A program made the position numbers and the translations under genes. A DNA stretch of 64,000 bases. Origin: Alphaproteobacteria bacterium (GTDB lineage: Bacteria; Pseudomonadota; Alphaproteobacteria; UBA828). The stretch covers positions 3,072,001 through 3,136,000 of the forward strand of contig CBDEFM010000002.1 in NCBI GenBank assembly GCA_965237415.1, given 5' to 3'. This document shows positions 1 through 64,000 of this stretch, one piece after another (the first letter of the stretch is position 1; each line of letters begins with the position of its first letter). The notes under the pieces were generated by a model. The model did not search any database, was not told where the DNA came from, and saw only the letters and a program-made list of their open reading frames with translations.

Positions 1-2
1 AG

Positions 3-392
3 GCCGAACGGGAGCTCGCCGGCCTGCCCGACGAGGCGCGTGAGGGCAAGGCCCTGCGCTCGCTCATCAACCATCGCGAGGGGCTGAGCGTCTTCGTCGA
101 CCGCCCGCTGACGCCGATGGACAACAATCTCGCCGAAAGGATGCTCAGAGGGCCAGCGATCGGAAGACGCCTGTCGTTCGGCTCCGACAGCGAGACCGGC
201 GCCCGGTTCACGGCCATGATGTACTCGGTGGTGGGCACCCTCGCGTTGAACGGCATCGATGTCCTGCGCTGGCTTGAGGCGTGGCTGGAAGAATGCGCGA
301 AGAATGGCCGTCGACCGCCGGACGACCTGTCGCCTTGGCTGCCATGGTCGATGAACGAGGAACACAGGCTCGCACTGACGGCGCCGGGATGA
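3..392 (+). CDS. IS66-family transposase TnpC, C-terminal part (runs in from the window edge)
   Basis: Motif MDNNLAERMLRGPAIGRRLSFGSDS...SVVGTLALNGID...WLPW is typical of the IS66 C-terminus. Confidence 0.9.
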   Translation, partial: AERELAGLPDEAREGKALRSLINHREGLSVFVDRPLTPMDNNLAERMLRGPAIGRRLSFGSDSETGARFTAMMYSVVGTLALNGIDVLRWLEAWLEECAKNGRRPPDDLSPWLPWSMNEEHRLALTAPG

Positions 393-1270
393 CCGGCGCC
401 GTCGAGTGCCGCTATTACGGCCGCGACTTCACCGCCGAAGAGATGGCGCTGCTGCGCGCCCTGATCGCCGACCCTCCGGCGCTGAACCGCCATCGCCTGT
501 CGAAGGCGTTCTGCCGGCGCATCGGCTGGTTCAAGCCCGACGGCGGCCTCAAGGACATGATGGCCAGGGTCACCATGCTCGATATGCACCGCGACGGCCT
601 CATCGTTCTGCCGCCGAAGCAGGGACGGCAGAACCGGCCCAAGCCCATCATCTTCGGACCGCACACCCAACCGCCGCTGTTCCCGACGCCGACAACCCTC
701 GACGAGGTCCGTCCGCTCACCCTGCGGCCCGTCGTGCGCGGCACCCGGGAGGGCAAGCTGTGGAACGAGTTCATCGCCCGCTACCACTATCTCGGCTACA
801 GGACCCTGGTCGGCGCCCAGATGCGCTACGCCGCCCACGACCGCAACGGCTGGCCCGTCGCCATGCTCGGCTTCTCCACCGCCGCCTGGAAGCTCGCCCC
901 GCGCGACACCTTCATCGGGTGGACGCCGCAACTGCGCGAGAAGAACCTCCCCCTCGTGGTCGATAACCCGCGGTTCCTGATCCTGCCCTGGATCAATATC
1001 CCCAACCTGGGCTCGCACATCCTCGCCATCATCCGCCGGCGCCTGCCCGAGGACTGGACCGAGCGCTACAACACAACGCCCGTGCTCATCGAGACTTTCG
1101 TCGAGACGCCCCGCTACACCGGAGCCGTCTACAGAGCCTCCGGCTGGATCCATGTCGGAGCGACCAAGGGGCGCGGCCGATACGACCGGGACAAGCTGTA
1201 CGACAAGCCCAGGAAGGACATCTGGCTTCGGCCCCTGCGAAGAGATTGGAAGCGAACCCTCAATCGGTAA
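389..1270 (+). CDS. DUF4338 (Druantia DruA-like) domain protein
   Basis: WNEFIARYHYLGY, GFSTAAWKLAPRD.FIGW, NPRFLILPW, ETFVE, YRASGW motifs; ATGA overlap with tnpC. Confidence 0.85.
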   Translation: MTGAVECRYYGRDFTAEEMALLRALIADPPALNRHRLSKAFCRRIGWFKPDGGLKDMMARVTMLDMHRDGLIVLPPKQGRQNRPKPIIFGPHTQPPLFPTPTTLDEVRPLTLRPVVRGTREGKLWNEFIARYHYLGYRTLVGAQMRYAAHDRNGWPVAMLGFSTAAWKLAPRDTFIGWTPQLREKNLPLVVDNPRFLILPWINIPNLGSHILAIIRRRLPEDWTERYNTTPVLIETFVETPRYTGAVYRASGWIHVGATKGRGRYDRDKLYDKPRKDIWLRPLRRDWKRTLNR

Positions 1271-1379
1271 AATCCACCGACCCATACCGGCCCGACCGAA
1301 CCTTTACGAATGCACATTGCTGCGCACCCCCCGCGCAGATCCGGACATGGTCGCTGAACCATCCGGCTCCCCCTGCACC

Positions 1380-1570
1380 TGCTACGGCCGCCCCGCTGAC
1401 CGTCTCCCCGCCCAAGCCCTCCGCCCTGCTGGCCGCCGCCCGCACTCTGCTCCCCATTCCGAGATCGGCCGCGCCCTCGACGCCCCCACATTGCGCGAGG
1501 CGATGACAGGCCCCTTCGGCGCGAGCGACGCCCGGGGCGCCTGGCTCTGGAAGGACGCCTACGAGGCCGG
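1380..1570 (+). pseudogene. N-terminal fragment of a plasmid/ICE strawberry-notch/methylase-helicase protein
   Basis: Frameshifted ...LLAAARTLLP / EIGRALDAPTLREAMTGPFGASDARGAWLWKDAYEA resembles the N-terminus of that family. Confidence 0.5.
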
Positions 1571-1712
1571 CGGCGCTCATGACACAACACCGAAGCGCGG
1601 CAGGAGCGGCCGACGCCGACCATGCGCGCCAGCGCTGCGGCAGCGTTGACGCATCTGAAGAAGCGCATGAAACGCCGCCATGCAGATGGTTCCTGGCGTC
1701 TCGTCCGGGCGC

Positions 1713-2195
1713 TCAGCGCGACAGCAGCCCCGATCGCATCGTTGGGTTTATCAACCAGACCGCCCTTCGCCGCCGCCGCCGGCCCCGGCGCATCGCCAAC
1801 GGGAGCCACGCCGCAACGCCGATCCCCGCCGCACCCGCCGCCTGCATCTCCGGTCCGAGCGACGCTGCGAAGGCGCACCACACTATGCCGACCAGCGCCA
1901 GCAACACGAATGTTGTCCATGCAGCAGCCGGACGCGTCTTCCCCAGCAGGAGCCACGCCAGACCGAGCGGCACGCCGCCCACCGCCAGACACACCCATCC
2001 TTCAGCGCTCGACGCCGGCACCCCGCCGCCCATCCCCGCAGTGAGGACGGCCGCGGAGCCCGGAAGCCAGCCGACGACGAGCAGTACCGCAGCGGCCCTG
2101 GCAGCCACACTGCGTCCGTGCCCGTCTTCCTCCGACCGTCTCGAATCCCGATCCGGCGGATGGAGAATTGGTGCGAACGAGGTCTCGACGCCCAT
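1713..2195 (-). CDS. Hypothetical membrane protein (about 4 TM segments)
   Basis: Four hydrophobic stretches followed by an Arg-rich tail. Confidence 0.45.
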   Translation of the reverse strand: MGVETSFAPILHPPDRDSRRSEEDGHGRSVAARAAAVLLVVGWLPGSAAVLTAGMGGGVPASSAEGWVCLAVGGVPLGLAWLLLGKTRPAAAWTTFVLLALVGIVWCAFAASLGPEMQAAGAAGIGVAAWLPLAMRRGRRRRRRAVWLINPTMRSGLLSR

Positions 2196-2473
2196 ACAAT
2201 GACGGGGCACTGCCGCGCCCCGATCTCCCTTTTGACGGCGCAGGCTAAACCCGTTTCGGCGCTTTCGCCAGGAACTCGCAGGCGCCGCCCATGACAAGCA
2301 GCCCCGGCTCATTGCCCCGTTTGGAACAGTGCCGAGATGGCGCAGTGATCGGGGTGCGGTCCGTGACGCGGCAGCGCGCGCATCCGCATGGCCGTTCTGG
2401 CCACCGTCCCTGCCACCGTTCCCGTGCGAGGCGGGGGGCTCCCGTGAGGGGCAGGCCGGGCGGAGGCCGGAGC

Positions 2474-2701
2474 ATGACCACCATCCTGAAGATGAGGGAC
2501 GGGACGGATCTGCGCCGGAGGCTGGAGCTATGCGGCCCGGTCAGGATCGATCGCCGCAAGAGGTGCGGCAATCCCTGGGTCGCGGGACGCGGCGGGAGCC
2601 ACGCCCAGGTGATCGCGCGCTACTGCGTGGATCTGTGGCGCCGCGTCCGCGCAGGCGAGGCAGCACGCCGGCGATCTACGGCTTCGCCGGCTCCACGATG
2701 A
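2474..2701 (+). pseudogene. DUF4326-like fragment
   Basis: PVRIDRRKRCGNPW...VIARY..DLWRR motif; truncated by the adjacent gene. Confidence 0.55.
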
Positions 2702-2930
2702 TTCGCCCACGCCCGCGTCTGACCAGATAGCCGCCGCGCGGGATCGCCAGTGTGCCCTGCCGCACCATCGGCCACAGCGCGTCCACGATCAACGCTGCGC
2801 TCCCGTCTGCCTTCCCTTCAGTCGCTCCCTGTAGTGCCAGCCATTCGGCGAAGGCTTTCTCGCCGACCTGGTCGCCCACTGACTTCTTCAGTGCATTCAA
2901 CTTGCGCAGCTGCCCCTTGGTCATGGCCAA
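2676..2930 (-). CDS. Small hypothetical protein, paralogue of 17447-17731
   Basis: About 59/81 identical residues with the 17447-17731 product (manual alignment). Confidence 0.75.
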   Translation of the reverse strand: MAMTKGQLRKLNALKKSVGDQVGEKAFAEWLALQGATEGKADGSAALIVDALWPMVRQGTLAIPRGGYLVRRGRGRIIVEPAKP

Positions 2931-3057
2931 GAGCCCGCTCGGCTTTGGTGTGGTGATGTTCGATTACATCCCTGAGGGCCTCGACATCCGAGGCGTCGAG
3001 CGAGTGCACGCCAATCCGCTCGCTCGATGGGCTCTTGATCCCAACGACCCAACTCTG

Positions 3058-3778
3058 TCGGCTGATACGCGGCTCGGCCGAGTTCGACGATCTCGACGCC
3101 TATCGCGCCTTCATTGCCGAGGTCGTGGGCCGCGCCAACGCCCACCGCGCGAAGCGTATCAACGCCGAGCGTGCTCTCCTGCAGGACCTGCCGGCGATGC
3201 GCGCCGCCGACTACGAGGAGACCAGCGTGCTGGTCACTTCGTCGTCCGGCTTCACCCTGAAGCGGGTGTTCTACACCGTGCCCTCGCGCCTCATCGGCCA
3301 CCGCCTCGGCGTGCGCCTCTACGATGACCGCCTCGAGCTCTTCCTCAGCGGCACCCGCCACCTGACGCTGCCGCGCGGGCGGCCGAGCAAGACGGGCACC
3401 CATGTGCACGTCGTCAACTACCGCCACGTCATCCATTCCTTGAAGAGGAAGCCGATGGCGCTGCTGAACCTGGTCTACCGCGACGCCCTGTTCCCCCGCG
3501 ACGCTTATCGGCGCTGCTTCGAGGTGGCCCTGGAGCGGTTCACCGAGCGCGAGGCCTGCCGGCTCACGGTAACCCTCCTGGCGCTGGCCCATGAGGAGAA
3601 CTGCGAGGCCGAGCTGGCGGCGGCGATCGACGGCATCCTGGACGAGGGGCGGCTACCCGCCCCCAACGACCTCAAGGCGCGCTTCGCGCCGGACCCGGGC
3701 AAGATGCCCAGGATCGACGTCGCCAGGACGCATCTGGCCGGCTACGGGTCTCTGCTGAGCGCAGGAGGTGCGTCATGA
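3058..3778 (+). pseudogene. istA: IS21 transposase IstA, C-terminal fragment
   Basis: RGSAEFDDLDAYRAFI...FYTVPSRLIG...NYRHVIHSLKRKP; N-terminal/DDE part absent. Confidence 0.85.
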
Positions 3779-4617
3779 CCGGCAGCGACGACCTCACGGC
3801 AACCGACCCCAACAAGGTCGATGCCATCAAGCTCTCCCTGATGCTCGCCGATCTCCGCCTGCCGACGATCAACCAGCTCTGGAAGAGCTTCGCCAAGCGC
3901 GCCGATGCCGAGGGCTGGACCGCCGCCCGCTTCCTCGCAGCCCTCGCCGAGCACGAGCTCGCCGAACGCGACCGAAGGCGCATCGAACGCCATCTCAGGG
4001 AGGCTAGGCTGCTGCCGGGCAAGAGCCTCGCCTCCTTCGACTTCAAGGCGGTGCCGATGCTCGCAAAGGCCCAGGTCATGGCGCTCGCCGCCGGTGACGG
4101 CTGGCTCAACCAGGGCGCCAACTGTCTCGTGTTTGGCCCGCCCGGCGCCGGCAAAAGCCATCTTGCCTCTGCCATCGGCCTCGCCCTGGTCGAGAACGGC
4201 TATCGCGTACTCTTCACCCGCACCACCGATCTGGTGCAGCGCCTGCAGGTGGCAAGGCGCGAGCTCGCCCTGGAAAGCCAGCTCGCAAGGCTCGACCGCT
4301 ACCATCTTCTGATCCTCGACGACCTCGCCTACGTGCAAAAGGATCAGGCCGAGACCAGCGTCCTCTTCGAGCTCATCTCGGCCCGCTACGAACGGCGCTC
4401 TCTTCTAATAACCGCGAACCAGCCCTTCGGAGAATGGAACAAGGTGTTCCCGGACGAGACCACTGCGGTGGCCGCCGTCGATCGCCTCGTCCACCACGCC
4501 ACAATCCTCGAGATGAACGTCGAGAGCTATCGCCGCCGCGCCGCGCTCGACAGACGAAAAAGGGGACCGGGGCGGCCCGCCAAGATCGCCACCGAGAAAA
4601 ACACCACCGAGGACTGA
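3775..4617 (+). CDS. istB: IS21 helper ATPase IstB
   Basis: GPPGAGKS Walker A, LLILDDLAY Walker B, DRLVHHA; ATGA overlap with istA. Confidence 0.95.
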   Translation: MTGSDDLTATDPNKVDAIKLSLMLADLRLPTINQLWKSFAKRADAEGWTAARFLAALAEHELAERDRRRIERHLREARLLPGKSLASFDFKAVPMLAKAQVMALAAGDGWLNQGANCLVFGPPGAGKSHLASAIGLALVENGYRVLFTRTTDLVQRLQVARRELALESQLARLDRYHLLILDDLAYVQKDQAETSVLFELISARYERRSLLITANQPFGEWNKVFPDETTAVAAVDRLVHHATILEMNVESYRRRAALDRRKRGPGRPAKIATEKNTTED

Positions 4618-4989
4618 GCCACGCACGGGTGCCGCCCCGGCGGCGCTCACGCTCGCTCCCTGCGGCCCGTCGGCATCTCAGTCGGCGGGCCGCACTTTAC
4701 TCCACGCATCCCGGCCGCAATCCCCCACAGCGATATCGCACCGATCGATCATGCGGACGCTCCGCGACAATCTGTGTGTGTCGCGCCGCGACAATCAACG
4801 AGACGAAGGCCCTTGCAATGCCCGACGCTGCCCGCAATCATGCGCCCGCCGCTGGCGCCGGGAATCTCACCCTGATTGACGCGCGGCTCTCATCCAGATC
4901 GTCGCGCTATAGCGAGAGCTCTCAAAACGAAGGCGTTTCCCCGAACTTGCCCGCAAACGCAATAGTGAGGTGCAGTATGAAGCGTAGTC

Positions 4990-5359
4990 CTGGAGCTCGG
5001 ACGAGCCGCGGAGGGCCTGACCCGGTCGCGTGGCCCCGCTCTTGCGGGCGTGATGGACCAGCAGGACGGCGGTCTCGAAACGGCGCTGGAGGCCGCGCAG
5101 GAAGCCGAGGATGGGTGCGATATCCGCGACGGCGTTCTCGTCGACGCCGTGGAGGCGGACCAGGGGGTCGAGGACCAGGAGGCGCGGCCTGATGCGCGCC
5201 ACGGTGTCCTGCAGGCCCTGGCGGTCGTTGCGGTGGTCGAGACGCAGGACGGGCACGTTGATGACGGCGATGTCGAGGGTCTCGAAGTCGGCGCCGGCGA
5301 CCCGGGCGATACCTTCGAGGCGGCTGCGCACGATATGGGCGGCGTCCTCGGCGGCGAAC
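4990..5359 (-). pseudogene. AAA_25/RepA-like ATPase internal fragment
   Basis: AAED...LLVLDPLVRLH..DEN...VLLVHHARK...LRGSSEL; both ends truncated. Confidence 0.75.
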
Positions 5360-5506
5360 TGGAGTTGCCCGGTTTCGTGGACGGTTATGGATTTGTGCGA
5401 GCGAGGGGTAGCTGGCTCCTCTCGTAGTTGACGGGTGACAGATAAGCGACATCGTGGACTCCTTTCTCCCAACTGATCAGGTGTCCACCAAAACGGGTCA
5501 AGTCCA
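5360..5506 (-). mobile_element. 147-bp internally deleted IS3-family element (MITE-like)
   Basis: TG...CA imperfect terminal IRs (TGGAGTTGCCCGGTTTCGTGGAC / TGGACTTGACCCGTTTTGGTGGAC). The interior is RBS+ATG of orfA fused to the orfB end (AYLSPVNYE...*). Confidence 0.75.
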
Positions 5507-5708
5507 ATGGCATTGGACGTGCAAAGCCACACCGGTGCCGGACACGGCGAGCGGACGCCGAATCGGCTCACATATCGCAACGGCTACTGCGAGCGCAGCT
5601 GGGAGACCCACGCCGGTACGGTCGCCCTCAAGATTTCCAAGCTCAGGAAGGGGAGCTACTTCCCCTCCTTCCTGGAGCCCAGGCGGATGGCCGAGAAGGC
5701 GCTGGCCA
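5507..5708 (+). pseudogene. IS256-family transposase N-terminal fragment
   Basis: ERTPNRLTYRNGYCERSWETHAGTVALKISKLRKGSYFPSFLEPRR. Confidence 0.85.
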
Positions 5709-5719
5709 TCCGATCCGCG

Positions 5720-6616
5720 CTATTCGGCAGCCTCCGATACCAGCGCCGTGGCTTCGCAAATCCTGATGAACTCCTCCCGCAGTTCCGGGTGGTGTTTCTT
5801 GAGGTAGCGGTTGATCACAGCTTTGCCGAGCAGCGACTGCACGTACCGTACCGCCAGAATCAGATTGAGGTGGTCCGGGCCGAAGGTCGCCTCGATTCGC
5901 TTGATGCTGCGTTGAAGGGTCGCCATCTCCCGCTCCATCCGCGCGAGTTCTTCCCGCGAAATCCCCTTGGGAGTCCTGAGCCCGGCGGCGTCGACCAACT
6001 GGTCCGGCGATGTCGATGCGACCAGGGCGTTGGCGTAGGGGACGGTGTAGTTGTTCATGGAGATCATCATCTCTGCCGCCTCGACCTGCCGCATCGGCTT
6101 CATCTTCTTGAGTGCCTGGATGGTGTTCATCGGACACTGCTTGTCCTTGAGGATCTCCGTCGCCTCCGGGCAGACTCCGTTCAGAAGATCCCGTTTGGCG
6201 CGAATGCTTGTAACGTTGACGTCCAAGGTCTCGGCAATCCGCTCCTCGGAAACACCGCGCTCGATGAGCTTCAGGATCATCCTGTGTTCCTGGATCGTCG
6301 CCAGGCGATTGACCTGCCTGTTGTAAGTGAAGGCCTCGTCGTCGGTCGAAAGCAGACAGGTCACTATGTCGATACCCAGCTCCTTCAGCACCTCTATCCT
6401 GAGGTGGCCCTCGAGCAGCAGATACTTGTCCTTCAACTTGGCATGCCGCGTCACGATGGGAGGCTGCGCGATGCCGATCTTTTGGATGGACGCCGCGATC
6501 TGCCGGTACTTCCGACTCTTTCTGACACTATCGGGCACCTGCTTTAGCGGGAGAATGTTGAGGACCGCGATCGTCACGCTCTCGGGCTCGAAACCCATCT
6601 GCACCTTACCGGTCAT
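5720..6616 (-). CDS. ParB-like / RepB C-terminal-domain partition protein
   Basis: IAASIQKIGIAQPPIV...YLLLEGHLRI ParB motif; third gene of the recombinase-ParB-ParB module. Confidence 0.85.
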   Translation of the reverse strand: MTGKVQMGFEPESVTIAVLNILPLKQVPDSVRKSRKYRQIAASIQKIGIAQPPIVTRHAKLKDKYLLLEGHLRIEVLKELGIDIVTCLLSTDDEAFTYNRQVNRLATIQEHRMILKLIERGVSEERIAETLDVNVTSIRAKRDLLNGVCPEATEILKDKQCPMNTIQALKKMKPMRQVEAAEMMISMNNYTVPYANALVASTSPDQLVDAAGLRTPKGISREELARMEREMATLQRSIKRIEATFGPDHLNLILAVRYVQSLLGKAVINRYLKKHHPELREEFIRICEATALVSEAAE

Positions 6617-6617
6617 G

Positions 6618-7514
6618 TCATTGCTCCTCGAGTTCTTCGATCAGACGCGCCAGCGGCGCCGGCAGAGTGTGCACGTCCTCGGCGCGAAGTAGGGTCACGA
6701 AGTGCTCGTCGGACAGCAGCATCCGCAGGCCCTGGACGATGAGCTGGAGCCGGCCCTCGGTAACTTCCGCCCGCTTGATCGTCAGTCGCTGGCGTTCAGC
6801 TTGGCTCTTCAGCTGGCGGACCACTGAGGCGGAAGAGGTGTTTGTCCGTCCGCGATCGTCGTGAACCGTCTGACACGCCTTGCCATACCTCTGGCGCTGC
6901 TCGACCCGACGCCTTGCATCGATCAATTGTTTGCCGCTCAAGTCGTCATTCTCGTAAGCGTCGGCCAGAACCTGCTGGACATGCTCGTCATCCGCGGCCG
7001 CGATGGCCACGGCGACGCTGAGCGGCATCCTGCCGCTCTCGACTGCAACCAGCAGCCGCTCCTCCCCGGCTTCCAAAAGGCGTCGGATTCTTTGGGCATA
7101 GTTGCGGGAAAAGCCAATCTTCCGGCCGATCTGCGTATCCGTGTAGCCCCGTTCCTTGAGGGTGGCGATTTCACGAAGAAGCTCCATCGGTCGGTGCCGA
7201 CGGCGCGCGACATTCTCCACCAAACTCATGATCAGGCAGTCCTGCTCATCCACATCGACGACAATTGCCGGAATCGCCCTCTGCCCGAGCGCGATGAAGG
7301 CCTCGAGCCGACCCTGCCCGTAGACCAGATTGTATGCCGCCTCGCCGTCCGGGCCCTTGACGCGGCTCACCTTGATGGGCTGCTTGAGCCCCACCTTGGC
7401 AATACTGTCGACGATCTCGAGAAACTTCTTCTTGTCGCGCACGCGGGGATTGAGGACGGTGATCCGGACGACGGGGATCGTCTCGATTGTGAAGTCGTTC
7501 TCCGAGCCGGTCAT
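6618..7514 (-). CDS. ParB/RepB/Spo0J-family protein
   Basis: NPRVR...SIAKVGLKQPI...LVYGQGRLEA...SLVENVARR. Confidence 0.9.
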   Translation of the reverse strand: MTGSENDFTIETIPVVRITVLNPRVRDKKKFLEIVDSIAKVGLKQPIKVSRVKGPDGEAAYNLVYGQGRLEAFIALGQRAIPAIVVDVDEQDCLIMSLVENVARRRHRPMELLREIATLKERGYTDTQIGRKIGFSRNYAQRIRRLLEAGEERLLVAVESGRMPLSVAVAIAAADDEHVQQVLADAYENDDLSGKQLIDARRRVEQRQRYGKACQTVHDDRGRTNTSSASVVRQLKSQAERQRLTIKRAEVTEGRLQLIVQGLRMLLSDEHFVTLLRAEDVHTLPAPLARLIEELEEQ

Positions 7515-9091
7515 GCTGCGAGCTCCGAGATGCGGGCCCGCTCGGCCATGGCGAAGAAGAACTCCAGCGTCTCAAACCGGAAAGCGTCGAGCATCAAGTC
7601 ATTCTCGTCAGCGAGCCGGATGCGGTTCGTGCACAGCGCCGTGAGCGGCAGAAGGTAGTAGTCCAGCACCTGATCATTGGCATCGTCCATGCGAAGCGCG
7701 ACGGTGAGGTCGGGCGCGAGGCCAATGTCCAGCCGGATATTCCATCTTCGGAAGCCGACTCTCGTGTGCTGACAGCGGGCGATCACGATCGAAGCGGTGA
7801 ACTCCTCGTTCACGGTCAGAAGGTCGGTGGCCGGATCCCGGGAAACCGCGCCGCCGATGTCCTCGATCGCGGCGATCGCCTCGGCGACGACCTCGGCGTG
7901 CATCCGGCGGAGCGCCCGATTGATCTCTATGTAGCGATAGTCCCGGTCGGGCGTGAAGCCGACCAGCGAATAGGCGCGAACCAAACTGCCGAAGCGTGAG
8001 GAATAGGCGCCTCTCGACGGCATGTTCTCGGCTTCGTCGATGACGACGCCGGAGAGATAACCTTGGCGCTCTAAGAGCCGCTTGAGCCGGTCCAGCATCT
8101 CTTCGTCCGAGAACCGCCGGTTGCGTTCCCGGATCATGCCCTGGGCGGTGAAGAACAGCTGCTGGTCGACGATCTCCTCGAAGGCGCTGTCGGCCCGGAC
8201 CCACTCTTCGGACGGGTTGTTCACATGCCTTTCCTTCAGCTTGTAGGAGTGCCGGTTGTAAAGGTTGTTGCCAATGTATTTTTCGTTGGTCAGTACCTGA
8301 TGGACGGTGCCGCGGGTCCACGGGCGGTCGAGATCCGTCCTGGTGCCCCGCTCGTTCAGCAGCGCCGCGATCTCGCCCTCAAGACTGCCGCCGTCGACGA
8401 ACTGCCGGTACATCCAGCGGACGGTCTCGACTTCTTCTTCCGGTCCGGGAACCAGGATCACCCGGTCGGTCTGCAAGCTCTTGCGCTGGCCCCTGGAGAG
8501 AATGCCCTGGGGCTCGCGGCTTTGGTCGACGCGCATGCGACGCAGCCCGTACCCCGCCATGCCGCCCTGGCGGAAGCCGAGTTCGATGAGCCGACACTGG
8601 CCGGCGAACACCTTCTTCGATAGCTCGCGGCTGTACTCGGCCGCCATCAAGCGTTTGAAGCTCTTGACCATGTCGGACACGGGGCTGCCGTCGTTGACGA
8701 ACTGCTCCATGCAGTAATGGACCTCGACCTTGGCCCGCCTGCAGGCGAACTCGAGGGACGCGCCTTCGTCGTGATCTTGGAACCGGCCCCAGCGACTCAC
8801 GTCGTAAACCAGGATCGTATCGAAACCAGACTCCCTCACCTTCGCGTCGTTCAGCATGCGTTTCATGCCGGGGCGGTTCTCGAGCCGCAGGCCGCTCCTC
8901 GCTTCATCGGAATAGGTGGCCACGATCTTCTCCATGTCGTGCTCGGCCGCATAACGTTCGATGACCGCAATCTGGTTCTCGGTCGAATATTGCTGGTGTT
9001 CGGTCGACATCCGGAGGTAGGCGACAGCGCGCCGCCGCGGTTTCGCGCGTTCGGATTGGGAATCTCGTTTCGGGTTCGATCTATTGGTCAT
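7511..9091 (-). CDS. Large serine recombinase
   Basis: YLRMSTEHQ catalytic motif, DVSRWGR, recombinase domain (GYG...LTNEKYIG); ATGA overlap with parB. Confidence 0.92.
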   Translation of the reverse strand: MTNRSNPKRDSQSERAKPRRRAVAYLRMSTEHQQYSTENQIAVIERYAAEHDMEKIVATYSDEARSGLRLENRPGMKRMLNDAKVRESGFDTILVYDVSRWGRFQDHDEGASLEFACRRAKVEVHYCMEQFVNDGSPVSDMVKSFKRLMAAEYSRELSKKVFAGQCRLIELGFRQGGMAGYGLRRMRVDQSREPQGILSRGQRKSLQTDRVILVPGPEEEVETVRWMYRQFVDGGSLEGEIAALLNERGTRTDLDRPWTRGTVHQVLTNEKYIGNNLYNRHSYKLKERHVNNPSEEWVRADSAFEEIVDQQLFFTAQGMIRERNRRFSDEEMLDRLKRLLERQGYLSGVVIDEAENMPSRGAYSSRFGSLVRAYSLVGFTPDRDYRYIEINRALRRMHAEVVAEAIAAIEDIGGAVSRDPATDLLTVNEEFTASIVIARCQHTRVGFRRWNIRLDIGLAPDLTVALRMDDANDQVLDYYLLPLTALCTNRIRLADENDLMLDAFRFETLEFFFAMAERARISELAA

Positions 9092-9284
9092 TGAGTCCTC
9101 ATCATGTGCGTGTGTCCGCCAGCTGCCCTGGCGGCAGTGAATCCCCGCGCCCGTGTCTTGTGATTGTCGGTGGCCGGAGGCGGGAAATGCTTGGTGTTGG
9201 GTCTGGAAGGTCTCGACGTGCCGGACGCGGGCGTGCCGGCTGTTCAACTGGCGGCCACGCCCGAGGGCTTGTGCGCTCACCTAA

Positions 9285-11354
9285 CCCAAGTTTAACATTC
9301 GGGAGGCAGAAGTTGGCGTATTTGGGCGCCGGGTATCCGCTAACGCGTTGATTTTGCTTGTTTTCGTGTTTCACGGGCGCGATGTAGTGACATAATATTC
9401 GAGTCAGGGGGTTATCAAAGGCCGGGCCCGCCGTTATCCTCCGCCCATGTTCATCCGGCACGCCAAGATACGCACAACCGAACGCGGCGACGTCTATTAC
9501 TCGTACCGCCTCGTGCGCAACGAGCGCAGCGGAGACAGGGTCCGCCAGCACACCCTGCTCAACCTCGGCAGCGACTTCCCGCTCGAGCGACGGCACTGGC
9601 CCGTGCTGTGCGCCCGGATCCAGCAGCTGCTCGAGCGCCAGGGCGAACTGGTGCCGCTGTCCTGTCCGCAAGAGGTGGAGCGGGATGCCCAGCGCATCGC
9701 CGCGCAACTCCTCAATCGCGCACCGCCCGCCGCAGTCGAGCGCCCCGACCTGCAGACGGTGGATGTGAGTTCCCTGGAGTTGATCCGCCCGCGCTCGGTC
9801 GGCGTCGAGAATGTCGGGCTGTGGGCCATGGAGCAGCTCGGCCTGGAGGCTCTGCTGGAGCGGCTCGGCTTCAACGGCACGCAACGCGCGCTGGCCATGG
9901 CCACCATCATCGCGCGCATGGCAGCACCGGGCTCGGAGCGCGCCAGCTGGCGCTGGCTGTGCGAGCGTTCGGCCCTCGGCGAGTTGCTGGGCGTGGACTT
10001 CGAGCGGATGAGTATGATGCGCCTCTACCGGGCCTCCGATGCCCTGCTGGCGCGGCGCGCGGCGATCGAGGCCCACCTGTTCGAGCAGGTGGCGGACCTG
10101 TTCGCCTTGCCCCAAACGGTCACGCTGTACGACCTGACCAACACCTTCTTCGAGGGTGAGGCGGCGGCCCAGCCCAAGGCCGAACGCGGCCACTCCAAGG
10201 AGAAGCGCAGCGATTGCCCGCTGCTCACCCTGGGCCTGGTGCTCGACGGCGCGGGCTTCGTGCGCCGGTCCGAAGTGTTCGCGGGCGCGGTCAACGAAGA
10301 CACGACCCTGGCGCCCATGCTCGACGCCTTGCATGCTCCGGCGGACGCTCTGGTGGTGATGGATGCGGGGGTCGCCACCGAGGCCAATGTCGTCTGGCTG
10401 CGCGAGAACGGCTACCGCTATCTGGTCGTCAGCCGGGAACGCGCGCGCCGCTTCGACCCGGACCTGGCGATTGCCCTCGAGACCCGGTCGCGCCAGACGG
10501 TCCATGTGCACAGGGTGGTCGAGGCGGACGGGGGAGAGGTGCGGCTCTACTGCTACTCCGAGGCGCGGGCGAAGACGGAACAGGGCATTGCCGCGCGCTT
10601 CGCCGCGCGCTTCGAGGGTGAGCTGCGCAAGCTCCACGACGGCCTCAAGCGCCCGCGCACCCGCAAGCGGCTCGACCATGTCTGGCAGCGGATCGGCCGG
10701 ATCAAGGAGAAGAGCCGCGGTGTCGGGGCGCACTACGTCATCGATGTCATCGCCGATGACAGCGGAAAGAAGGCCCGCGCCGTCACTTGGGAACGCCGCC
10801 CGCTCGCCGGCACCATGATCACCCATCCCGGCGTCTACTGCCTGCGCACCAACGTCGAGGACTGGGACGAGGAGACGTTGTGGCGCACTTATACTGCGCT
10901 CACAGATGTGGAGGCCGTGTTCCGCTCGCTCAAATCCGAACTCGGCCTGCGCCCCATCTTCCACCAGACCCAGAAGCGCTCCGACGGGCACCTGTTCATC
11001 ACCGTGATCGCCTACCAGCTGGTGCAGACCATCCGCCGGCGCCTCGGCGAGCAGGGGGAGCGCGCAAGCTGGGCCAGCCTGCGACGCATTCTCGAAGGCC
11101 AGCAGCGCGTCACGGCAACCTTCCGGCGCAAGGACGGCCGCACCCTTCATGTGCGCAAACCGACGCGCGCGGAGCTCCGACAACGGGCCATCTATCAGGC
11201 GCTCGGCGCAGACCCCGTTCCCGGAGGCATCAGGAAGATGATCGTCTGACCCCGAATCCGGCACAGGCAACCGAAATGTAGTGCCATACGCGGAATTCTT
11301 GCTCCCCAACGCATTGATAAACAACAGACTTCGAAACGGGTTGTTAAACTTGGG
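9285..11354 (+). mobile_element. Complete IS1634-family element
   Basis: 13-bp perfect IRs CCCAAGTTTAACA (9285-9297) / TGTTAAACTTGGG (11342-11354); CTAA target duplication at 9281-9284 and 11355-11358. Confidence 0.9.
9447..11249 (+). CDS. IS1634-family transposase
   Basis: LYDLTNTFFEG, GHSKEKRSDC, VVMDAG, VEAVFRSLKSELGLRPIFH. Confidence 0.93.
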   Translation: MFIRHAKIRTTERGDVYYSYRLVRNERSGDRVRQHTLLNLGSDFPLERRHWPVLCARIQQLLERQGELVPLSCPQEVERDAQRIAAQLLNRAPPAAVERPDLQTVDVSSLELIRPRSVGVENVGLWAMEQLGLEALLERLGFNGTQRALAMATIIARMAAPGSERASWRWLCERSALGELLGVDFERMSMMRLYRASDALLARRAAIEAHLFEQVADLFALPQTVTLYDLTNTFFEGEAAAQPKAERGHSKEKRSDCPLLTLGLVLDGAGFVRRSEVFAGAVNEDTTLAPMLDALHAPADALVVMDAGVATEANVVWLRENGYRYLVVSRERARRFDPDLAIALETRSRQTVHVHRVVEADGGEVRLYCYSEARAKTEQGIAARFAARFEGELRKLHDGLKRPRTRKRLDHVWQRIGRIKEKSRGVGAHYVIDVIADDSGKKARAVTWERRPLAGTMITHPGVYCLRTNVEDWDEETLWRTYTALTDVEAVFRSLKSELGLRPIFHQTQKRSDGHLFITVIAYQLVQTIRRRLGEQGERASWASLRRILEGQQRVTATFRRKDGRTLHVRKPTRAELRQRAIYQALGADPVPGGIRKMIV

Positions 11355-11965
11355 CTAAGCGCGGCTCGCTTCTGGACTGACAAGGGCGCATCGCTCCGCG
11401 CACCGGTCTCTTCCGCGGGACCGGCGGAAACGCTCCCATCCGAGCGGGCGGCAATTCTTCTTGCCGCAGCACCGGCACCCGGGCGCTTGCGACAGGACAA
11501 CTCGCGTTCGCATTCGTGGGCCATGGCGCGTTTCAAACTCTTGACGATGCTCGAAAAAGGGCTCTCGGCATCGGCGCAACGGTCGGCACAATAGAGTATC
11601 TCGATGTCGGCGTTCCTGCGGCCGAACTCGTCGGTGACGATCCAGTGAGCGTCGAGGAAGCGGCCCCAGCGGGTGGAGTCGAGGACCAGGACGGCGTCGA
11701 AATCGGCGGCGCCGTTTTCGACATCCCGGAACATCTGCTGCAGCCCGGGCCGGTCGTCGATGCGTAAACCGCTCCTACCCTCATCGCGATAGATGCGTAC
11801 GACTTGCATGCCGTGCTTGTCGGAGTAACTGCCGATGGCATCGATCTGGTTCTGGATTGACTCTTCGTTCGGTGTTGTCGCGGAGCGGACATAACCAACG
11901 ACGCGCCGCTTTGGGGGTGGCTGCCCCGGTTGCGCAACGTCGTTTGAGTTCGAACGGTCGGTCAC
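11355..11965 (-). CDS. Resolvase-domain-only serine recombinase paralogue; stop codon displaced by IS1634
   Basis: GYVRSAT, DEGRSG, RPGLQQM, DSTRWGR. Removing the IS restores ...GCG CTT AGG TGA. Confidence 0.8.
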
Positions 11966-12036
11966 TTTCTTCTCTCCCTCTGCATTTGCCCGGAAACGGC
12001 CGCGCCGATGCGTCGCCGGCCCCAGGAACCGGGTCG

Positions 12037-12590
12037 CTAAGCGCCGGGCGGCGGCGGGTCAGGCCCCATCTCGTGTTCGAAGGCGCGATTGGGCCCCGCG
12101 GCGTCGATGCCGTGGGGGCGAAACCCCGGCGGCGTGGGCAGCACATGCAGTTGTGGCGCGACCGGGCCGCGCAGCTCCATCAGCGCGGGGTCGGTTTCGA
12201 GATGTGCGCGCATGGCGCCCATTCCGGCAGCACCGGGCCCGAGCAGTTCGGGCATCTTGCCTGCGACCACGTCCAGGACATGATGGATAAGGCGCACCCG
12301 GCGCCGGATCCAGCGCATGGCGCCGGGCAAGTGGACAGCGTCGCGGCGCAGCTCGTTCGCCGCCGCCTCCAGACTTGAGGCGCTCTCGGCATGGACCACC
12401 ACCGCTTCGAGCGCTTCGAACGTGCCCGGCAGCCGTGCGGCCAGACAATCGGGCAGCAGGCTGAAGGTGGTCCGACTCTGTGGGCAGTACCAGCGAGCGA
12501 CCCGTACCCCGCGCGGCGTCTTGCGTATGTAGGTGCCGTGCCGCGCCGAACCGTGGTGACGATGGGCGCGGACAGGATTCTGGTGGGAGG
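12037..12590 (-). pseudogene. Fragment of a transposon-associated Cys/His protein (DUF6431-like) fused to the IstA remnant
   Basis: RHGTYIRKTP...RWYCPQSRTTFSLLPDCLAARLPG. Confidence 0.5.
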
Positions 12591-13334
12591 CCAAGCGTGG
12601 ATCCTTGGGTAGTTCAACGGGGATGGGCGGGGGTTGCTCTCGCTGTTCGCGGCGCCGTGTCAGGCTCAGGCGCACGGCGTTCGGATGGGGGACACCCCGC
12701 TCCAGGGCCTCGTCGATGGCCACCTCGAGCTCGGCGGCGCCGTAGTCGTCGAGCAGACGCAGGAGGGCGGCGACGATGGCGCCGAGATTGCTGCCGCGCG
12801 TGGCCGCGTCGGCGAGCAGGCGCTCGCTGTTGGGTGCAGCCCCGAACAGCCGATCCTGGCCGCGCAGGCGACGGGCATGGCGTTTTCGCTTGGTCAGGTC
12901 AGCGATGTGATCAGGGATTTCGATGCGGGCCACCTTGTCGAAGCTGCGCGGGTGCGAGGCGATCACCTCGGCGCCGTCGAGGATGCGCACCTCTTCCAGC
13001 GTTGCGGCCACGACGAGGGTGCGGCTCACATGGGTGTGAGGCACGCTGTAATCGTTGAGATCGAAGCGGGCATAGCCGCGTTCACGCACCATCTCGTAGA
13101 GCCGGCTGGCGGGCAGCTTCGGCCAGACTGCCAACGTCTGGCGGATGAAGGGCAGAAAGGGATCGAGCTTCGAGCGTCTGCGCCGCCGGTATGCAGAGGC
13201 ACCCCGTCATCCGTGAGCACGCGGTCGACGGTGGTGTACTGGACGCTGAAATGGCGTGCGATCATGCCGATCATCCACTTCTCGGCGTGATACAGGCGCA
13301 GGATCTCGGCGCGCGTCTCCTTGTAGATGGTCAT
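12591..13334 (-). pseudogene. istA: IS21 IstA with a frameshift and internal deletion of the DDE core
   Basis: N-terminal HTH (EILRLYHAEKW...) and LYEMVRERGY jump directly to RFDLNDYSVP. Confidence 0.8.
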
Positions 13335-13335
13335 C

Positions 13336-13782
13336 TCAGCCTCTTCGTGCCGGGTGCCGGACCGGGCGCAGACCCGGATAGACGGCCTGCGCGCAGAACC
13401 GGCCGCAGCTATGGCACCGGAAGACCCTGGCAGGCCGCTCAGACCCAAAGGGTTTCGTTCCACGCTGCACTGTCTGCGTCTCTGACACATCAGGACGAAG
13501 CCGCCCGCGGGTCAAAGGGTGATGCGTCACTTTCTGCCCGCCGCCCTGTTTCTCCGGCGGTCGGCAGAGACGACGTTCGCGATAGCGTCGCTGCCGCTGC
13601 GCGTGCTTGTGACGGCCTCGGCGACTGTTCTGGTAACGCCGCCCGGCTCCACGCTGCGACTGCCTGCGCGCCTTCTCGCCGCAGCACCGCGAGCAGTAGA
13701 TGTTGCCGTGATCGCAGCGACGGCAGAGAACGACTTGCAGTTGGCAGAGGGCGCAGTGGAAGGGGCGGGCGGTGTTCTTCAT
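13336..13782 (-). CDS. Cys-rich basic protein upstream of IS21 istA
   Basis: ARPFHCALC...LCRRCDHGNIYCSRCC...RRYQ...HAQRQRRYR. Confidence 0.65.
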   Translation of the reverse strand: MKNTARPFHCALCQLQVVLCRRCDHGNIYCSRCCGEKARRQSQRGAGRRYQNSRRGRHKHAQRQRRYRERRLCRPPEKQGGGQKVTHHPLTRGRLRPDVSETQTVQRGTKPFGSERPARVFRCHSCGRFCAQAVYPGLRPVRHPARRG

Positions 13783-13944
13783 CGCAGCTACCGATGAGAA
13801 CGGGATGGACCCACGCCCAAACCCGCAGAATACTGCGCATGCGGGCCGCGATGCGGTCTCCGCAGAGCATCGCTCGTGGAGGTACGGCGCCGGTTGTTGC
13901 GGTCCACGCAAACGGGACCGGCGCCGCATCGTTCTCAGCGGCTG

Positions 13945-14145
13945 GAGTGTATCCGAATCAGGGTGCGAGGCAGGTCATTGTGGTGTGCCAGACCGTGGAG
14001 CGTCTCTCCGGCGAGATAATCCTGAACGACTTGGCCCTTGAGCTAGAGACTGTAGGTGCGGTATCGGACCATGCTCACGTCCGAAACCCGCCATTGCCTA
14101 TTAATCCTGCCACCCTGATCTATCTGCTTCTAGGGGCGCAGTCCA
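13945..14145 (-). pseudogene. IS3-family left end and degenerate orfA
   Basis: End TGGACTGCGCCCC at 14145; MVRYRTYSL*LKGQVVQDYLAGETLHGLA with an internal stop. Confidence 0.65.
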
Positions 14146-14420
14146 AAGCTCCCAGACGCGTGATGTACTGCCACATGGTCGTCGGCGAGTACCGTTGTGG
14201 CTGCGCGCTCTCCACGTGCAAAGACTTGGTGGGGATGTTCGGTGGGTGCTGCGCCAAGCAGTAGGGGTGGCCATGAGTTACTCCAATTTATCCCTGGAAG
14301 ATGTTAGGGGAGGGAGAGAGTGGCCGTCAACCGGACGCCGGCGTTGGTGATGGCCGACGTCCCGCGTTACGAGGGTTAATTTCGGGAGTAAGCCCCGTAG
14401 GCATTGTTGATATTGCTGCA

Positions 14421-14837
14421 TCAGGGCTCACACAAAATCTCCAGGGCCCTGCGAGCTGTCACGATAGGGATACTGTCAATTTCCTGGAGTGCAAGCATGT
14501 CCTTCTTGTCACCAGAAATGATCAAGTCGACACCTCCAGCAATCGCCGCAGCCAAGATCTGATTGTCCGAGGGGTCAGGGGACAAAGCTACGCTCGGTAG
14601 CTCGTCAAGGATGGCAGCGCGGGTGCCGATGTTCTCGACTATGGCCGTCGCCTCATCAGCATCGAGGAATTTTCGGAGACGCTGGCGGGCGAGTACATCG
14701 GCCAATTCGCAAACTTGCGCGATAGATGTCACAAGCTCGATCTCGCCGCGCAGCCATGCCTGATACAACCTGTCCGGTGGGGTACCCTTAGTGATGAGGG
14801 CGCTGATCAAGATGTTGGTATCAAGAACGACCTTCAC
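14421..14837 (-). CDS. PIN-domain toxin (type II TA)
   Basis: KVVLDTNILISA...DPSDNQILAAA...IISGDKKDML. Confidence 0.9.
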   Translation of the reverse strand: MKVVLDTNILISALITKGTPPDRLYQAWLRGEIELVTSIAQVCELADVLARQRLRKFLDADEATAIVENIGTRAAILDELPSVALSPDPSDNQILAAAIAGGVDLIISGDKKDMLALQEIDSIPIVTARRALEILCEP

Positions 14838-15057
14838 GCGCCGCGATTACCTCCTCGTCGATCAGGTCGAGAATCTTCCGTTGGTCATATCCAGCGTTGC
14901 GTTCCTTGACCTGGCTGACGGTGAGATCCAAGACACGCCGGCGTACAGCTTCATCGACGAACCGGGACAGGTCGCCCTTCTTGCCGCCGTTGCGGGCAAG
15001 AAACGTGCGAACCGCTCGGTTCGTCTCTTCTGAGATGGAGAGGTTCCATCGGGTCAT
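14821..15057 (-). CDS. Ribbon-helix-helix antitoxin
   Basis: MTRWNLSISEETNRAVRTFLA...GDLSRFVDEAV; overlaps the PIN gene start. Confidence 0.85.
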   Translation of the reverse strand: MTRWNLSISEETNRAVRTFLARNGGKKGDLSRFVDEAVRRRVLDLTVSQVKERNAGYDQRKILDLIDEEVIAAREGRS

Positions 15058-15276
15058 TGCCCCTGCTCCGCATATAAGCGCATAAACACGTATGCGCCCA
15101 CTCTATCCCTTTGGCGACCCTGTTGTCAATTCCTTGAGGATGTAGGTCGGGCGATATCTTTGCCCTGCTTACGGGCATGTGGTGGTGGACGAATGCCACC
15201 ATGTGCCAGCGGTCTCGTTAGAGCGGGTTCATGTCGGCCCATGTCTACGACTTCTTTTCCTCTGCACCGAGGTGCG

Positions 15277-15558
15277 TCAGGTGACGTCGGCGCGCTGCGC
15301 GTTCCAGCCGGGGTCGATGCCGAGGCCCGGCGTGCGCCCGATGGCGGCCGCCTCCCTCGCGGTCGGCGCGCCGGAGATGCGTTGCTGGATGTCGGGGCGC
15401 GCTCCGAATTTGGCCGCCTGATACAAGTGTTCGGAGGTGGGCAGCATCCACGGACCTGCCGCGATCGGAACGGCCAAGGGCTGGAAGTTGCTGAACGCGC
15501 CCCACGCCGCCCGTGAGAGCTTGAATGGACAGGCCTGGTCTCTCGCGTAGATGCGCAT
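15277..15558 (-). pseudogene. NADAR (DUF1768) protein, N-terminal fragment
   Basis: WGAFSNF...PTSEHLYQAAKF...AREAAAIGR...W; truncated. Confidence 0.75.
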
Positions 15559-16050
15559 TGGTTTTTCCATGGTGGATGGTTTGCAAGCCGGTGGCACTTG
15601 CTCCCGCGCCCCGGGGCCTCGACCTTCACGGGCCGACGCTGCCTCTTGCTGACAAGGTTGCTCGCAACCGGCGCAGCGGGGCGAGGCGACTCAATGCGGT
15701 AATGGTCCGGGACCAGCCCGGAAATGGCGGGCTATGCTTGCGGGTGCGAAGCTGCGAGCGCGTGGAGGGCGGCGGAAACGCGGGCGCGCGGCGCTGGGAG
15801 TCCAGTCAGCAGCGCGTGTCTGCTCGCCGAACAAACTCGACGGGTCGTGGACGGCGCCCCCGCAATAACGTGCCGACCGAGGCTGAAGCGCTGGTGTCGC
15901 GTCGATGGTCGGTCCCGGCGGGTCGAGATCGTCGGCCGCGTGATCTTCGCGCCCCGGCATTGGGAAGCGTCCGAACGGGGCAAGGCACCCTTCGCCCCCG
16001 CGGCGATGGCAAGGCGTGGGAAAGCGCCCCGGATCGTGCGTGTGATGCTT

Positions 16051-17425
16051 CTACGTGTCGAGGAAGCTGCGCAGCGCGCGCGCCCGAGAGGGATGTTTCA
16101 GCTTGCGAAGCGCCTTGGCTTCGATCTGACGGATGCGCTCACGCGTGACCGAGAATGTCTGGCCGACCTCCTCGAGCGTGCAGTCGGTGGTCGTGCCGAG
16201 GCCGAAGCGCATGCGCAGGACCCGTTCCTCCCGCGGCGTCAGGCTCCCCAGTACATGGGTCAAGGCGTCGCGCAGGTCGGACTGGATCGCCGCGTCCAGC
16301 GGCTGCACCGCATCCTCGTCCTCGATCAGGTCGCCGAGGTGGCTGTCTCCCTCCTCGCCGATCGGCGTCTCCAGGCTGATCGGCTCCCTTGCCACCTTCA
16401 TCGTCTGGCGCAACTTGTCGAGCGGCACGCGCAGGCGTTTGGCGATCTCCTCCGGGGTCGGCTCGCGCCCGAGCTCCTGACCCATCTGCGAGGATGAGCT
16501 CCCGGAGCTCGTCGGCGAGAGCCTCCATCCGATCGTCGGTGAGCCGGAGCTCCCGCATCGACGCCGCGAGATCACGCGTCATCTCCCGCAAGCGTCTGGC
16601 TTGCCACGCCGTCGGCGTCCGGTTCTTCCTGACCAGCTCGATGCGCAGGTCCTGGAGCCGGTGGAGCTTCCCGTAGGACGCCGCGATCGCGTCGAAGGTC
16701 TCCATGACCTGTGGAAGGACCGCCGCTTCCATCGTCGAGGGCAGCGGTTTGCCCTCGGCGGGTTCGTCGCCGCCTTCGCGCGCGTCCTTTGGTGTTCCCG
16801 TGTCCGCGCGGTCATTCCGGGATCTGCGATCGTTGCTCTCCTCCCCGGGCGCCGCCGCCGGACCTCTGCCATGGGTGGCCCCGATGTCGATCACCTCACG
16901 CAGCGCCATCGAGCCCGCGCGGATCGCGTCGCGCCATGCGACCGCGGCCCGCATGGTCAGCGGGCTCTCGCGGAGACCGTCCAGCATGGTCTGCCGCCCG
17001 GCCTCGATCCGCTTGGCGAGCGCGACCTCGCCCTCGCGGGTGAGAAGCGCCGTGCCTCCCATCTCGCGCAGATACAGCCGCACCGGATCGTCGGTGCGTC
17101 CAAGATCGTCTTCGCCAATCCTCGGCGCAGCAGTGGCAGGCTTCTCTACCGGCTGCCTCTCCCCGGCGTCGTCCCCCGGATCTTCGCCCTCAATGATGGT
17201 GATGCCCATCTCGGACAGGATCGCCGTCGTGTCCTCGATCCGCTCCGAGCTGGCCTCGCCCGGCGGCAAGGCTCTGTTCAGCTCGTCATGGGTGACGTAG
17301 CCGCGCTGCCGGCCGCGCGCGATCATCGCCGTGACCGGACCGGTCGCGGCATCGAGGAGCGGCCCGTCGGCAGTCTCCTCGTCTCCCTCGGCGGTTGTGC
17401 TCTGCCCGACAAGCTCCATAGCCAT
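16051..17425 (-). pseudogene. rpoD: RpoD-like sigma-70 paralogue lacking region 2 (internal deletion plus frameshift)
   Basis: Regions 1.1/1.2 (GYVTHDELN, TDDPVRLYLREMG, LAKRIEAG) lie in one frame and regions 3/4 ([37 protein letters not shown]) in another; junction near 16497. Confidence 0.85.
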
Positions 17426-17446
17426 TCAACCCGCCCCCCTCGCGGT

Positions 17447-17731
17447 CTACCCCTTCGCCGGCTCGACGATGATGCGGCCGCGGCCGCGGCGGATCAGGTA
17501 GCCGCCCCGCGGGATCGTCAGCGTGCCCTGCTGGACGAGGGGCCAGAGGATGTCCACGATCATGGCCGCGTTGTCGTCCGTGCCCTCTGTCGACTGCCGA
17601 GACAAAAGCCACTCGGCGAACGCACGGTTGCCGACCTCGTCGCCCACGGATTTGCGCAGCGCGTTGAGCTTACGAATCTCCCCCTTGGTGAGAATGGTCT
17701 CGTCAATCTGGATAAAAGGTGTCGGTGCCAT
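17447..17731 (-). CDS. Small hypothetical protein, paralogue of 2676-2930
   Basis: RBS AAGGA upstream; high similarity to 2676-2930; 21 bp upstream of the rpoD-like gene. Confidence 0.75.
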   Translation of the reverse strand: MAPTPFIQIDETILTKGEIRKLNALRKSVGDEVGNRAFAEWLLSRQSTEGTDDNAAMIVDILWPLVQQGTLTIPRGGYLIRRGRGRIIVEPAKG

Positions 17732-18824
17732 GGATTTGTCCTTCGCCGGATGTATTGAAATGCAGCGCGTTATAGCAGCTTTGGTAGCGCACCGTCATGT
17801 TCCTGCCGCACACGCCGCAAGTGGCCAGGCCCTGCAGCAGTGCGAGCCCCTCGCGCGGGGCGCCGCGGCGCTCCGCGCCGTACGATTGCGCGTTGTCCCG
17901 GAGCTGGCGCTCATTCTGCTCGAACCGCTCCCAGGTGATGTAGCCCGGGTGCGCATCGCGCAGCAGGACTGTCCACTCCTCACGCGCCACAAGCCTGTGC
18001 TCGACACCGCCGCCGGGACGCCGTCGGCTGCGGCTGCGCCCGTACGCGAAAGCGCCCGCATATCGCGGGTTGTGCAGCATGTTCAGCACCCGCGAGGTCG
18101 TCAGCGGCTTCCAACGCAGCTCCCCCATGTGCGGTCCGCCACGCGGACGGTGGGGGAAACTCAGCTTCTCTTCACGGAAATGCTTCACCGTGGCACGCGC
18201 CGAGCCGGTCCGGGTGAAGGTGTCGAACAGCAGGCGCAGACTGTGCTGCACTTGTTCATCGGGGTCGAGAACCACTTGGTCCAGAGGGTCGTAGACCAGC
18301 CCCACCGGCAGCGCTACCTTCAACTCCCCGCGCTTGGCCTTGTTCAGCAGCCCGCCGCGCAGCCGCATGCGCATCATGTGCAGCTCCGCCTCGCTCATGG
18401 TTCCTTTGAGGCCGAGGAGGAGCCTGTCGTTGAAGTCGCCGGGATCGTAGACGCCGTCCTCGTCCATGATCAGGGTCTCGCTCAAGGCGCAGATCTCAAC
18501 CAGCCGATGCCAGTCGGTAGAGTTCCGCGCGAGCCTGGACACCTCCAGCCCGAGCACGATCCCGGCCCGGCCCATGCCGACATCGGCGACCAGACGCTGG
18601 AACCCCTCGCGGTCGCTGTCGGCGCCGGAAAGGCCCTGATCGCCATCGATCACGATGACGCTCTCGGTCGGCCAGCCCAGGGCCACGGCCCGCTCGCGCA
18701 GTGCGTACTGGCGTCGCGTGCTCTCGCCATGCTCGAACACTTGGCGCGGGCTGGACTGACGCACGTACAGGTAGGCATCGCGGCTCAGGTGGCTCGTCGC
18801 CACCTTCTGATGGGCAGTGCTCAT
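17703..18824 (-). pseudogene. Large serine recombinase (y4bA-like), C-terminally truncated near 17785
   Basis: YLYVRQSS, DQGLSG, EVSRLAR, NPRYAG, LLQGLATCGVCG; homology ends inside the Zn ribbon. Confidence 0.85.
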
Positions 18825-19123
18825 GCCAACTCCCTCCCCATATGGCCCTTGACCATCGCGAGCAGAATGTCGATCGCCGGCCTCTCGACCCCGGCGGGCA
18901 GCGGCTCAGGCGTGGCACCTGCGCACACGGCGGCCTGCGGGGTGGGCAGTTCGGCGAAGGCGTGCAGCCAGGCCGCGACGCCGCGTAGCGCCACCACGGC
19001 GATCCCGTGGCGGTCATGGGCGGCGCCGGGCTCGACGGCATGACGGCGCATCCGCTCGTAGCCATGTCCGTAGGCGGAATGCTCCGCGGGGGCGAGCGCG
19101 GCGCACGGCAGGCGGCGCATCAT
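18821..19123 (-). CDS. Small accessory protein of the recombinase element
   Basis: YERMRRHA...GIAVVALRGVAAW; ATGA-coupled on both sides. Confidence 0.6.
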   Translation of the reverse strand: MMRRLPCAALAPAEHSAYGHGYERMRRHAVEPGAAHDRHGIAVVALRGVAAWLHAFAELPTPQAAVCAGATPEPLPAGVERPAIDILLAMVKGHMGRELA

Positions 19124-19581
19124 CGGCGTTTTTTTTCCCGCGCGAGGGCGCGGTCGATGCTGCGGCGATGGATGCTGATGCCGAAGCGCGCACGCACCAG
19201 CTCCACCAGGTCGGCGGCGCTCAGCTCCGGCTGTTCGCTCTTCGCCGTCTGCAACGCTTCGACCACCTCGTCGCTGAGCTTGTGGGGCCGGCGGGGACCC
19301 GGCCGGTCCGGCAGCAATCCCGGCAGCCCGCCCGCCTCGTAGGCGCGCTGCGCCTGGTACCAGGTGGGCCGGGAGACACCGAAGCTGGCGGCGGCGTGGC
19401 TCACCGGCACGCCGTCCTCGCGCACGCGGCGCAGCATCTCGTACCTGACCTGGACCAGGTCGCGCGGGTCGAAGAACGCATTGGACAGGAACAGCTCGTC
19501 GCGCACCGTCTCGGCATGGGGGTTCAGGCAGCCATGCTCCTTGAGGGCGCGGGTCTTTGCGTCGGCAGGGCGTCTGGCCAT
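19120..19581 (-). CDS. Helix-turn-helix protein of the recombinase element
   Basis: FFDPRDLVQVRYEMLRRV...FGVSRPTWYQ...GPRRPHKL. Confidence 0.8.
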   Translation of the reverse strand: MARRPADAKTRALKEHGCLNPHAETVRDELFLSNAFFDPRDLVQVRYEMLRRVREDGVPVSHAAASFGVSRPTWYQAQRAYEAGGLPGLLPDRPGPRRPHKLSDEVVEALQTAKSEQPELSAADLVELVRARFGISIHRRSIDRALAREKKRR

Positions 19582-19769
19582 CGCACGGGCTCCATCGACA
19601 ACGCAATGTAAATATATTTATGCACATCCTTGGCACTGCATCAAGCCCCCTCTCCCTCTGTATGGGGGAAAATAGCCAGGAATACGTTGCCTTATGCCCA
19701 ATCACTACCGGTTCTCAGGCCGCCATGGCATCGCGTATTCGACGTTCCTGGACAAAAATATTCTTACAC

Positions 19770-20069
19770 TCACGGCAAAATCTCCTTGACAGTGTTCGCT
19801 TCGCCGACGGCCCCCCTCCCACCGCGACCGTCTCCGTCCAAGCTGTCCAACAATGCCGTCAAGGCGAGCAGATCCGAGACACGGAACGCCGACCGGCCCG
19901 CCGCCACCCTCACAAACGGATCCTCGGCAGCAACGCTGGTCCAGGCTTGCCGCATGGTACGTAGCGTCCCGTCATCTCCCGTGTAATGGACCCAATCCAC
20001 CCCCACCACCGCCATGGTCTCGACTAGTTCGAACTCACGTCCGTGAAGAGGGTGAAACGGGTGCGTCAC
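19770..20069 (-). CDS. DUF5372 (y4bD/y4pK-like) protein
   Basis: VTHPFHPLHG...WTS...DPF...GRSAFRVSDLLAL. Confidence 0.7.
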   Translation of the reverse strand: MTHPFHPLHGREFELVETMAVVGVDWVHYTGDDGTLRTMRQAWTSVAAEDPFVRVAAGRSAFRVSDLLALTALLDSLDGDGRGGRGAVGEANTVKEILP

Positions 20070-20122
20070 CCGAAAGGTACGCCTCTCAACGCACTCAAAC
20101 GGTGCAGTTAAATGCCTTGTCA

Positions 20123-20641
20123 CACATTGCGGTCGACCGGCACTTCTACTCGGTTCCCTACCAGTATGTCGGCAAGGAGGTCGATGTCCGCCTGCGCGGG
20201 CAGGTGATCGATGTCTTCCACCGCGGCCGGCAGATCGCCAGCCATCTCCGCAGCCAGGCCAAAGGCCGCGCCACCACGCTCAAGGAGCATCAACCGCAGG
20301 CGCATCAGCGCGCCGGCGTCGAGGGCACTCGCGACCGGCTGGAGCGGGACGCGCGGGATATCGGTCCCCATGTCCACGCCTTCGTCGTCGCGGTGATGGA
20401 GCGCAACCCCAATCCGGAGTTCGGCTTCCGCTCCTGCTACGGCGTTCTCCGGCTGGCCAACGGCCACGAGCCGGAACGCTTCGACGCCGCCTGCCGCTAC
20501 GCCCTGGAGCTCGGCACCCGGACCTACCGTGGGCTCGACAACATCCTGCGTACCGGCGCCGATCACGCCGCCGCTGAGTTGGAGCCCGAGACCATGCCTA
20601 TCGATCATTCCAACATCCGAGGCCCGGAGGCCTTCAAATGA
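20123..20641 (+). pseudogene. istA: IS21 IstA C-terminal fragment
   Basis: HIAVDRHFYSVPY...IASH...HSNIRGPE. Confidence 0.85.
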
Positions 20642-21399
20642 CCGACAACCCCGTCTCCCACCCATTGGCACAGCGCATCGCCTCATTGCGCCTGCCCGGC
20701 ATGCAGGCCGCCTTCCTCGAACAGATGGCGCGGCACGACCTCGGCGACATGACCTTCGAGGACCGGCTCGGGTTGCTGATCGACCGCGAAATCGCCGAAC
20801 GGCGCTCCAGAGCCCTGCAGCGGCGCCTCAAGAAGGCCCAGCTGCGCCACCAGGACGCCTGCTTCGAGGACATCAACCTGAGCCGCCCCCGCGGCCTCGA
20901 CCGCAACGTCGTTCTCGGCCTCGGCGACTGCGCGTGGATCCGCAACGGCGCCAATATCCTGATCACCGGTCCTTGCGGCACGGGCAAGTCCTGGATCGCC
21001 TGCGCGCTCGCCCACAAAGCATGTCTCGAAGGCCACCAGGCTCAGTACCAGCGCGTGCCGCGGCTGCTCACCGAGCTGCGGATCGCCCATGGCGAGGGCA
21101 CCGTCCCGAAGCTCTACCGCGATCTCGCCCGCATCGAGGTGCTGGTCCTCGATGACTGGGGCCTGGCGCCCATCGATGCCGCGCGGGCCCGCGACCTCCT
21201 CGAGATCCTCGATGACCGCTTCGGCCGGCGCTCGGCGATCGTCACCAGCCAGTTGCCGGTCGCCGAATGGCACCGACAACTGAACGATCCCACGCTGGCC
21301 GACGCCATCCTCGACCGTCTCGTTCATGGCGCCACCCGGTTCGAGCTGCACGGCACATCCATGCGCACCGATGACGCCGGCGCCGGAACCAAGGCATGA
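20638..21399 (+). CDS. istB: IS21 helper ATPase IstB
   Basis: GPCGTGKS, VLVLDDWGL, TSQLP..W, ADAILDRLVH. Confidence 0.95.
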   Translation: MTDNPVSHPLAQRIASLRLPGMQAAFLEQMARHDLGDMTFEDRLGLLIDREIAERRSRALQRRLKKAQLRHQDACFEDINLSRPRGLDRNVVLGLGDCAWIRNGANILITGPCGTGKSWIACALAHKACLEGHQAQYQRVPRLLTELRIAHGEGTVPKLYRDLARIEVLVLDDWGLAPIDAARARDLLEILDDRFGRRSAIVTSQLPVAEWHRQLNDPTLADAILDRLVHGATRFELHGTSMRTDDAGAGTKA

Positions 21400-21639
21400 A
21401 CGCGACGACAGGGAGCCGCGCTTCGCGCGGTAGAATCGTCGCTCCGCTCCGGGGTGTCGGAGCAAGCGGAGAGATCGAGCGAAAGCATGGTGCGCGCGCG
21501 CCGCTCCGACTCGTGAGGGGTCACGCGTCGCGCGCGCACCATGCTCCACCGCCTTGCCGCAGCACCTTCGGCGGTGGTATCGATCTCGAAGAAATCGCGG
21601 AGGGAGAACTGCTGACATCAACGTAATCGCGTCGCTTCG

Positions 21640-21738
21640 CTCCGGGGTGGCTGCCAGGCTGAGAGGGGGTGGCTACTTTGCTGAGAATAGGTGGCTACGT
21701 TGAGTGAGAACGACCGGCTACATTGGTGAGAATCGGCA
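21640..21738 (+). repeat. IS21 right end with ~22-bp subterminal transposase-binding repeats
   Basis: GGTGGCTAC...GAGAA units at 21668, 21690 and about 21713; ends in ...CGGCA. Confidence 0.75.
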
Positions 21739-21889
21739 TCTCCGGTGTGCCGCCATCGGGCATGTCGCCTTCGCCGGTGACCGGGCCACTGCCGCTGCCG
21801 CCTCCGCCACCGCCGCAAGCGGACAACGCCACGGCAAGCAGTGCGGTCGCTGCACAAGTGCTGAGGTATTCGCTATATTTCGCAGCCAT
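21739..21889 (-). pseudogene. Lipoprotein N-terminus truncated by IS21
   Basis: Signal peptide with lipobox LSAC followed by a GGGGGGSGSG linker; cut at the IS21 end. Confidence 0.7.
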
Positions 21890-22165
21890 TGAAGCCTCCC
21901 TCTATGCGCAGATCCACGGTCTCAGGTTCGCCAATCCCATGCCGAGATTGCGAACGCATTATTGGCCAACACTCGGAGCCGGTTGTAGAAACGATCAATC
22001 CGCGCCGAACGCCTCTTAGAACTGTCGGAGAAAGCCCAACTCGCCGCGCGAGCGCCGGTAGTCGTGGAGCTGCGCGTTGGTCTCCCGCTCCGCTCTCACC
22101 ACAGCAAACTTCGGGCTATCGTTTGCGTGCCCCGAAGGCCCCGATGATCGATCCGACGATGGTCG

Positions 22166-23806
22166 CTAGTCGCGTTCTGCTCCGAAGGCGCCAACCATGC
22201 TGCGATGTTCTCCGTACTGCGCGGTGAATGCTCCGGCGACTCCGGTGGGTTGCGCTGTATCGGCGGGTGATTCGAAGTTCGAATAGAACTGTGCCTCCCA
22301 CTGCCCGCCGTCGCGAGGAAGCCCTCGAATGGACCACGAAACGGTGTCGACCGCGGCTGCTACTGCGCCGGTCGCGATGGGCCGAGACTTCAACGTCACT
22401 GACCAAGTGGGTTCTGTGTCGAACTCGGTGATGGAGCCGCTGAGTGTATCGGCCTCGAAGTCTGCGATCAGGGTTGCCGTGGCCTGGAACCTTCCGGAGC
22501 GTGAGCGATCGTCTTCCGCGGCTTCGATGTCATAGAAACCGTAGTAGCCAATGGCCGCGCCTTCGTACGTCGCAGATCCAGTAGCACCGGCGACGTTTGT
22601 CACCGCGTTCATCCCGCCGTAGTTTGCTGCGTAGTCGAACACTGCATCGACAGCATTCGGAAGGGTCTCGATTGGCTCTCTCTTCCACCATCCGAACCAC
22701 ATGTACTCTGCGTCTGGAATGATGACCTTTGATGTTGCGCTCGTGGGAATGAACTGCCACTCCGCGTTCGTCCGCCCGAAGACGTAGTCGCCGGGTCCGG
22801 AGATATCTACGGTGCAGGTTCCTCCCGATGCGGCTCCTGCGCAGCGGAACGTTCCCGGAGCGCCTTGAAGCGATCCGGAGATGTCGATGCTGTAGCGTTC
22901 CGGATAGCGGTCCATGTTCCGTACTGCCAGTCGATAGTCTGGTTGGCTGGTGTCGTACGGGGTCAGATCCTGTTCACTGTCATCGATATTGTCGGCACGC
23001 AAAGTTGCAATCTCCGCATCACGTGCCGCCTTTGCATCACGTGCCTCTTGTTTTTGAGCCTCGGTTGGTCCCCGGTCGGTCACGGTGAACGTTTCCAGCT
23101 CGCCCTGCCGTTGTGTGCTCGGACGAGGGAACCGCGAAGATGCCGCGAGTGTTCCATGGGTGGCGGTGATGATGTCGATATGGTTGTCTACCCCGAGGAC
23201 TCTTCCGCTCTCATCGTAAGTCAACGCTGAACCCAACGAATGATCGCGAAAATCTTCTCGTGTCGGAGCTTCCACGTTGGAGAAGATTTCGACGAAGTCT
23301 CTTCTCTGCTCGCTGCTTCCGGATCGAGTGGTCTTGAACCACCCACCTGACGATCCGGTGCTCGTGCTGGTGAACGTCGCGTCGGTAGCGGTGGCAAGCA
23401 CCGGCTCATTGTGCGACAGAGTCGCCGGCGCCAAGGGGACGGCACTGGCGGAGGCGTCGGGAATCGCGGAGACGATTTCGAAGGCGACAAAGCGGTCCAG
23501 CGTCTGCTGCGCCTCGTCACGCTCTTCCTCGGCATCATCGCGCCCCTGCTCGGCCTCTTCGCGCCCCTGCTCTTCCTGCTGACGGCGCTGCTGCTCGGCC
23601 TGGCGCTGGCGCTCGGCCTCCTGCTCCCGTCGCCGCGCCTCGTCCCGTTCGGCCTGAGCGTCTTCGAGCCGCTCCTGGAGCGCTTCCTCCTGGGCCTGGG
23701 ACAGGCCGTCATCGCCGCCCGAGCATGCGCCCAAGCCGATAAGTCCAGCAGCGACGAGCGCCATGACGCTACCGCGGCCAAGCCAACTTCGTCTGATCTT
23801 GTTCAT
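22166..23806 (-). CDS. Slam-dependent surface lipoprotein (coiled-coil linker + TbpB-like C-terminal barrel), 546 aa
   Basis: Lipobox LGAC; GSATYEGAAIG...ATLIADF...GVAGAF...VGAFGA barrel motifs; directly downstream of Slam. Confidence 0.85.
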   Translation of the reverse strand: MNKIRRSWLGRGSVMALVAAGLIGLGACSGGDDGLSQAQEEALQERLEDAQAERDEARRREQEAERQRQAEQQRRQQEEQGREEAEQGRDDAEEERDEAQQTLDRFVAFEIVSAIPDASASAVPLAPATLSHNEPVLATATDATFTSTSTGSSGGWFKTTRSGSSEQRRDFVEIFSNVEAPTREDFRDHSLGSALTYDESGRVLGVDNHIDIITATHGTLAASSRFPRPSTQRQGELETFTVTDRGPTEAQKQEARDAKAARDAEIATLRADNIDDSEQDLTPYDTSQPDYRLAVRNMDRYPERYSIDISGSLQGAPGTFRCAGAASGGTCTVDISGPGDYVFGRTNAEWQFIPTSATSKVIIPDAEYMWFGWWKREPIETLPNAVDAVFDYAANYGGMNAVTNVAGATGSATYEGAAIGYYGFYDIEAAEDDRSRSGRFQATATLIADFEADTLSGSITEFDTEPTWSVTLKSRPIATGAVAAAVDTVSWSIRGLPRDGGQWEAQFYSNFESPADTAQPTGVAGAFTAQYGEHRSMVGAFGAERD

Positions 23807-23916
23807 TGCACGCTCCTCCGCGTTGAGGTTTTCCGATCAATCAACGCCCCAAGTGGGCTACTCCTCTTCGACATGCTCACCACAAAAAATGGTGGGCCGA
23901 CGGTGAGATCGCAGCA

Positions 23917-25362
23917 TTAGAACTGCCGCACGAAGCGCAGCTCGCCGCGCGTGCGCTTGTAGTCGTAGAGCTGCGCGTTGGTGTCGCGCTCCTCGTGCAC
24001 CGCCACAATCGCCGGGCTGAAGCCGAACACCGTGACGCCCCGGTTGTGGACCGAGAGCCGGACGCTCTGGGTGCGATCCGCCCGGTCCTCCCCCACCGGC
24101 GTGTTCGGGAACCACTCGTCCCCGAAGTCGGTCCAGCGCACCTCGCCGCCGCCGCCCACGGTGAAGCCCAGCGGCAGCGCCACCGTAACCCCGGCGCCGA
24201 GCCAGCGGCTGTCGTTGCGCTCGCGGTCGCGCTCGGGCTCCTCATGCGCGTATCCGGCCGAGAGCTCCGCCCGCACCGTCGGCGTCACCACCCACGAGCC
24301 CCGGAGCGATACGTCCCACACCGGCCCGTCCAGATGGTCCCGCATCCGGTAGCGCCGGTCGTGCCAGGAGGCGTTTGCGAATGCCGTCACCCGCGGGGTG
24401 ATCCGCCGCGCCACCTCCAGCCGCGCACCGAGCTCGCGATTGTTCGGCACGGTGCCGACCCAGCGCTGGCGCGCGCTCGCCAGCAGGCTCCCCTCCGTGT
24501 TCTGGTCGATCAGCCAGCGCGGGCCGAGATGGGTGGCGAGGAAGAGCTGATCGAACTCCGAGCGCTCGTACTCCCGCCGCGCCGCCGAGCCACCTGCGCG
24601 CAGCCTGAGCCGCTCCGCCAACGGCACCTGGTACTCCGCCCCGCCCCAGACCGAGACGCCGATGCCCGAGGAGGTCAGCTGCTCCGCATCCCGCTCGAAC
24701 GGCAGGGGCCGGCCAAAGAATTCAATGTAGATGGTCCGCTCCTCGGAGCCCGCGCCGATGTTGCTGTCCGGCGCCAGCGCGAAGCCGACGTTGAAGCTCC
24801 AGCGCCCGCGCGACCTGATCTCGTTGAGGAAGAGGTTGACGTTGACGGCCACCGCGTCGGGCACGCCGCCCGCCAGCACCGCCTCGAAGTGGCGCCGGGC
24901 CAGCTCGTCCTCCCCCTTGAGGAAGAACGCCCGGGCCAGCTCCAGCCGCACCCGCACCAGGTCGGGACGCTGGACCAGCATCACGTGGAAGGCGGCGATG
25001 GCCTCGTCCAGCAGGGTCTCCCGCTCCTCCTCCGGGCGGCCGGGCCGCTGCGATGCCTCCAGCGACGCCAGGCCGTAGAGGAAGAGCGCGTTCGGTTCGA
25101 TCGACTCCTGCTCGAGCAGCCGCCGCAGCGCGACGATTGCCTCCTCGAAGCGGCCGGCGTCGACCAACGCCCCGGCGGCGGCGGCGTCGGGCGATGGCGC
25201 GGTCTCGGTGGGCGATATCCCCCCTTCGTCCGCGCGGGGAGACGGTGGGGGAACGGGCGTCTCCTCGGTCTGCGGCCCCTCTTCCTGGGCGGCGGCCGGC
25301 AGGGAGAGGGATAGCGCGAGCGCAGCGAGAAGGAGGCTGCGCCGCAAAGAGGCAAGCGTCAT
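23917..25362 (-). CDS. Slam (surface lipoprotein assembly modifier; TPR + DUF560 beta-barrel; T11SS)
   Basis: Signal peptide, RVRLELARAFF TPR, APDSNI, barrel ending in FVRQF. Confidence 0.88.
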   Translation of the reverse strand: MTLASLRRSLLLAALALSLSLPAAAQEEGPQTEETPVPPPSPRADEGGISPTETAPSPDAAAAGALVDAGRFEEAIVALRRLLEQESIEPNALFLYGLASLEASQRPGRPEEERETLLDEAIAAFHVMLVQRPDLVRVRLELARAFFLKGEDELARRHFEAVLAGGVPDAVAVNVNLFLNEIRSRGRWSFNVGFALAPDSNIGAGSEERTIYIEFFGRPLPFERDAEQLTSSGIGVSVWGGAEYQVPLAERLRLRAGGSAARREYERSEFDQLFLATHLGPRWLIDQNTEGSLLASARQRWVGTVPNNRELGARLEVARRITPRVTAFANASWHDRRYRMRDHLDGPVWDVSLRGSWVVTPTVRAELSAGYAHEEPERDRERNDSRWLGAGVTVALPLGFTVGGGGEVRWTDFGDEWFPNTPVGEDRADRTQSVRLSVHNRGVTVFGFSPAIVAVHEERDTNAQLYDYKRTRGELRFVRQF

Positions 25363-25393
25363 TGCGAGAACTTTGACTACGTGCGGAAGGGTG

Positions 25394-25423
25394 GAAAAAG
25401 AGGGGCGGCTCAAGGGCCGCCCC
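25394..25423 (-). terminator. Intrinsic terminator between lipoprotein and Slam
   Basis: GGGGCGGC-N6-GCCGCCCC followed by TCTTTTT on the minus strand. Confidence 0.75.
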
Positions 25424-25457
25424 GTGCACTCCGGTCATCTCCGGTTCGTCAGTTGTG

Positions 25458-27431
25458 CTAGTCCTGATCCGCGCCGAACGCGCCGACGACGGCCGTTGCG
25501 GGCATTCCATCGTCGTCTGCCACAGCATCAGCATCGGCTGTCTCGGCCCAGAACCGCCCGGCCACACCGCTCGGAGCGAGCGCACCGTCAGTGTTGCTGC
25601 TCGGCCCGAAGAGCTGGCCGTTCCAGCTACCGTCCCACGACACGCCGTCCGCCGAGCCAGTGGTACCGGTTGCCCCAATGAGTCCATCCATGGTCTCACC
25701 GAAGTCGAATGCTCCCAACAGGACGACCCAGTCGTTCTCGCCGGCCGACGGATCGTTGGGCGAGGCCTGCGTATCGTCCCCCAGGAACACGCCATCGGTG
25801 CCCCGGAAGTTGTCGATGCGACCGGAGATCATGTAGTCGGTCGCATCCTCCACGCCGTCCATATCCGCGTCGAAGGCGGCGGTCAGCATCGCGCGGGCGG
25901 TGAACAGGCCGGAGTCGGCGCCGTCCACGTAGATGCCGGTCGCCCCGCCGCTGTAGGTCGCCGAGCCGCGCAGGCCGGCGGCGTTGTTGGCGGTGAGGGC
26001 GTCAGTTGCAGGCGCCCAGGGGTCCATACCGTTGAAGAACACGCCCATCCTGTGCGTCCCGCCAGGATCGTCAGGCGTGGTCAGCCAGGCGCCGTAGGCC
26101 ATCCAGTCCTGATCCGGGACCGTGATCATGGCGCCGGGATCGGGGGTGAACGACCACCTTCCGGTGGAAGCAGTCATGGTCGGGTCGGCGCTGGTGTTAT
26201 TAACCCCGACTGTGCCATCGTCGTTCCTCACTAGGCCACAACCTGCAGTATCAACCGTCGCCACCCCGATGCACTGAAACTGGCCCGGAGCGCCGAAGTA
26301 CGATCCCGTGAATGTTTCGCTCTCATTGACGCTGAGATCCTGATCCTGGGCCCCGACCAGGGAATCGCTGTCGAAGACCATGGCCGCCCACTGCACGGAA
26401 TCCGCCGCCAGAAGTTCAGCGCCACCGTCTGGTGTAAAAGCATCAGCACCAATGTACACCGATGTACCCAGCGTAGTAACACCGGGATTACTCCCATCGG
26501 CCCGCATGGCCAACGCGAACATGGCCTTCGCGGCATCGTTCACGTACTTACCGGACAGCTTGCGGTCGAAGGGATACGGCGTGCCTTCGCCCAGGTTCTT
26601 GACGACGATGGCGCCCGTCTCGAAGCCGCCGTCGCCCGTGTCGCCTGCCGTGTCGCCCCAATCCCGGTGCAGCGTCTTCATGCCCCAGTCGGTGGGCGCC
26701 ATTGCCATGTCGTCGCTCGCGGGGATTCCGTCTCCGTCCGGCCTCATGGCCCCGGAAATCGTCGAGCCCATCGTGAGGGTTGGCGAAAGCCCTGGCGCTG
26801 CTGCCGCGTTGCCTGGGGCGTCGCCAAAGTCTGCCCCATTCGGATCGAATATGCTCCGCAGCGCGGCCATGCTCGCATCGAGAGCGCCGGGGCCACCGAT
26901 GCCCATCCCGATGAGTTCGGTGGGATCGAGGTCGGGCGGCGTGGTGGTTCCGTCCTGCGCGCCCACGTCGTTGCGAATGGATTCAATACTCCCGTCATTA
27001 AACTCCGCGAACGTATCCATCGGCCCGGGCGGAACCATGGCCGTGGCCATCGGGTCGCCGGCGTCCGCGAGCTTCTGCGTGCTCACACTCGCGACGATCG
27101 TGTCGAGGTTGTTGGTGAGCGTGAACGTGCAGGGATAGGCGCTGTCACAGCTGAACACCACGTCGGCGCGCGTCGCCATCCCGCCGGCCGCAACAGTCAA
27201 CGTGTCGGAGTCACCGGGATTCGGCAGCACCGCCACGAGAGCGGCCTGCTCCGCAGCCCCCAACGCCACATCCATCGTGACGTCGACGGACATGCCCTCC
27301 ATCGGCTCGGGCACTTCCGTCCCGGTTTGCGTGCTGTCGTCGCCATTGTGGACGCAGCCGTACATGACGGCCGAGAGTGCGACGATCGAGCACGCCGCCA
27401 GCATACTGCGAGTCAGCTTCGTCTTCTTCAT
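25458..27431 (-). CDS. Slam-dependent acidic surface lipoprotein with TbpB-like barrel, 657 aa
   Basis: Lipobox MYGC; GSATYSGGATG...LTAAF...ISGRIDNF...VVGAFGA. Confidence 0.88.
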   Translation of the reverse strand: MKKTKLTRSMLAACSIVALSAVMYGCVHNGDDSTQTGTEVPEPMEGMSVDVTMDVALGAAEQAALVAVLPNPGDSDTLTVAAGGMATRADVVFSCDSAYPCTFTLTNNLDTIVASVSTQKLADAGDPMATAMVPPGPMDTFAEFNDGSIESIRNDVGAQDGTTTPPDLDPTELIGMGIGGPGALDASMAALRSIFDPNGADFGDAPGNAAAAPGLSPTLTMGSTISGAMRPDGDGIPASDDMAMAPTDWGMKTLHRDWGDTAGDTGDGGFETGAIVVKNLGEGTPYPFDRKLSGKYVNDAAKAMFALAMRADGSNPGVTTLGTSVYIGADAFTPDGGAELLAADSVQWAAMVFDSDSLVGAQDQDLSVNESETFTGSYFGAPGQFQCIGVATVDTAGCGLVRNDDGTVGVNNTSADPTMTASTGRWSFTPDPGAMITVPDQDWMAYGAWLTTPDDPGGTHRMGVFFNGMDPWAPATDALTANNAAGLRGSATYSGGATGIYVDGADSGLFTARAMLTAAFDADMDGVEDATDYMISGRIDNFRGTDGVFLGDDTQASPNDPSAGENDWVVLLGAFDFGETMDGLIGATGTTGSADGVSWDGSWNGQLFGPSSNTDGALAPSGVAGRFWAETADADAVADDDGMPATAVVGAFGADQD

Positions 27432-27465
27432 GGCTCGAGGCTCTCCTCAGTTTGAAGAGGCCTCG
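27337..27465 (-). repeat. 129-bp inverted repeat, copy 1 (leader, RBS and signal peptide)
   Basis: 125/129 identical to 31395-31523 in opposite orientation. Confidence 0.97.
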
Positions 27466-27721
27466 ATGGGAGGCCTCGCATTGTTGAACTCCAACTGCCA
27501 GCGTACATAACGACTCAGGCAATGTCCATAGCTTCGCACATCAACACAGTACCTCCAAGAAGTCCTTCCCAGAGATACCCCGAACCATAGCGGGCAGTCT
27601 CCGCATCCCGCCATGCCGGGAAACCATGGAACCCACCAAAGGCCGTCCAGGGTCTCCGCCCCGTGTCGCCGCAGCCTCCATGCACATCCTCACGGCATCC
27701 TCCTTGCCGTCCAGCGTGCCG

Positions 27722-27760
27722 TCAAGCAAGCACGCCACAAGCAAGCCGCCAATGCAAGCC
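27722..27760. repeat. Short CAAGC(AAGC) repeats, possible integrase arm-binding sites
   Basis: gtCAAGCAAGCacgccaCAAGCAAGCcgccaatgCAAGC, downstream of the integrases and near the att-like site. Confidence 0.4.
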
Positions 27761-28122
27761 CAAAAAATCAAGGCCCTCCGAAAATTTGCCGCAACGAAAT
27801 CCCTCGTACACCGCCGGTCGAAGCACGTCGCGCCGCATAACCCGGAGCCGGTTGCCCGGCGGGTCCATGTGCTCGTCCAATCCGGGTGTCCCCGCAAGAC
27901 CCTAAGGTGTCGATCGGCGCCGGAGGCGATCCACTGCATCGCGGGTGGTCGAGCACCCAGGCCCTGCCGCGCTGGATGGCGATGACCCGGTGCTCAGGAG
28001 CGATCCCGCCAAACCGACCGTCTCGACCGCACCCGCCGGCTACTGCTCCGGGCCGCTGGTGTCTCCTTAACATATAGCGCAGTGCTTGCCGCCCCATGAT
28101 GCGCCGCTCCACCGCCCGGCCC

Positions 28123-29382
28123 TCACAGCCCTCGGCCCGGAGAGACGGCATCGGACCCGATCGGCGCCGGGGCGGCATCCAGCCCGAAGTCCGCAGGCAG
28201 GATATCCTCTCCGATGCTGGCGGCGACACGGGCCGCCGACGCCTTGACCGAGTCCCGCGCCAGATGTGCATAGCGCGCCGTGGTCTGAACCTGGGCGTGC
28301 CCCAACAGTCTGGCAATCACCGGAAGGCTCTCACCGAGCGCCAGCGCACGGCTGGCGAAGCTATGTCGTAAGTCGTGAATGCGCACACCCTCAAGACCCG
28401 CTCGCGTCCGCACTCGGCACCAGTGCTTGAAGATGTCCGACAGCCGCGCGCCAGGCTTGCGGCCGGGGACGACCCAGGGATTGCCGGCAACGCGCGGCAG
28501 TGCCGCCAGAACCTCCGCCGCCGCCGGCGACAGGGAAACCACTCGAGGACCCGTCTTGCTGTCTGGCAACCGAAGCTCCTTCGCCTCCAGGTCCACGTCC
28601 TCCCAACGCAGGGTCAGGATCTCGTTGCGGCGGCACCCCGTCAGCATCAGCAGACGCAGCGCCGCCACCGCGTGCACCGGCACCCGCCTCTCCGCCTCCA
28701 GCTCCCTCAGCACACGACCGAGGCGGCGGAACTCGGCGTCCGTCAGGAACCGCTCCCGCCGGCCCATCCGATACTTCCGCACATGCCGGCACGGGTTGCT
28801 CCCCGCCGGCGCCACTCCCCAGGCCGCCGCCTCCTCGATCAGCCGCGACAGGGTTGCCACTACCAGGTTCGCCGTAGACGGCCGGTCGCGCAGCCCGTAG
28901 TGCAGGTCGGCAACATGCGTCCGCCCGACCGCCGTGATCGGCAGCTCTCCCAGCACCGGCACGATGTGCTTGTCGACTGCCAACCGGTACTCGGCCACCG
29001 TCCCGGGCTTGCAGCGCACCGCCACATGCTCTCGCAGATAGCGCGCCGCGATGGCGGCCACCGTCGGCTCGCCCCCCGGCGTCGGCGCCATCGGCTCGGG
29101 GACAGGCTCCTCGCCCGCCTTGATGCGGGCGATAATCAGTGCCGCACGGCGGCGCGCCTCATCGGCGGCGATCACCCAGTGACGACCCAACGTCAGGCGT
29201 TTAGAACCATCCGGCCCTCTCGTTTGCACCACGTAATACTTGGACCCCGACGGATAGACCCGCACTCCGAAGCCGGGCAGCTCGGTGTCCCAGAACACCG
29301 TATCCTTCACCACCGACAGCGCCTCCACCGTGCGCTGCGTGATCGATCGTTCTTGCAGCCCCGCCATCCCGACCGGCCTCAT
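28123..29382 (-). CDS. Tyrosine integrase with arm-binding domain (second of tandem pair)
   Basis: WDTELPGFGVRV arm domain; TGCRRNE, SKTG, HDLRH, LLGH...TARYAH. Confidence 0.93.
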   Translation of the reverse strand: MRPVGMAGLQERSITQRTVEALSVVKDTVFWDTELPGFGVRVYPSGSKYYVVQTRGPDGSKRLTLGRHWVIAADEARRRAALIIARIKAGEEPVPEPMAPTPGGEPTVAAIAARYLREHVAVRCKPGTVAEYRLAVDKHIVPVLGELPITAVGRTHVADLHYGLRDRPSTANLVVATLSRLIEEAAAWGVAPAGSNPCRHVRKYRMGRRERFLTDAEFRRLGRVLRELEAERRVPVHAVAALRLLMLTGCRRNEILTLRWEDVDLEAKELRLPDSKTGPRVVSLSPAAAEVLAALPRVAGNPWVVPGRKPGARLSDIFKHWCRVRTRAGLEGVRIHDLRHSFASRALALGESLPVIARLLGHAQVQTTARYAHLARDSVKASAARVAASIGEDILPADFGLDAAPAPIGSDAVSPGRGL

Positions 29383-30560
29383 GCCGTGCCCGTCGCCGCC
29401 ATGATGTCAGCGCCGATGCTGGCGCCGACCCTGGCCGCCGAAGCCTTCTCCGTATCCCGCGCCAGATGGGCGTAGCGCGCCGTGCTCTCCAGGCCCGCAT
29501 GGCCAAGCAGCCCGCCGATCATGCTCAGGCTCTCGCCCAGCGCCAGCGCCCGGCTGGCGTAGCTGTGCCGCAAGTCGTGGATGCGCATATCTTCCAGCCC
29601 GACCAGCGCCCGAAGCCGATACCAATCCCGGGTCAGGCTCGTCAGACGGACCCCTGGCTCCTTGCCCACGATCACCCAGGGATTGCCCGGAACGCGGACG
29701 ATTCCCGCCAGCACCCTCTCCGCCGTCGGCGTCAGCGCCACCATGCGCGCCCCGGTCTTGCCGGCGCGCAGGCGGAACTCCCCCGCCGTCCGGTCCACAT
29801 CGTCCCAACGCAGGGTCAGTATCTCGGTGAGCCGGCACCCGGTCAGCATCAGCAAACGGAGCGCCGCCACCGCGCAGGGCGAGACCGAGCCCGTCGCTTC
29901 CGCCTCGGTAAGCGCCCGGCCCAGGCGGCGATACTCTTCCACCGTCAGGAAGCGTCCGCGCTTGCGCTCCTTGTATTTGCGCACCGAGCGGCAGGGGTTG
30001 CCCCCCTCCGGCGCCAAGCCCCAGACCCCGGCCAGGGAGAACATCTTGGTCAGAATCATGAGCACCCGGTTGGCGGCGCGGGGGGTGTCGCGAAGTCCGT
30101 AATGCAGCACCGACACATGCCCGCCGTCAACCGCGCCTATCGGCATCGCGCCGAGGGCCGGCAGGATGTGGTTCTCGAGTGAGCCACGATAGATGCCGGC
30201 GGTGTGGGCGTTGCAGTTCAGTGCCACATGGCCGCTCATGTAGCGCTCGGCGAGATCGGCGACAGTTATCTCAGGCGGGGGCGGCGGGTTCATGGGGTCC
30301 TCGCCGCTCTTGATGCGGTCGATAACGGTGGCCGCAGTCTCGCGGGCCTGGTCGGGGGTCATCTCGCCATGGCGGCCGAGGGTGACACGCTTGGGCGCGC
30401 CCCGCGCTCTGCATTGGACGACGTAGACCTTTCGTCCCGAAGGGTAGATCCGCACGCCGAAGCCGGGGAGGTCACGATCCCAGAAGACAGTGTCCCTGGT
30501 CTCGGCGGAAAGCGCGTCGACAGTGGGCCCGCAGATGGAGAGGTCGGTTCGTTTGGGCAT
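29379..30560 (-). CDS. Tyrosine integrase with arm-binding domain (first of tandem pair)
   Basis: WDRDLPGFGVRI; TGCRLTE, GKTG, HDLRH, LLGH...TARYAH; ATGA overlap. Confidence 0.93.
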   Translation of the reverse strand: MPKRTDLSICGPTVDALSAETRDTVFWDRDLPGFGVRIYPSGRKVYVVQCRARGAPKRVTLGRHGEMTPDQARETAATVIDRIKSGEDPMNPPPPPEITVADLAERYMSGHVALNCNAHTAGIYRGSLENHILPALGAMPIGAVDGGHVSVLHYGLRDTPRAANRVLMILTKMFSLAGVWGLAPEGGNPCRSVRKYKERKRGRFLTVEEYRRLGRALTEAEATGSVSPCAVAALRLLMLTGCRLTEILTLRWDDVDRTAGEFRLRAGKTGARMVALTPTAERVLAGIVRVPGNPWVIVGKEPGVRLTSLTRDWYRLRALVGLEDMRIHDLRHSYASRALALGESLSMIGGLLGHAGLESTARYAHLARDTEKASAARVGASIGADIMAATGTA

Positions 30561-31394
30561 GACGTGCTGGCCTCGGCATTGTGGCGATGCGGATCGGATT
30601 GCGCGCATGGCTCGGGAGCGCGGCGCCGGTCTCGGAACCGTTCTCCCAGTCTTCGACGGTCTCGAACAAATCGGTTAGTGCCTCAAGGGCAACACGGAAA
30701 ATGCTAATTCGAAGAAAATGTATGTCCTAGCGGCATAGGGTCGAGGGCGCGCGGTCCATGGGGAATCCGAGCCGGCCGCCCGCAACCGGGCGCGAAAAGG
30801 CGCCGCCGGAATGGCCGACGGCGCCTGTTATCCAGTTGCACCTTGTGGTCGTAACTGAAAGAGATCGCCCCGAAAAGATCGTCTTGCGCACCGTGTTGGG
30901 CGGCACTTTCACCCTCCGAACAGTCTCCTTGAGCGGAAGATCTATGTAAGCAATGCCGACAGATCCGCGCGATCGTTTCCGCAACCGATATCTCCCCCGC
31001 ACCTCATCCGGCCAGATAACGAGGTGAGTTCAGGTTCACAGAGTCGGTTGTGAATCGGCGCGCGGATTCGACGCCGATCAGCGCACTAAAGTTAATTTCT
31101 CATAAGTTACAGGGGTCGAGATTGCATGCCGAACCACAGCTGGTGAGGTTGGCACGCCTGGGCATGGAGGCGTCGCGGCTGGTCGGATCCTCCAGACGGT
31201 TCACTGAGCAGTACCGTCATCATTATGCAAGCGACCGTCATCATATTCGAGCGCGTTCAAGGTTGTGATAGTTGGGTATTCGATATCCGGGCTGCTGGCG
31301 AGGGGGGTGAAAATGCGCAGCAAATACCCATAGTTATCGTATTCCGGCGCACGCCTGTCTGGAGTTGGCGCAATAGCGCTACACGTCGGTTGGG

Positions 31395-31523
31395 CGAGGC
31401 CTCTTCAAACTGAGGAGAGCCTCGAGCCATGAAGAAGACGAAGCTGACTCGCAGTTTGCTGGCGGCGTGCTCGATCGTCGCCCTCTCGGCCGTCATGTAC
31501 GGCTGCGTCCACGATGGAGACGA
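31395..31523 (+). repeat. 129-bp inverted repeat, copy 2
   Basis: See 27337-27465. Confidence 0.97.
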
Positions 31524-33246
31524 TCCGGCGCCGGCGACTGACATGGGCATGGAAATGCCGACGACTCCTGAGGCTCTTGCTTGCGACGCGGGGGCGTCCC
31601 AGGCATGTGTGGACGCCCGCCAGGCGGAGCTTGACGCCATCGAGGCCGATGACGATGCCACCGTGGGCGAGCTCAATGCGGCCGAACTGGCCCTTACCGA
31701 TGCGCAGACCGCGCTTGCCGACGCCAACACGGCGGCGGCGGAAGAGATGACGGTCTCGGGTCTTATCGACGACGCCATGACGGCCATTGCCGACATCGAC
31801 GATGAGTCCACACCCGCGGCGGTCGCCACGGGCCGGGCTGCCATCGATGCGGCGCAAGACTCGCTGGACGGGATGGAGAACCTGTCCGCCGACGCTACGG
31901 CGGCCCTCCAGGGCCGGATCGACGCCCTCGAGAGCAGCTTCGCGCCGAATGAAATGGCGGTGGCGATCTCGGCCGCGACCGCGGCGGCGGGCACGAAGTC
32001 GACGGCCGTCGGTGCCGAGGCCGATCAGACGGGAGACGCAGGGCTCGGAGGCAGCGACGCTCCACAGACCGGCACTGCCGGGGCCTACAGCATGACCATC
32101 GAGAACGATGGCACCGGCGCGACGGTCAAGATCGAGTTGGAAGATGCTGCGGACGACGATCCGAAGTTCGTCGATCAGGAGGCGGGCCTGGATGGTGGAC
32201 GCTCCATGCACGTTCGCGCGATGGAAGCGGATGAAGACGGCAACGTGGTGGAAGAAGTCGTCATCGTCAGCACCGACATCGAGGGGCCCAAGGCCACGGC
32301 GTTCGCGATGGTCCATGATCTTAACGCCAACCCTGAAACCACAGGCGGCGGCGACTTCCAATCTCTCGACATCGCCGCTGGTAATTTGGCGATGATGATG
32401 ACGGATGGCATTACTTCGACAGGATCAGGTGAGATCACTCTCCTGGCAGCGGTCGAGGACAACGACGAAACCGATGAGGATGAGACTGTTGCGGCTTTTG
32501 AAACCGCAGCCACCTTCGACGGCGCGCCGGGCACATTGAAGTGCGGCGGCGCCACCGACTGCAGAGCCACGCTCGACGCGATGGGCATGATCACCGCAGT
32601 GGCCGGTGGCTGGATCTTCACTCCCGATGCGGACGTCAGGGTCGACGTGGATGACGCGGACTACCTCCGCTACGGCTTCTGGCTGCAGCGGACGACGGAC
32701 GCAGACGGCGCGGTCACCTACGACGAGGTCGAGACCTTCGCCGGTTCGTCGATTGAGGCAAGCGGCAGTGTTGCTCAGATTAGAGGCAGCGCAACCTATA
32801 AAGGCGGCGCGGTCGGCGTGTACGTGAGGGAAGTGTACAAGGCGGAAGATGGTAGTGTCGACACGGCCACCTCCGGTCACTTCGCGGCGAAGGCCAACCT
32901 GACGGCGACATTCAACCAGACGGTGAATGACCCTGATACGACCATCGACGAAGCAGATTCCATCGCGCCACGACTGCTGAACACCCTCAGCGGAACCATC
33001 AACAACTTCGTCCTGCAACATGGCGAGGCGAACGACTGGGCGGTGGACTTGCAAGGTGACATCGATACCAGCGTTGGCACCGCGAACGGCACGGCCAATG
33101 GTGGCGGCGCGGAAGGCTCGTACAGCGCCACGTTCCATGGTCCGACGACGGACGATGCCCAGCCGCACACCGTTGTCGGCGAGTTCAACGCCAACTTCGG
33201 TAACGGCACCGCGGCCGGCGGCTTCGGCGCGCGGAAGCAGGACTAG
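31429..33246 (+). CDS. Slam-dependent acidic surface lipoprotein with helical N-domain and TbpB-like barrel, 605 aa
   Basis: RBS GAGGAG; lipobox MYGC; GSATYKGGAVG...NLTATF...LSGTINNF...GEFNANF...GGFGA. Confidence 0.88.
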   Translation: MKKTKLTRSLLAACSIVALSAVMYGCVHDGDDPAPATDMGMEMPTTPEALACDAGASQACVDARQAELDAIEADDDATVGELNAAELALTDAQTALADANTAAAEEMTVSGLIDDAMTAIADIDDESTPAAVATGRAAIDAAQDSLDGMENLSADATAALQGRIDALESSFAPNEMAVAISAATAAAGTKSTAVGAEADQTGDAGLGGSDAPQTGTAGAYSMTIENDGTGATVKIELEDAADDDPKFVDQEAGLDGGRSMHVRAMEADEDGNVVEEVVIVSTDIEGPKATAFAMVHDLNANPETTGGGDFQSLDIAAGNLAMMMTDGITSTGSGEITLLAAVEDNDETDEDETVAAFETAATFDGAPGTLKCGGATDCRATLDAMGMITAVAGGWIFTPDADVRVDVDDADYLRYGFWLQRTTDADGAVTYDEVETFAGSSIEASGSVAQIRGSATYKGGAVGVYVREVYKAEDGSVDTATSGHFAAKANLTATFNQTVNDPDTTIDEADSIAPRLLNTLSGTINNFVLQHGEANDWAVDLQGDIDTSVGTANGTANGGGAEGSYSATFHGPTTDDAQPHTVVGEFNANFGNGTAAGGFGARKQD

Positions 33247-33303
33247 AACAGCAGGTCCGGGTCTCTTCGATGAGACCCTGACCTTTTGGGTCAAACTTGC
33301 GGG

Positions 33304-33334
33304 AGAGGGTGGCAGGTTCTGCCACCCTCTTTTT
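33304..33334 (+). terminator. Intrinsic terminator between lipoprotein and Slam
   Basis: AGAGGGTGGCAG-GTT-CTGCCACCCTCT-TTTT. Confidence 0.8.
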
Positions 33335-33360
33335 CTGTCCCCCGACCATCCTTCAGAGTC

Positions 33361-34794
33361 ATGGTTTCGACACTCATCCCTCTCCGCCGCGCGCCGGCGG
33401 CCACGGCCGGCCTGTTCCTCGGCTCTCTTGCAATCGCCGTCTGTCTCGTGCTCGCCGCGCCGGCCTGGGGCGCCGGTGACGAGGGGAAGGCGCCGCCCTC
33501 TCCCGAGACTTCTGCCGTCGAGGCCGAGGCGGAGGCGCGGGCGCTGATGGCGGCCGGCCGCTTCGCCGAGGCGCTCGCCATCCTGCGGCCGCCTGTGGAA
33601 GCCGGGGCGGTGCCGGCCATCCTGGTCTTCCTCTATGGCCTTGCGGCGTCGGAGACATCGCAGCAGCCGGGCCTTGACGATGACGCGCGCGAGGCGCTGC
33701 TGAACGAGGCCATCGGCGCCTTCCACGCCATGCTGGTCGAGGCGCCGGGGCTGGTGCGGGTGCGGCTGGAGCTGGCACGCGCGTTCTTCTTCAAGGGCGA
33801 GGACGATCTGGCGCGGCGCCACTTCGAGGCGGTGCTGGCCGGCGGCGTGCCGGAGGCGGTGGCCGCCAACGTCCAGGACTTCCTCGCCGCGATGCGGGCT
33901 CGCAATCGCTGGAGCTTCAATGTCGGAGCGGCGCTGGCGCCGGACAGCAACATCGGTGCCGGCTCCGAGGAGCGCACCATCTATATCCATTTCTTTGGCC
34001 AGGACTTTCCGTTCGAGCGGACCGCGGAGGAGCTTACGACCTCCGGCATCGGTGTCTCGGTCTGGGGTGGGGCCGAGTATCAGGTGCCGCTGGCGGAGCG
34101 CTGGCGGCTCCGCGCAGGCGGCGAGGCGGCGCGGCGGGAGTACGGGGGCTCCGAGTTCGATCAGCTCTTCGTCGCCACCCATCTCGGCCCGCGCTGGCTG
34201 GTGGACCGCGACACGGCGGCGAGCCTGCTGGCAAGCGCCCGCCAGCGCTGGACCGGCACTGTGCCGGACAATCGCGATCTCGGCGCCCGCCTGGAGCTGG
34301 GGCACCGGGTGAGCCCGCGGGTGACGGTGTCGGGGCAGGCCTCCTGGCACGACCGGCGCTACCGGACGCGGAGCCATCTGGACGGGCCGATCATGGATGC
34401 GTCGCTCAGGGGCTCCTGGGTGGTGACGCCGACGGTGCGGGCGAACTTGTCGGCGGGTTATGGGCAGGAGCGCCCCGAGAGCGAGCCCTATCGCAACCGC
34501 AGTCGCTGGCTGGGTGCGGGTGTTACCGTGATCCTGCCGCTGGGGTTTACGGTGGGCGGCGGCGGCGAGGTGCGCTGGACCGACTTCGACGACGAATGGT
34601 TCCGGCACACGCCGCCCGGCGAAGACAGGGCGGACCGCACGCGCAGCCTGCGGCTCTCGGTCCACAACCGTGCCTTCACCGTCTACGGCTTCAGTCCCGA
34701 ACTTGTGGTGGTGAACGAGGAGCGTGAGACCAACGCCCAGCTCTACGACTACCAGCGCACGCGCGGCGAGCTGCGTTTCGTGCGGCAGTTCTAG
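33361..34794 (+). CDS. Slam (TPR + DUF560 barrel), paralogue of 23917-25362
   Basis: Same motifs; the C-terminal barrel is highly similar to the first Slam. Confidence 0.88.
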   Translation: MVSTLIPLRRAPAATAGLFLGSLAIAVCLVLAAPAWGAGDEGKAPPSPETSAVEAEAEARALMAAGRFAEALAILRPPVEAGAVPAILVFLYGLAASETSQQPGLDDDAREALLNEAIGAFHAMLVEAPGLVRVRLELARAFFFKGEDDLARRHFEAVLAGGVPEAVAANVQDFLAAMRARNRWSFNVGAALAPDSNIGAGSEERTIYIHFFGQDFPFERTAEELTTSGIGVSVWGGAEYQVPLAERWRLRAGGEAARREYGGSEFDQLFVATHLGPRWLVDRDTAASLLASARQRWTGTVPDNRDLGARLELGHRVSPRVTVSGQASWHDRRYRTRSHLDGPIMDASLRGSWVVTPTVRANLSAGYGQERPESEPYRNRSRWLGAGVTVILPLGFTVGGGGEVRWTDFDDEWFRHTPPGEDRADRTRSLRLSVHNRAFTVYGFSPELVVVNEERETNAQLYDYQRTRGELRFVRQF

Positions 34795-35171
34795 TCTTTC
34801 CGGACGGCCTCTTCGTCGAGAGGGCACGGGCAGGGATACCACGTGGCCCACCGTCTGTTGCCAATGAACCTCGACTGCCGCCTGGGCGGAGGTGCAGTTG
34901 CAGCCCTGTGCGTCTGTCGGCCGAAGCTGCTGCGCTCGGCGACGACGGGATGCTCGGCTACTGGGTGTGCGATCCTGACCATGCCGACCAGCGCGGGATA
35001 CGGCGGGGAACTATTCACCCCTCTTACCACACTGGCCGAGACGTTTCGGACAGCACTGCAGCGGCGGTCGCTGGCGCTATTGCCCACTTGCAGCCGGCAT
35101 CATTCCTTCTATGTACGTTTCATGGAGAGGCGCGAAGTCCTTGATCGCGCAGCCGCAAGGGGAGGGCCGCG

Positions 35172-38100
35172 ATGGTAGCCTCGATCGGCAAGATCGTCTC
35201 GCCGGCGCAGGGCGTGAACTATTATGAGCGCGACGGCTACTACGCGAGGGACGATCCGGCACACCAGGAGGCGAGCGCCTGGGCCGGCAAGGGCGCCGAT
35301 GCTCTGGGCCTCTCCGGCCCCGTCGATCCCGACACCTTCACCGCCATCCTCGAAGGCGAAGTGCCGGACGGCCCGAAGCTCGGCAGACGGGACAAGGACG
35401 GCGACATCCACCACAGGCCGGGCCGCGACGTCACCCTGTCGGCGCCCAAGTCGGTCTCGCTCGCCGCTCTGATCTGTGGCGACCATCGAATCGTCACGGC
35501 GCACGACCGTGCCGTGCAACGCACCCTCGCCTGGATCGAGGCAAACGCCATCGAAACCAGGATGCGGGACCCGTCCACCGGCACGATGGTACGCGCCGGC
35601 GGGCAAGAAATGGTGGTGGCTACCTTCCGCCATGACACCTCGCGCAACCTGGATCCCCAGCTTCATACCCATTGCGTGATTGCGAACATGGTCCGGGGCG
35701 GCGATGGCAAATGGCGGACCATGGTCGATGACGGGCTTTACGGCGGGAAAATGACCATCGGTGCCATCTACCGGGCAGAGCTCGCGCGGGGTCTGAAGGA
35801 CCTCGGCTACCAGATCGAAAAGACCCACACGGACGGGCGATTCGAGCTCGCCGGTGTGCCGCGCAAGGTGATCGATGCGTTCTCGACGCGTCGTGCCGAG
35901 ATCGAAGCAGCCATGAAGGCGCGCGACCTTGGAGCGCCGATCGACGATCCGAGGCTCGCGGATCGGACGGCGCTGATGACGCGGGCGCACAAGCGCGACA
36001 CAGATAAGGACGCGCTGCGCCAGGACTGGTCGCGCCAGGCGCTGGAATTGGGCTTCTCAGCCGACACCTTGGTCGAGATCGCCTCGGCGCGGGAGGCCCA
36101 AGTCCGCGACAGCGTGATGCAAGACCACGGCGATATTGTCGCTTACCGCGATCACGCCGCGCGCTGCGAATACATGACGGTTGGAACTGCAGCCTGGGCG
36201 GCGTGGCATCTCGGCGAGCGCGAAGCAGTGTTCTCCCATGCGTCGCTGCTCGCCGCGACGCTCGCGTGCGATCCCGGCGCGATCACCGTCGATGCGGCCG
36301 AACAGTCTATCGACGCGTTCCAACGAGCCGGTCGCCTGAACGAGGCAACCGGTCTCAAGCACGGCAAGCACTGGACCACGGACGCGGCGCTCGCAAGCGA
36401 GTCCGAGACCATCGCCCTGATGCAGACCGGCCAGGGCAAGAGCAAGCCCATCATGAAGCGCTGGGTTGCGGAGACGAAGCTCCATCGCGGCCGGCTCAAC
36501 GACGGACAGAAGGAGGCGGTCAAGATCATCCTCTCCACCAGGGACCGGGTGGTGGGAGTCCAGGGCTACGCCGGCACCGGCAAGACCACGATGCTGAACC
36601 GGCTCCGCTCTCTAGCGGAGAAACAGGGCTACCACGTGACCGGCCTCGCGCCGTCGGCATCCGCTGCGCGCACCCTGGAGAGGGAAGCGGGCATCGAGAG
36701 TGAGACCCTGCAGCGCTTCGTCGCCCGCCATGCCGGCATTGCAGAAGGACGTGGAACCCAGAAGGGCATTCGCAATCTGCGATCCACCTACCAGAAGACG
36801 CTCCTGGTGGTGGACGAAAGCTCGCTGGCGTCGACCGAACAAATGCGCGACCTGCTGAGGATCGCGACAACGCTGCGCACCGCCCGTGTCGTTCTGGTTG
36901 GCGACGAGAAGCAGTTGGACGGTGTGGAGGCGGGAACGCCCTTCGCCCAGTTGCAGAAGGCCGGCATGAGCACGGCGGTGATGGACGAGATCGTGCGCCA
37001 GCGCGACACACTATTAAGAGAGGCGGTGCGTGCGGGCCTCGCGGGTGAGGTCAAGACGGCCTTCGAGAAGCTCGGAGATCGCGTGTCGGAGGTGACACGG
37101 GATCATCTCGGCGCCGATGTGGCGGAACGCTGGCTCGAATGTTCACCCGAAGAACGCGAGAGCACCGAGGTGATCGCGCCCACGCGAGCGCTGCGGGACG
37201 AGATCAATGAACGGATCCGCGCGCGCTTGTTCGAGGAAGGCGCAATCCACGGACCGGCGATGGCAAGCGAGAAACTGATCTCACGGGGCATGACCAACGC
37301 CGAGATGGCGGTGGCGTCGAACTATGCCGAGGGCGACACGGTGATCTTCAGCCGCCGTTACAAGACACTCGGCGTCGAGAAGGGCGATGAGAGGGAGGTC
37401 GCCAAGGTCGATCACCAGAGACACACCGTCCATCTCCGGGACAGCGAGGGACACGTGGTCGAGTGGAAGCCCTACCTTATCGCCGCGGCCAAGGGCGGTG
37501 TGGAGGTGTACCGGAGCGAGGCAATGGAGTTCCGCACCGGCGATCGTGTGCGCTTTACGCGCAACGATCCAGCGTCCGGCTTGGTCAACGGGCAGGTCGC
37601 TAAGGTTGAAGCGATCGAACAGGATGGCGCTCGGTTCCGTTTGGAGGACGGAACCGCGATCAGACTTTCGGCAAGCGATCCTCAACTTCGTCACGTGGAT
37701 CGCGCATGCGCGTCGACCGTTCACGCCTTTCAGGGCCGGACTGTGGACAACGTGATCGCGGCCATGGTCTCAGACCATCCGCATTTGACGACGCAGAAAT
37801 CGTTTTACGTCGCTATCAGCCGCGCGCGTAACAGCTCCGAGCTGGTCACCGACGACGCGGCGACGCTCTCACACCATCTCGAAAAGGCCACCGGGGAGCG
37901 CATCGCAGCGCTCGACGCGGTCAAGACGTACGTCACACTTGCGGTCGTGATCGACGACGACATGGAGCGCGAGCGTGACGCCGGCCGCAATCAGCGCGCG
38001 CAAGAGGCCGCTCACAGCCGCGATGTTGCGCGAGAAGATTTGGCATCGCGCGATCCTGAGCGCGAATCTGCACGCAATGTCGAGCACGAAGTGACGCGTG

Positions 38101-38282
38101 AATCGGAGAAGCGCGACGCCGATCGGCACCAGCGCGAACGTCAGCCCGCCGACCCAGTGCACGAAGGCGAACGGAAATCGGAGCCACCGCGCGCACCGGA
38201 CCGCGATCCCGCGCCCCAGGCCGAGAAGGAATCGAAAGAGAAAAAGATCGAGTTGGACTTCGAATTGGAGCTGGAGTTGTAG
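35172..38282 (+). CDS. MobF (TrwC/TraI-like) relaxase-helicase
   Basis: YYERDGYY, DVTLSAPKSVS, HDTSRNLDPQLHTH, GYAGTGKT, VDESS, TVHAFQG. Confidence 0.95.
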   Translation: MVASIGKIVSPAQGVNYYERDGYYARDDPAHQEASAWAGKGADALGLSGPVDPDTFTAILEGEVPDGPKLGRRDKDGDIHHRPGRDVTLSAPKSVSLAALICGDHRIVTAHDRAVQRTLAWIEANAIETRMRDPSTGTMVRAGGQEMVVATFRHDTSRNLDPQLHTHCVIANMVRGGDGKWRTMVDDGLYGGKMTIGAIYRAELARGLKDLGYQIEKTHTDGRFELAGVPRKVIDAFSTRRAEIEAAMKARDLGAPIDDPRLADRTALMTRAHKRDTDKDALRQDWSRQALELGFSADTLVEIASAREAQVRDSVMQDHGDIVAYRDHAARCEYMTVGTAAWAAWHLGEREAVFSHASLLAATLACDPGAITVDAAEQSIDAFQRAGRLNEATGLKHGKHWTTDAALASESETIALMQTGQGKSKPIMKRWVAETKLHRGRLNDGQKEAVKIILSTRDRVVGVQGYAGTGKTTMLNRLRSLAEKQGYHVTGLAPSASAARTLEREAGIESETLQRFVARHAGIAEGRGTQKGIRNLRSTYQKTLLVVDESSLASTEQMRDLLRIATTLRTARVVLVGDEKQLDGVEAGTPFAQLQKAGMSTAVMDEIVRQRDTLLREAVRAGLAGEVKTAFEKLGDRVSEVTRDHLGADVAERWLECSPEERESTEVIAPTRALRDEINERIRARLFEEGAIHGPAMASEKLISRGMTNAEMAVASNYAEGDTVIFSRRYKTLGVEKGDEREVAKVDHQRHTVHLRDSEGHVVEWKPYLIAAAKGGVEVYRSEAMEFRTGDRVRFTRNDPASGLVNGQVAKVEAIEQDGARFRLEDGTAIRLSASDPQLRHVDRACASTVHAFQGRTVDNVIAAMVSDHPHLTTQKSFYVAISRARNSSELVTDDAATLSHHLEKATGERIAALDAVKTYVTLAVVIDDDMERERDAGRNQRAQEAAHSRDVAREDLASRDPERESARNVEHEVTRESEKRDADRHQRERQPADPVHEGERKSEPPRAPDRDPAPQAEKESKEKKIELDFELELEL

Positions 38283-38396
38283 ATAACCGCGCTGCTTCCG
38301 GCCACGTCATGCACGAGAGACGTGCCGGCGTGGACGCACGGTGACGTGAAACGACGGCACCGAGTTTGCAAATGGGTTCCTGCTTATCCCTGAAAG

Positions 38397-39332
38397 TCAT
38401 CCGGCGATGAGGAGGCGATAGGGCATGGGCTCGGTGCGTGCGGCGCTATGGACGAAACGCGGGATCATGGTTTCGAGTTGATAGCGCCGGTTGTAGCGCC
38501 AGGCGAAACTGGCGAGGTAGCGCCCGGTGTGATCGGGGCCGAGCTTGCGATAGGTCCCGGTGATCGCGCACTCGATGTTGCCGAGCGTCGTGTTCACCCA
38601 TTTGAACGGCGCCATGCGGGCCGCCTGTCGGCCCGACCCGGTGCGGATTGCCTGAGGGCTGCGGGCGATCTCGTCGAGTGCGCTCCAGCAGCCCAGGCCG
38701 TCCGTCACAACCGCCGCTCCGGGGGCCAGCCAGTGCTTGGCGCCGCGCGCGATCTCGCGCTTGCGGAAGCCCTTGACCGGCGCCAGCTTCAGCTTGCGCG
38801 GGCGCCCCTCGGGACTGGTCGAGACCGCCGCCACGAAGGGCGTTTTGCCCGCCGCGCCGCGGCCCCGCTTGCCGCCGGAGCGCACCCCGCCGAGCCAGGC
38901 GTCGTCCATCTCGACCCGCCCCGTAAGCGGCGTCTCCCCCTCACGCCGCGCCATCACCGCCATGATCTTGTGCTTCACGGCCCAGGCCGTCGGCTGCTTG
39001 ACCCCGAGACGGCGGCCGAGTTCCACCGACGAGATGCCGTTCTTCGCCGTCACGATCAGGTGGATGGCGGCGAACCAGAGTGTCAGCGGCAGCTTGGTCG
39101 CATGGAAGATCGTGCCCGCCGTGGGCGATGTCTGCTTCTTGCACCGGTTGCATTGATAGAGACCCCGCCCCGCCAGCACGCAATGCCCGCGATGGCCGCA
39201 GCAGGGGCAGAGGAAGCCGTCCGGCCAGCGCAGCCGGAGCAGCGCCGCGCGGCACTGCTCCTCGGTGCCGAAGGCCTCCCGAAACGCCTCGTCGCTCAGA
39301 CCACGCACGCGCGATGCAACCTTGAACCTCAT
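38397..39332 (-). CDS. IS1595-family transposase
   Basis: RWPDGFLCPCCG...YQCNRC..QTS..AGTIFH, VEMDD, VVTDG, RYLASFAWRYNRR. Confidence 0.92.
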   Translation of the reverse strand: MRFKVASRVRGLSDEAFREAFGTEEQCRAALLRLRWPDGFLCPCCGHRGHCVLAGRGLYQCNRCKKQTSPTAGTIFHATKLPLTLWFAAIHLIVTAKNGISSVELGRRLGVKQPTAWAVKHKIMAVMARREGETPLTGRVEMDDAWLGGVRSGGKRGRGAAGKTPFVAAVSTSPEGRPRKLKLAPVKGFRKREIARGAKHWLAPGAAVVTDGLGCWSALDEIARSPQAIRTGSGRQAARMAPFKWVNTTLGNIECAITGTYRKLGPDHTGRYLASFAWRYNRRYQLETMIPRFVHSAARTEPMPYRLLIAG

Positions 39333-39352
39333 AACCGTGACCCCCTCATACG

Positions 39353-39367
39353 GAACATATTGAGAAC
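39353..39367 (-). promoter_or_regulatory. Alphaproteobacterial LexA box upstream of the IS1595 transposase
   Basis: GAAC-ATATTGA-GAAC (GTTC-N7-GTTC on the minus strand); conserved in copy 2 at 40152-40166. Confidence 0.65.
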
Positions 39368-39427
39368 ATACAGCCTCACATGCGGAGTGTCACGGATAAG
39401 CAGGTTCCGAAATGACGGAAAACCTAA

Positions 39428-40203
39428 CCTGCTTATCCCTGAAAGTCATCCTGCGATGAGGAGGCGATAGGGCATCGGGTCGGTTCGGGCGGCGCTATGG
39501 ACGAAACGCGGGATCATGGTTTCGAGTTGATAGCGCCGGTTGTAGCGCCAGGCGAAACTGGCGAGGTAGCGCCCGGCGTGATCGGGGCCGAGCTTGCGAT
39601 AGGTCCCGGTGATCGCGCTCTTGATGTTGCCGAGCGTCGTGTTCACCCATTTGAATGGCGCCATGCGGGCCGCCTGTCGGCCCGACCCGGTGCGGATTGC
39701 CTGATGGCTGCAGGCGATCTCGTCGAGTGCGCTCCAGCAGCCCAGGCCGTCCGTCACAACCGCCGCGCCGGGGGCCAGCCAGTGTTTGGCGCCGCGCGCG
39801 ATCTCGCGCTTGCGGAAGCCCTTGACCGGCGCCAGCTTCAGCTTGCGCGGGCGCCCCTCGGGACTGGTCGAGACCGCCGCCACGAAGGGCGTCTAGCCCG
39901 CCGCGCCGCGGCCCCGCTTGCCGCCGGAGCGCACCCCGCCGAGATAGGCGGTCCATCTCCACCCGCCCCGCCAGCACGCAATGCTCCCGATGGCCGCAGC
40001 AGGGGCAGACGAAGCCGTCCGGCCAGCGCAGCCGGACCAGCGCCGCGCGGGCACTGCTCCTTGGTGCCGAAGGCCTCGCGAAACGCCTCGTCGCTCAGAC
40101 CACGCACGCGCGATGCAACCTTGAACCCCATAACCGTGACCCCCTCATACAGAACATATTGAGAACATACATCCCCACAGGCGGAGTGTCACGGATAAGC
40201 AGG
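39428..40203 (-). mobile_element. IS1595 copy 2, internally deleted and frameshifted
   Basis: Same IRs; 776 bp versus 1026 bp; deletion junction at a CCCGCCCCG microhomology. Confidence 0.9.
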
Positions 40204-40596
40204 AATGGGTTTGTCACGCTGTGCCGAAACACGGCGCCAGCGCCATCCGGTTAAGGCTAAACGATCGCGCGTTGTGCGGTTTGTTTCTCTTGACGTCGGC
40301 TTATATTCTCGACGCGCGACCGAAATGTCGCGCACATCGTCTGCAAATCGTTCGCAACAACGGCGTATTTCATTGAGTTTCGCCGCCTGATTCCCGACCC
40401 CAAATTGGGATCACCCTATGACATATACAATTTCCTGTGCCCGCTGCACTCTTGTGGTGTGACAATACAAGGACGTGGACAAGCCTTTGAAATCACGTAA
40501 GAAACAGTGGCGTATTTCAATGTATTTCGCAGAGCATTCGCCTTTCCCAAGGCAATTATTCGTGATTTTGCAACTCAAGCGTAGCCGAACGTGCTC

Positions 40597-40633
40597 ATGT
40601 CATAGAAATACGCACTCTGCACCCCAGGTGCGG
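40597..40633 (-). other. Candidate MOB_F oriT/nic site
   Basis: Minus strand GCACCTGGGGTGC hairpin then AGTGCGTATTTCTATG, resembling the R388 nic region (GGTGCGTATTGTCT^ATAG, recalled); lies in an AT-rich non-coding region near the relaxase. Confidence 0.5.
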
Positions 40634-41118
40634 CGGGTGTGAAAACCAAAGCGGCTCCGCCGTAGACAGGGACTTATGACAGGCATGGAGAGGGTCAAGG
40701 CCCAGCCGGGAGAAAGCGCGCAAGGCGGGGACGACGCGGCACTGCGTCGCGCAGGACGCGGAGAGCACGCGGTCGTCGGGCGCGCAGCGGAACGACGGTG
40801 CCGGAAGAGATGGGGCGGCATGCATTGCCGGCATCGGGCGCACGCGTGTCGCAGGTTTCGGTGCGGAGCGTGGAAGTGCATGGGGCGATAACGATGTCGG
40901 GCGGGTGCAGCGGTCGGACGCGGAGCTGTGCGGCGAGCGTCCGGCGAAGGCGCGCGAGCGCCGAGCCTGACGCGAGCAGCGTGATGTCCGCACCGTCGAC
41001 GCGAGCGGCGGCGGCGCGGAGCGCTGCGCCGCGATGCGCGGCAGAGGCACGGCGAAAAGAGAAGAGCCGATCCACGCAGGTGCGCGGACCGGCTCGTGCG
41101 GCAACGGGGGCGCAGCCG

Positions 41119-42027
41119 TCACGGGGCGACGCGATGAACGGGGATGCCGAGCTTGGTCGCCTTGTCGACGAGGTTGCCGGTGATGCCGGAGCCGGGGAAC
41201 GCGATCACACCCTTGGGCAAGAGGTCGAGCAGCTCGTCGTTGCGGCGGAAGGGGGCTGCCTTGCCGTGGGCGTTCCAGTTCGGACGGCACACGAGTTGAT
41301 GGACGCCTCGGGCTTCGGCCCACCTTGCCGCCACCGTCTCGACGCCGGGACCGCCGCCGTGGAGCAAGACCATGTCCGCATGCTTGGCACGCGTGCGGTC
41401 GAGCGTGGTCCAGACGATGTCGGCGTCGGCGACCTGCTTGCCGCCGGTGACGGCGACCAGGGTGCCCTCCGGTATGTGCGCGCGGGCCTCTCTGTCCTTG
41501 CGGGCGCGGCGGAAGTCGCGAGCGTCGATGGCGGCGGAGGTGAGGTTGCCGGTCTGGCTCACGTGCGACCCGTGGCGGGGTCGCCAGGTGTCGCCGGTCT
41601 CGACACGGTAGGCGTCGGCGGCGAGGTCGCGCATGGTCTCGAAGGCGTCGCGGCGGTTGCCGAGGTTGGCCTCGGCATCGCTGCCGCCGTAGAGCCGGCC
41701 CTCGGCCTTGGCCCTCGCGTAGCTGGCGCGGTCGGCCGCGCGCCGCTGCTCGAGGCATTGCCGGCACCTGGAGCGGTCCGGTGCCGGGGGATGCTTGCCG
41801 CACTTCGGGCACAACCCCCGCGCAAGGCGGTCTGCGGTCTGCCGCCGATAGCGCCGGCGCTGCCAGGCGCGCGCGTCCTCAACCTTCTTGTAGGCTATTG
41901 CAGGGATCCTCCCCGGCGAGAGTGCGGTCGAGCGAATGGGCGGTCCGGCGGGAGCACCGGCGCGACGGCGCCCCCGCCGGGCGTCGGTCAGCGATGCCGG
42001 CCGTTCGCGAACAGGCCGCAACTCCAC
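41119..42027 (-). pseudogene. Chimeric ORF: Zn-finger fragment fused to a DUF2493/SLOG-like C-terminal part
   Basis: GLCPKCGK...RCRQCLE joined to VAVTGG...LLHGG...AAPFRRND...IAFPGSGIT. Confidence 0.65.
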
Positions 42028-42305
42028 TCACCCCAGTACTGGATGCCGCCGTCGACGCTGATGCCGGTGGCAATGATGATCTCGTTTCGCTTCGGCCGCA
42101 GACGGCGAACCGACCGGCGGGACATCGTGGTGCGCGGCTTGCGCCCGCCGTTCGCCCGCCCCTCGTCGAGGGGTCTGATCTGGCCGTCCGCCGTGCTCTG
42201 GAAGCGCTCGACCACGAAGCGCTCATCGGCCTCGAGGCCGCCCCCGAAGATATGCGTCAGATACGTGGCGGCATGTCGATTGTGTGTCCTCGCCGTCGTC
42301 GGCAT
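41988..42305 (-). CDS. Hypothetical protein
   Basis: Plausible composition; same strand as the plasmid-type DUF2493 gene. Confidence 0.35.
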   Translation of the reverse strand: MPTTARTHNRHAATYLTHIFGGGLEADERFVVERFQSTADGQIRPLDEGRANGGRKPRTTMSRRSVRRLRPKRNEIIIATGISVDGGIQYWGEWSCGLFANGRHR

Positions 42306-42487
42306 GGTCCGTCCTCCCGGTCCGTGTGTGCGAACGGCGCGCGCGCCCTCTCGCCCGAGGACCCGCCCGCCGCCCGCGTCACGGCCGCCCTCTTCCTCTC
42401 GGCGGCGTGCGGGCGCGGGGGCGGCGAGGGCCGGCAGACGCCGGCGGCGGGATGCCGGAACGGCGAGCCATGGATATGATGGGAGCG

Positions 42488-43345
42488 ATGTCCAGCCGGA
42501 GACCCGCGGATCGTGCGGTTGCGGACCGCCAGCCCGATCTGTTCGACGAACGTGGCCTGATCGAGGCCGGCCGAGTCGCGGCCCCGGTCGCGCCGGACGC
42601 CGGTCCGGCAGCCGCCGGTCTCACGGACGGCGCGCTGATCGCGACACTGCCGCAGGCGACCGCGTCGAACGTGGAAGCGCTATGCGCCGAGGTGGTGAGC
42701 CGGTCTCTTGAGGCGGCGGCGCCTGCGCTCGAAGAGCTGTGGCGCCGCTTCGCCGGGTACGGCATCGGGGCGCCCTTGGTGGAGCAGCGAGCGGTTTTGG
42801 GCGCGCTGGCGCAACTTGAGTGCGGGGCCGCGCAGACGACGCTGAAGGGGATCGTCCTGTGCGCGGTCTTGCCGGCCTCGCTGCTCCCGTGCGCGCTTCG
42901 GGCGACGGCGGATGCCGGGCTCGCGCTGCCGGCTACGTTCGTCGCCCCGCTGCTGGGCCACGAGGATGTCGCGGTGCGCGAGCCGGCGTTTGCGCTGGCC
43001 CTGAAGGCCGGTGTTCGCAGCGACCTGCTTCGGGACCGGCTTGGCGATGCGTCGGCGTCGGTCCGGCGGTCGGCGGCGCTCGCCATGGGCAAGCGGGGCG
43101 ACGCGGGGGCGCGGGAAGCGCTGATCGGCGAGCTCGGGCGGAACCCGTCGAGCGAGGTGATCGAGGCGCTCGCCCTGGTTGCGGATGACGATGTCGTGGT
43201 TCACCTGGGCCGGTGCGCGGCGCGTCATCCCGCGCTTGCCGGCACCGTGCTCGGCATCCTGCGCGACATGGAGTGCGTGAGGGCGGAGCGGCTTGCCGGG
43301 CGCCTGGAAGCGGGACGCCGGATCTCGGGGAGCGGCGGCGATTGA
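42488..43345 (+). CDS. HEAT/PBS-lyase repeat protein
   Basis: LLGHEDVAVREPA, LGDASASVRRSAALAMG repeats. Confidence 0.7.
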   Translation: MSSRRPADRAVADRQPDLFDERGLIEAGRVAAPVAPDAGPAAAGLTDGALIATLPQATASNVEALCAEVVSRSLEAAAPALEELWRRFAGYGIGAPLVEQRAVLGALAQLECGAAQTTLKGIVLCAVLPASLLPCALRATADAGLALPATFVAPLLGHEDVAVREPAFALALKAGVRSDLLRDRLGDASASVRRSAALAMGKRGDAGAREALIGELGRNPSSEVIEALALVADDDVVVHLGRCAARHPALAGTVLGILRDMECVRAERLAGRLEAGRRISGSGGD

Positions 43346-43382
43346 GGCTCATGGACGCCCGCAGACGGCCCGCTGTGACGGC

Positions 43383-43661
43383 CTAGCCTTGTCGGCAGGG
43401 TGGCGATGCTGCAAGGCGGCGACAAGCGCCTGCGGCCTGGCGTCCCGCGCGGCGCCGGTCGGCCAGGCGGGACACTGGGCGACTGCTCTTGGTAATGACG
43501 ATCTCTTCGCCGCTGTTCGCCACCTCGTCCATCAGCTTCAGGCACGTTGCCTTGAACTCGGAAGCCTTCACGATCCTGGCACCGCAAGCGCCGATGCCGT
43601 TGTCGGTCTTCACCACGCGCCATCCGCTATCCGATGATGGTCGCCAAATTGCCATAGTCAT
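43383..43661 (-). pseudogene. Phd/YefM antitoxin, orphan/degenerate
   Basis: VKASEFKATCLKLMDEVANSGEEIVITKSSRPVSRL; no cognate toxin downstream. Confidence 0.7.
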
Positions 43662-43844
43662 GCCTTGGTCAAAATCCGTATCTCTACGACCTCCTGAGGC
43701 GGACGACGCCCCACCACGGCCTTGCGGAGGCGCGCCTGAATCGGCGCCGCACTGGCCCCGTCGCAACCTTCCCGCACGCCGTGAACACCGGCAGGTTTCA
43801 TTGCCCGGGCGCAATCGTGCGAAGGCCAAGAAATCGGCAAGAGA

Positions 43845-44222
43845 TCACGAAGATAGTTCAGAGAGCGTCATCTCTGCGTCTGCCGTCACTTCGAGCACGC
43901 GATTGACCATGACATCCATCGGATCGCGACGTTCGGATAAATATGCGATCGCGGCGCGCAGCAGCGCCTCCGAACGTGCTCGCCCAGCGGAGGGCAGGAT
44001 TATGAGGCCGGGATGAACGTCCCGCGCGGACACGAGCCCGCGAAAATCGCGGGCGTTCTCCGTGACAAGAACAGGATCCTGCTCGACGCACCGAGCCAAG
44101 ACGTCGCGATCCGGCGCACCCAGCCCGCCGAAGTCTCGTGGGTGCACGGCGAGATGCGTGCCTTCGGCATTCAGCGTTTGCGAGATTGCTGGAGAGATGC
44201 ACTCATCGAGAAACAACCGCAC
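43845..44222 (-). CDS. DUF5615 PIN-like toxin (VapC45-like)
   Basis: RLFLDECIS...D..VL...VLVTENARDF...HPGLIIL. Confidence 0.85.
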   Translation of the reverse strand: MRLFLDECISPAISQTLNAEGTHLAVHPRDFGGLGAPDRDVLARCVEQDPVLVTENARDFRGLVSARDVHPGLIILPSAGRARSEALLRAAIAYLSERRDPMDVMVNRVLEVTADAEMTLSELSS

Positions 44223-44242
44223 CGACTTGTCTAGGTCGCTAT

Positions 44243-44833
44243 TCAGGCCGCGCTTCGCCAAGGCCTGCCGGATGGGCGTCCTCGAAGAGGGTGGGCCTTG
44301 GCGTATAGTACGGCGGCTTCGAACGCCTCACGCGGTATCTCCGGATAGTCGTGCGCAAGATCCTCGATAGCATCGCCGTCGCTCAGCCGACCCAGCACCG
44401 AGTAAACCGACACGCGCGTGCCGACAATGACCGGCGTGCCGCCGAGGATATCGGCATCGGATACGATGTACAGGTCACGGGCGTCCCGGTACCGCTCGGC
44501 GTCGCGCAACGGCTCGGCCGCAAGGCGAGGCAGGTCGAGCATCGCGCCGGGGGTGAATTCGATGGGCTCGAGCCGCCAGGGCTCAAGCCCCGCCAGACGC
44601 GCCCATATCTCCCGCTCGTGGCGCAACGCGAGGTCCGTCAAATCCGCCGCCTTCAAAGAGTGAAAATAGGCCACCGCGCGGATCGGCAGATAGCGCGTCG
44701 CTCCGCCGCGAAAGCGGGCAGGACCTGCGACAGACCGAAGAACGCCGGCTTCGAGGGCTTTTTCGATAGTCGAGCGCGGCACGCCCGCAAGCGCAGCGGC
44801 TTCTCGTATTGTCAGGTCGGCCGTGATCGGCAT
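44243..44833 (-). CDS. HTH + DUF433 antitoxin (VapB45-like)
   Basis: IVSDADILGGTPVIVGTRVSV...DYPEI. Confidence 0.88.
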   Translation of the reverse strand: MPITADLTIREAAALAGVPRSTIEKALEAGVLRSVAGPARFRGGATRYLPIRAVAYFHSLKAADLTDLALRHEREIWARLAGLEPWRLEPIEFTPGAMLDLPRLAAEPLRDAERYRDARDLYIVSDADILGGTPVIVGTRVSVYSVLGRLSDGDAIEDLAHDYPEIPREAFEAAVLYAKAHPLRGRPSGRPWRSAA

Positions 44834-45059
44834 TATTCTTTCCTCATCGGGCACGAATATATGGCTGAGCCTTGCGCGTGGCAAGGCTCCTGGGAGCAGG
44901 TTTTCAACGAGCGAACCGCCGAAGAAGGGCGCGACCAGGAAACGTCGGCCGGGGCGGATCGGGGTGTGTCGACGGACGTCCCGTCGGGGACCACGGTCGT
45001 CCTTGGGCTGGCGGCATGTCCGGAATCACGACTGAGGTGAGCCGCGGATGGCAACGTCT

Positions 45060-45350
45060 GCGTCTCAGCGTCGGTTGAGCGCAGAGCAGGTACAGGTCTT
45101 TGTTGAGCGCCACGATGAGGCCCGCGGCTCCCATCATCATTGCACCCAGACGAATGGTCATGCGCCGCTCCGGATCCTGCATCTGGCCCCGCAGCGCCGC
45201 CTCGGTCTTCTCAAGGTCGACCTTGGTGACGAAGGTCTCGGTCGTGCCCTCGACAATGGTGTCGACCAGGACCCCAAATGGGTTCCCGTCGAAGCCGCCC
45301 TTCGTCGTGTTGCTGCCGCGACGCCCTGAGCGTGTCGAACGCCGCCGTCG
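45060..45350 (-). pseudogene. DUF1640/CCDC90-like protein, frameshifted copy
   Basis: AFDTLRAS / TKVDLEKTEAALRGQM...RRMTIRLGAMM; homologous to 47852-48244. Confidence 0.7.
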
Positions 45351-45542
45351 CCGTTACTGTTATCGCGACCGGCTCTCCCGAAGCCGGCCCCGCCGGTCGC
45401 GAGCGCGCCTGGCGAAGACTGTCATCGGCCCCGATTCGGCACGGCGCCCGGATCGAAAATCGCCTCCGGGCGCGGACGGTTTGATTCCGGCAGCGCGGGC
45501 GCTGTCGGCTTCCCGGTGTAGCGTTTGCGCGAATCGGGCGGA

Positions 45543-45692
45543 CAGGGGTACGCTGGAGTTCGAATTCACTCGCTTCCGCAGTGATTACGGCGGGCAATTC
45601 AGGGGGCTGCGGAAAGGGGAAGATTCGGAGGCTAAGTCACTGAAAGCAGCGAGAGAACGGAGAGTGTAGGAAATTTTCTACCCCCAGGCTCT
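45543..45692 (+). repeat. 150-bp direct repeat copy 1 (att-arm-like, ends in AGGCTCT)
   Basis: 146/150 identical to 48480-48629; weaker homology extends about 450 bp further left. Confidence 0.95.
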
Positions 45693-45761
45693 GCCTCTCC
45701 GTGGCGCACAGGCACGGGGGCGGCGCGGGCCGGCAGTCGGTGCGGCAGCGAGACCGGGACC

Positions 45762-46211
45762 ATGAGCTTGCATCAGCGCTGCTACGAGGCGATGCCGGGG
45801 TGCCGGTCGTGGGGCGAGGTCGCGGATGCGGCGGGCCTTCCTGAGCATGAAGGGGATACGCCCTACAGGCGGGGATGCCGGGCGCGGGTTTGCGCGCGTC
45901 ATTACGCTGCGGTGAGGGGCCTCGCATTTCCGCCGGAGGGAAGCCGGATCCGTGGCCGCGGCCGGCCGCGGTCTCTCGCTCGTGCGCGCCGGGCTTACGA
46001 GCTCAGGGCTGGCGGGGGAAGGACCTGGAGAGCGATCGCGGTGGAGCTCGGGTACTCCACCGCGAACCACGGGCGGGCGGCGCTCGAGATGGCGCGGCGC
46101 TATGCGTCAGAGGCCGGCATGCCGTGGCCCCCCGGCCGATCTTGCCAGAGTAGGCCGGGAGACCCGTCGGACGCTGCCACCCGGCCGGGTGAGCGTGTGA
46201 CGGCTAAATGA
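45762..46211 (+). CDS. Hypothetical protein with two HTH-like repeats
   Basis: RCYE...SWGEVADAAG...ARHYA...LAFPP / RAYE...TWRAIAVELG...ARRYA...MPWPP. Confidence 0.6.
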   Translation: MSLHQRCYEAMPGCRSWGEVADAAGLPEHEGDTPYRRGCRARVCARHYAAVRGLAFPPEGSRIRGRGRPRSLARARRAYELRAGGGRTWRAIAVELGYSTANHGRAALEMARRYASEAGMPWPPGRSCQSRPGDPSDAATRPGERVTAK

Positions 46212-46311
46212 GTTTCGTGAGAGCGACGATGAAAGCGACCGTCAAGCTGGGCGGGTGCGCCGTGCGCCATCCCGTCCTCGCCGGGTCCGTCAGGGCGCCC
46301 CGAAAGCCGGT

Positions 46312-46635
46312 CTATACCGCGTCAGAAAGCGCTGTTCTCGAGGCGAGATCGGCCCTCGTCGGCAGAAGCCGGATCGTATCGCCCGTCTCCTTGTCGGCAC
46401 AGACGAGATCGAAGTGTGCTTGCAGGTTGAGCCAGAACTCCGGCTCGACACCGAACCAGTGACCGAGGCGGAGCGCCGTGTCGCCAGTGATCGAACGCCT
46501 GCAGTGGATGATCTGGCTCACACGGTTCGCCGGCACATCGATCTGGCGCGCGAACTCCGTCGGAGTGACGCCGATTTCCGCCAACTCTTCCTTCAGTATC
46601 CGACCGGGATGGACGGCACGTCTCAGCACAGGCAC
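46312..46635 (-). CDS. higA: HigA antitoxin
   Basis: VHPGRILKEEL...SITGDTALRL...FWLNLQ. Confidence 0.9.
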   Translation of the reverse strand: MPVLRRAVHPGRILKEELAEIGVTPTEFARQIDVPANRVSQIIHCRRSITGDTALRLGHWFGVEPEFWLNLQAHFDLVCADKETGDTIRLLPTRADLASRTALSDAV

Positions 46636-46642
46636 TCCCCCT

Positions 46643-46940
46643 TCACGAATGGTAGTCCACAATCTCGATGTTGCCAGGCCCCGATTGACCCTCCGGCCAC
46701 TCGAAACAGATACGCCATTGCCTGTTGATCCGAATGGAATACTGTCCTTTCCGATCTCCTCCGATCTCCTCCGAGGGCCTCCAGCCGATTGCTCGGCAGG
46801 TTCCGCAGCGTGTCGAGGGACGGCGCGGCGTTCAGGATGGTAAGGCGTCTGGCCGCTTGCTGCTCAAAGCCCTGGAAATCCCGGACCATTCGGCCGCTGG
46901 CGAATCTCTCGGTTTTGCTGTCCCTGTAGCTGAGGATCAT
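46643..46940 (-). pseudogene. higB: HigB toxin frameshifted by a 10-bp tandem duplication
   Basis: CCGATCTCCT x2 at 46751-46770; removing one copy restores EALGGDRKGQYSIRINRQWRICFEW...EIVDYH*. Confidence 0.9.
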
Positions 46941-47276
46941 CAAGGGACAAGGTAGCCCGTTGACGATGTACGTCAAGCGTAGACATCGGGCGACGGTCCG
47001 GGTTCGAGATCGCTGCTGCTTTCGCCGAAAACTGCTCGGACAGCGCCGCTGCCGGTTGCAGCCATCGTCGCGGCCGTCGCGGTCGCACCGATCGCGAGCC
47101 GACCGGCGGCGGCGGACGCACCCGATCAGAACCGCCCCGGCAGCACCTCAGAGGCTCGACCGGCTCAGCCGCGCGCACCGTGCTTTCGGAAAGCAGGTTT
47201 TGATTCCGGTTGCGGGGCCGCCGCCCATGCGCCCCGCAGATGGACTTGCCTGCACCAAATATGGTACACCAGCGCG

Positions 47277-47639
47277 GTGACATCACCCGACAAAGTCGCC
47301 GTTGCCCGGTTCTTCCGCTTGGCGAGCGGTCGCGAGCCTGCGCGCGAATGGCTCCGGGAGCTGACGGGGGAGGATCGAAAGACCATCGGTCGGGACCTGA
47401 TGAAGATCGAGTTCGGGTGGCCGTGCGGTCCTCCCCTGTGCAGGCCGCTCACCGGTCACCCCGGTCTGTACGAGGTGCGCAGCAGGCTGACGGATGGGAG
47501 GAACGCCAGGTTGTTCTTCACCGTATCGGCAGGGATCATGGTGCTCCTGCATGGCTTCATCAAGAAGAGCCGGGCGACGCCCGAGAGGGAGCTGAAGCTG
47601 GCGGAGCGGCGAAGGAGGGACTATGAGCGAAACGGGTAA
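47277..47639 (+). CDS. RelE/ParE-superfamily (Gp49-like) toxin
   Basis: GREPAREWL...GWPCGPP...LYEVRS...VLLHGFIKKSRATP. Confidence 0.88.
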   Translation: MTSPDKVAVARFFRLASGREPAREWLRELTGEDRKTIGRDLMKIEFGWPCGPPLCRPLTGHPGLYEVRSRLTDGRNARLFFTVSAGIMVLLHGFIKKSRATPERELKLAERRRRDYERNG

Positions 47640-47925
47640 GGGCAGCGCTCGCATCGGGACGACGCTCGAAAGCCTGCTGCGCGAGGACGGCAGCTACGAG
47701 GAGGCGAAGAACCAGGCGGTCAAGTCGGTTCTCGCCTACAAGCTGGAGCAGGCGATGAAAGCGCAGAAGCTGTCGAAGGCAGGCATGGCCGCCCGTATGG
47801 AGACCAGCCGCTCGCAGCTGGACCGTCTGCTCGATCCCGATAACGACGGCGTCACGCTGCACACGCTGAAACGTGCTGCGGCGGCCGTCGGCATGCGTCT
47901 GGAAATCGAACTTCGTCACGTCTAG
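47623..47925 (+). CDS. XRE-type HTH antitoxin
   Basis: IGTTLESLLRE...MAARMETSRSQLDRLLDP...VTLHTL. Confidence 0.85.
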   Translation: MSETGKGSARIGTTLESLLREDGSYEEAKNQAVKSVLAYKLEQAMKAQKLSKAGMAARMETSRSQLDRLLDPDNDGVTLHTLKRAAAAVGMRLEIELRHV

Positions 47926-48244
47926 CCGGCGGTAACCGTTCCTGCGCGGTCGAGTGGAATTGGGAACCGCTGGGGCGAAGCGCAGCAAGGCCTGACCGAC
48001 GCCGCTGGCCAACGACAACGGTGCCCACCAGCGTCGCACCCAGGCAAATGGTCATGCGCTGCTCCAGCTCACGCATCTGGCCTCGCAGCGACGCCTCGGT
48101 CTTCTCAAGGTCGACCTTGGTCGCCAGGGTCTCGCCCGTGCGCTCGGAAAAGGTCTCGACCAAGATCGCGGCCTGCTTCTCGTCGAAGCCGCCTTCGGCG
48201 CGCGGCCGCCGCGCGGCCCTGAGCGTGTCGAACGCCAGCGTCAT
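47852..48244 (-). CDS. DUF1640/CCDC90-like protein (3' end degenerate)
   Basis: MTLAFDTLRAARR...GGFDEKQA...LATKVDL...LEQRMTICLG. Confidence 0.7.
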   Translation of the reverse strand: MTLAFDTLRAARRPRAEGGFDEKQAAILVETFSERTGETLATKVDLEKTEASLRGQMRELEQRMTICLGATLVGTVVVGQRRRSGLAALRPSGSQFHSTAQERLPPARRDEVRFPDACRRPPQHVSACAA

Positions 48245-48479
48245 GCGCTCATCCCGTCGCCGCAGCCGGCGGCGGCGACCATGTGCACCGCCGTCGCCAC
48301 CGTGCCTCCGGCATTCCCGAACTCGGCCATGTCGGTCCTGAGCGCGCGCGGCAAGGACCGTCATCGGCCCGATCAGGCCGGGCGGCGGGATCGAAAACCG
48401 CCTCTCGGCGGGGTGGTTTGATTCCAGCGGCGCGGGCGCCGTCGGCGGGTATGTGTAGGGTTCGCGCGACTCGGGTACG

Positions 48480-48662
48480 CAGGGGTACGCTGGAGTTGGA
48501 ATTCACTCGCTTCCGCAGTGATTACGGCGGGCAATTCAGGGGGCTGAGGAAAGGGGCGGATTCGGAGGCTAAGTCACTGAAAGCAGCGAGAGAACGGAGA
48601 GTGTAGGAAATTTTCTACCCCCAGGCTCTCCTCATTCTGAAGAGGCCTCGTCGGGAGGCCTC
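48480..48662 (+). repeat. 150-bp repeat copy 2 fused at AGGCTCT to a 40-bp copy of the lipoprotein leader
   Basis: 48480-48629 matches 45543-45692; 48623-48662 matches 27438-27477 (36/40). Confidence 0.93.
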
Positions 48663-49045
48663 AGGGCGCGCCGCTCCCAGGATTTACGCCGCCGATCGGC
48701 GAATAAAGTTCCGTGCAGAACCGCAATAAACCCCTTCAACAACGTCGAAATTAGACGTGCCAGCCATACGCGCCGGTTTACCGGCCGGGCTGCGGGGTGC
48801 TTACGGGGCGCCTCGCATGATTCCGGCCGGTTACGCGGTGAAGCCGCCGCATCCTCTCGTGATGACGGCGCGCTTGCCGTTTACGGGGTGTTCGGCGCTG
48901 GGATGTGACGGGGATGCCGCGCCGTAGCACGCTGACCCTATCCGGCCGGGCGGTGGACGCGCTCGCGGTCTCCGAGCGCGACGTCATCGTCTGGGACCGG
49001 GAGCTCGCGGGCTTCGGCGTGCGCGTCTACCCCTCGGGCCGCAAG

Positions 49046-50247
49046 GGAAAGTCTGAACAACCCCATGTTCGCGGTTTCGAGGGGGAGAGGCGGCTTGGAT
49101 GTGAAGCTCGACGATATTGCCGACAGGCCGGGGGCTGCTTTGGTCACGGGATACGGAGCGAACGGGCGATATCCGCGTCGATCCGCCTCCTTCCCCGCCG
49201 TCCCGCCAGCGGCGGGCAGACTACTCCCCTGTCATCCCGTCGCGTAGCGGCCGGCGATCAGCAGATTCGAGAACCCCAGCAGCAACGCGATGCGCTGCCT
49301 GTTCTTTGCCACGCCCCGGTAGCGCACCTTGGCGTAGCCGAAGTGCCGCTTCACGTACAGGAACGGATGCTCAACCTTCGCCCGCACCGACGCCTTGCGC
49401 TTCTCGGCCGCCTCTTCGGCGACGCCCTCGCCCAGCAGCCGGCGCCGCCCCGGCTTCATCGCCACACGCCACTCGACACCGCCGTCCCGGTGCTCGGGAC
49501 GCTTCTCCACTCCCTGGTAGCCTGCGTCGCCCCACGCCGTCGTCTCAGCGCCATGCAGCAGCGCTCCCGCCTGCGTCACGTCGCTTGCGTTGGCCGCCGT
49601 CGTCGTCAAGCTGTGCGCCAGACCCGACCCGGCGTCCACCCCGATGTGCGCCTTCATCCCGAAATACCACTGCTTGCCCTTCTTCGTCTGATGCATCTCA
49701 GGGTCCCGTGCGCGGCGCCGGTTCTTCGTCGACGACGGCGCGTCGATGATGCTCGCGTCAACGATCGTCCCCGTGCGCAGCCGATGGCCGCGCGACGCCA
49801 GGTGCGCATTGATCTCCTCGAACAGACCCTCGCCCAGGCCGTGCTTCTCCAACAGATGCCGGAAGTTCAGGATGGTGGTCTCGTCGGGCAGCGCCTCCGT
49901 CAACCGCAGCCCCACGAAACGCCTCACCGACTCCACCTCGTAGAGAAGGTCCTCCATCCCCGGGTCGCTCAGGTTGTAGAACAACTGCACGCAGTGAACA
50001 CGCAGCATCACCGAAAGCGGGTACGGGCGCCGACCGCGCCCCGCCTTCGCATAGAACGGCTCGATCCGTCGCTCCAGCCGCTCCCAGGGAACCAGCTTGT
50101 CCATCTTCTCAAGGAACAACTCACGCCGCGTCCGGCGCTTCTTCAAGTCGTGCTCCAGTTCCGCAAAGCTTGCCTGTGCCATGGCTCGATCATCCAATCC
50201 GCGACTCCTGCGCAAATTATGGCACACGCAACTTGATCAGACCTTCC
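49046..50247 (-). mobile_element. IS5-family element
   Basis: IRs GGAAAGTCTGAACAA / TTGATCAGACCTTCC; CAAG duplication at 49042-49045 and 50248-50251. Confidence 0.92.
49232..50182 (-). CDS. IS5-family transposase
   Basis: PDETTILNFRHLLE, IVDASII, WYFGMKAHIGVD, GDAGYQG, RAKVEHPF. Confidence 0.95.
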   Translation of the reverse strand: MAQASFAELEHDLKKRRTRRELFLEKMDKLVPWERLERRIEPFYAKAGRGRRPYPLSVMLRVHCVQLFYNLSDPGMEDLLYEVESVRRFVGLRLTEALPDETTILNFRHLLEKHGLGEGLFEEINAHLASRGHRLRTGTIVDASIIDAPSSTKNRRRARDPEMHQTKKGKQWYFGMKAHIGVDAGSGLAHSLTTTAANASDVTQAGALLHGAETTAWGDAGYQGVEKRPEHRDGGVEWRVAMKPGRRRLLGEGVAEEAAEKRKASVRAKVEHPFLYVKRHFGYAKVRYRGVAKNRQRIALLLGFSNLLIAGRYATG

Positions 50248-51330
50248 CAAGGTCTACGTCGTCCAAAGCCGGGCGGGTGGCGGGCCACGCCGCGTCACGC
50301 TCGGCACCCACGGCGAGATCACCGCAACCCAGGCACGCAAACGCGCAGCCCAGGTCATCGACCGCATCAAGCGGGGCGAGGAACCCGCAGCACTCCTGCC
50401 CCAGGCCGGCACCACCGTCGCCGACCTCGCCGAGCGCTACATGAGCGCCCACGTCGCACAGAACTGCAATGCGCACACCGCCGGCATCTACCGGGGCTCG
50501 CTGGAGAACCACATCCTGCCGGCGCTCGGCATGATGCCGCTTGGCCTGGTCGAGCGCGCCCACGTCTCGGCGCTCCACTACCGCCTGCGCGAGACGCCCC
50601 GCGCCGCCAACCGGGCACTGGCGGTCCTCTCCAAGATGTTCTCCCTCGCCGCCGCCTGGGGCCTCGTGCCGGACGGCACCAACCCCTGCCGCGCCGTCCG
50701 CAAATACAAGGAGAGAAAGCGCGAGCGCTTCCTCTCCCGCGAGGAGTACCGCCGCTTAGGCCAGGCCCTGGCTGAAGCGGAGGCCGAGGCGGGGGCGGAT
50801 GTGGAGGGCGCGGTCTCCCCCTACGCCATCGCCGCGCTCCGCCTCCTCATGCTCACCGGCTGCCGCCTGAACGAGATCCTTACGCTGCGCTGGGACGATG
50901 TGGACCGCACCGCAGGCGAGTTCCGGCTGCGCGACGGCAAGACGGGCACCCGCATGGTCCCCCTCACACCCACGGCGGAGGCGGTGCTGGCAGGCATCCG
51001 CCGCACGCCCACAAACCCCTGGGTCATCGTCGGCAAGCAGCCCGGCGCCCACCTCCCCACCATCACCGCCGAGTGGTATCGGCTCCGCGCCCGCGCAGGG
51101 CTCGACGACGTGCGCATCCACGATCTCCGCCACTCATACGCGAGCCGTGCGCTCGCCGCCGGCGAGAGCCTCTCCATGATCGGCAAGCTGCTCGGCCATG
51201 CCGACATCCAGAGCACCGCCCGCTACGCCCACCTCGCGCGCGAGACCGAGAGGGTGTCCGCCGCCAGGGTCGGCGCCAGCATCGGCGCCGACATCGCGTC
51301 GGCGGCCGGGGCCGGGAAGGACGGCGCGTC

Positions 51331-51819
51331 GTGAACTATTCGGCGAGCCAGCCGGCGCGAGGCTCAATTACAGAGTGCGTCGTCGACGCCCTCCCGGCGG
51401 GCCGGGACACGGTGATCTGGGACCGCGCGCTCACCGGCTTCGGCGTCCGCGTCTATCCCTCCGGCGCCAAGGTCTACGTCGTGCAGACCCGGGGCCCCGC
51501 AGGCACGAAGCGCATCACCGTCGGCCGCCACGGCGTCATCGGCGCCGACGAGGCCCGCCGCCGTGCCGCCCTCATCATCGCCCGCGTGCACGCCGGCGAG
51601 GACCTCGCAGAACGCCCGGCGCAGAAACCCGCAGGCCCCACCCTTGCCGCGCTTGCCGAGCGTTACCTGCGCGAGCATGTCGCGGTGCGCTGCAAGCCCT
51701 CCACCGCAGCCCAGTACCGGCTCGCCATCGAGCGCTATATCGTCCCCGCCCTCGGAGAGCGCGCGGTCTCCGAGATCGGGCGCAGCCATGTCGCCGATCT
51801 GCAGCACGCGCTCCGCGAC
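51331..51819 (+). pseudogene. Tyrosine integrase N-terminal fragment (paralogue of 28123-29382)
   Basis: WDRALTGFGVRVYPSG...RYLREHVAVRCKP; catalytic domain lost. Confidence 0.88.
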
Positions 51820-52159
51820 TGCCGGACAATCCGAATTATTGTTTCGTGCCCGCTTACGACGTCGAGGCCGACGTGCAGCAGATCCGACTCGTCATCGAAG
51901 GTCTCTCCGGCCATATCCCGACCGCGCTGGTTGCGCTGGACCTCGACGATGCTCTCTCCATTTGCGACAAGCTTAACCGCAGACTCGGATACGACCGGGA
52001 TGCCTGGACCGCCATGGCAGCCGCGTCCATGCGCGCCGAAGGCGAGGATCCGGACAGCGGCGCCCGCCACTGACGCGACGCCGGCCGCCTGACCGCGCCG
52101 TCGCGCCGTCGCTCGCGCCGGCCCGGCTGCTGCGCAGCCGGCCTGCCGCCCTCTGCGCT

Positions 52160-52699
52160 CAACCCTTGTGCGCCAACCTTGAACTTCGAGGAGAAGGTCC
52201 GGATTGCCGCATGCCCGGCCGCGGCGCGTCCCTGCACGAAGCTGTTGTAGTCGGCGATGTTCGACGCTCGCGCACCGCGCCCCGTCGAGGTGACGAAAAG
52301 GAGGCGGAACTCGTCGCTGGCGCCCAGCCCCGGGGGCGTGAGCGCCCAGCTGCGCGGCACCTCGACGACGTCCTGGGCCGCGGCGGGCGCCGCCAGCGGT
52401 CCCATCGACAGCAGGGCAAGCGCCGCCGCAACGAAGGAAAGGAGCGCGAGCGGGCGCGCCGCCGGGAAGCAGCGGCGTCCCGCACGCGCAGCCGCCCACC
52501 GGCGAGCGGCAGGCCGGCGGATCGGATGGTGGCGGGAAATCGCGGCGAGCGCCGCCGCGGACGCGGTGCCGGCCGGGGCGGGCGGCAATTCCCGACCGCC
52601 CGCATCCGGCCGCCGCGCTCCGTTTCGTCCGAGCGCGAATTCATCGACAATGCCGACCCCGGGCCGGCAACCGGACACATCCGAACTGCGCATCGTCAC
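52160..52699 (-). pseudogene. N-terminus of a secreted surface protein, truncated (start uncertain)
   Basis: Signal peptide ...LAAPAAA|QD then VPRSWALTPPGLGASDEFRLLFVTS...IADYNSFVQ; coding signal is lost near 52160. Confidence 0.55.
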
Positions 52700-52706
52700 C
52701 CCACGT

Positions 52707-52740
52707 ATTGCGCTCGATAACTGTCACTATCGAGCGCAAT
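52707..52740 (+). other. lox-like recombination site 1
   Basis: ATTGCGCTCGATA-ACTGTCAC-TATCGAGCGCAAT: perfect 13-bp arms and an 8-bp asymmetric spacer. Confidence 0.88.
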
Positions 52741-52777
52741 CCGTGGGCTCGGTTTCGGTCTGTGCGGAGGCGCCCTG

Positions 52778-53761
52778 ATGTATCTCGAACCCCCGTTCGA
52801 TGCTTCGGAGGCCCCGCTACCGGACCGCGGACCCACGCTCCCGGAACTGCTCGGACACTTCGTCCGGGGCGCCGGCGGGGCGTTCAGCGATAACACCGAG
52901 CGGGCTGTCCGCTCGGACCTCGCCATCTATGCCGGGTGGTGCCGGGAGCGGGGGCTGAGGGCGCTGCCGGCGACGCCGGAGACGGTCGCGGGCTTCGTCG
53001 ATGCGATGGCCGAGCGGCGCGCGCCGGCCACGGTGCGCCGCTATGTCGTCAGCATCGCCATCGCCCATCGGGCGGTTGGCCGGGAAGAGACGCCCGGGAG
53101 CCCGCTCGTGCGGCTCGCGCTCAAGCGCATGCACCGGCGCAAGGGGCGCCGGCAGGAGCAGGCGCACGGTCTGACCTGGCCGCTGCGCAACCGCCTGATG
53201 GCCGCGGCCGGCGACCGCCCGATCGACGACCGCAACCGCGCGCTGCTCGCCGTCGCCTACGACACACTGCTCCGCCGCGGCGAGCTGGCCTCCCTGCAAG
53301 TGTGCGATCTGCTTGAGGAAATGGGCGGCCACGCCACCCTGCTCGTGCGGCGGTCCAAGACCGACCCCGAGGGAGAAGGCGAGATCGTCTGGGTCGCGCC
53401 CGACAGCCTGCGCCTGGTCAAGGCATGGCTTGAGCGCAGCGGCGTCTCGGACGGGCCGCTGTTCCGCTCGGTCGGCAAGGGCGGGCGGGTCGGCGGCGGG
53501 TTCCACCCCTGCCAGGTGCCGCGCATCTTCAAGGCGATGGCCCGCGAGGCCGGCCTTCCCAGGGCGGTCGTGGAGGGCCTGTCGGGGCACAGCACGCGGG
53601 TCGGCGCCGCCCAGGACATGATCGCCGCCGACCTCGAACTGCCGGCGATCCAGCAGGCAGGGCGGTGGAAGTCCACCGCCATGGTGAACCGCTACGGCGA
53701 GCGCCTGCTCGCCCGGCGCAGCGGCGCGGCGCAGCTCGCCCGCCTGCAGGGTCGCGAATAG
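52778..53761 (+). CDS. Cre-like tyrosine recombinase
   Basis: SDNTERA...WCRERG...APATVRRY N-domain; LLRRGEL, RSKTD, GHSTRVG, GRWKS, RYG (R-K-HxxR-W-Y, with Trp as in Cre). Confidence 0.92.
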   Translation: MYLEPPFDASEAPLPDRGPTLPELLGHFVRGAGGAFSDNTERAVRSDLAIYAGWCRERGLRALPATPETVAGFVDAMAERRAPATVRRYVVSIAIAHRAVGREETPGSPLVRLALKRMHRRKGRRQEQAHGLTWPLRNRLMAAAGDRPIDDRNRALLAVAYDTLLRRGELASLQVCDLLEEMGGHATLLVRRSKTDPEGEGEIVWVAPDSLRLVKAWLERSGVSDGPLFRSVGKGGRVGGGFHPCQVPRIFKAMAREAGLPRAVVEGLSGHSTRVGAAQDMIAADLELPAIQQAGRWKSTAMVNRYGERLLARRSGAAQLARLQGRE

Positions 53762-54068
53762 AGGGAATATGTAATATCGTTCATGCCAATTCGACATTGC
53801 CCGCCTCCCGGGCAGCGGACCGGGGCGGACTGGGACGGCGGTGGATTCCCGGAGCGCAGGCGCCCGGCGGGTCCGGATTCGAAAACGATTATCGAGCGTA
53901 ATAATGTGCGGCGCCCGTGCGCCCGGCATGCTGCCGCTGCGGTCCGCAGGGGGGCTTGCAAACCACCGGAAGTCAGGCTACATAAACCGATCCGAGGCTC
54001 TTCGGCGGCCGACGGTCGTGCCCGGCAAACGGCACGGGGCGTCGCCGGAGATGCGCGGAATTGTAGGG

Positions 54069-54102
54069 ATTACGCTCGATAGTGACAGTTATCGAGCGCA
54101 AT
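54069..54102 (-). other. lox-like recombination site 2 (inverted relative to site 1)
   Basis: ATTACGCTCGATA-GTGACAGT-TATCGAGCGCAAT; the spacer is the reverse complement of the site 1 spacer. Confidence 0.88.
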
Positions 54103-55462
54103 CCGGGATCTGCAATTCCGGGTCCGCGCCGCCCGCCGAGGGGCGTAACCGTCTGATATTCCACACCTGTTCGACGCCGGGCGAGCCCTTCTGCGGCCGG
54201 CCGGCGCTGTTTGCGCCCGATATTCGGCCTGCGCGCCGCGAGGCGCTGCCGGCGAGCCGGATTCCGGGCCCGGCTCGACCTCGCAACCGGCTGTCCGAAG
54301 AGGCTGCCCCGACCGTGTCGAACGGGCCGCCTGGAGAGCGGCGGAGACGCGGGCGCGGCCGGAGACCGCGTCCATCCCCCGGAAGGCGGAACGCCGCGCA
54401 CGGAGGACCGTGCGCGGCGCTGTCCGATGGTCGCGGGTCCGGTCGTGCAGCCCGTCGCCGGGATCCCGCGGCGGATCGCCCCGCCGCCCGGCCGGGCACG
54501 ATCCCTCCGGGAGGGGCGCGAGCCGGTGCGTCCCGCCGCCCGGGGTTCTTTCGCCTGTCCGGCTGCCGTCGTCTGGTGCACTCATCGCCCGGCTCCACGC
54601 GTCTCCACTGGGGCGCGTCCGAAGAGGATGCGCTACGGAGTCAGGTGGGAACGCGGTCTCTCGCGACCAGACGGATTTTCCAATGGGGCCCATTGGAAAT
54701 GGTTATCGACCCTCCCCGCCCCGGCGCGCACCGCCCGCCGGCGGAACCGGCCCAGACAGGGCACCGGGCCTGCCGCCCCGCGTTCTCCTGGTCCGCTCCC
54801 CGTGACTAGCGACCCGGGACCGAAAAAGAAAATGCCGATCGAAACCAAATCCATTCGCAGGCGGCATGCGGCGGCGACGCTGCAGAACCGCCGGCGCTTG
54901 CGGTTCCGGCCGGTCGCAAGCGCTGCGGTCGCGGGGCCGACGACATTGGGCCGGTGGCCCGCCGGCCCGGCCGGCCCGCCAACTCGGCGGCCCGCCCGGC
55001 GGAATGCTCTGCCCCGCCGTTCGCCGCCAGGGGCGCTGACGGCTGATTGAATTCTGCGGATTCCCCGTGGATTCCCGGCTTGCCGGGACGATACCGCCTC
55101 GCCGCCCGCTGCGACGACCGCCAATGCGGGGTTTCCGCACAACCGCCGCCAAGCCGCGGTCGGCGTTCGCGCCCAGGACGGTCAAGTTGTGGGTCAGTGG
55201 GTTTGCATGGGATCCCACGTATCTGCGGTCGGTTCTCGGCCTCGCGCTCGCAGACAAATCTGTCGGCGATCTACGCCGCGAATTCCTTTGCAGCTCCGTC
55301 GAGTGCGTATCGCGCGCTATCGCTTGAAACTTGCTCTTCATTCGGCGACAAGGGGCGGCCATGGCGGGAACGACCGCGAGACTTCCGCCACCACTCGTAC
55401 GCAACGGATTCCATCACCTCGCACCGTCGTCAGAATAACTCAACTCCACCGTGGATGTTCCT

Positions 55463-56737
55463 ATGCCTCCTTTCGACTGCAATCAGAGCAAACCAAAGCT
55501 CCTTGTAATTCTGGGAGCCGGGAGCTCTATCGATTGTGACATGCCGTCCGTTAGCGACATCAACAAGGAAATGAAACTCTGGAGTTGCAAATACCAGACA
55601 TCACTTCCCGACCAGTACGAGATCAACATATTCCAAGAATTGTGGGAAATGGTGAAATGCTACTATGGAACGAATCATTATGGCATTCGCCCAAATTACG
55701 AAATGGTTCTCGGCGAAATGACTGCGTTCGCCAGTTGGGCGTCGCCCTCTCCATTCGGCAATCCGCTGAATAAAGTTGTGAAGGACAGTTCGCCCACCGC
55801 TCCGTTTACATTGCTGCTAGATTGTTCAGATCCCAATCGCGTTCGCAAGGAAATTGTACGTCAACAAACCTTTCTCCTTGAACGATTGGTCGACTATATG
55901 CGCGAGAAGAGCAAGAACTTAAACATCCAAGCCGACTCGTTCTCCGACTACAGGGAGTTTTTTCGAAGGCTCCAGGATCGGTTCCAGCTCGGCGTCTACA
56001 ACTTGAATTACGATACCATGGCCCACACCGCGTGGCCAGAGTCGTTCAACGGATTCGATTGTTCGGGGCACTTCGATCCGTTACGTGTCAGCCGACGACA
56101 TGAGTGGGGATTCGCTTACCACCTTCATGGCAGCGTACATCATTGCATCGAAGACAAAGTAGTGAAGCCCTGGATCATCTGGAAAGAAGATCTTGATGAA
56201 TCATTTGTGGACTCCGGTATTCCGCCCATCGACATGGCGCAGCAGTTCAGGCCGATACCCTTGACCACATTGATCGCGGGCGGATTCAAGCTCGACCAGC
56301 TCCTTGCCGACCCATACCAGACATTCTACTCCGCCCTCATCAGGCATGCGCAGGAGGCCGATTCGATTTTGATTGCAGGATATGGATTTGGCGATCTGCA
56401 TGTGAACAGGGCAATTCAAAACAGATTTGAACGAAGTTACGATGATCGACGTTCGCCACAGGTCGTCGTTTTAGAAAAATCTCGTCCAGAGCGATTTCAC
56501 ACTGGGCGTCTCGAAATCAGCCAGTTTTGGTCTTATGAACTAAAGCATACGTTGAAGACCACCTTCTCTGACGGCAGCGAATATCCATCCGAGAACAGTT
56601 CCACGGTCGAGGACTTTATCGCCAGGCGGGAGTTCGAAACGGATCGCAAGGACCGGGTCGCCATATGGCACGGGGGCTTCCTAGATGCGCTTTCAGCTGT
56701 CGACAAGATCCTCGAGTGGTTGTCGAGGGGACTGTAG
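55463..56737 (+). CDS. SIR2-like (SIR2_2) domain protein, probable defence NADase
   Basis: VILGAGSS, YNLNYD, YHLHGSV, IAGYGFGDLHVN; lower GC than flanks. Confidence 0.82.
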   Translation: MPPFDCNQSKPKLLVILGAGSSIDCDMPSVSDINKEMKLWSCKYQTSLPDQYEINIFQELWEMVKCYYGTNHYGIRPNYEMVLGEMTAFASWASPSPFGNPLNKVVKDSSPTAPFTLLLDCSDPNRVRKEIVRQQTFLLERLVDYMREKSKNLNIQADSFSDYREFFRRLQDRFQLGVYNLNYDTMAHTAWPESFNGFDCSGHFDPLRVSRRHEWGFAYHLHGSVHHCIEDKVVKPWIIWKEDLDESFVDSGIPPIDMAQQFRPIPLTTLIAGGFKLDQLLADPYQTFYSALIRHAQEADSILIAGYGFGDLHVNRAIQNRFERSYDDRRSPQVVVLEKSRPERFHTGRLEISQFWSYELKHTLKTTFSDGSEYPSENSSTVEDFIARREFETDRKDRVAIWHGGFLDALSAVDKILEWLSRGL

Positions 56738-57107
56738 CGTCGGCCCGCCTTGAATCGGCGCGTCCGATCGATGCAGTCCGGATCCGAGACAGCACGGGGC
56801 GGGTTGCCCGGTCAAGCGCCAAAGATGGCCGGCCGGAGCTACGTTGGGCTTCGAGGCTAAATGGGAAGCGCCTGCTGCCCGTCCGAGGGTGCGAACAGGC
56901 AGATCGTGGGCCTGAAGGATTCCAGGCAAACGGACTAACAGATCGCGTGATCCGGATACCCCGCCGTCCATGGGACCCGGGACGATCTCGTTCCCGCACT
57001 GCCGGACCGGATATCCACCTCCTGGCGCCCCCATGCAGGCCGTGCGGTCCGGCGTCTCCCGCTGAGCGTCGCGACCGTCGGGACCGGCCCAACGACCGGG
57101 ACGCTCA

Positions 57108-58259
57108 CTATTCCCCGCGAAAGCCGTAACGCGGGAATTCCACCGTCCTGACCTCCCTGAAGGGGTTGTTTTCTTTCAGCGCCCTATCAAGCTCTTCTTC
57201 GTATCTCCAGGGATGTTCGATATAGCACCACTCAACTGAGTACCAACCGCCTTCCTCCGGACAGAAGGATGCCCCGACGCATTTCGGAACTTTCAGGTCG
57301 TACTTGCAGGCAAGCGTCAAGTTCATCAGCCCCTGTTTCCTGACTTCGACCACATCTTCGGTCAGAGGTATGAAAACGAATCCGCAATCCGTACGCGGAC
57401 TGGCCATACGGTAAGGCAATGCGAATTCGTCCGATCTGCATTTTTCCATAGACAGGCGGAACCGCGTCTTAAACTCCCTCAACTCGTTTCTCTTCAGTTT
57501 CGCCAGTTCCTTCAGGATGGCGTAGTACTCCGTAGCGTGCCCGTCCGTCGTCACCCGTTCCGCAAACTGCTTGACGATTCCCGACATGTCCCACTCATCG
57601 GCGCGGTGTTCCAACTCCGTCAGGACATCCATGAACGCCGGTTCCGGCCTGCTGTCCGCATCGCCTGTCAGGTATTGTCCGACAAGCGCTGGTTCCGGCA
57701 CCGACGAGACGGCATCGTCCCATTTTTCGATCAACTCCTGACGAAACGCCAGATACTCGGACAGCTCGAACGGCGTCAGGACTGTACGGACGACACCGAG
57801 ATAATCATGCGCCGCAATGACGTGTATCGTTCCGGCAGTACGGCTGAGGTGGAACTTCTTCCTGCGGCAGGCCTCGGGAAGCCGGTCGTTGCCGAGATAA
57901 CATATCACCCTATGCAGGCCCGCAATGGCGTCACTTCTTAGCTTGAATTGGTGACCTCTATGGTTCCGGAGCAGAATGTTTCGGTGAACGTCCAGGTACT
58001 TCATGGAATCTCGAATTTGTTTCGTGCCGACACCGATAACCTTCTTTTCGAACCACCTGGCCTCTCTGTCCGGTGATGTTTTGCCGATCTTCTCGCGTTC
58101 CTTCAGTTGAAAGAGGACGAGCATATCGTCAAGCCAAATGATGCTGTCGGCCAGCTCCAGCTCGGTCGACGGGCTCGGACGAAAGGTGTTCGTCGAGTAG
58201 GTGAATTCCTCGAAAAAGAAGTGCTCGTTGAGACTTGCTATGTCGCCCTCGAACGTCAT
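57108..58259 (-). CDS. Hypothetical protein with NERD/PD-(D/E)XK-like N-terminus
   Basis: ELADSIIWLDDMLVLFQLKER...KQI; lower GC than flanks. Confidence 0.7.
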   Translation of the reverse strand: MTFEGDIASLNEHFFFEEFTYSTNTFRPSPSTELELADSIIWLDDMLVLFQLKEREKIGKTSPDREARWFEKKVIGVGTKQIRDSMKYLDVHRNILLRNHRGHQFKLRSDAIAGLHRVICYLGNDRLPEACRRKKFHLSRTAGTIHVIAAHDYLGVVRTVLTPFELSEYLAFRQELIEKWDDAVSSVPEPALVGQYLTGDADSRPEPAFMDVLTELEHRADEWDMSGIVKQFAERVTTDGHATEYYAILKELAKLKRNELREFKTRFRLSMEKCRSDEFALPYRMASPRTDCGFVFIPLTEDVVEVRKQGLMNLTLACKYDLKVPKCVGASFCPEEGGWYSVEWCYIEHPWRYEEELDRALKENNPFREVRTVEFPRYGFRGE

Positions 58260-58394
58260 CTCGTTGCGTCCCGTTTCGTCCCGAGCATGGCCGGTTCCAC
58301 GTCCCGGCAATGATCCCCGCCGAACCGCCCCGGGTTTCCCGCAGGCATTCCGGTTGGGGTCATGCGTTCATAGTGAAGTTTTGGCCGGCTGCAC

Positions 58395-58690
58395 AGCGAT
58401 TTGCCATCGACCGCGCGGCGCGCCGGGTGACCGCCGCAGAGCGGGCGATGCGGCTCACCGCCATCGAGTACAGACTCCTGCACACGCTCTCGCTCGACGC
58501 CGGCTGAGCGTCGGCCTCCGAGACCCTCCGGCGCCGGGTGTGGAGCGAACGGGGCGGCGCCGACCCGCAGACCGTGCGCAACGCCGTCCGCAAGCTCCGC
58601 CGCAAGATCGGCGACGACGCCGGGAACCCGAAATACATCCTCGGCGAGCGCGGCCTCGATTGCCGCATGCCCGGCCCGGAGGACGCGTGA
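58395..58690 (+). pseudogene. OmpR-type winged-helix response-regulator fragment
   Basis: RLTAIEYRLL...*...LRRRVW...VRKLRRKIGDDAGNPKYI...RG with an internal stop. Confidence 0.75.
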
Positions 58691-58955
58691 GGCCGGAAGC
58701 GGGAGGGACCGCCGCGGCGTCCCCGCACCAGCGCCGGCGCACGGTGGCGCCCTCCACGGCGTCAGGTCCTGGACTTCCGACGACAACCACGCGATTTCGC
58801 GCGCTTGGGCGACCGGCGCCCCCGCGACGTGGATGCCCGGCCGGAGATCCTTCGGGATCCACGGCCAACCGGAAAACGCCTGCTGTCCGTCCGAGGGTAC
58901 GAACAGGCGGATCTTGCGGGTTTGCGGCGGGCCGAACGAACCGTAGGCTGTCCGA

Positions 58956-60491
58956 ATGGAGGATACGCAGCCGCAGCAGGGCGCCTGGACCATGCGACTG
59001 ATCGAGGGCCGGCAAGCCGATGCCGAGCTTGAGAATGTGGAAAGGGTGGAAGGCCTTGAGGCCGCCCCCGCCACGTTTCCCCTGGCGGATCTATCGCCCG
59101 TCGATTTCGAGCGGCTGAACTACGCCCTGTTCAAGAGCTCCTCGCCTCCCGGCGAACGTCGGATTTGGGACGACGCCGCTCTCATGCTGACCGGCGCCGA
59201 TGCAGGGCGGGACATCCTGCTGCTGGGAGGCGGCGCCGCACCGGGAGTCGTCCAATGCAAGAGACTGGGCGCTGCCATGGCGCGCCCTGCGGTTCTTCGC
59301 GAACTCTTCAAGTGCATTCTCTTCTGCACGCTCGACGCCTCATTGCCGCCGCTTTCCCCGCACGCGCATTACTTTCTTTCCCTGGCAAGGGATCCTGCCG
59401 GTACCGTCGTGGATTTCTTCGCGCAACCTTCGCAGTTCCTGAGTTCGCATCCATCGGACGTCTCCGAGGCGGTAAGAGACACGCTCAAATCGTATGGCTC
59501 ACTTCATGCGCTGGACTTCGACGACGCCTTAACCACCGTTCATCGGTATCTGCGATCGATGACTCTCCATCTGCTCAGACCGGTCGACTTGTATTTCTGG
59601 ATAGCTCAGGAACCGGACATCGCCAGGCGCTTCTTTCGACACCGCGTTGTTGTCGACAACGCTCCCGTCATGGACGAATTGGCCGCATTGCGCGGGAGCT
59701 TGGACGAAGTCGCTCGACAAACGAAAGGTATCTCCGCGATCACGGACGACGATGTGAAAATCATCAAGGACTACATCGATGGCGTTCCCGAATCGCACCG
59801 AACCTCGCTGGGCATTGCCTCCCTGTTCGGATTTCCGAGAGAAATGTTCGCCGGGGAAGAAAACTTCCGAAAACACCTGGAATCACTGGTGCGCGCACTC
59901 CAGGTCCTCCACACGGCTTACATCAATTGGATGAACTCCCGGGCCCAGGAGGAGGCGGCGCGAATTTGCGACATTCCGGAGATCCGGTTGACCGTTCATC
60001 CCTTCGCCCTGCAAATTGCCTCCGGCTACATGGGAACGCTGGCCGCAGACATCTCGCTTCGATCCCTGAGCGGCGAAGTGATGAGCTCGATCATCGAGAA
60101 AGCGACCAAGCGAAAGGCGCTTAGCGACGATGATGAAAGACTTGCGCACGTTTGCGAGCGCGTACTCGAACAGGGACGCCGACATCTTGCGCACGATTAC
60201 AGCCAGCTCGCCGGAGATGACGAACTGGTTGCGTTCAAGCGCCAGTTCTTCGACCGTCTCATGGCCGAAATTCCCGACAGGACAACACTGGAAGACGTCG
60301 TGCAAGACGGCAGGCGGAAACTGGAGCCGTACCTGAAGCAAGCGTCGTCGGAACTTCGGTCATTGGGGGGCTTTCGCCCAAGCGTGTTCCTGGCGGGAAC
60401 GAGCGGACTGGACAGCGACATCGCGATCGCGAAGATGGCGGACACCGCGCGGACATTGGACGGGCTTGGCGGTCGAGACGACGGAGGCTGA
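58956..60491 (+). CDS. Protein with N-terminal Mrr-like restriction endonuclease domain
   Basis: LSPVDFERL...GADAGRDI...VVQCKR. Confidence 0.72.
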   Translation: MEDTQPQQGAWTMRLIEGRQADAELENVERVEGLEAAPATFPLADLSPVDFERLNYALFKSSSPPGERRIWDDAALMLTGADAGRDILLLGGGAAPGVVQCKRLGAAMARPAVLRELFKCILFCTLDASLPPLSPHAHYFLSLARDPAGTVVDFFAQPSQFLSSHPSDVSEAVRDTLKSYGSLHALDFDDALTTVHRYLRSMTLHLLRPVDLYFWIAQEPDIARRFFRHRVVVDNAPVMDELAALRGSLDEVARQTKGISAITDDDVKIIKDYIDGVPESHRTSLGIASLFGFPREMFAGEENFRKHLESLVRALQVLHTAYINWMNSRAQEEAARICDIPEIRLTVHPFALQIASGYMGTLAADISLRSLSGEVMSSIIEKATKRKALSDDDERLAHVCERVLEQGRRHLAHDYSQLAGDDELVAFKRQFFDRLMAEIPDRTTLEDVVQDGRRKLEPYLKQASSELRSLGGFRPSVFLAGTSGLDSDIAIAKMADTARTLDGLGGRDDGG

Positions 60492-60679
60492 ATTTCTCAG
60501 GCTCGAAACATCGATGCCTGTCTGCCTTCCAGTACCTGCGTGGCGAGACTTTGTTCGTACGCATTGTCGACTTGAGATTTGCGACCGGTCGAAGCGGTCC
60601 TGACCAGTCCGCATTCTCGCGGCGGGACCTTTCAAGCAGGAACAGGAACGGCAGGCCGCGCGCAAGAACAATGACCGGG

Positions 60680-60859
60680 CGGGTCGGCGCCGACTGGCAG
60701 GCGGGGCAGGAGTTCCGTCTGCCGCCGGCCTGGCAGCCCGATGTCGGGTTTTCCGGCGGCGGCTACACCGAGGCCGGCGAGTTCAGCGACTTCTTCGAGG
60801 CCCTGTTCGGCGGCGCCGGGCACCGCCGCTCGGGTGGCGGCTTGCCGCGGATGGCCTAG
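60680..60859 (+). pseudogene. CbpA/DnaJ G/F-region fragment
   Basis: WQAGQEFR.PP.W...FSDFFEALFGG. Confidence 0.7.
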
Positions 60860-61260
60860 GCGAATGCGCACCCTACCACGTGATTCCTGGCGCCCTTCGT
60901 CGCCCGGCACCACCATAGCTGCGAATTTCGGGTTCGACTGCGATCCGCAGCTCAACCACGCTCGGCCGCATTCGCTCGCGCAAGCGGTCGAGCAGGGGTC
61001 GGCCGTCGCCGAGCGCCTCGTGACCGGCTGCCGGTCTCGGCTTGAAATGGTAATCTGCCGCCGCACTCCGACAGCAAGAGACCTCAGTTTGAATAAAATC
61101 GCATTCGGTTTGATGACTGATCCTGTAAATCCTGCGCCTCAAGCTAGGAGACGAGAAAATTTATTCAAGTATTACAATTCACTAAAGGAACAGCGCGCAA
61201 ATGGCTCCGGATTTGTTCCGGGCATCTCGCTCAGCGAGGTCCGTTGAACTCCGAGCAAAC

Positions 61261-61292
61261 ACGTGGATGGCCGGGACAAGCCCGGCCATGAC
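61261..61292. repeat. Alphaproteobacterial palindromic REP/RIME-like repeat
   Basis: ACGTGGATGGCCGGGACAAGCCCGGCCATGAC. Confidence 0.75.
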
Positions 61293-61454
61293 GTGGCAAG
61301 GGGACACGAGCGCAGCAGCGCACAGTCTCCCTCCCCGCCCGCATCGGCGCCGTGACCGGCGGTTGCGTTCCGCAGCCGCTGTTGGGACCATGGCCGCCGC
61401 CGCCTATGCCCTGGCGGCGGCCGGGTTTCACCATAGCGGGCGGCAGGCGCCAGC

Positions 61455-62162
61455 GTGACCGATATCGCCGAGGCCTTCGCGGCGGCCTTCTCCCTCGTCT
61501 ACCATCTCGACAGCGACCTGGGCGAGATCGTGCTCCTCTCGCTCCAGGTCAGCATCGGCGCCGTGGCGGTGGCGAGCGCGATCGGCCTGCCATTGGGCGC
61601 CGCCGTGGCGCTCTTCCGCTTCCCCGGCCGGGGCGCGGTCGTCGTCCTGCTCAATGCGTTGATGGGTCTGCCGCCGGTGGTGGTGGGCCTCGTGGTCTAC
61701 CTGGTGCTCTCGCGCGCAGGCCCGCTCGGCGTGCTCGGCCTGCTCTTCACGCCGACCGCCATGGTGATCGCCCAGGTGCTGCTGGTGACGCCCATCGTCG
61801 CGGCCCTCGCCCGCCAGGTGATCGAGGACCTGTGGAGCGAGTACGAGGAGCAGCTCCGCTCCCTCGGCGCGACGCCGCGGCGCGCGCTGACGGCGCTGCT
61901 CTGGGACGGGCGCTACAGCCTGCTGACCGCCGTGCTCGCGGGCTTCGGCCGCGCCATTGCCGAGGTCGGCGCGGTGATGATCGTCGGCGGCAACATCGAC
62001 CATGTGACCCGCGTCATGACCACGGCGATCGCGCTCGAGGTCTCCAAGGGCGACCTCGCGCTGGCGCTCGGCCTCGGCATTGTCCTGGTCGGGCTCTCCA
62101 TCGCCGTCAGCACCGCCGCAGCGCTCCTGCGCGGCACCCTGGCGCAGGGGTGGCCGCGATGA
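61455..62162 (+). CDS. tupB: Tungstate ABC transporter permease
   Basis: MGLPPVVVGL...LAGFGRAIAEVGA..IVGGNI...TRVMTTAIALE. Confidence 0.85.
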   Translation: MTDIAEAFAAAFSLVYHLDSDLGEIVLLSLQVSIGAVAVASAIGLPLGAAVALFRFPGRGAVVVLLNALMGLPPVVVGLVVYLVLSRAGPLGVLGLLFTPTAMVIAQVLLVTPIVAALARQVIEDLWSEYEEQLRSLGATPRRALTALLWDGRYSLLTAVLAGFGRAIAEVGAVMIVGGNIDHVTRVMTTAIALEVSKGDLALALGLGIVLVGLSIAVSTAAALLRGTLAQGWPR

Positions 62163-62920
62163 CGGCGGCCTCCATCCTGCCGCTGGAGCTTCAGGGCGTG
62201 AGCTTCGAGCGCGACCGGCAACGGTTGCTCAAGGAGGTCTCGGTGCGCATCGCCGAGGGGCCGAAGACGATCGTCCTGGGCCCCAACGGCGCGGGAAAGA
62301 GCCTTCTGCTCCGCCTCTGCCACGGGCTGATCGCACCCAGCGAGGGGGCGGTGTTGTGGCATGGCGCGGCCGGGCGCGATGCGCAGCGCTTCCAGGCGAT
62401 GGTGATGCAGCGCCCGGTCATGCTGCGCCGCTCGGTCGCCGCCAACATCGACTTCGCGCTCGGCCTGCGGCGTATTCCCCGGCCGGAGCGCCGGCGGCTG
62501 ATCGCCCATGCGCTGGAGCGCACCGGGCTCGGCGCCTTCGCGCGGGTGCCGGCGCGCGTGCTCTCCTTCGGCGAGCAGCAGCGGCTGGCGCTGGCGCGCT
62601 CCTGGGCGCTCAAGCCCCAGGTGCTCTTCCTCGACGAGCCCACCGCCAATCTCGACCCTGCGGCGACCCACGTGATAGAGGACGCGATCGTGGCCATGGC
62701 CCAGGAGGGAACCAAGATCATCATGACCACCCACGATCTCGGCCAGGCGCGCCGGCTTGCGGACGAGGTGATGTTCCTGCACCGCGGGCGCGTGCTGGAG
62801 CATGCGGCAGCGCCAGCGTTCTTTGCCGGGCCGGAGAACGAGCTCGCCAGCGCCTTCCTGCGGGGCGAGCTGCTCTGGTGGGAGCGCCGCGAGCTCACCC
62901 CGCCCACGGCCCGCGCGTAG
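62159..62920 (+). CDS. tupC: Tungstate ABC transporter ATPase
   Basis: GPNGAGKS, LSFGEQQR, LDEPTANLD, TTHD. Confidence 0.85.
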   Translation: MTAASILPLELQGVSFERDRQRLLKEVSVRIAEGPKTIVLGPNGAGKSLLLRLCHGLIAPSEGAVLWHGAAGRDAQRFQAMVMQRPVMLRRSVAANIDFALGLRRIPRPERRRLIAHALERTGLGAFARVPARVLSFGEQQRLALARSWALKPQVLFLDEPTANLDPAATHVIEDAIVAMAQEGTKIIMTTHDLGQARRLADEVMFLHRGRVLEHAAAPAFFAGPENELASAFLRGELLWWERRELTPPTARA

Positions 62921-63060
62921 AGCGTTTCCGTTTGGCACGGAAACGCTCTCGCTCTTTTGTCGCTCACGGCAGCCGGCCTGTGGCCGGCGCTTGCGCGGGC
63001 GCGGCCTGTCGCGCGTCCGTCAAAGACGGACGCGCTCTAAGCCACGCGAGAGCGCCTGGC

Positions 63061-63912
63061 GTGCGATCCCTTCCCCCGAGCCGACGCACCCGCGCGCGCG
63101 GCCTCCTTGCCTGGCTCGCGGCGGCGGCGCTCACGATCGTGCTGGCAATGCCGGCGGCGCGCGCCGGCGACTTCATCACCGTCGCTTCCACCACGTCCAC
63201 CCAGAACGCCGGCCTCTTCGACCGTCTATTGCCGCTGTTCGAGGCCGAGACCGGGATCGAGGTGCGCGTCGTCGCGGTCGGCACCGGCCAGGCGTTGCGG
63301 CTTGCGCGGAACGGCGATGCCGACCTCCTCCTGGTGCACGACAAGCCCTCCGAAGAGGCGTTCGTGGCGGCGGGCTACGGCAGCGCGCGCTTCGACCTGA
63401 TGTACAACGACTTCGTCGTGGTGGGCCCCGCGGGCGACCCGGCCGGGATCGCGGGTGCGGACGAGGCGGCGGCGGCGCTCGCCAAGATCGCGGCGGCGGA
63501 GGCGCCCTTCGTCAGCCGAGGCGACGACAGCGGCACCCACCGGCGCGAGCGCGCGCTCTGGGCGGCCGCCGGGGTGGACCCCACGGGCGCGTCGGGCACC
63601 TGGTACCGCGAGGCCGGCCAGGGCATGGGGGCGACGCTCAACACTGCCTCCATGATGGAGGCCTACACGCTCGCCGACCGCGGCACCTGGCTCTCGATGC
63701 GGGGCAGGCTCGACTTGCGCCTCCTGGTCGAGGGCGATGCGGGGCTCCGCAACCAGTATGGCGTCACCCTCGTAAGCGCGGAGACGCACCCGCACGTCAA
63801 GGCCGAGGCTGCCCGGCGCTTCGCCGTGTGGTTGATCTCGCCCGCCGGCCAGGCGGCGATCGACGGCTTCACCATCGACGGCGAGCGCCTCTTTATCCCG
63901 AACGCGAACTAG
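63061..63912 (+). CDS. tupA: Tungstate ABC transporter substrate-binding protein (start approximate)
   Basis: ASTTSTQNAGL, AVGTGQAL, MYNDFVVVGP, FVSRGDDSGTH. Confidence 0.88.
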   Translation: MRSLPPSRRTRARGLLAWLAAAALTIVLAMPAARAGDFITVASTTSTQNAGLFDRLLPLFEAETGIEVRVVAVGTGQALRLARNGDADLLLVHDKPSEEAFVAAGYGSARFDLMYNDFVVVGPAGDPAGIAGADEAAAALAKIAAAEAPFVSRGDDSGTHRRERALWAAAGVDPTGASGTWYREAGQGMGATLNTASMMEAYTLADRGTWLSMRGRLDLRLLVEGDAGLRNQYGVTLVSAETHPHVKAEAARRFAVWLISPAGQAAIDGFTIDGERLFIPNAN

Positions 63913-64000
63913 AAATGGCCCGTATAGTGGGATAAGCGGGCGGGCACGAGCACGGGAGCGGAGGCCGGCGCATGGCGGTAAAGATTCTACCCAAGGAAGA

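What the first reader, a model, noticed from the sequence alone, without database searches (positions are those of the whole stretch)
22166..34794. Mirror-image Slam/surface-lipoprotein operons around a tandem-integrase segment: candidate invertible surface-antigen switch
Seen: two divergent lipoprotein-terminator-Slam operons flank a 3.9-kb segment that encodes only two intact tyrosine integrases. The lipoprotein genes share a 129-bp inverted repeat (27337-27465 / 31395-31523, 125/129 identical) covering leader, RBS and signal peptide. They diverge abruptly a few codons after the lipidated Cys. Known: shared 5' ends around an invertible promoter segment drive antigenic switching in Campylobacter fetus sap and in Mycoplasma/Bacteroides shufflons, and Slam exports TbpB-like lipoproteins. 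Inference: recombination in the repeat swaps the two upstream regions and changes which T11SS cargo is displayed. I know of no described invertible Slam locus.
Basis: partly seen in the sequence, partly recalled or inferred. Interest (0 to 1): 0.88.

Follow-up and report, generated by a model that had tools for sequence, protein, structure and literature searches.

The report
Integrase-flanked surface-lipoprotein recombination module
Two mirror-image surface-lipoprotein export operons flank a pair of integrase genes, and comparison with sister genomes suggests the integrases flip this DNA at a short site overlapping the ribosome-binding site, which could change which lipoprotein the cell displays.

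Summary
A 129-nt inverted repeat (125/129 identical) joins two divergent lipoprotein-Slam operons around a 3.9-kb segment that holds two intact, overlapping tyrosine integrase genes.

The repeat is not special to this locus. It is a ~130-nt block found across the genus: a quasi-palindromic core ("O") that contains the RBS, followed by a lipoprotein signal peptide. It occurs in 15 of 21 genomes of the genus and in 0 of 400 other genomes of the class. In most of the copies whose surroundings I examined it lies next to a tandem integrase pair.

DNA on either side of O has been exchanged exactly at O many times. In two cases an orthologous integrase segment is flipped between this genome and a sister species.

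Eight modules in eight genomes carry a lipoprotein gene at both ends of the integrase segment.

My best reading is a site-specific inversion system that moves the promoter-bearing arm next to int2 between lipoprotein-Slam operons. Present-day switching, the promoter position and catalysis by these integrases are inferred, not shown. Only metagenome contigs that break at the repeat were available, so orientation in a population could not be counted.

The main rival is that a 21-kb relaxase-bearing element integrated into a lipoprotein leader. I rate this a new variant of a known kind.

The parts
22016..22117 (-). About 100-nt remnant resembling the 3' end of a Slam gene, downstream of SLP3
   Evidence: Direct repeat D2 (78% to 23917-24018) and inverted repeat I3 (81% to 34703-34793).
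22166..23806 (-). SLP3, third surface lipoprotein, last gene of the left operon
   Evidence: NF041636 slam_lipo E 3.4e-8 (below cut-off). PF01298 TbpB_B_D E 1.5e-4 (below cut-off). C-terminal 240 aa 31% identical to lipoB, E 4e-17.
23917..25413 (-). SlamA (T11SS outer-membrane component)
   Evidence: PF04575 SlipAM E 7.9e-23, above cut-off, plus TPR repeats.
25458..27431 (-). lipoA, lipoprotein joined to the D end (downstream of int1, co-directional)
   Evidence: ORF. Conserved signal peptide. Its C-terminal domain aligns with the SLP family in A1. In G004 and G013 its orthologue lies at the other end of the orthologous integrase segment.
27337..27465 (-). Left arm of the 129-nt inverted repeat (core O1 + RBS + signal peptide)
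   Evidence: sequence.
27432..27464 (-). Core O1, a quasi-palindrome that contains the RBS
   Evidence: 100% match to the 33-nt core query; only 3 copies in the 4.75-Mb genome. Folds as a 13-14-bp stem that includes GGAG.
27457..27477 (.). D-arm hairpin: two GAGGCCTC octamers 5 nt apart. The second half is shared with O1.
   Evidence: The same hairpin lies at the D ends of other modules.
27466..28122 (-). D region (contains the doubtful 'orf132')
   Evidence: 93-98% identical to G013, more than the integrase genes at 88.7%. Weak coding signal. No family hit.
28123..29382 (-). int1, arm-type tyrosine integrase
   Evidence: PF00589 E 1.3e-22, PF13356 E 2.5e-9. R, HxxR, H and Y are visible in the alignment.
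29379..30608 (-). int2, arm-type tyrosine integrase. Its stop overlaps the int1 start by 4 nt.
   Evidence: PF00589 E 1.3e-18, PF13356 E 1.1e-12. 58% identical to int1. Coordinates.
30609..31394 (.). P arm: divergent intergenic region between int2 and lipoB, the presumed promoter arm. It carries an extra ~400 nt with copies elsewhere in the genome.
   Evidence: Collinear patches with the G004 P arm, and repeats matching other genome places. One promoter-like site, pointing towards int2, at 31269-31240.
31395..31523 (+). Right arm of the inverted repeat (core O2 at 31396-31428, RBS, signal peptide)
31429..33246 (+). lipoB, lipoprotein joined to the P end
   Evidence: ORF. Model of the C-terminal 230 aa has pLDDT 83.9. 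The top 20 PDB fold matches are fHbp, TbpB C-lobe, hemophilin and HphA.
33286..34794 (+). SlamB
   Evidence: PF04575 E 1.4e-23. 82% nt identity with SlamA over 1168 nt.
35172..38282 (+). TrwC-type relaxase/helicase directly after SlamB
   Evidence: PF08751 E 2.5e-82, AAA_30 E 5.3e-52.
45361..45697 (-). Second copy of the Y element, without a full core
46312..46662 (-). HigA antitoxin gene in the Y flank, orthologous to the flank of the G004 main module
   Evidence: TIGR02607 E 1.3e-25, above cut-off. 86.6% nt identity to the G004 Y flank over 685 nt.
48290..48622 (-). Y element: ~340-nt conserved non-lipoprotein arm that can sit downstream of O
   Evidence: Conserved at 7 places in 5 genomes. 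Alignment of the two window copies.
48623..48650 (-). Core O3, third and last copy in the genome. Same orientation as O1, inverted relative to O2.
48651..51823 (+). Module 3, a dead integrase pair: P' arm, int2' split by an IS at about 49047-50247, int1' cut off at about residue 166
   Evidence: 91-94% identical to G004 module 1 but flipped relative to the Y...TrwC block. The IS encodes a DDE_Tnp_1/DUF772 transposase, E 4.4e-28. tblastn fragments.

Best explanation
The inverted repeat is two copies of a ~130-nt block found across the genus. The block is a quasi-palindromic core O (about 30 nt, ending in the RBS) followed by a lipoprotein signal peptide.

O sites in inverted orientation bound segments that carry a translationally coupled pair of arm-type tyrosine integrases. 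I propose that this pair carries out conservative site-specific recombination at O.

Between inverted O sites the DNA is flipped. The arm next to int2 (P arm) is the only place a promoter can sit in the common arrangement. Inversion would move it from one lipoprotein-Slam operon to the other. The operon left at the other end (D arm) then lies behind the integrase operon and a hairpin.

In this genome lipoB-SlamB is at the P arm (predicted on). lipoA-SlamA-SLP3 is at the D arm (predicted off or low). A second inversion (O2 x O3, 17 kb) and an excision (O1 x O3, 21 kb) are also geometrically possible.

Shown: the anatomy, the conservation, and exchange of arms at O across genomes, including two flipped orthologous segments.

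Inferred: that these integrases do it, that it still happens, where the promoter is, and the effect on expression.

My odds: about 0.85 that recombination at O has reshuffled these loci in the past; about 0.5 that the 3.9-kb segment still switches.
For: 1. Specificity of the core. The 33-nt core occurs only 3 times in the 4.75-Mb genome, all beside integrase pairs in this window. Six other regions of the same genome that hold integrases of this family, mostly as tandem pairs or trios, have neither the core nor flanking inverted repeats.

2. Linkage to integrases. The block occurs in 15 of 21 genomes of the genus, up to 9 copies each. It was found in 0 of 400 other genomes of the class. Of 35 A- or Y-arm sites classified, 22 are P+A, that is, a lipoprotein start 246-821 nt from a divergent int2. 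One of these 22 duplicates a site counted as unclassified.

3. All four arm combinations exist and are joined at the same point, just after GGAGAGCCT. In one search (30 sites): 11 P+A, 6 D+A, 6 D+Y, 1 P+Y, 4 hairpin-only, 2 unclassified. Closely similar D arms carry a lipoprotein gene in one genome and the Y element in another, in four D-arm families.

4. First flipped orthologue. Window 27438-30631 matches G004 at 88% in one orientation. The lipoA-SlamA-SLP3 flank (22502-27467, 82%) matches in the other orientation, on the other side of the segment. The two alignments overlap by 30 nt in the core. G013 shows the same. The P arms are collinear apart from an inserted repeat.

5. Second flipped orthologue. 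The module 3 segment is 91-94% identical to G004 module 1 but reversed relative to the syntenic Y...TrwC block.

6. A lipoprotein gene at both ends of the integrase segment recurs in 8 modules of 8 genomes: 5 and 3.

7. Integrase clade and site type go together. 13 of 13 P+A sites with int2 at least 66.7% identical carry the left half-core; 8 of 8 with int2 at most 64.5% identical lack it. These are related sequences, not independent samples.

8. The central part of the core differs between modules but is identical at the two ends of the G000 module and of the G004/G013 module.

9. The block is conserved at the nucleotide level. Codons 1-28 have mean conservation of 0.94/0.97/0.91 at positions 1/2/3, against about 0.52-0.58 in codons 33-40. 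Conservation starts abruptly at the core.

10. Both integrases keep R, HxxR, H and Y, and their genes overlap by 4 nt.
Against: - No read-level evidence for two orientations. Only metagenome contigs were available, and they end at the edge of the repeat.
- None of the 7 modules in the canonical state (P+A with D+Y) was seen in its simple inverted state (P+Y with D+A in the same module).
- The length of the central part of the core varies between modules by up to 3 nt, and in the G004/G013 variant it is shorter still. In the beta-type modules the two ends share only about 12 nt. This is unusual for a fixed recombinase core.
- No promoter-like site pointing at either lipoprotein gene passed the simple scan.
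- In G017:C8 the two flanking lipoprotein genes are 100% identical over at least 1967 nt. That points to duplication or gene conversion, not reciprocal inversion, as one way such modules arise.
- The G000 arrangement differs from the G004 one by more than one event.
- O1 and O3 are direct repeats around a relaxase-bearing 21 kb, which fits integration equally well.
Confidence: 0.5

Rival explanations
1. Integration rather than switching. The 21.2 kb from O1 to O3 (27466-48650) contains int1, int2, lipoB, SlamB, the TrwC relaxase and the Y element. In this reading it is an integrative mobilizable element that inserted, through its D-O-Y junction, into the leader of a resident lipoprotein gene (P'-O-lipoA of module 3). 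The mirror-image arrangement is a by-product. The integrases serve integration and excision, and the incoming cassette replaces the resident one.
For: - O1 and O3 are in the same orientation and flank a segment with a relaxase.
- The two unusual junctions of this genome, D+A at O1 and P'+Y at O3, are exactly the pair that one such integration would make.
- In G004 units of this kind lie head to tail, with D+Y junctions between them.
- The integrases are of the arm-binding type typical of integrative elements.
- T11SS genes are reported to co-occur with mobile islands (passages of 10.1101/2024.09.26.615229).
Against: - lipoA lies beside the orthologous integrase segment in G004 and G013 too, only at the other end. 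That would be a coincidence under integration and is expected under inversion.
- The core centre of O1 is identical to that of O2 and differs from O3 at 3 positions.
- Lipoprotein genes at both ends recur in 8 modules.
- No empty site or circular junction was seen.
Confidence: 0.25
2. No dedicated system. The repeat only reflects a leader and signal peptide kept alike by selection or gene conversion within a paralogous lipoprotein family. Rearrangements come from occasional homologous recombination in a repeat-rich island, and the integrases are ordinary island integrases.
For: - The block is common to the whole family.
- The island is full of mobile DNA: IS1595 and IS5-type transposases, a Mu-type transposase domain and a relaxase.
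- Integrases of this family, mostly as tandem pairs or trios, also occur elsewhere in the genome without lipoprotein genes.
- G017:C8 carries a perfect inverted duplication of at least 1967 nt.
Against: - D+Y and P+A sites share only about 12-30 nt, too little for efficient homologous recombination. Yet exchange at exactly this point recurs in four D-arm families.
- Y sites keep the RBS-like half of the core although no gene follows.
- The core is absent from the rest of the genome and from the other integrase regions.
- Third codon positions, including the rare codons ACT, AGT and TTG, are about as conserved as the first two.
- Site type follows integrase clade.
Confidence: 0.12
3. Assembly artefact: the orientation of the segment, or the second lipoprotein operon, is a mis-join at the repeat.
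For: The genomes are metagenome-assembled (titles). Short-read unitigs break at the repeat.
Against: - The genome is in 2 contigs and the window lies 3 Mb inside one of them.
- The same architecture is seen in 8 assemblies.
- Contigs of four runs cover all 30 bins of 24500-34200.
Confidence: 0.03

Closest known systems
Campylobacter fetus sap locus (recalled, not read here)
   Same: An invertible segment carries the only promoter. It is flanked by oppositely oriented surface-protein genes with conserved 5' ends, and inversion changes which gene is expressed.
   Different: As I recall it, sap inversion depends on RecA and on conserved 5' regions several hundred nt long, with no recombinase in the segment. 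Here the shared part can be as short as 12-30 nt. The segment encodes two integrases, and the cargo are lipoprotein plus Slam transporter operons.
Mycoplasma vpma/vsp and Ureaplasma mba lipoprotein switches (Xer-type tyrosine recombinases). Mycoplasma details are recalled; for Ureaplasma I saw only the search listing and the start of the abstracts of PMC3047005 and PMC3599477.
   Same: A family of surface lipoprotein genes has a highly conserved 5' untranslated region and signal peptide. A tyrosine recombinase lies nearby. Short sites upstream of the genes allow inversions that move one promoter between genes.
   Different: Those systems use one small Xer-like recombinase outside the inverted DNA, in wall-less bacteria. 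Here two 410-420-aa arm-binding integrases lie inside the segment. The organism is a diderm alphaproteobacterium, and each cargo comes with its own outer-membrane translocon.
E. coli fimS with FimB/FimE (recalled)
   Same: Two paralogous tyrosine recombinase genes lie in tandem next to an invertible promoter element.
   Different: FimB and FimE are small, lack arm-binding domains, lie outside a 314-bp switch and act separately. That switch is on/off for one operon, not a toggle between two.
Bacteroides shufflons and invertible promoters for SusC/SusD-like outer-membrane protein/lipoprotein pairs (recalled; 10.1101/521070 seen only in the listing)
   Same: A tyrosine recombinase lies next to several alternative outer-membrane/lipoprotein gene pairs. 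Recombination in shared 5' ends places them behind one promoter.
   Different: Different phylum and export system, and a single recombinase. There the repeats lie within the 5' coding regions.
Lambda/P4-type integrative elements and XerC/XerD (recalled)
   Same: Integrases with an N-terminal arm-binding domain. A short common core lies between long dissimilar arms that hold repeated motifs. Like XerC/XerD, there are two paralogous recombinases and a core with two unlike half-sites.
   Different: The sites here are inverted and bound the integrase genes themselves. No tRNA target is present: 0 tRNA genes in the window. No excisionase-like gene was found.
Slam/T11SS lipoprotein loci of Neisseria, Haemophilus and others (passages of 10.1101/2024.09.26.615229)
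   Same: A Slam (PF04575) gene lies next to lipoproteins with a C-terminal barrel domain. Association with mobile islands is reported.
   Different: In that text 'recombinase' and 'inversion' each occur 0 times. No recombinase-linked or invertible Slam locus turned up in my searches.

Membership tests
Slam / T11SS outer-membrane component (PF04575 SlipAM) | Match to the family model above its curated cut-off, with N-terminal TPR and C-terminal barrel | tested here: met
   SlamA 81.8 bits and SlamB 84.3 bits against a cut-off of 22; TPR families in the N-terminal part.
Slam-dependent surface lipoprotein (TbpB/fHbp/hemophilin type) | Lipoprotein signal peptide with a Cys at the cleavage site | tested here: inconclusive
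   MKKTKLTRS.LAACSIVALSAVMYG-C is seen in 27 family members. The -3 to -1 residues (M-Y-G) are not the textbook lipobox, and no signal-peptide predictor was available.
Slam-dependent surface lipoprotein (TbpB/fHbp/hemophilin type) | C-terminal handle plus 8-stranded barrel fold | tested here: met
   Model of the lipoB C-terminal 230 aa: pLDDT 83.9, pTM 0.77. PDB fold matches ranked 1-20 are fHbp, TbpB C-lobe or whole TbpB, hemophilin and HphA, with probability 1.00 but only moderate TM of 0.38-0.47.
Slam-dependent surface lipoprotein (TbpB/fHbp/hemophilin type) | Sequence match to NF041636 slam_lipo or PF01298 TbpB_B_D | tested here: inconclusive
   lipoA and lipoB themselves have no hit. SLP3 is below both cut-offs. 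Of 23 aligned C-terminal domains of the family, 9 hit NF041636 (best E 1.7e-14) and 6 hit PF01298 (best E 8.7e-14). A profile search of PDB sequences found nothing.
Tyrosine recombinase / arm-type integrase | Catalytic domain with R, HxxR, H and the Tyr nucleophile; N-terminal arm-binding domain | tested here: met
   PF00589 and PF13356 above cut-off for both proteins. TGCR, HDLRH, LLGH and ARY are visible in both in the alignment (read by eye).
Site-specific DNA inversion switch (inverton) | Inverted repeats bounding a segment, with a recombinase gene at or in it | tested here: met
   The same layout is seen in 8 modules.
Site-specific DNA inversion switch (inverton) | Both orientations present in one population | not testable with these tools
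   Only Logan contigs of metagenomes were served, and they end at 27436 and 31421/31424. Two metagenome scans found nothing.
Site-specific DNA inversion switch (inverton) | Opposite orientation of the same segment in related genomes, with breakpoints in the repeat | tested here: met
   Main module against G004 and G013. Module 3 against G004 module 1.
Site-specific DNA inversion switch (inverton) | Promoter (or gene 5' end) inside the invertible segment that reads out through a repeat | tested here: inconclusive
   In 22 P+A sites the only DNA upstream of the lipoprotein gene is the 246-821-nt arm up to a divergent int2, so a promoter must lie there. However, the consensus scan found none pointing at lipoB, and no RNA data were available.
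R64-type shufflon (Rci) | Recombination sites inside the coding region, fusing a constant N-terminus to alternative C-termini | tested here: not met
   The exchange point lies upstream of the ATG: Y and lipoprotein arms diverge right after GGAGAGCCT.
Integrative mobilizable/conjugative element | Direct repeats of the attachment core flanking a segment with integrase and relaxase | tested here: inconclusive
   O1 and O3 are direct repeats, 26 of 28 nt identical (93%), around 21.2 kb with int1, int2 and TrwC. No circular junction, empty site or tRNA target was seen.
Integron | IntI-type integrase with attI and promoter, and an array of attC cassettes | tested here: not met
   The integron-integrase models match only a short C-terminal stretch, 40-46 bits against a cut-off of 265. 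There is no cassette array.

The most novel reading that the evidence does not exclude
A multi-site recombination system, restricted to this genus among the genomes searched. A heteromeric pair of arm-type integrases shuffles whole lipoprotein-plus-Slam cassettes among promoter arms. It does so by inversion within an island and by cassette exchange or integration between mobile islands. The recombination core doubles as an RBS-sequestering hairpin. This would be programmed variation of type XI secretion cargo together with its translocon, in a free-living or environmental alphaproteobacterium.
Probability: 0.3. Interest if true: 0.85.

Novelty: new variant of a known kind. Interest (0 to 1): 0.72.

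Why it matters
Slam/T11SS systems are known as exporters of host-interaction lipoproteins. In the papers I could search, variation of their cargo is linked to horizontal transfer, not to programmed DNA rearrangement.

If this module is active, it would be the first recombinase-driven switch for T11SS cargo. It would also be an example of tandem arm-binding integrases recruited for inversion rather than integration.

The core is short (about 30 nt) and the two integrases are compact, so the system can be rebuilt in a laboratory host. The proposal is therefore directly testable even though the organisms are uncultured.

It also shows that many surface lipoproteins of this lineage share a single nucleotide-conserved leader. 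That leader could serve as a handle for finding the whole cargo repertoire in metagenomes.

Tried and rejected
Reads. The look-up of sequencing runs listed 22 runs, all Logan contigs, with no RNA holder listed. I laid 4 of the 22 (X1, X2, X3, X5). The contigs are short unitigs that stop at the repeat, so orientation could not be counted. One 'opposite strands' joint, 27681<->31425, occurs in X1, X2 and X3 (depth 4.6-10.9, side 42). It is not the junction predicted for inversion at O, and I could not explain it.

Metagenome contigs. A scan with the lipoB protein gave 68 pattern matches but no relative. A scan with a 27-nt D-arm stretch gave 0 matches.

Other collections. The plasmid collection gave 3 records with weak integrase-only matches. 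Rfam gave 0 matches in the window. No tRNA genes were found.

Promoter and terminator scan of 27300-31600. It found 1 promoter-like site, pointing to int2, and 1 terminator-like site inside int2. Neither exceeds the shuffle expectation.

A PDB sequence-profile search with the lipoprotein C-terminal alignment gave 0 hits.

Transposon with terminal inverted repeats: rejected. The flanks are always one of a few conserved arms (A, Y or Z), and the other integrase regions of the genome have no such repeats.

REP-like dispersed palindrome: rejected. The core has 3 copies in 4.75 Mb.

Integron and shufflon membership: rejected (see the membership tests).

'orf132' as an excisionase or other gene: no support.

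Literature. Five searches found no paper on a recombinase-linked or invertible Slam/T11SS locus. I read only passages of 10.1101/2024.09.26.615229. Its supplementary neighbourhood tables, which might list integrases next to T11SS genes, were not open to me. The other papers I saw only as listings and starts of abstracts.

That int1 and int2 act as a heteromer is an inference from the gene overlap and from the paired orthologues.

Full report
OBSERVATION

The window holds a 129-nt inverted repeat, 27337-27465 / 31395-31523, 97% complementary, with arms 3929 nt apart.

Each arm runs from 34 nt upstream of an ATG to about codon 32 of a lipoprotein gene: lipoA at 25458-27431(-) and lipoB at 31429-33246(+). 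The two proteins share only about the first 30 residues.

Each lipoprotein gene is followed by a hairpin and a Slam gene: SlamA 23917-25413(-) and SlamB 33286-34794(+). Both match PF04575 above its cut-off. The left operon ends with a third lipoprotein, SLP3.

Between the arms lie int1 (28123-29382) and int2 (29379-30608). They are 58% identical, both carry Arm-DNA-bind_3 plus Phage_integrase domains, and their genes overlap by 4 nt. A 132-codon ORF in the segment has weak coding signal and no family hit.

THE CARGO

lipoA and lipoB have no direct family hit. Their C-terminal 230 residues align with 21 other lipoproteins from related loci (A1). Of those 23 sequences, 9 hit NF041636 (Slam-dependent surface lipoprotein) and 6 hit PF01298 (TbpB barrel).

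A model of the lipoB domain (pLDDT 83.9) finds fHbp, the TbpB C-lobe, hemophilin and HphA as its top 20 PDB matches, with moderate TM scores. The cargo are therefore Slam-type lipoproteins.

THE REPEAT IS A GENUS-WIDE BLOCK

The own genome has three copies of the leader core, all in this window: O1 at 27432-27464, O2 at 31396-31428, and O3 at 48623-48650.

In the genus, 15 of 21 genomes carry the 129-nt block, up to 9 copies each. None of 400 other genomes sampled from the class carries it. The genomes are uncultured Alphaproteobacteria/Rhodospirillales MAGs (titles).

Across 27 lipoprotein 5' ends, codons 1-28 are conserved at all three codon positions (0.94/0.97/0.91), including the rare codons ACT, AGT and TTG. 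Conservation then collapses to about 0.52-0.58 by codons 33-40. Upstream, conservation begins abruptly at the core.

The integrase genes next to these blocks are only 52-88% identical in protein. The block is therefore held alike at the DNA level, or kept alike by exchange.

ANATOMY OF THE SITES

The core O reads as a quasi-palindrome ending in the RBS. As RNA it folds into a 13-14-bp stem that buries GGAG.

Upstream of O there are two kinds of arm.
- P arm: the 246-821-nt region up to a divergent int2.
- D arm: the region downstream of int1, co-directional with it, ending in a hairpin of two GAGGCCTC octamers.

Downstream of O there are three kinds of arm.
- A arm: the ATG and signal peptide of a lipoprotein gene.
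- Y arm: a conserved ~340-nt element with no lipoprotein gene, followed by small genes. In this window these include a HigA antitoxin.
- Z arm: unrelated sequence that joins directly after the hairpin.

COUNTS

Among 30 sites found by pattern in 12 sources: 11 P+A, 6 D+A, 6 D+Y, 1 P+Y, 4 hairpin-only, 2 unclassified.

Among 35 A- or Y-arm sites found by similarity: 22 P+A, 6 D+A, 3 D+Y, 1 P+Y, 3 unclassified. One P+A site duplicates an unclassified one, and three D+Y sites seen were missed by this filter.

All junctions lie at the same point, just after GGAGAGCCT. Closely similar D arms carry A in one genome and Y in another, in four D-arm families.

The core is not a dispersed repeat. It has 3 copies in 4.75 Mb. 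Six other regions of this genome that hold integrases of this family, mostly as tandem pairs or trios, lack it and lack flanking inverted repeats.

FLIPPED ORTHOLOGUES

First case. Window 27438-30631 (D region, int1, int2) matches G004 at 88% in one orientation. Window 22502-27467 (lipoA, SlamA, SLP3) matches at 82% in the other orientation, on the far side of the segment. The two alignments overlap by 30 nt, which is the core. G013 shows the same. In those species lipoA sits at the P arm and the D arm is joined to Y. In this genome lipoA sits at the D arm. The P arms are collinear apart from about 400 nt of inserted repeat in this genome, so the whole segment from core to core is orthologous.

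Second case. The module at 48651-51823 is 91-94% identical to G004 module 1. In G004 its D arm faces the Y...TrwC block, while here its P arm does. The Y...TrwC block itself is syntenic between the two genomes. This module is dead here: an IS5-type element splits int2', and int1' is truncated.

The Y flank at O3 carries the same HigA-containing stretch, at 86.6%, as the Y flank of the G004 main module.

Taken together, the present arrangement equals a G004-like canonical array after two inversions between inverted cores. The canonical array is lipoA at P of the main module, D joined to Y, and lipoB...TrwC at P' of module 3. The two inversions are O1 x O2 (3.9 kb) and O2 x O3 (17 kb). This reconstruction is an inference.

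RECURRENCE OF THE MIRROR ARCHITECTURE

A lipoprotein gene at both ends of an integrase segment is seen in 8 modules of 8 genomes.
- From: this one (129-nt repeat), G020 (95 nt), G004 and G005 (paralogues about 74% alike), and G017:C8 (at least 1967 nt, 100% identical).
- From: G014:C89, G013:C9 and G011:C2.

Integrase clade and site type go together. All 13 P+A sites with int2 at least 66.7% identical to this one have the left half-core. All 8 with int2 at most 64.5% identical lack it. These are related sequences, so this is not a statistical test.

The variable centre of the core is identical at the two ends of the G000 module and of the G004/G013 module, and differs between modules.

MECHANISM

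The simplest account is conservative site-specific recombination at O by the adjacent integrase pair. Between inverted sites this inverts the DNA.

In P+A modules the upstream gene is divergent, so the promoter of the lipoprotein-Slam operon must lie in the P arm. After inversion that arm faces the other flank. The operon left at the D arm then lies behind the integrase genes and a hairpin.

For this genome the prediction is that lipoB-SlamB is expressed and lipoA-SlamA-SLP3 is silent or weakly read through.

The overlap of the two integrase genes, the constant pairing of one int2-type gene with one int1-type gene per module, and the unlike half-sites of the core suggest a heteromer in the manner of XerC/XerD. 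This is inference only.

WEAKNESSES

- No population-level evidence. Only metagenome contigs that break at the repeat were available, and two metagenome scans were empty.
- None of the 7 canonical P+A/D+Y modules was caught in its simple inverted state.
- The core centre varies in length, and beta-type modules share only about 12 nt between their two ends.
- No promoter-like site faces either lipoprotein gene.
- The perfect long duplication in G017:C8 points to gene conversion or duplication as another route to these modules.

RIVALS

The strongest rival is integration. O1 and O3 are direct repeats around 21.2 kb that carry the integrases, lipoB-SlamB and a TrwC relaxase. D+A at O1 and P'+Y at O3 are exactly what insertion of such an element into a resident lipoprotein leader would produce. 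Against it, lipoA is the neighbour of the orthologous segment in two sister species, and O1 matches O2 rather than O3 in the core centre.

Plain homologous recombination in a conserved leader is unlikely, because many exchanging sites share only the core.

An assembly artefact is unlikely, given 8 independent assemblies with the same architecture.

NOVELTY

DNA inversion switches for surface lipoproteins are well known: Mycoplasma, Ureaplasma, Bacteroides, and C. fetus sap in architecture. These are recalled or seen only in listings.

I found no report of a recombinase-linked or invertible Slam/T11SS locus. The T11SS cargo survey mentions mobile islands and transposases, but 'recombinase' and 'inversion' do not occur in its text.

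I rate this a new variant of a known kind, of good interest. Its activity remains to be shown.

Noticed in passing
window 27681 and 31425: Contigs of three runs (X1, X2, X3; depth 4.6-10.9) join 27681 to 31425 on opposite strands. This would place the P arm and core directly in front of the internal ATG of 'orf132'. It is not the junction predicted for inversion at O, and I could not explain it.
   Followed up: partly
window 27466-28122: The non-coding D region is more conserved with G013 (93-98%) than the integrase genes are (88.7%), although its ORF is broken in G004 and G013. It may hold binding sites or an RNA.
   Followed up: partly
window 22016-22117: About 100 nt resembling the 3' end of a Slam gene lie downstream of SLP3. 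This looks like a relic of an earlier duplication or deletion.
   Followed up: no
window 48905-51823: This integrase pair is dead. An IS5-type element (transposase ORF 49232-50227, minus strand) splits int2', giving a 443-codon fusion ORF, and int1' is cut off near residue 166.
   Followed up: yes
window 45361-45697 and 48290-48622: There are two copies of the Y element, nearly identical over their first ~100 nt. The upstream copy is preceded by a degenerate half-core only.
   Followed up: partly
window 30958-31140: Part of the P arm matches several other places in the own genome at 74-78%. It looks like a small dispersed repeat inserted into the arm.
   Followed up: no
L020 (G017:C8) 118-1950 and 7172-9100: The two lipoprotein genes flanking this integrase pair are 100% identical over at least 1967 nt, a long perfect inverted duplication in a 26-kb contig.
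   Followed up: partly
window 38397-39332, 19853-20641, 55451-56737: An IS1595-type transposase lies directly after the relaxase. A Mu-transposase C-terminal domain ORF lies left of the locus. A SIR2_2-domain protein sits in a low-GC stretch (55-58 kb, GC about 0.56).
   Followed up: no
P arms and Y elements of many loci (e.g. L025, L027, L037; window 48470-48530): Motifs such as CCGTAATCACT, CTCCAGCGTA and GCGTAC recur in P arms near int2 and in the Y element, in the same order. They are candidate arm-type binding sites.
   Followed up: partly
L081 (G002:C6) 9883-9998: Here a lipoprotein gene has the full core and leader, but no integrase lies in the 10 kb on its upstream side. This is an exception to the linkage.
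   Followed up: no

What the first reader, a model, noticed from the sequence alone, without database searches (positions are those of the whole stretch)
27438..48662. Self-nesting mobilisable element that appears to integrate at the RBS of surface-lipoprotein genes
Seen: the leader AGGCTCTCCTCAGTTTGAAGAGGCCTCGATGGGAGGCCTC (27438-27477) recurs in direct orientation at 48623-48662 (36/40). There it is joined at the 7-mer AGGCTCT to an unrelated 150-bp arm instead of a lipoprotein ATG, and it sits about 250 bp upstream of a second, paralogous integrase pair. Deleting 27445-48629 in silico gives lipoprotein-657 <- leader - int1' -> int2', the same architecture as the module inside the element (int2 <- int1 <- leader -> lipoprotein-605). 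The interval carries integrases, a MobF relaxase, an oriT-like site and TA modules. Known: a 7-bp overlap and restoration of the target are typical of tyrosine integrases. Inference: an integrative mobilisable element inserted into a relative of itself at the lipoprotein leader, and its cargo carries a fresh copy of the target, so surface-protein modules can stack and swap promoters.
Basis: partly seen in the sequence, partly recalled or inferred. Interest (0 to 1): 0.85.

Follow-up and report, generated by a model that had tools for sequence, protein, structure and literature searches.

The report
Integrase elements targeting surface-lipoprotein gene leaders
A 21-kb mobilisable DNA element carrying two integrases, a relaxase and its own surface-lipoprotein operon appears to have inserted between the ribosome-binding site and start codon of another surface-lipoprotein gene; the same short site joins such modules in many related genomes, so these surface-protein operons are stacked and re-partnered by site-specific recombination.

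Summary
The 40-mer at 27438-27477 recurs at 48623-48662 (36/40), with a third, inverted copy at 31383-31422; the genome has no others. The lipoproteins are Slam-linked surface lipoproteins (SLPs).

Homology breaks at AGGCTCT repeatedly. A second copy of the arm (45125-45692) ends on the same 7-mer. In about 58 further sites from related Defluviicoccus-like MAGs and metagenome contigs, the leader is joined there to two SLP start families or to the arm. On its other side it meets at least six flank types.

Tandem P4-type integrase pairs are bracketed by inverted copies of the site. Arm|R2 and SLP|R4-integrase junctions, the expected parents of the two window junctions, exist in other genomes. 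One naive SLP|leader site has no integrase nearby.

Best reading (0.6): a 21.2-kb integrative mobilisable element inserted into the internal SLP|integrase junction of a decayed relative.

No excision junction could be tested because only assembled contigs were available. No oriT or promoter was found. Inversion between inverted sites is equally possible.

This is a new variant of known integrative elements.

The parts
22166..23806 (-). 546-aa lipoprotein, last gene of the outer operon; TbpB-like C-terminal barrel, weak match
   Evidence: PF01298 E=1.5e-4, 22.7 bits, below the 26-bit cut-off. NF041636 Slam-dependent surface lipoprotein, 33.9 bits, below the 80-bit cut-off; lipobox LGAC.
23917..25413 (-). 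Slam (surface lipoprotein assembly modifier), 498 aa
   Evidence: PF04575 SlipAM E=7.9e-23, above the cut-off.
25458..27431 (-). SLP-657, a surface lipoprotein whose 5' end carries the target site
   Evidence: N-terminus MKKTKLTRSMLAACSIVALSAVMYGC. C-terminal 28% identity to the TbpB-like protein. No Pfam family.
27438..27477 (+). Site L1 (attL-like): core AGGCTCT, then the complement of the Shine-Dalgarno sequence, a spacer and a GAGGCCTC hairpin
27478..28122 (.). R2 flank (the integrase pair's distal end): about 350 nt of conserved, apparently non-coding DNA. 'orf132' is probably not a gene. An 11-nt repeat at about 27762 varies in copy number.
   Evidence: alignment of 14 R2 flanks with indels that are not multiples of three; orf132 is frameshifted in G043. 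table 4: 11-nt insertion at 27762. GC3 0.71.
28123..29382 (-). intB, 419-aa P4-type tyrosine integrase, intact
   Evidence: Arm-DNA-bind_3, SAM-like and Phage_integrase domains; motifs GCR, HDLRH, GH, RYAHL present.
29379..30608 (-). intA, 409-aa P4-type tyrosine integrase, intact
   Evidence: (alignment to XerD over the catalytic region).
30609..31382 (.). R_in flank between intA and site L2; carries the motif GCTTRCNNARTGATKACGG (31214-31232), which is also in both arms
   Evidence: 3 matches in the window against 0.04 expected..
31383..31422 (-). Site L2: the element's internal SLP|integrase junction, a fresh copy of the target
   Evidence: I5, I16.
31429..34794 (+). Cargo operon: SLP-605 (31429-33246) and Slam, 502 aa (33286-34794)
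   Evidence: PF04575 E=1.4e-23. I1: the two Slam genes are 82% identical over 1168 nt.
35172..38282 (+). TrwC-type (MOBF) relaxase-helicase, 1036 aa
   Evidence: PF08751 E=2.5e-82; AAA_30 E=5.3e-52.
38379..40203 (-). IS1595-family transposase gene plus a partial second copy
   Evidence: PF12762, PF12760. (D1, D5, D7)..
41119..44884 (.). Cargo: SLOG/YspA-related protein (41119-42027, -), HEAT-repeat ORF (42284-43345, +), DUF433/HTH protein (44243-44884, -)
45125..45692 (+). Arm copy 1 with a fragment of the coiled-coil gene; ends on AGGCTCT (45686-45692), then unrelated sequence
   Evidence: D3, D4, D11.; the sequence to its right has no homologue in the loci held.
46312..47925 (.). Two toxin-antitoxin pairs: HigA (46312-46662, -) with a HigB-like ORF (46623-46976, -); Gp49/DUF891 toxin (47277-47639, +) with an HTH antitoxin (47623-47925, +)
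   Evidence: TIGR02607 HigA E=1.3e-25. PF05973, PF13744. The HigB-like ORF has no family hit.
47852..48622 (-). 170-aa ORF of no known family, and arm copy 2 (about 48365-48622): the element's P-arm-like end, with GTACGCTGGAGT and TGATTACGG motifs and a terminator-like hairpin
   Evidence: No family.
48623..48662 (+). Site L3 (attR-like): arm|AGGCTCT|leader
48663..51830 (+). Remnant of the resident relative: R4 flank; intA' split by an IS5-family insertion (transposase 49232-50227, -) and resuming at about 50249-51334; intB' truncated after about 138 codons (51415-51830)

Best explanation
Bases 27445-48629 (21.2 kb) are an integrative mobilisable element, here called E1. It consists of a cassette of two intact P4-type tyrosine integrases (intA, intB) and a cargo segment. 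The cargo runs from its own SLP-Slam operon through a TrwC relaxase, SLOG and DUF433 genes and two toxin-antitoxin pairs to a non-coding arm. In circular form E1 would carry two copies of one core site in inverted orientation: site a (arm|core|R2, next to intB) and site b (SLP-605|core|R_in, next to intA). Shown by sequence: the core AGGCTCTCCT lies between the Shine-Dalgarno sequence and the ATG of SLP genes. Inferred: site a recombined with the b-type junction of a resident relative (SLP-657|core|R4-intA'-intB'). That gave L1 (SLP-657|core|R2) and L3 (arm|core|R4). The crossover fell in the 12 nt shared exactly by L1 and L3, and each flank kept its own spacer and hairpin loop. The incoming end supplies a Shine-Dalgarno sequence and about 130 nt of upstream sequence to SLP-657, much as islands that target tRNA genes restore the tRNA 3' end. 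Repeating this process builds arrays of SLP-Slam modules. Because sites alternate in orientation, the same enzymes could also invert cassettes or cargo segments. The relaxase would allow mobilisation by a helper conjugation system. The resident relative's integrases are now dead.
For: Direct repeat 36/40, with all mismatches right of AGGCTCTCCTCA. Arm copy 1 breaks at the same 7-mer. In the genus the arm and leader match contiguously through query position 283, and the leader alone recurs elsewhere. Of 43 distinct exact-pattern sites (40 in 39 genome loci plus 3 in the window), 18 join an SLP start, 14 a second SLP start family, 10 an arm and 1 something else. Fifteen metagenome loci repeat the same classes. 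The arm is joined to R1 or R2 in 14 of 15 arm sites and to an intA-proximal flank only at window L3 (with R1 reassigned by eye, 70). R1, R2 and R4 each occur with more than one left partner. Both parental types exist. Arm|R2-orf132-intB-intA is contiguous in G043, with integrases 86% and 88% identical to the window's, and the R2 flank aligns closely with the window's over the roughly 500 nt held. SLP|R4 or an R4-like flank followed by an integrase occurs at 5 distinct sites (L053, L055, L070, and L060 and L097, whose flanks are identical). G024 has SLP|leader plus about 60 nt of R2 and no integrase within 20 kb on either side. Both integrases keep the catalytic motifs. A relaxase is present. 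G043 holds an array in which integrase cassettes alternate with arm...Slam-SLP segments. Leader-negative genomes have Slam loci without the core and without integrases.
Against: No circular or empty-site junction of this element itself was seen. Only Logan contigs were available, and they stop about 30 nt into the repeats. No excisionase, oriT or coupling protein was identified. E1 carries IS1595 insertions. Two inversions (L1xL2 and L2xL3) would convert a G043-like order into the window's order equally well, so integration of a circle is not the only route. The arm junctions in different genomes are homologous to one another, so they are not independent events; only the re-assortment of flanks is. 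The spacer variant ATTT goes with the S2 left partner while TGCT goes with R2, so the crossover point is not fixed by the census. Flank classes were assigned by regular expressions and by eye. Some cassette ends carry only the hairpin, joined to ...ACGTTAA (T-type), which the model does not explain.
Confidence: 0.6

Rival explanations
1. The sites mainly serve programmed inversion, as in a shufflon or the Mycoplasma Vpma system. The 3.9-kb integrase cassette between the inverted sites L1 and L2, and the 17-kb segment between L2 and L3, would flip. That would re-pair alternative SLP-Slam operons with different upstream regions and vary which surface lipoprotein is made. On this view the window shows one state of a switch, not a fresh insertion.
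For: L1 and L2 are a 129-nt, 97% inverted repeat flanking both integrase genes (I5). Of 8 tandem integrase clusters tested in this genome, only this one has a long flanking inverted repeat; the only others found were 14-15-nt GC-rich matches at one cluster. Every cassette whose two ends were visible is bracketed by inverted hairpin sites: window C1, L045, L046, L051, L058, L077, G040, G041. One 2.9-kb contig is exactly S2|intA-intB|S2. The same cassette is attached to the SLP-657-type operon by opposite ends in the window and in G043. Sites in the G043 array alternate + and -. SLP genes share a highly conserved 5'UTR and signal peptide (26-38 aa at 82-96% identity) on otherwise divergent proteins, as Vpma genes do. 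L1 and L2 share the spacer AGTT, and both ends of the G043 orthologous cassette share a 4-nt shorter variant.
Against: Both orientations were never seen within one population (one search was uninformative). No promoter or single expression site was found. Integrases with arm-binding domains, long conserved arms and a linked relaxase are typical of integrating elements. Alternating site orientation also follows automatically from integrating circles that carry two inverted sites.
Confidence: 0.2
2. There is no current or specific recombination at the site. The leader would be a shared regulatory 5'UTR (hairpin plus Shine-Dalgarno) of a paralogous gene family. The arm junction would be a single ancient accident inherited by all elements, and the present order would result from homologous recombination, IS activity and decay in a region crowded with mobile elements.
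For: The whole window is full of mobile-element remains: serine recombinases, IS21, IS4/5, IS1595, RepB, PIN. The second half of the hairpin can pair with the Shine-Dalgarno region, by inspection, which suggests an RNA role. The hairpin loop varies in length (5, 7 or 12 nt), which fits an RNA or terminator hairpin. Arm junctions are homologous across genomes. The leader-to-SLP 5' homology of 129 nt could support RecA-dependent exchange.
Against: The arm and SLP contexts share only about 40 nt yet break at the same base. An orphan Shine-Dalgarno sequence in front of a non-coding arm is hard to explain as regulation. The same flank (R1, R2, R4) occurs with different left partners in different genomes. 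Sites are nearly always within 1 kb of an integrase gene end. A naive site shares only about 130 nt with the element ends. Arm copy 1 breaks at the core with no leader homology to its right.
Confidence: 0.15

Closest known systems
Integrative mobilisable elements and genomic islands with P4-type tyrosine integrases, including tandem accretion at one att site (for example CIME/ICE accretion in Streptococcus thermophilus; recalled, not read here)
   Same: An integrase at the element edge next to the att site. Direct att repeats (36/40). The element end carries a copy of the target's terminal sequence, so the target gene stays complete. A relaxase without a transfer apparatus. A newcomer uses the junction of a resident element, which builds arrays.
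   Different: The target is the Shine-Dalgarno-to-ATG spacer of a surface-lipoprotein operon, not a tRNA or the 3' end of a gene. There are two paralogous integrases in tandem. The element carries a second, inverted copy of the site in front of its own SLP operon, so it offers a new target and can also invert.
Tripartite ICEs of Mesorhizobium (PMC5882170; search listing and start of abstract only)
   Same: Several integrases and several att sites in one element, and multi-step recombination that re-arranges separated chromosomal regions before transfer.
   Different: Those use three different integrase/att systems at tRNA and other genes, each with its own directionality factor. Here one core sequence is reused at all junctions and no directionality factor was found.
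Mycoplasma agalactiae Vpma / Xer1 and related lipoprotein inversion systems (PMC2268961; search listing and start of abstract only; site details recalled)
   Same: Variable surface lipoprotein genes with a conserved 5'UTR and signal peptide, a recombination site in the 5'UTR, and a tyrosine recombinase encoded at the locus.
   Different: Those loci are small, chromosomal, inversion-only and use one Xer-like recombinase. Here there are P4-type integrases with arm-binding domains, 250-350-nt arms, a relaxase and 20-kb units, and no switching has been shown.
R64 shufflon (Rci) and Hin-type invertible segments (recalled)
   Same: Sites of alternating orientation separate segments, and the recombinase gene lies inside or beside the invertible DNA.
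   Different: The shufflon swaps 3' ends of one gene on a plasmid, and Hin is a serine recombinase. Neither moves whole operons or integrates.
RIT (recombinase-in-trio) elements (recalled)
   Same: Tandem tyrosine recombinase genes flanked by inverted repeats, in multiple copies per genome.
   Different: RIT elements have three recombinases of other subfamilies without the Arm-DNA-bind_3 domain, and no fixed link to a target gene.

Membership tests
Integrative mobilisable element (IME) | Encodes its own intact site-specific recombinase(s) | tested here: met
   intA (409 aa) and intB (419 aa) have Arm-DNA-bind_3, SAM-like and Phage_integrase domains. The R, HxxR, H and Y motifs are present. Full-length orthologues at 88% and 86% identity occur in G043.
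Integrative mobilisable element (IME) | Bounded by direct att repeats, one junction restoring the target | tested here: met
   L1 and L3 match 36/40 in direct orientation (D13). L1 keeps the Shine-Dalgarno sequence and about 130 nt of upstream sequence like that of the naive site in G024.
Integrative mobilisable element (IME) | Relaxase and a cognate oriT, without its own mating-pore genes | tested here: inconclusive
   A TrwC relaxase is present. No coupling protein or T4SS family appeared among the ORFs scanned. No inverted repeat was found in the 375-bp region upstream of trwC, so no oriT was identified.
Integrative mobilisable element (IME) | Excised circular form and empty site detectable | not testable with these tools
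   All 7 runs listed were served as Logan contigs, and the 4 laid break about 30 nt into the repeats. Only junctions of the same type in other genomes were found.
Invertible-segment / shufflon-type switch | Segment flanked by inverted recombination sites, with the recombinase at the locus | tested here: met
   129-nt, 97% inverted repeat around intA-intB. L2 and L3 are inverted around the cargo (I16).
Invertible-segment / shufflon-type switch | Both orientations present in one population | not testable with these tools
   One search used contigs only. Between genomes, the cassette is attached to the SLP-657-type operon by opposite ends.
Invertible-segment / shufflon-type switch | A fixed promoter or expression site that the inversion connects to alternative genes | tested here: inconclusive
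   Consensus scans found 1 sigma-70-like site in 27300-31500 (0.6 expected), pointing toward intA, and none in 47800-49000.
Slam-dependent surface lipoprotein system | Slam (DUF560/SlipAM) gene adjacent to the lipoprotein gene | tested here: met
   PF04575 E=7.9e-23 and 1.4e-23, immediately downstream of SLP-657 and SLP-605.
Slam-dependent surface lipoprotein system | Substrate has a lipoprotein signal peptide and a C-terminal TbpB-like beta-barrel | tested here: inconclusive
   Signal peptides end in MYGC or LGAC. The 546-aa protein matches PF01298 and NF041636 below their cut-offs. SLP-657 and SLP-605 have no family hit, but their C-termini are 28-31% identical to that protein. No structure was predicted.
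RIT element | Three tandem recombinases of the RitA/B/C subfamilies | tested here: not met
   There are two genes, both of P4 type with Arm-DNA-bind_3.

The most novel reading that the evidence does not exclude
The leader is the shared recombination site of a dual-purpose system. Tandem P4-type integrases would both integrate 20-kb mobilisable units and invert cassettes and segments between alternating sites. Arrays of Slam-SLP operons would then behave as a horizontally transferable shufflon, re-pairing surface-lipoprotein operons with expression-competent or silent upstream regions. That would be programmed surface variation in a free-living or symbiotic alphaproteobacterium, plausibly under phage or predator pressure.
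Probability: 0.2. Interest if true: 0.85.

Novelty: new variant of a known kind. Interest (0 to 1): 0.68.

Why it matters
Slam-dependent surface lipoproteins are known mainly from host-adapted pathogens, as iron-scavenging and immune-evasion proteins. The main texts of two surveys of the family (PMC5449769, PMC8406197) contain none of the words integrase, mobile, transposase or island; their supplementary tables were closed and might list gene neighbourhoods. In environmental Defluviicoccus-like bacteria, a whole subfamily of SLP-Slam operons is physically tied to integrase pairs through a site placed between the Shine-Dalgarno sequence and the start codon. Each recombination event therefore gives an SLP gene a new 5' region, and each incoming element brings both a new SLP-Slam operon and a new target. 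If the site is active, this is a simple mechanism for stacking, exchanging and spreading surface-protein modules. It would also be a compact two-integrase system with a roughly 30-bp core that can be tested in vitro.

Tried and rejected
Reads. The look-up of sequencing runs listed 7 runs, all kept as Logan contigs. Four were laid on 26901-46900. Contigs end at 27436 and at 31421-31424, which is k-1 bases into the inverted repeat, so they say nothing about alternative junctions. The joints listed there (33227>45949, 41712>45684 and others) have sides of 21-30 letters, and I do not interpret them. L3 lay outside the 20-kb limit.

Rfam. One sub-threshold miRNA match and nothing else in 20000-56000, so the arm and the R2 flank are not known RNAs.

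tRNA target. There are no tRNA genes in the window.

Promoters and terminators. Counts were at chance level.

oriT. No inverted repeat in 34780-35200.

Other tandem integrase clusters. Seven more clusters in this genome show no long flanking inverted repeat; one cluster gave only 14-15-nt GC-rich matches. The bracket is therefore specific to the SLP-linked cassette.

GTACGCTGGAGT as an arm-type site. There were 7 matches with up to 2 mismatches against 3.5 expected, and 7 of 100 shuffles did as well. This is not significant window-wide, although the two exact copies are in the two arms.

Sequence right of arm copy 1 (45693-46290). No homologue in any locus held.

Plasmids. The best integrase relatives are at most 46% identical, generic integrases on alphaproteobacterial replicons. 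Not followed.

Literature. No paper holds both 'surface lipoprotein assembly modulator' and 'integrase'. A search for five phrasings of tandem or paired tyrosine recombinases listed 15 of 30 papers, mostly on XerC/D and none on a comparable element. A Defluviicoccus/integrase search gave nothing relevant among its 10 listed papers.

RIT membership was rejected (two genes, P4 type).

I considered calling arm|R4 (L3) an intact attP. I rejected this because 14 of 15 arm sites pair with R1 or R2 and none of the others pairs with an intA-proximal flank.

Full report
OBSERVATION

The 40-mer at 27438-27477 recurs in direct orientation at 48623-48662, with 36 of 40 bases identical (D13). All four differences lie to the right of the shared AGGCTCTCCTCA.

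A third copy, inverted, lies at 31383-31422 in front of the 605-aa lipoprotein gene. It belongs to a 129-nt inverted repeat, 97% identical (27337-27465 / 31395-31523), which also covers the first 31 codons of the two lipoprotein genes (I5).

A 22-nt core pattern gives 3 matches in the window against 0 in 100 shuffles, and only these 3 in the 4.75-Mb genome. At 48623 the leader abuts non-coding DNA (the arm) instead of a start codon.

GENES

The lipoprotein genes are each followed by a Slam gene (PF04575, E about 1e-23). The outer operon ends with a 546-aa lipoprotein that matches the TbpB barrel and the 'Slam-dependent surface lipoprotein' models below their cut-offs. These are therefore two paralogous Slam-SLP operons:
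- SLP-657, Slam-498 and the 546-aa protein, on the minus strand
- SLP-605 and Slam-502, on the plus strand

Between them lie two intact P4-type tyrosine integrase genes, intB (28123-29382) and intA (29379-30608). Both have an arm-binding domain and complete catalytic motifs.

After Slam-502 come:
- a TrwC relaxase
- IS1595 copies
- a SLOG-family gene and a HEAT-repeat ORF
- a DUF433 gene
- HigA with a HigB-like ORF
- a Gp49-type toxin with an HTH antitoxin
- a 170-aa ORF of no known family
- the arm

To the right of 48662 the second integrase pair is dead. intA' is split by an IS5-family insertion and intB' is truncated. The rest of the window is also rich in mobile-element genes.

THE BOUNDARY AT AGGCTCT

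The arm is not unique. Positions 45125-45692 are a second copy, and the two copies lose homology exactly after AGGCTCT (D3).

A scan of 44 genomes of the family found matches in 14 of the 20 other genomes of the same genus. Among the 23 outside-genus genomes it found only one weak match, in one genus. Arm plus leader matched contiguously through the end of the hairpin in about ten places, and the leader alone matched in many more.

Record titles of 39 loci that hold the exact pattern name MAGs of Defluviicoccus sp., Rhodospirillales or Alphaproteobacteria. Two short contigs are labelled Chloroflexota and Acidobacteriota. Fifteen metagenome contigs hold the pattern too.

At these sites the leader is joined at AGGCTCT to one of the following:
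- the start of an SLP gene of the MKKTKLT family (S)
- the start of a second SLP family (S2)
- the arm (A)

Among 43 distinct sites, counting the window's three, 18 are S, 14 are S2, 10 are A and 1 is something else. Of the 15 metagenome loci, 6 are S, 2 are S2, 5 are A, 1 is another gene start and 1 is cut at the contig end.

On its other side the leader meets at least six flank classes:
- R_in types (R3, R4, R6, R8 and the window's L2 flank) lie 220-790 bp upstream of an intA start.
- R_out types (R1, R2) lie 350-650 bp downstream of an intB end.

A third junction type, T, shares only the hairpin. I cannot explain it.

ARCHITECTURE

Every integrase pair whose two ends could be seen is bracketed by inverted copies of the hairpin site: window, L045, L046, L051, L058, L077, G040, G041.

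Arm sites pair with R1 or R2 in 14 of 15 cases. The one exception is the window's L3 (with four R1 cases reassigned by eye, 70). S sites pair mostly with R_in flanks (about 13 of 18 and at least 5 of 6) and less often with R_out.

In one complete genome (G043), eleven sites alternate in orientation over about 130 kb. Integrase cassettes alternate with segments that run from an arm through SLOG, relaxase or toxin-antitoxin genes to a Slam-SLP operon.

The simplest unit is therefore a circle made of one cassette and one cargo segment, with two inverted sites: a (arm|R_out) and b (SLP|R_in).

THE WINDOW IN THIS FRAME

L2 is the b site of E1. L1 (SLP-657|R2) and L3 (arm|R4) are the rare recombinant classes. 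Their expected parents both exist elsewhere:
- In G043, arm|R2-orf132-intB-intA is contiguous. Its integrases are 86% and 88% identical to those of the window, and the R2 flank aligns closely with the window's over the roughly 500 nt held.
- SLP|R4 or an R4-like flank followed by an integrase occurs at L053, L055, L060, L070 and L097. L060 and L097 have identical flanks.

G024 has an SLP with the leader and about 60 nt of R2-like sequence, and no integrase within 20 kb on either side. It is a candidate naive target.

The 4 mismatches between L1 and L3 fit a crossover inside AGGCTCTCCTCA, with each flank keeping its own spacer and loop. L1 and L2, the two sites of E1, share the spacer AGTT, whereas L3 has ATTC. 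On the coding strand the core lies between the GAGGAG Shine-Dalgarno sequence and the ATG.

I therefore read 27445-48629 as a 21.2-kb integrative mobilisable element that recombined through its a site with the b junction of a resident, now decayed, relative.

WHAT REMAINS OPEN

The same order could arise from two inversions (L1xL2 and L2xL3) of a G043-like arrangement. In G043 the orthologous cassette is attached to the SLP-657-type operon by its other end. Integration and inversion cannot be separated with the data at hand.

All runs were served as contigs, and the contigs stop inside the repeats. No promoter, oriT or excisionase was found.

A 19-nt motif is shared by both arms and the L2 flank (3 matches against 0.04 expected). 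By eye, TTACGG-like repeats in R4 look like arm-type binding sites. That is inference.

Slam genes occur in 18 of 21 genus genomes. Leader-negative genomes have divergent Slam loci with neither the core nor integrases. The site thus marks one mobile SLP-Slam subfamily.

This genome has 44 integrase-like matches, many of them in tandem. Only the SLP-linked pair has the long inverted bracket.

COMPARISON AND VERDICT

The system works like P4-type integrative elements that accrete at a shared att site. It differs in three ways: the target is a 5'UTR, it uses a tandem integrase pair, and it has a second inverted site in front of its own cargo operon.

It resembles tripartite ICEs (PMC5882170; listing and start of abstract only) in its multi-site logic. 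It resembles Mycoplasma Vpma/Xer1 loci (PMC2268961; listing and start of abstract only) in placing the site in the conserved 5'UTR of variable lipoprotein genes.

The main texts of two surveys of Slam systems do not contain the words integrase, mobile, transposase or island.

I rate this a new variant of a known kind.

Noticed in passing
window 49076-50248 (transposase 49232-50227, -): The IS5-family insertion that splits intA' has a transposase 99% identical (aa 72-331) to a copy in another species' genome (G043). That suggests recent exchange of this IS between the lineages.
   Followed up: no
window about 27762, inside 'orf132' / the R2 flank: An 11-nt unit (AAAATCAGCC-like) varies in copy number. 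G043 has several extra copies. One metagenome contig has an 11-nt insertion and another a 1-nt deletion (table 4). The ORF is frameshifted in G043, so this is probably a non-coding repeat array in the integrase-distal arm.
   Followed up: partly
window 52704-54105: 39-nt inverted repeats (95%) flank a 1.4-kb unit that encodes a 327-aa tyrosine recombinase without an arm-binding domain (52778-53761). It is a small recombinase-only element inserted just beyond the truncated intB'.
   Followed up: no
window 55001-58500: GC content drops to about 0.55-0.57. A SIR2-like protein (55451-56737; PF13289) lies beside ORFs of no known family. This is possibly a defence island.
   Followed up: no
G000, whole genome: There are 44 matches to the P4-type integrase, many in tandem pairs, trios or a run of four (for example C1:695630-700633 and C2:3847352-3850927). 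Tandem integrases are a trait of this genome. A fourth hairpin copy at C2:3010254-3010279 lies beside an integrase fragment.
   Followed up: partly
window 38379-40203: One complete IS1595-family copy is followed by a partial second copy (repeats D1, D5, D7 at 95-96%). Metagenome contig depth is very high here (table 2), so the IS is abundant in the community.
   Followed up: no
window 48398-48411 (-): A terminator-like hairpin (CCGCCGAGAGGCGG followed by TTTTCG) lies at the inner end of the arm, read from the leader. If transcription enters from the leader, the arm could be a roughly 220-nt transcript. It has no Rfam match.
   Followed up: partly
loci L055 and L056: Two short contigs with the exact site, an SLP start and integrases are binned into MAGs labelled Chloroflexota and Acidobacteriota. 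This is probably mis-binning of mobile DNA rather than wide host range.
   Followed up: no
window 1-21400: Two large serine recombinases (7511-9280, 17703-18824), a RepB partition protein (5720-6616), IS21 istA/istB fragments, a PIN toxin and a truncated sigma-70 (16051-16575). The SLP-657 operon itself sits in mobile DNA, not in conserved chromosome.
   Followed up: no
G040, G041, G043, L058: T-type ends: the hairpin at the intB-distal end is joined to ...CTTTACGTTAA instead of the core. The outer flank is collinear in two genomes (92% over 6 kb) and unrelated in a third beyond about 45 nt. Unexplained.
   Followed up: partly

Follow-up and report, generated by a model that had tools for sequence, protein, structure and literature searches.

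The 64,000-nt stretch of alphaproteobacterial DNA analysed here (the window) carries, at positions 52707-54102, a Cre-like recombinase gene placed between two inverted lox-like sites. We favour, with moderate confidence, the interpretation of this 1.4-kb cassette as a self-encoded inversion switch with outward-directed promoters, which would serve for the phase variation of a costly surface protein.

The recombinase gene (52778-53761, forward strand) is intact and encodes a protein of 327 aa with PF00589 as its sole Pfam domain (E = 9e-16). Residues 35-315 align with positions 17-313 of the Cre crystal-structure chains (E = 2.6e-26), an alignment that spans both domains and, together with the Pfam result, gives the enzyme the two-domain architecture of Cre without a separate arm-binding domain. 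Six residues, R173, K201, H289, R292, W315 and Y324 in Cre numbering, are invariant in P1 Cre, the window protein and seven aligned relatives. Both the R-K-HxxR-W-Y set and the missing arm-binding domain had been read from the DNA in the initial annotation and are confirmed by the alignment with Cre; its more general proposal, that the recombinase is of the Cre type and has a 13-8-13 target of its own, is likewise supported. Overall identity amounts to 29.9% to P1 Cre and 28.2% to Dre. A placement among XerC/XerD or the integron integrases was rejected, with scores of 22-32 bits against family cut-offs of 220-371. No convincing promoter of the recombinase gene was apparent by eye within or around site 1, and none was returned there by a promoter scan. 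An upstream frame that could be translationally coupled to the recombinase ATG (TGATG in the window) was also considered, a reading abandoned because this arrangement is not conserved among the aligned cassettes.

Site 1 (52707-52740) is a 34-bp target near the gene whose 13-nt arms, ATTGCGCTCGATA and TATCGAGCGCAAT, form a perfect palindrome around an asymmetric 8-nt spacer, ACTGTCAC, with the central six bases CTGTCA. It ends 37 nt before the recombinase ATG (52778), and both this distance and the architecture recur in related cassettes. Site 2 (54069-54102) starts 307 nt after the recombinase stop codon and is inverted with respect to site 1, the two spacers (GTGACAGT at site 2) being exact reverse complements of each other. 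It had been described at the outset as inverted, with one arm mismatch and about 300 bp past the stop; this is borne out, the mismatch lying in the inner arm, and the coordinates and sequences first given for both sites, the open reading frame and the lone arm discussed below are all correct. The repeat exceeds what chance would produce. With up to two mismatches the 13-nt arm occurs nine times in the window versus 1.35 expected, a number reached in none of 100 shuffles, and five of these nine copies fall within the cassette. An inverted repeat search of the window returned a 39-nt pair with 95% complementarity. In the whole 4.75-Mb genome the exact arm is present in seven copies, confined to the window cassette and a second cassette 104 kb away; a backwards-read control pattern of the arm gave no match in the same sequence.

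The pairing of the two 13-8-13 sites emerges from the comparison with related cassettes, by which the sites look real. Among cassettes with both sites on the contig, all 25 show the same correspondence, the central six spacer bases of one site reading as the exact reverse complement of the central six of the other, a count which overstates independence because the cassettes are kin. Eight variants of the central six are found (CTGTCA, CTGTCG, CTGTTG, CTATTA, CTATCG, CTATTG, CTCTTA and CTCTCA), and the two sites of one cassette can differ freely at spacer positions 1 and 8. Strand exchange by Cre at loxP occurs with a 6-bp stagger, and freedom at precisely these two positions is what a Cre-type stagger would lead one to expect. 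The GATA-N8-TATC core is confined to the lox-like sites in each of the ~7-kb loci scanned. Within these comparisons the arms track the enzyme: cassettes of this genome that are 66-69% identical have different arms, TTGACTCGCGATA and TTGGCTCGCGATA, and the changes are repeated in their lone arms, TATCGCGAGTCAA and TATCGCGAGCCAA.

A natural inversion can be recognized by comparing two loci of one metagenome-assembled genome (MAG), L010 and L012. The interior of the segment is 96.7% identical while the flanks are swapped and inverted; the outer arms remain with the flanks and the inner arms with the segment, as expected from a crossover inside the spacer. The proteins encoded in the corresponding flanks, which lie on opposite sides of the cassette, share 70% identity over 282 aa (E = 3e-118). 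A second, weaker case is provided by L022, whose left flank corresponds to the reversed right flank of L025 (71.9% over ~215 nt). Together with the covarying spacers in 25 of 25 cassettes, the L010/L012 pair supports the earlier claim that a segment bounded in this way by inverted recombination sites undergoes inversion rather than dimer resolution. For the window locus itself, public data consist of assembled contigs from two metagenome runs of one study. Contigs in the reference orientation cross site 1 (52537-52990 in X1, 52174-53006 in X2) and site 2 (53725-55000 in X1, 53725-54401 in X2), and no strand-changing joint occurs in the X1 and X2 contigs over 52000-55000, in assemblies that drop minority orientations. 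No mixed orientation of 52728-54081 was seen, the contigs of both runs displaying the reference orientation only, in a type of data from which minority forms are lost. One joint that skips 1722 positions, from 52395 to 54118, was discounted because its shorter side comprises 21 letters and it does not fall at the sites.

The region 3′ of the gene contains a further copy of the arm. This lone 13-nt half-site (TATCGAGCGTAAT, 53890-53902, forward strand) occupies the same place in 18 aligned cassettes and is probably an accessory recombinase-binding site or an operator. It is bordered by AT-rich hexamers in DNA of ~70% G+C, and in another cassette of the same genome (module 2) and in L024 it constitutes the spacer of a promoter-like match, TTCACA-17-AATAAT (10/12) and ATCACA-16-AATAAT (9/12), respectively. 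A second element abuts site 2: the hexamer TTGACA, a candidate −35, stands 1-2 nt before the site in 22 of 27 cassettes, so that the −10 position falls inside the lox spacer. The window copy is one of the five without it and has a degenerate counterpart, TTGTAG (54061-54066, forward strand). A consensus scan of L024 gave TTGACA-17-AATAGT (10/12). As a putative −10 the lox spacer matches the consensus poorly (RAYAGY) and satisfies the scan criteria in only one of the 27 cassettes, as against eight for the putative promoter around the lone arm. Over the 3′ regions of the 27 cassettes the promoter scan returned 16 sense-strand versus 3 antisense matches, with no sense-strand match in the window's own cassette. 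In the 10 cassettes in which spacer position 8, the last base of the putative −10, differs between the two sides, T faces the surface-protein gene in nine and one is unassigned. The lone arm and site 2 thus appear to be located within promoter-like elements, a point overlooked in the initial annotation.

Beyond site 2, a non-coding flank (54103-54870) is conserved among cassettes at the nucleotide level and may carry a promoter reading into the cassette. It contains a half-site-like sequence, TTTGCGCCCGATA, at 54210-54222 and a block of ~90 nt (54612-54700) with a second copy at C2:1540298. Rfam gave no family at E <= 1 in the window between 48000 and 60000, nor at E <= 0.1 in eight related loci, and there are no tRNA genes in the window. 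The RNAalifold consensus of the flank is weak, with −9.95 kcal/mol and 23 pairs on the outward strand and −5.42 kcal/mol and 9 pairs on the other. Twelve of the 15 open frames tested in right flanks have no Pfam match and resemble high-GC artefacts; the frames with relevant Pfam matches are the window's SIR2_2 gene and the TbpB-like lipoprotein of L022.

An open frame of at least 744 aa directed away from site 1 is present in 12 of 20 loci, and Calx-beta, cadherin-like, fn3, SWM_repeat or He_PIG domains were detected in all six of the large frames tested as well as at module 2 and the C1 copy. Most relatives and two other cassettes of this genome thus adjoin a surface-structure gene; the complete cassette 104 kb away (C2:3020663-3022080), for instance, adjoins an open frame of 2701 aa. 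The L041 group has no giant gene within ~2 kb. The N-terminal domain of the giant proteins has no Pfam match, and its best ESM Atlas score, 0.86, is under the useful range. The lipoproteins of L022 and L015 were considered as homologues of one another and rejected (E = 0.16). The recombinase itself belongs to a large family, matched by at least 2920 database proteins at E <= 1e-20, the 120 best being 74-98% identical; this membership and the surface-gene context had both escaped the initial annotation, as had the presence of four cassettes in the genome, the other three being C2:3020663-3022080, C2:2142435-2143813 and the C1 copy. Some relatives depart from the common layout: L044-L046 are N-terminally shortened copies without sites, and motif searches revealed no lox-like pair at L029, a 64% identical homologue in another genome.

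In the mechanism that we propose, the recombinase would bind the 13-nt arms of both inverted 34-bp sites, and strand exchange at the six central positions of the 8-nt spacer would flip the 1.4-kb segment, including the recombinase gene itself. Promoter-like elements in the ~300 nt 3′ of the gene would be directed outward through site 2, and flipping would therefore aim transcription at either flank. In one putative promoter the −35 and −10 would be separated by the lone arm; the other would consist of the TTGACA before site 2, the inner arm as spacer and lox spacer positions 3-8 as −10. The bound recombinase might mask these outward promoters. In most relatives one flank is formed by the start of a giant gene of adhesin, autotransporter or lipoprotein type, and the cassette would thus act as a phase-variation switch.

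A more specific and tentative version of this mechanism, which we consider possible but less likely than not, is that the lox site doubles as a promoter that is rebuilt by inversion at either end of the segment. The inner arm would supply the 17-nt spacer, and lox spacer position 8 would be the last and most critical base of the −10, situated outside the 6-bp crossover. This base would stay with the flank and set promoter strength, T towards the surface-protein gene and C towards the other side, so that the flank decides how strongly it is read. The recombinase would repress both this promoter and the second one built around the lone arm. If this were true, the family would represent a natural library of eight mutually incompatible lox spacers and at least two arm specificities.

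In this context, the window copy looks partly decayed, an aspect that the initial annotation did not notice. Its recombinase gene and both sites remain intact, but the promoter hexamers have degenerated and only a stub is left of the giant gene next to it, as though the switch had been half dismantled. This remnant of the 5′ end of a surface-protein gene (52130-52699, reverse strand, within ORF 51854-52699) points away from site 1 and comprises a signal-peptide-like stretch and an N-terminal domain of ~100 aa, after which the coding signal is gone. Over the part encoded by 52130-52453 it shows 46% identity (E = 5e-17) to the N-terminal end of an open frame of 4684 aa located at another place in the genome. 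A Pfam search of the remnant gave no match, and ORF 51854-52699 did not pass the codon-position GC filter. To the left of the remnant, Pfam matches identify an integrase fragment (50441-51334) and an IS5-type transposase gene (49232-50227).

The persistence of an intact recombinase gene and sites beside a destroyed neighbour could also mean that the cassette inverts without regulating anything, as a selfish or neutral module or as the remnant of a plasmid-resolution system that has gained a second site, its proximity to surface genes resulting from co-duplication with fast-evolving genes. Several copies per genome (four here, six loci in one MAG), a homology on the left side that usually stops at site 1, weak promoter matches in most cassettes and one copy (C2:2142580) with a TetR regulator gene beside site 1 instead of a surface-protein gene would all fit such a module. 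It does not readily account, however, for the constant spacing between TTGACA and the lox spacer in 22 of 27 cassettes, two arm-specificity groups among them, nor for a conserved lone arm which covaries with the site arms and keeps its AT-rich hexamers in DNA of such high G+C content. Moreover, most loci adjoin a giant secreted-protein gene, and the cassettes without TTGACA, albeit small in number, are those without an intact neighbour. We regard this explanation as unlikely.

Still less probable is a mobile element with the 34-bp sites as terminal inverted repeats, the 1.4-kb unit moving in the manner of an insertion sequence or being exchanged between loci by double crossover. The cassettes are indeed multi-copy and patchy, with a homologue at E <= 1e-60 in one of 400 other genomes sampled from the class, and they neighbour unrelated genes (adhesins, lipoproteins, TetR). 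The two same-arm cassettes of this genome share only 83% DNA identity, which makes them about as distant from one another as from cassettes of other taxa. Against mobility, a normal Cre-type reaction on inverted sites with non-palindromic spacers cannot lead to excision, an established feature of the mechanism. Both flanks are conserved among many loci, and there is no consistent target-site duplication: a direct repeat of at least 3 nt at the junctions is seen in three of 23 cassettes, two of these being the palindrome CCGG. Finally, we consider it very improbable that the cassette is a conventional system for dimer resolution or integration, belonging to a plasmid, phage or island, whose second site is incidental. 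In its favour, alphaproteobacterial plasmids commonly carry Cre-like genes preceded by a site, with 406 plasmid records matching at E <= 1e-20, and integrase and IS remnants lie near the window cassette. In the one plasmid relative examined for sites, from Methylorubrum extorquens DM4 (48.5% identity), a single site stands 38 nt before the gene and has no partner within 4 kb. Against it, no plasmid match exceeds 60% identity, the plasmid relatives standing at 50% or less, and the window cassette has its inverted pair on a 4.03-Mb contig, where a resolution system would have one site, or direct repeats, on the replicon of a plasmid or phage. The layout of two inverted sites whose spacers covary recurs in 25 of 25 cassettes, and a natural inversion product exists. 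Since the DM4 relative has a single site, the inverted pair would be a derived layout.

The proposed switch combines features of several known systems. Cre-type recombinases are phage and plasmid housekeeping enzymes as well as laboratory tools. The window enzyme has in common with Cre/loxP, Dre/rox, SCre/SloxP, VCre/VloxP and the YR recombinases of a recent catalogue (PMC10250229) the R-K-H-R-W-Y set and the lack of an arm-binding domain. As in those systems, a 34-bp 13-8-13 target lies beside the gene with GATA at the inner arm ends, a motif that the text of the catalogue notes for active Cre-type sites (PMC10250229). Four 10-12-nt strings of the window sites are absent from its supplement (Table S2, 482 rows), and the window arms differ from these half-sites within the reach of the four strings. 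SloxM1 is printed as ...CCGATA ACTGTAAT TATCGG... (PMC3082901), and its spacer start, ACTGT, is common to the window sites; the likeness to SloxP noted in the initial annotation therefore holds in part. As also proposed there, the pair may be orthogonal to loxP, rox, vox and the others, and the enzyme may repress its own gene from site 1. In the known Cre-type systems a single site, on a phage or plasmid, serves cyclisation or dimer resolution; two inverted sites and a lone half-site are found here on a chromosome.

The segment flipped by the serine invertase Hin of Salmonella, which requires an enhancer and Fis, holds an outward promoter for a surface-structure gene. The hin gene is described as located within its own invertible segment (PMC5903667). 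The same arrangement of recombinase gene and outward promoter is proposed here, the promoter being putative and the enzyme belonging to the tyrosine/Cre family instead. The fimS-type elements flipped by FimB/FimE-like tyrosine recombinases have short inverted repeats, their recombinases are integrase-like, and the recombinase genes lie outside the element. Of this type are the ~300-bp fimS itself and the ipuS switch of the UpaE autotransporter, which operates by promoter inversion (PMC6083910). A promoter element flipping beside an adhesin or autotransporter gene is likewise what we suggest for the present cassettes, in which, by contrast, the enzyme is Cre-like, its gene lies within the segment and each site is a complete lox-type palindrome. 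In the yeast 2-micron plasmid the Flp gene lies between inverted FRT copies and flips its own segment, an inversion that serves copy-number amplification. FRT, too, is given a 13-8-13 structure (PMC3082901). The layout is the same as in the window, the comparison being one of layout between a eukaryotic plasmid with a copy-number role and a bacterial cassette. The best analogy for the lone arm is TnpI/IRS of Tn4430, where extra single binding motifs accompany the core site of a tyrosine recombinase and steer the reaction; there, direct accessory repeats lie next to the core and serve transposon resolution, whereas here the lone arm stands ~170 nt from site 2 in an inversion cassette. A Cre-family recombinase inside its own invertible cassette was not found in the literature text searched.

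The Cre reaction seems to have been co-opted here for a small switch that encodes its own recombinase and recurs next to giant adhesin genes of uncultured Alphaproteobacteria. One survey reports an inversion signature in none of four alphaproteobacterial samples (PMC5903667), and training of the DeepInverton model is described as restricted to elements below 300 bases (PMC11602134). If the cassettes are active, genome engineering would obtain ready recombinase/target pairs whose spacers are naturally heterospecific and whose arms have diverged, and the idea that one site can serve both for recombination and as promoter or operator could be put to the test. Phase variation by promoter inversion would then gain a new enzyme family and extend to environmental bacteria.

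An intact ORF at positions 52778-53761 encodes the 327-aa recombinase of the window, and its placement among Cre-like enzymes in the initial annotation holds up. Among solved structures, Cre and Cre-derived chains take the first 17 places; in the best match (E = 2.6e-26) residues 35-315 of the window protein align with residues 17-313 of Cre, and XerD comes next after the Cre-type chains with E = 1e-06. The sole Pfam domain is Phage_integrase (PF00589, E = 9e-16), and identity by tblastn amounts to 29.9% with P1 Cre and 28.2% with Dre. A Xer or integron integrase was rejected as a candidate, the NCBIfam models giving 22-32 bits against cut-offs of 220-371. The catalytic set previously read off the protein (R173, K201, H289, R292, W315 and Y324) is invariant in an alignment of P1 Cre and a plasmid homologue with the window protein, three further members of its family (found in this and other genomes) and another three relatives.

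Reading of the window sequence also bore out the description of the gene as bracketed by two inverted lox-like sites and accompanied by a lone arm (53890-53902). Site 1 (52707-52740), whose two 13-nt arms are perfect reverse complements separated by the spacer ACTGTCAC, is followed after 37 nt by the ATG; site 2 (54069-54102) is its inverted copy, or reverse complement, with one mismatch in the inner arm, that is the arm on the segment side. These repeats exceed chance: a repeat search returned the inverted site pair as 39 nt with 95% complementarity, the site arm occurs nine times in the window with at most two mismatches where 1.35 copies are expected (none of 100 shuffles gave nine), and the seven exact copies in the whole 4.75-Mb assembly are confined to the window cassette and to module 2, a second complete cassette of the same genome. 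The core GATA-N8-TATC is confined to predicted sites in every related locus searched. In each of the 25 cassettes whose two sites both fall on the contig, the six bases at the centre of the site 2 spacer exactly reverse-complement the corresponding six in site 1, with eight different sequences among them, and spacer positions 1 and 8 are frequently unequal between partner sites. Cre/loxP exchanges strands across a 6-bp stagger, and pairing of the central six bases with free positions 1 and 8 is what would be expected if the stagger were the same here. Judged by their sequences, the lox-like sites are real and would pair with each other.

The arm sequences also appear to track the enzyme. The arms of two more distant cassettes in the genome read TTGACTCGCGATA and TTGGCTCGCGATA, each perfectly palindromic, and the lone arms of these cassettes show the same single-base difference as their own site arms. 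Since it changes together with the site arms, the lone arm is probably a half-site genuinely bound by the recombinase rather than a relic.

Four full-length recombinase copies are present in the window's genome. Module 2, on contig C2 (G000:C2:3020663-3022080; about 8664-10081, minus strand, in locus L009), lies ~103-104 kb upstream of the window cassette in the opposite orientation and has identical arms. Its recombinase gene (C2:3021029-3022009) encodes a protein 80% identical to that of the window, the DNA being 83% identical from site 1 to the gene end. The spacers of module 2, ACTGTCGT paired with ACGACAGT, differ from those of the window by a single central base (CTGTCG vs CTGTCA), which makes a rare 103-kb inversion between the two cassettes conceivable. 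The two more distant copies (recombinases 69% and 66% identical), located at G000:C2:2142435-2143813 (loci L031/L033) and G000:C1:297036-298406 (L032/L034), have the spacer centre CTGTTG in common. A scan of one genome per species yielded 18 further loci with 71-80% identity in alphaproteobacterial MAGs, six of them from a single MAG, and a metagenome scan added 11. At least 2920 proteins match at E <= 1e-20 (8000 candidates scored), the best 120 of them having 74-98% identity and lengths of 327-336 aa; among the matches listed, no source gives any name other than 'tyrosine-type recombinase/integrase'. The family is patchily distributed: in an even draw of 400 other genomes of the class, a single one has a match at E <= 1e-60, and it is not among the three same-family genomes of that sample.

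The genes next to the cassettes are often very large. At 12 of the 20 loci there is an open frame of at least 744 aa directed away from site 1, and Calx-beta, cadherin-like, He_PIG, fn3 or SWM_repeat domains were found in all six such frames scanned. Module 2 adjoins a 2701-aa frame starting beside site 1 (L035:165-8267; fn3, SWM_repeat, Calx-beta), and beside the C1 cassette runs a frame longer than 2562 aa that has adhesin-type domains. The neighbours of L010 and L012, two loci of one MAG, are shorter relatives sharing the N-terminal region; L015 and L024 have lipoprotein-like genes encoding a cysteine and then a glycine run, and in L022 a TbpB-like lipoprotein gene lies on the other side of the cassette. 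The cassette at C2:2142435-2143813 is an exception, located beside a TetR-family gene, and in the L041 group no giant gene was seen within about 2 kb. An ~200-aa N-terminal domain after the signal peptide is common to many of the giant proteins and autotransporters encoded beside the cassettes (e.g. L035:465-1064, L014, L016, L013, L010, L012), with the recurrent motifs FTTG...GY.L, NTTY and GW.IA; it gave no Pfam match and a best ESM Atlas score of 0.86. The recombinase gene is cut at its 5′ end in L050 (150-3651) and L027, and the shortened gene of L050 is entered by a 1000-aa open frame, which suggests that cassettes decay by rearrangement with the adjoining giant gene.

L010 and L012 are 96.7% identical within the segment and have their flanks exchanged, each left flank being the other's right flank inverted (80.9% and 94.6% identity). 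The flank-side arms have been kept with the flanks and the inner arms with the segment, exactly as a crossover within the spacer would predict. The flanking proteins, 70% identical over 282 aa (E = 3e-118), are encoded in one case by a gene that diverges from the recombinase gene on its upstream side, in the other by a downstream gene with the same direction. At 2692-2772 in L010 and 2883-2963 in L012, the canonical site 1 is joined by an extra lox-like site lying 13 nt further out, which gives each locus three sites; in this lineage it is the extra outer site that is the partner of site 2 and that was used by the inversion between the two loci. A second, weaker case is L022: read in reverse, its left flank matches the right-hand flanks of other loci with 71.9% identity over about 215 nt. 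Together with the spacers paired in 25 of 25 cassettes, the one natural inversion in L010/L012 argues for the original proposal that the segment would flip its own gene rather than resolve dimers. At the window locus, the assembled contigs of two metagenome runs from one study have the reference orientation, and contigs cannot reveal a minority form.

The 300 nt from the stop codon to site 2 form a conserved stretch with AT-rich islands in a background of ~70% G+C. In 22 of 27 cassettes, both arm-specificity groups included, site 2 is preceded by a TTGACA at 1-2 nt from its inner arm; with a 17-nt spacer, this hexamer puts a putative −10 element on lox spacer positions 3-8 (consensus RAYAGY). 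A consensus scan accepts this site 2 promoter in L024 (TTGACA-17-AATAGT, 10/12); a second match has the lone arm as its spacer (9/12 in L024; TTCACA-17-AATAAT, 10/12, in module 2), and module 2, whose TTGACA is intact, has a third just past the stop codon. The lone-arm promoter passes the scan in 8 of the 27 cassettes and the site 2 promoter in one; by the same criteria, 16 matches fall on the sense strand versus 3 on the antisense strand. Spacer position 8, which would be the last base of the putative −10 and be kept with the flank, has its T facing the surface-protein gene in all nine with a known neighbour among the ten cassettes with unequal sides, which are close kin. From the TTGACA, the promoter matches, the strand bias and the position 8 pattern we infer that the cassette would send transcription out through site 2. 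The giant gene would be on when the site 2 end of the segment faces it, as in L012 and L022, and off in the majority orientation, while occupation of the inner and lone arms by the recombinase would dampen the putative promoters. The recombinase gene's own promoter was not found by the consensus scan or by eye around site 1. Set beside these patterns, a module that flips itself without any regulatory role seems an unlikely reading.

Improbable is a cassette mobile in the manner of an insertion sequence. Its multiple copies and patchy distribution would fit such behaviour, but there are no target-site duplications (a direct repeat of at least 3 nt occurs in only 3 of 23 cassettes), the flanks are conserved between loci, and inverted asymmetric sites cannot give excision. 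The inverted pair, its conservation and its location on a 4-Mb contig all speak against a plain resolution system.

A flank of about 0.5-1.3 kb on the right-hand side of site 2 lacks coding signal but is conserved in sequence among many loci, and it sits on the opposite side in the two inverted loci. In the window (54103-54870) it contains TTTGCGCCCGATA at 54210-54222, 108 nt outside site 2, which agrees with the site arm at 10 of 13 bases and may be a further accessory half-site; relatives likewise keep ...CCCGATA at this position. The flank also holds a GC-rich 13-8-13 hairpin-like palindrome and an ~90-nt block (54612-54700) that recurs in 12 related loci. One more copy of the block in the genome (G000:C2:1540298-1540386; L052:5299-5387) is flanked on one side by the start of a gene for a small, cysteine-rich secreted protein and on the other by an IS1595-family transposase gene. 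No Rfam family matched positions 48000-60000 of the window (E <= 1) or eight related loci (E <= 0.1), and the consensus RNA structure of the flank is weak; the block might serve as a promoter or leader directed at the cassette, or the putative outward promoters might have it as their target.

Within a family of invertible cassettes proposed to switch adjoining giant genes, the window's copy is probably a decaying member. Its recombinase gene and both sites are intact and, from their sequences, it may be able to flip still; TTGTAG stands in the place of TTGACA, the lone-arm promoter has TTCGAA (3/6) as its −35, and no sense-strand promoter of this cassette passes the consensus scan. The frame beside site 1 encodes a signal-peptide-like stretch and ~100 aa, these residues sharing 46% identity with the N-terminus of a 4684-aa open frame at another place in the genome; beyond them the coding signal ends. 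To the left of this stub lie an IS5-type DDE transposase gene (49232-50227, minus strand) and, just beside the stub, a phage-integrase-family gene fragment (50441-51334), and these may have destroyed the giant gene. The window cassette probably no longer controls anything, and module 2 is the better exemplar. On the other side, a 428-aa ORF with a SIR2_2 domain (55451-56737; Pfam E = 1.7e-09) lies in an ~55% G+C patch within ~70% G+C DNA and is a candidate defence gene on acquired DNA; a lower-GC ORF of 416 aa is found at the corresponding position in module 2.

Enzyme and sites had been put forward as a new recombinase/target pair, and the table of predicted Cre-type targets in PMC10250229, which has 482 rows, contains none of four 10-12-nt strings taken from the sites. 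In the limited collection of literature searched, no Cre-family enzyme was found described as lying within an invertible cassette of its own. Relatives on plasmids (406 records) reach at most about 50% identity, all being below 60%. On p1METDI of Methylorubrum extorquens DM4, one site lies 38 nt before the recombinase gene with no partner within 4 kb, and a second plasmid locus (Lichenicola) has a single core-motif match with poorly matching arms. Given these single sites, the cassette looks like a derivative of plasmid-type Cre-like systems that would have gained a second, inverted site. Its chemistry would be that of Cre-type systems, and its layout recalls both Hin, with recombinase and promoter (here putative) within the segment, and Flp/FRT, with the gene between inverted targets; in its proposed role it resembles the fimS/ipuS adhesin switches.
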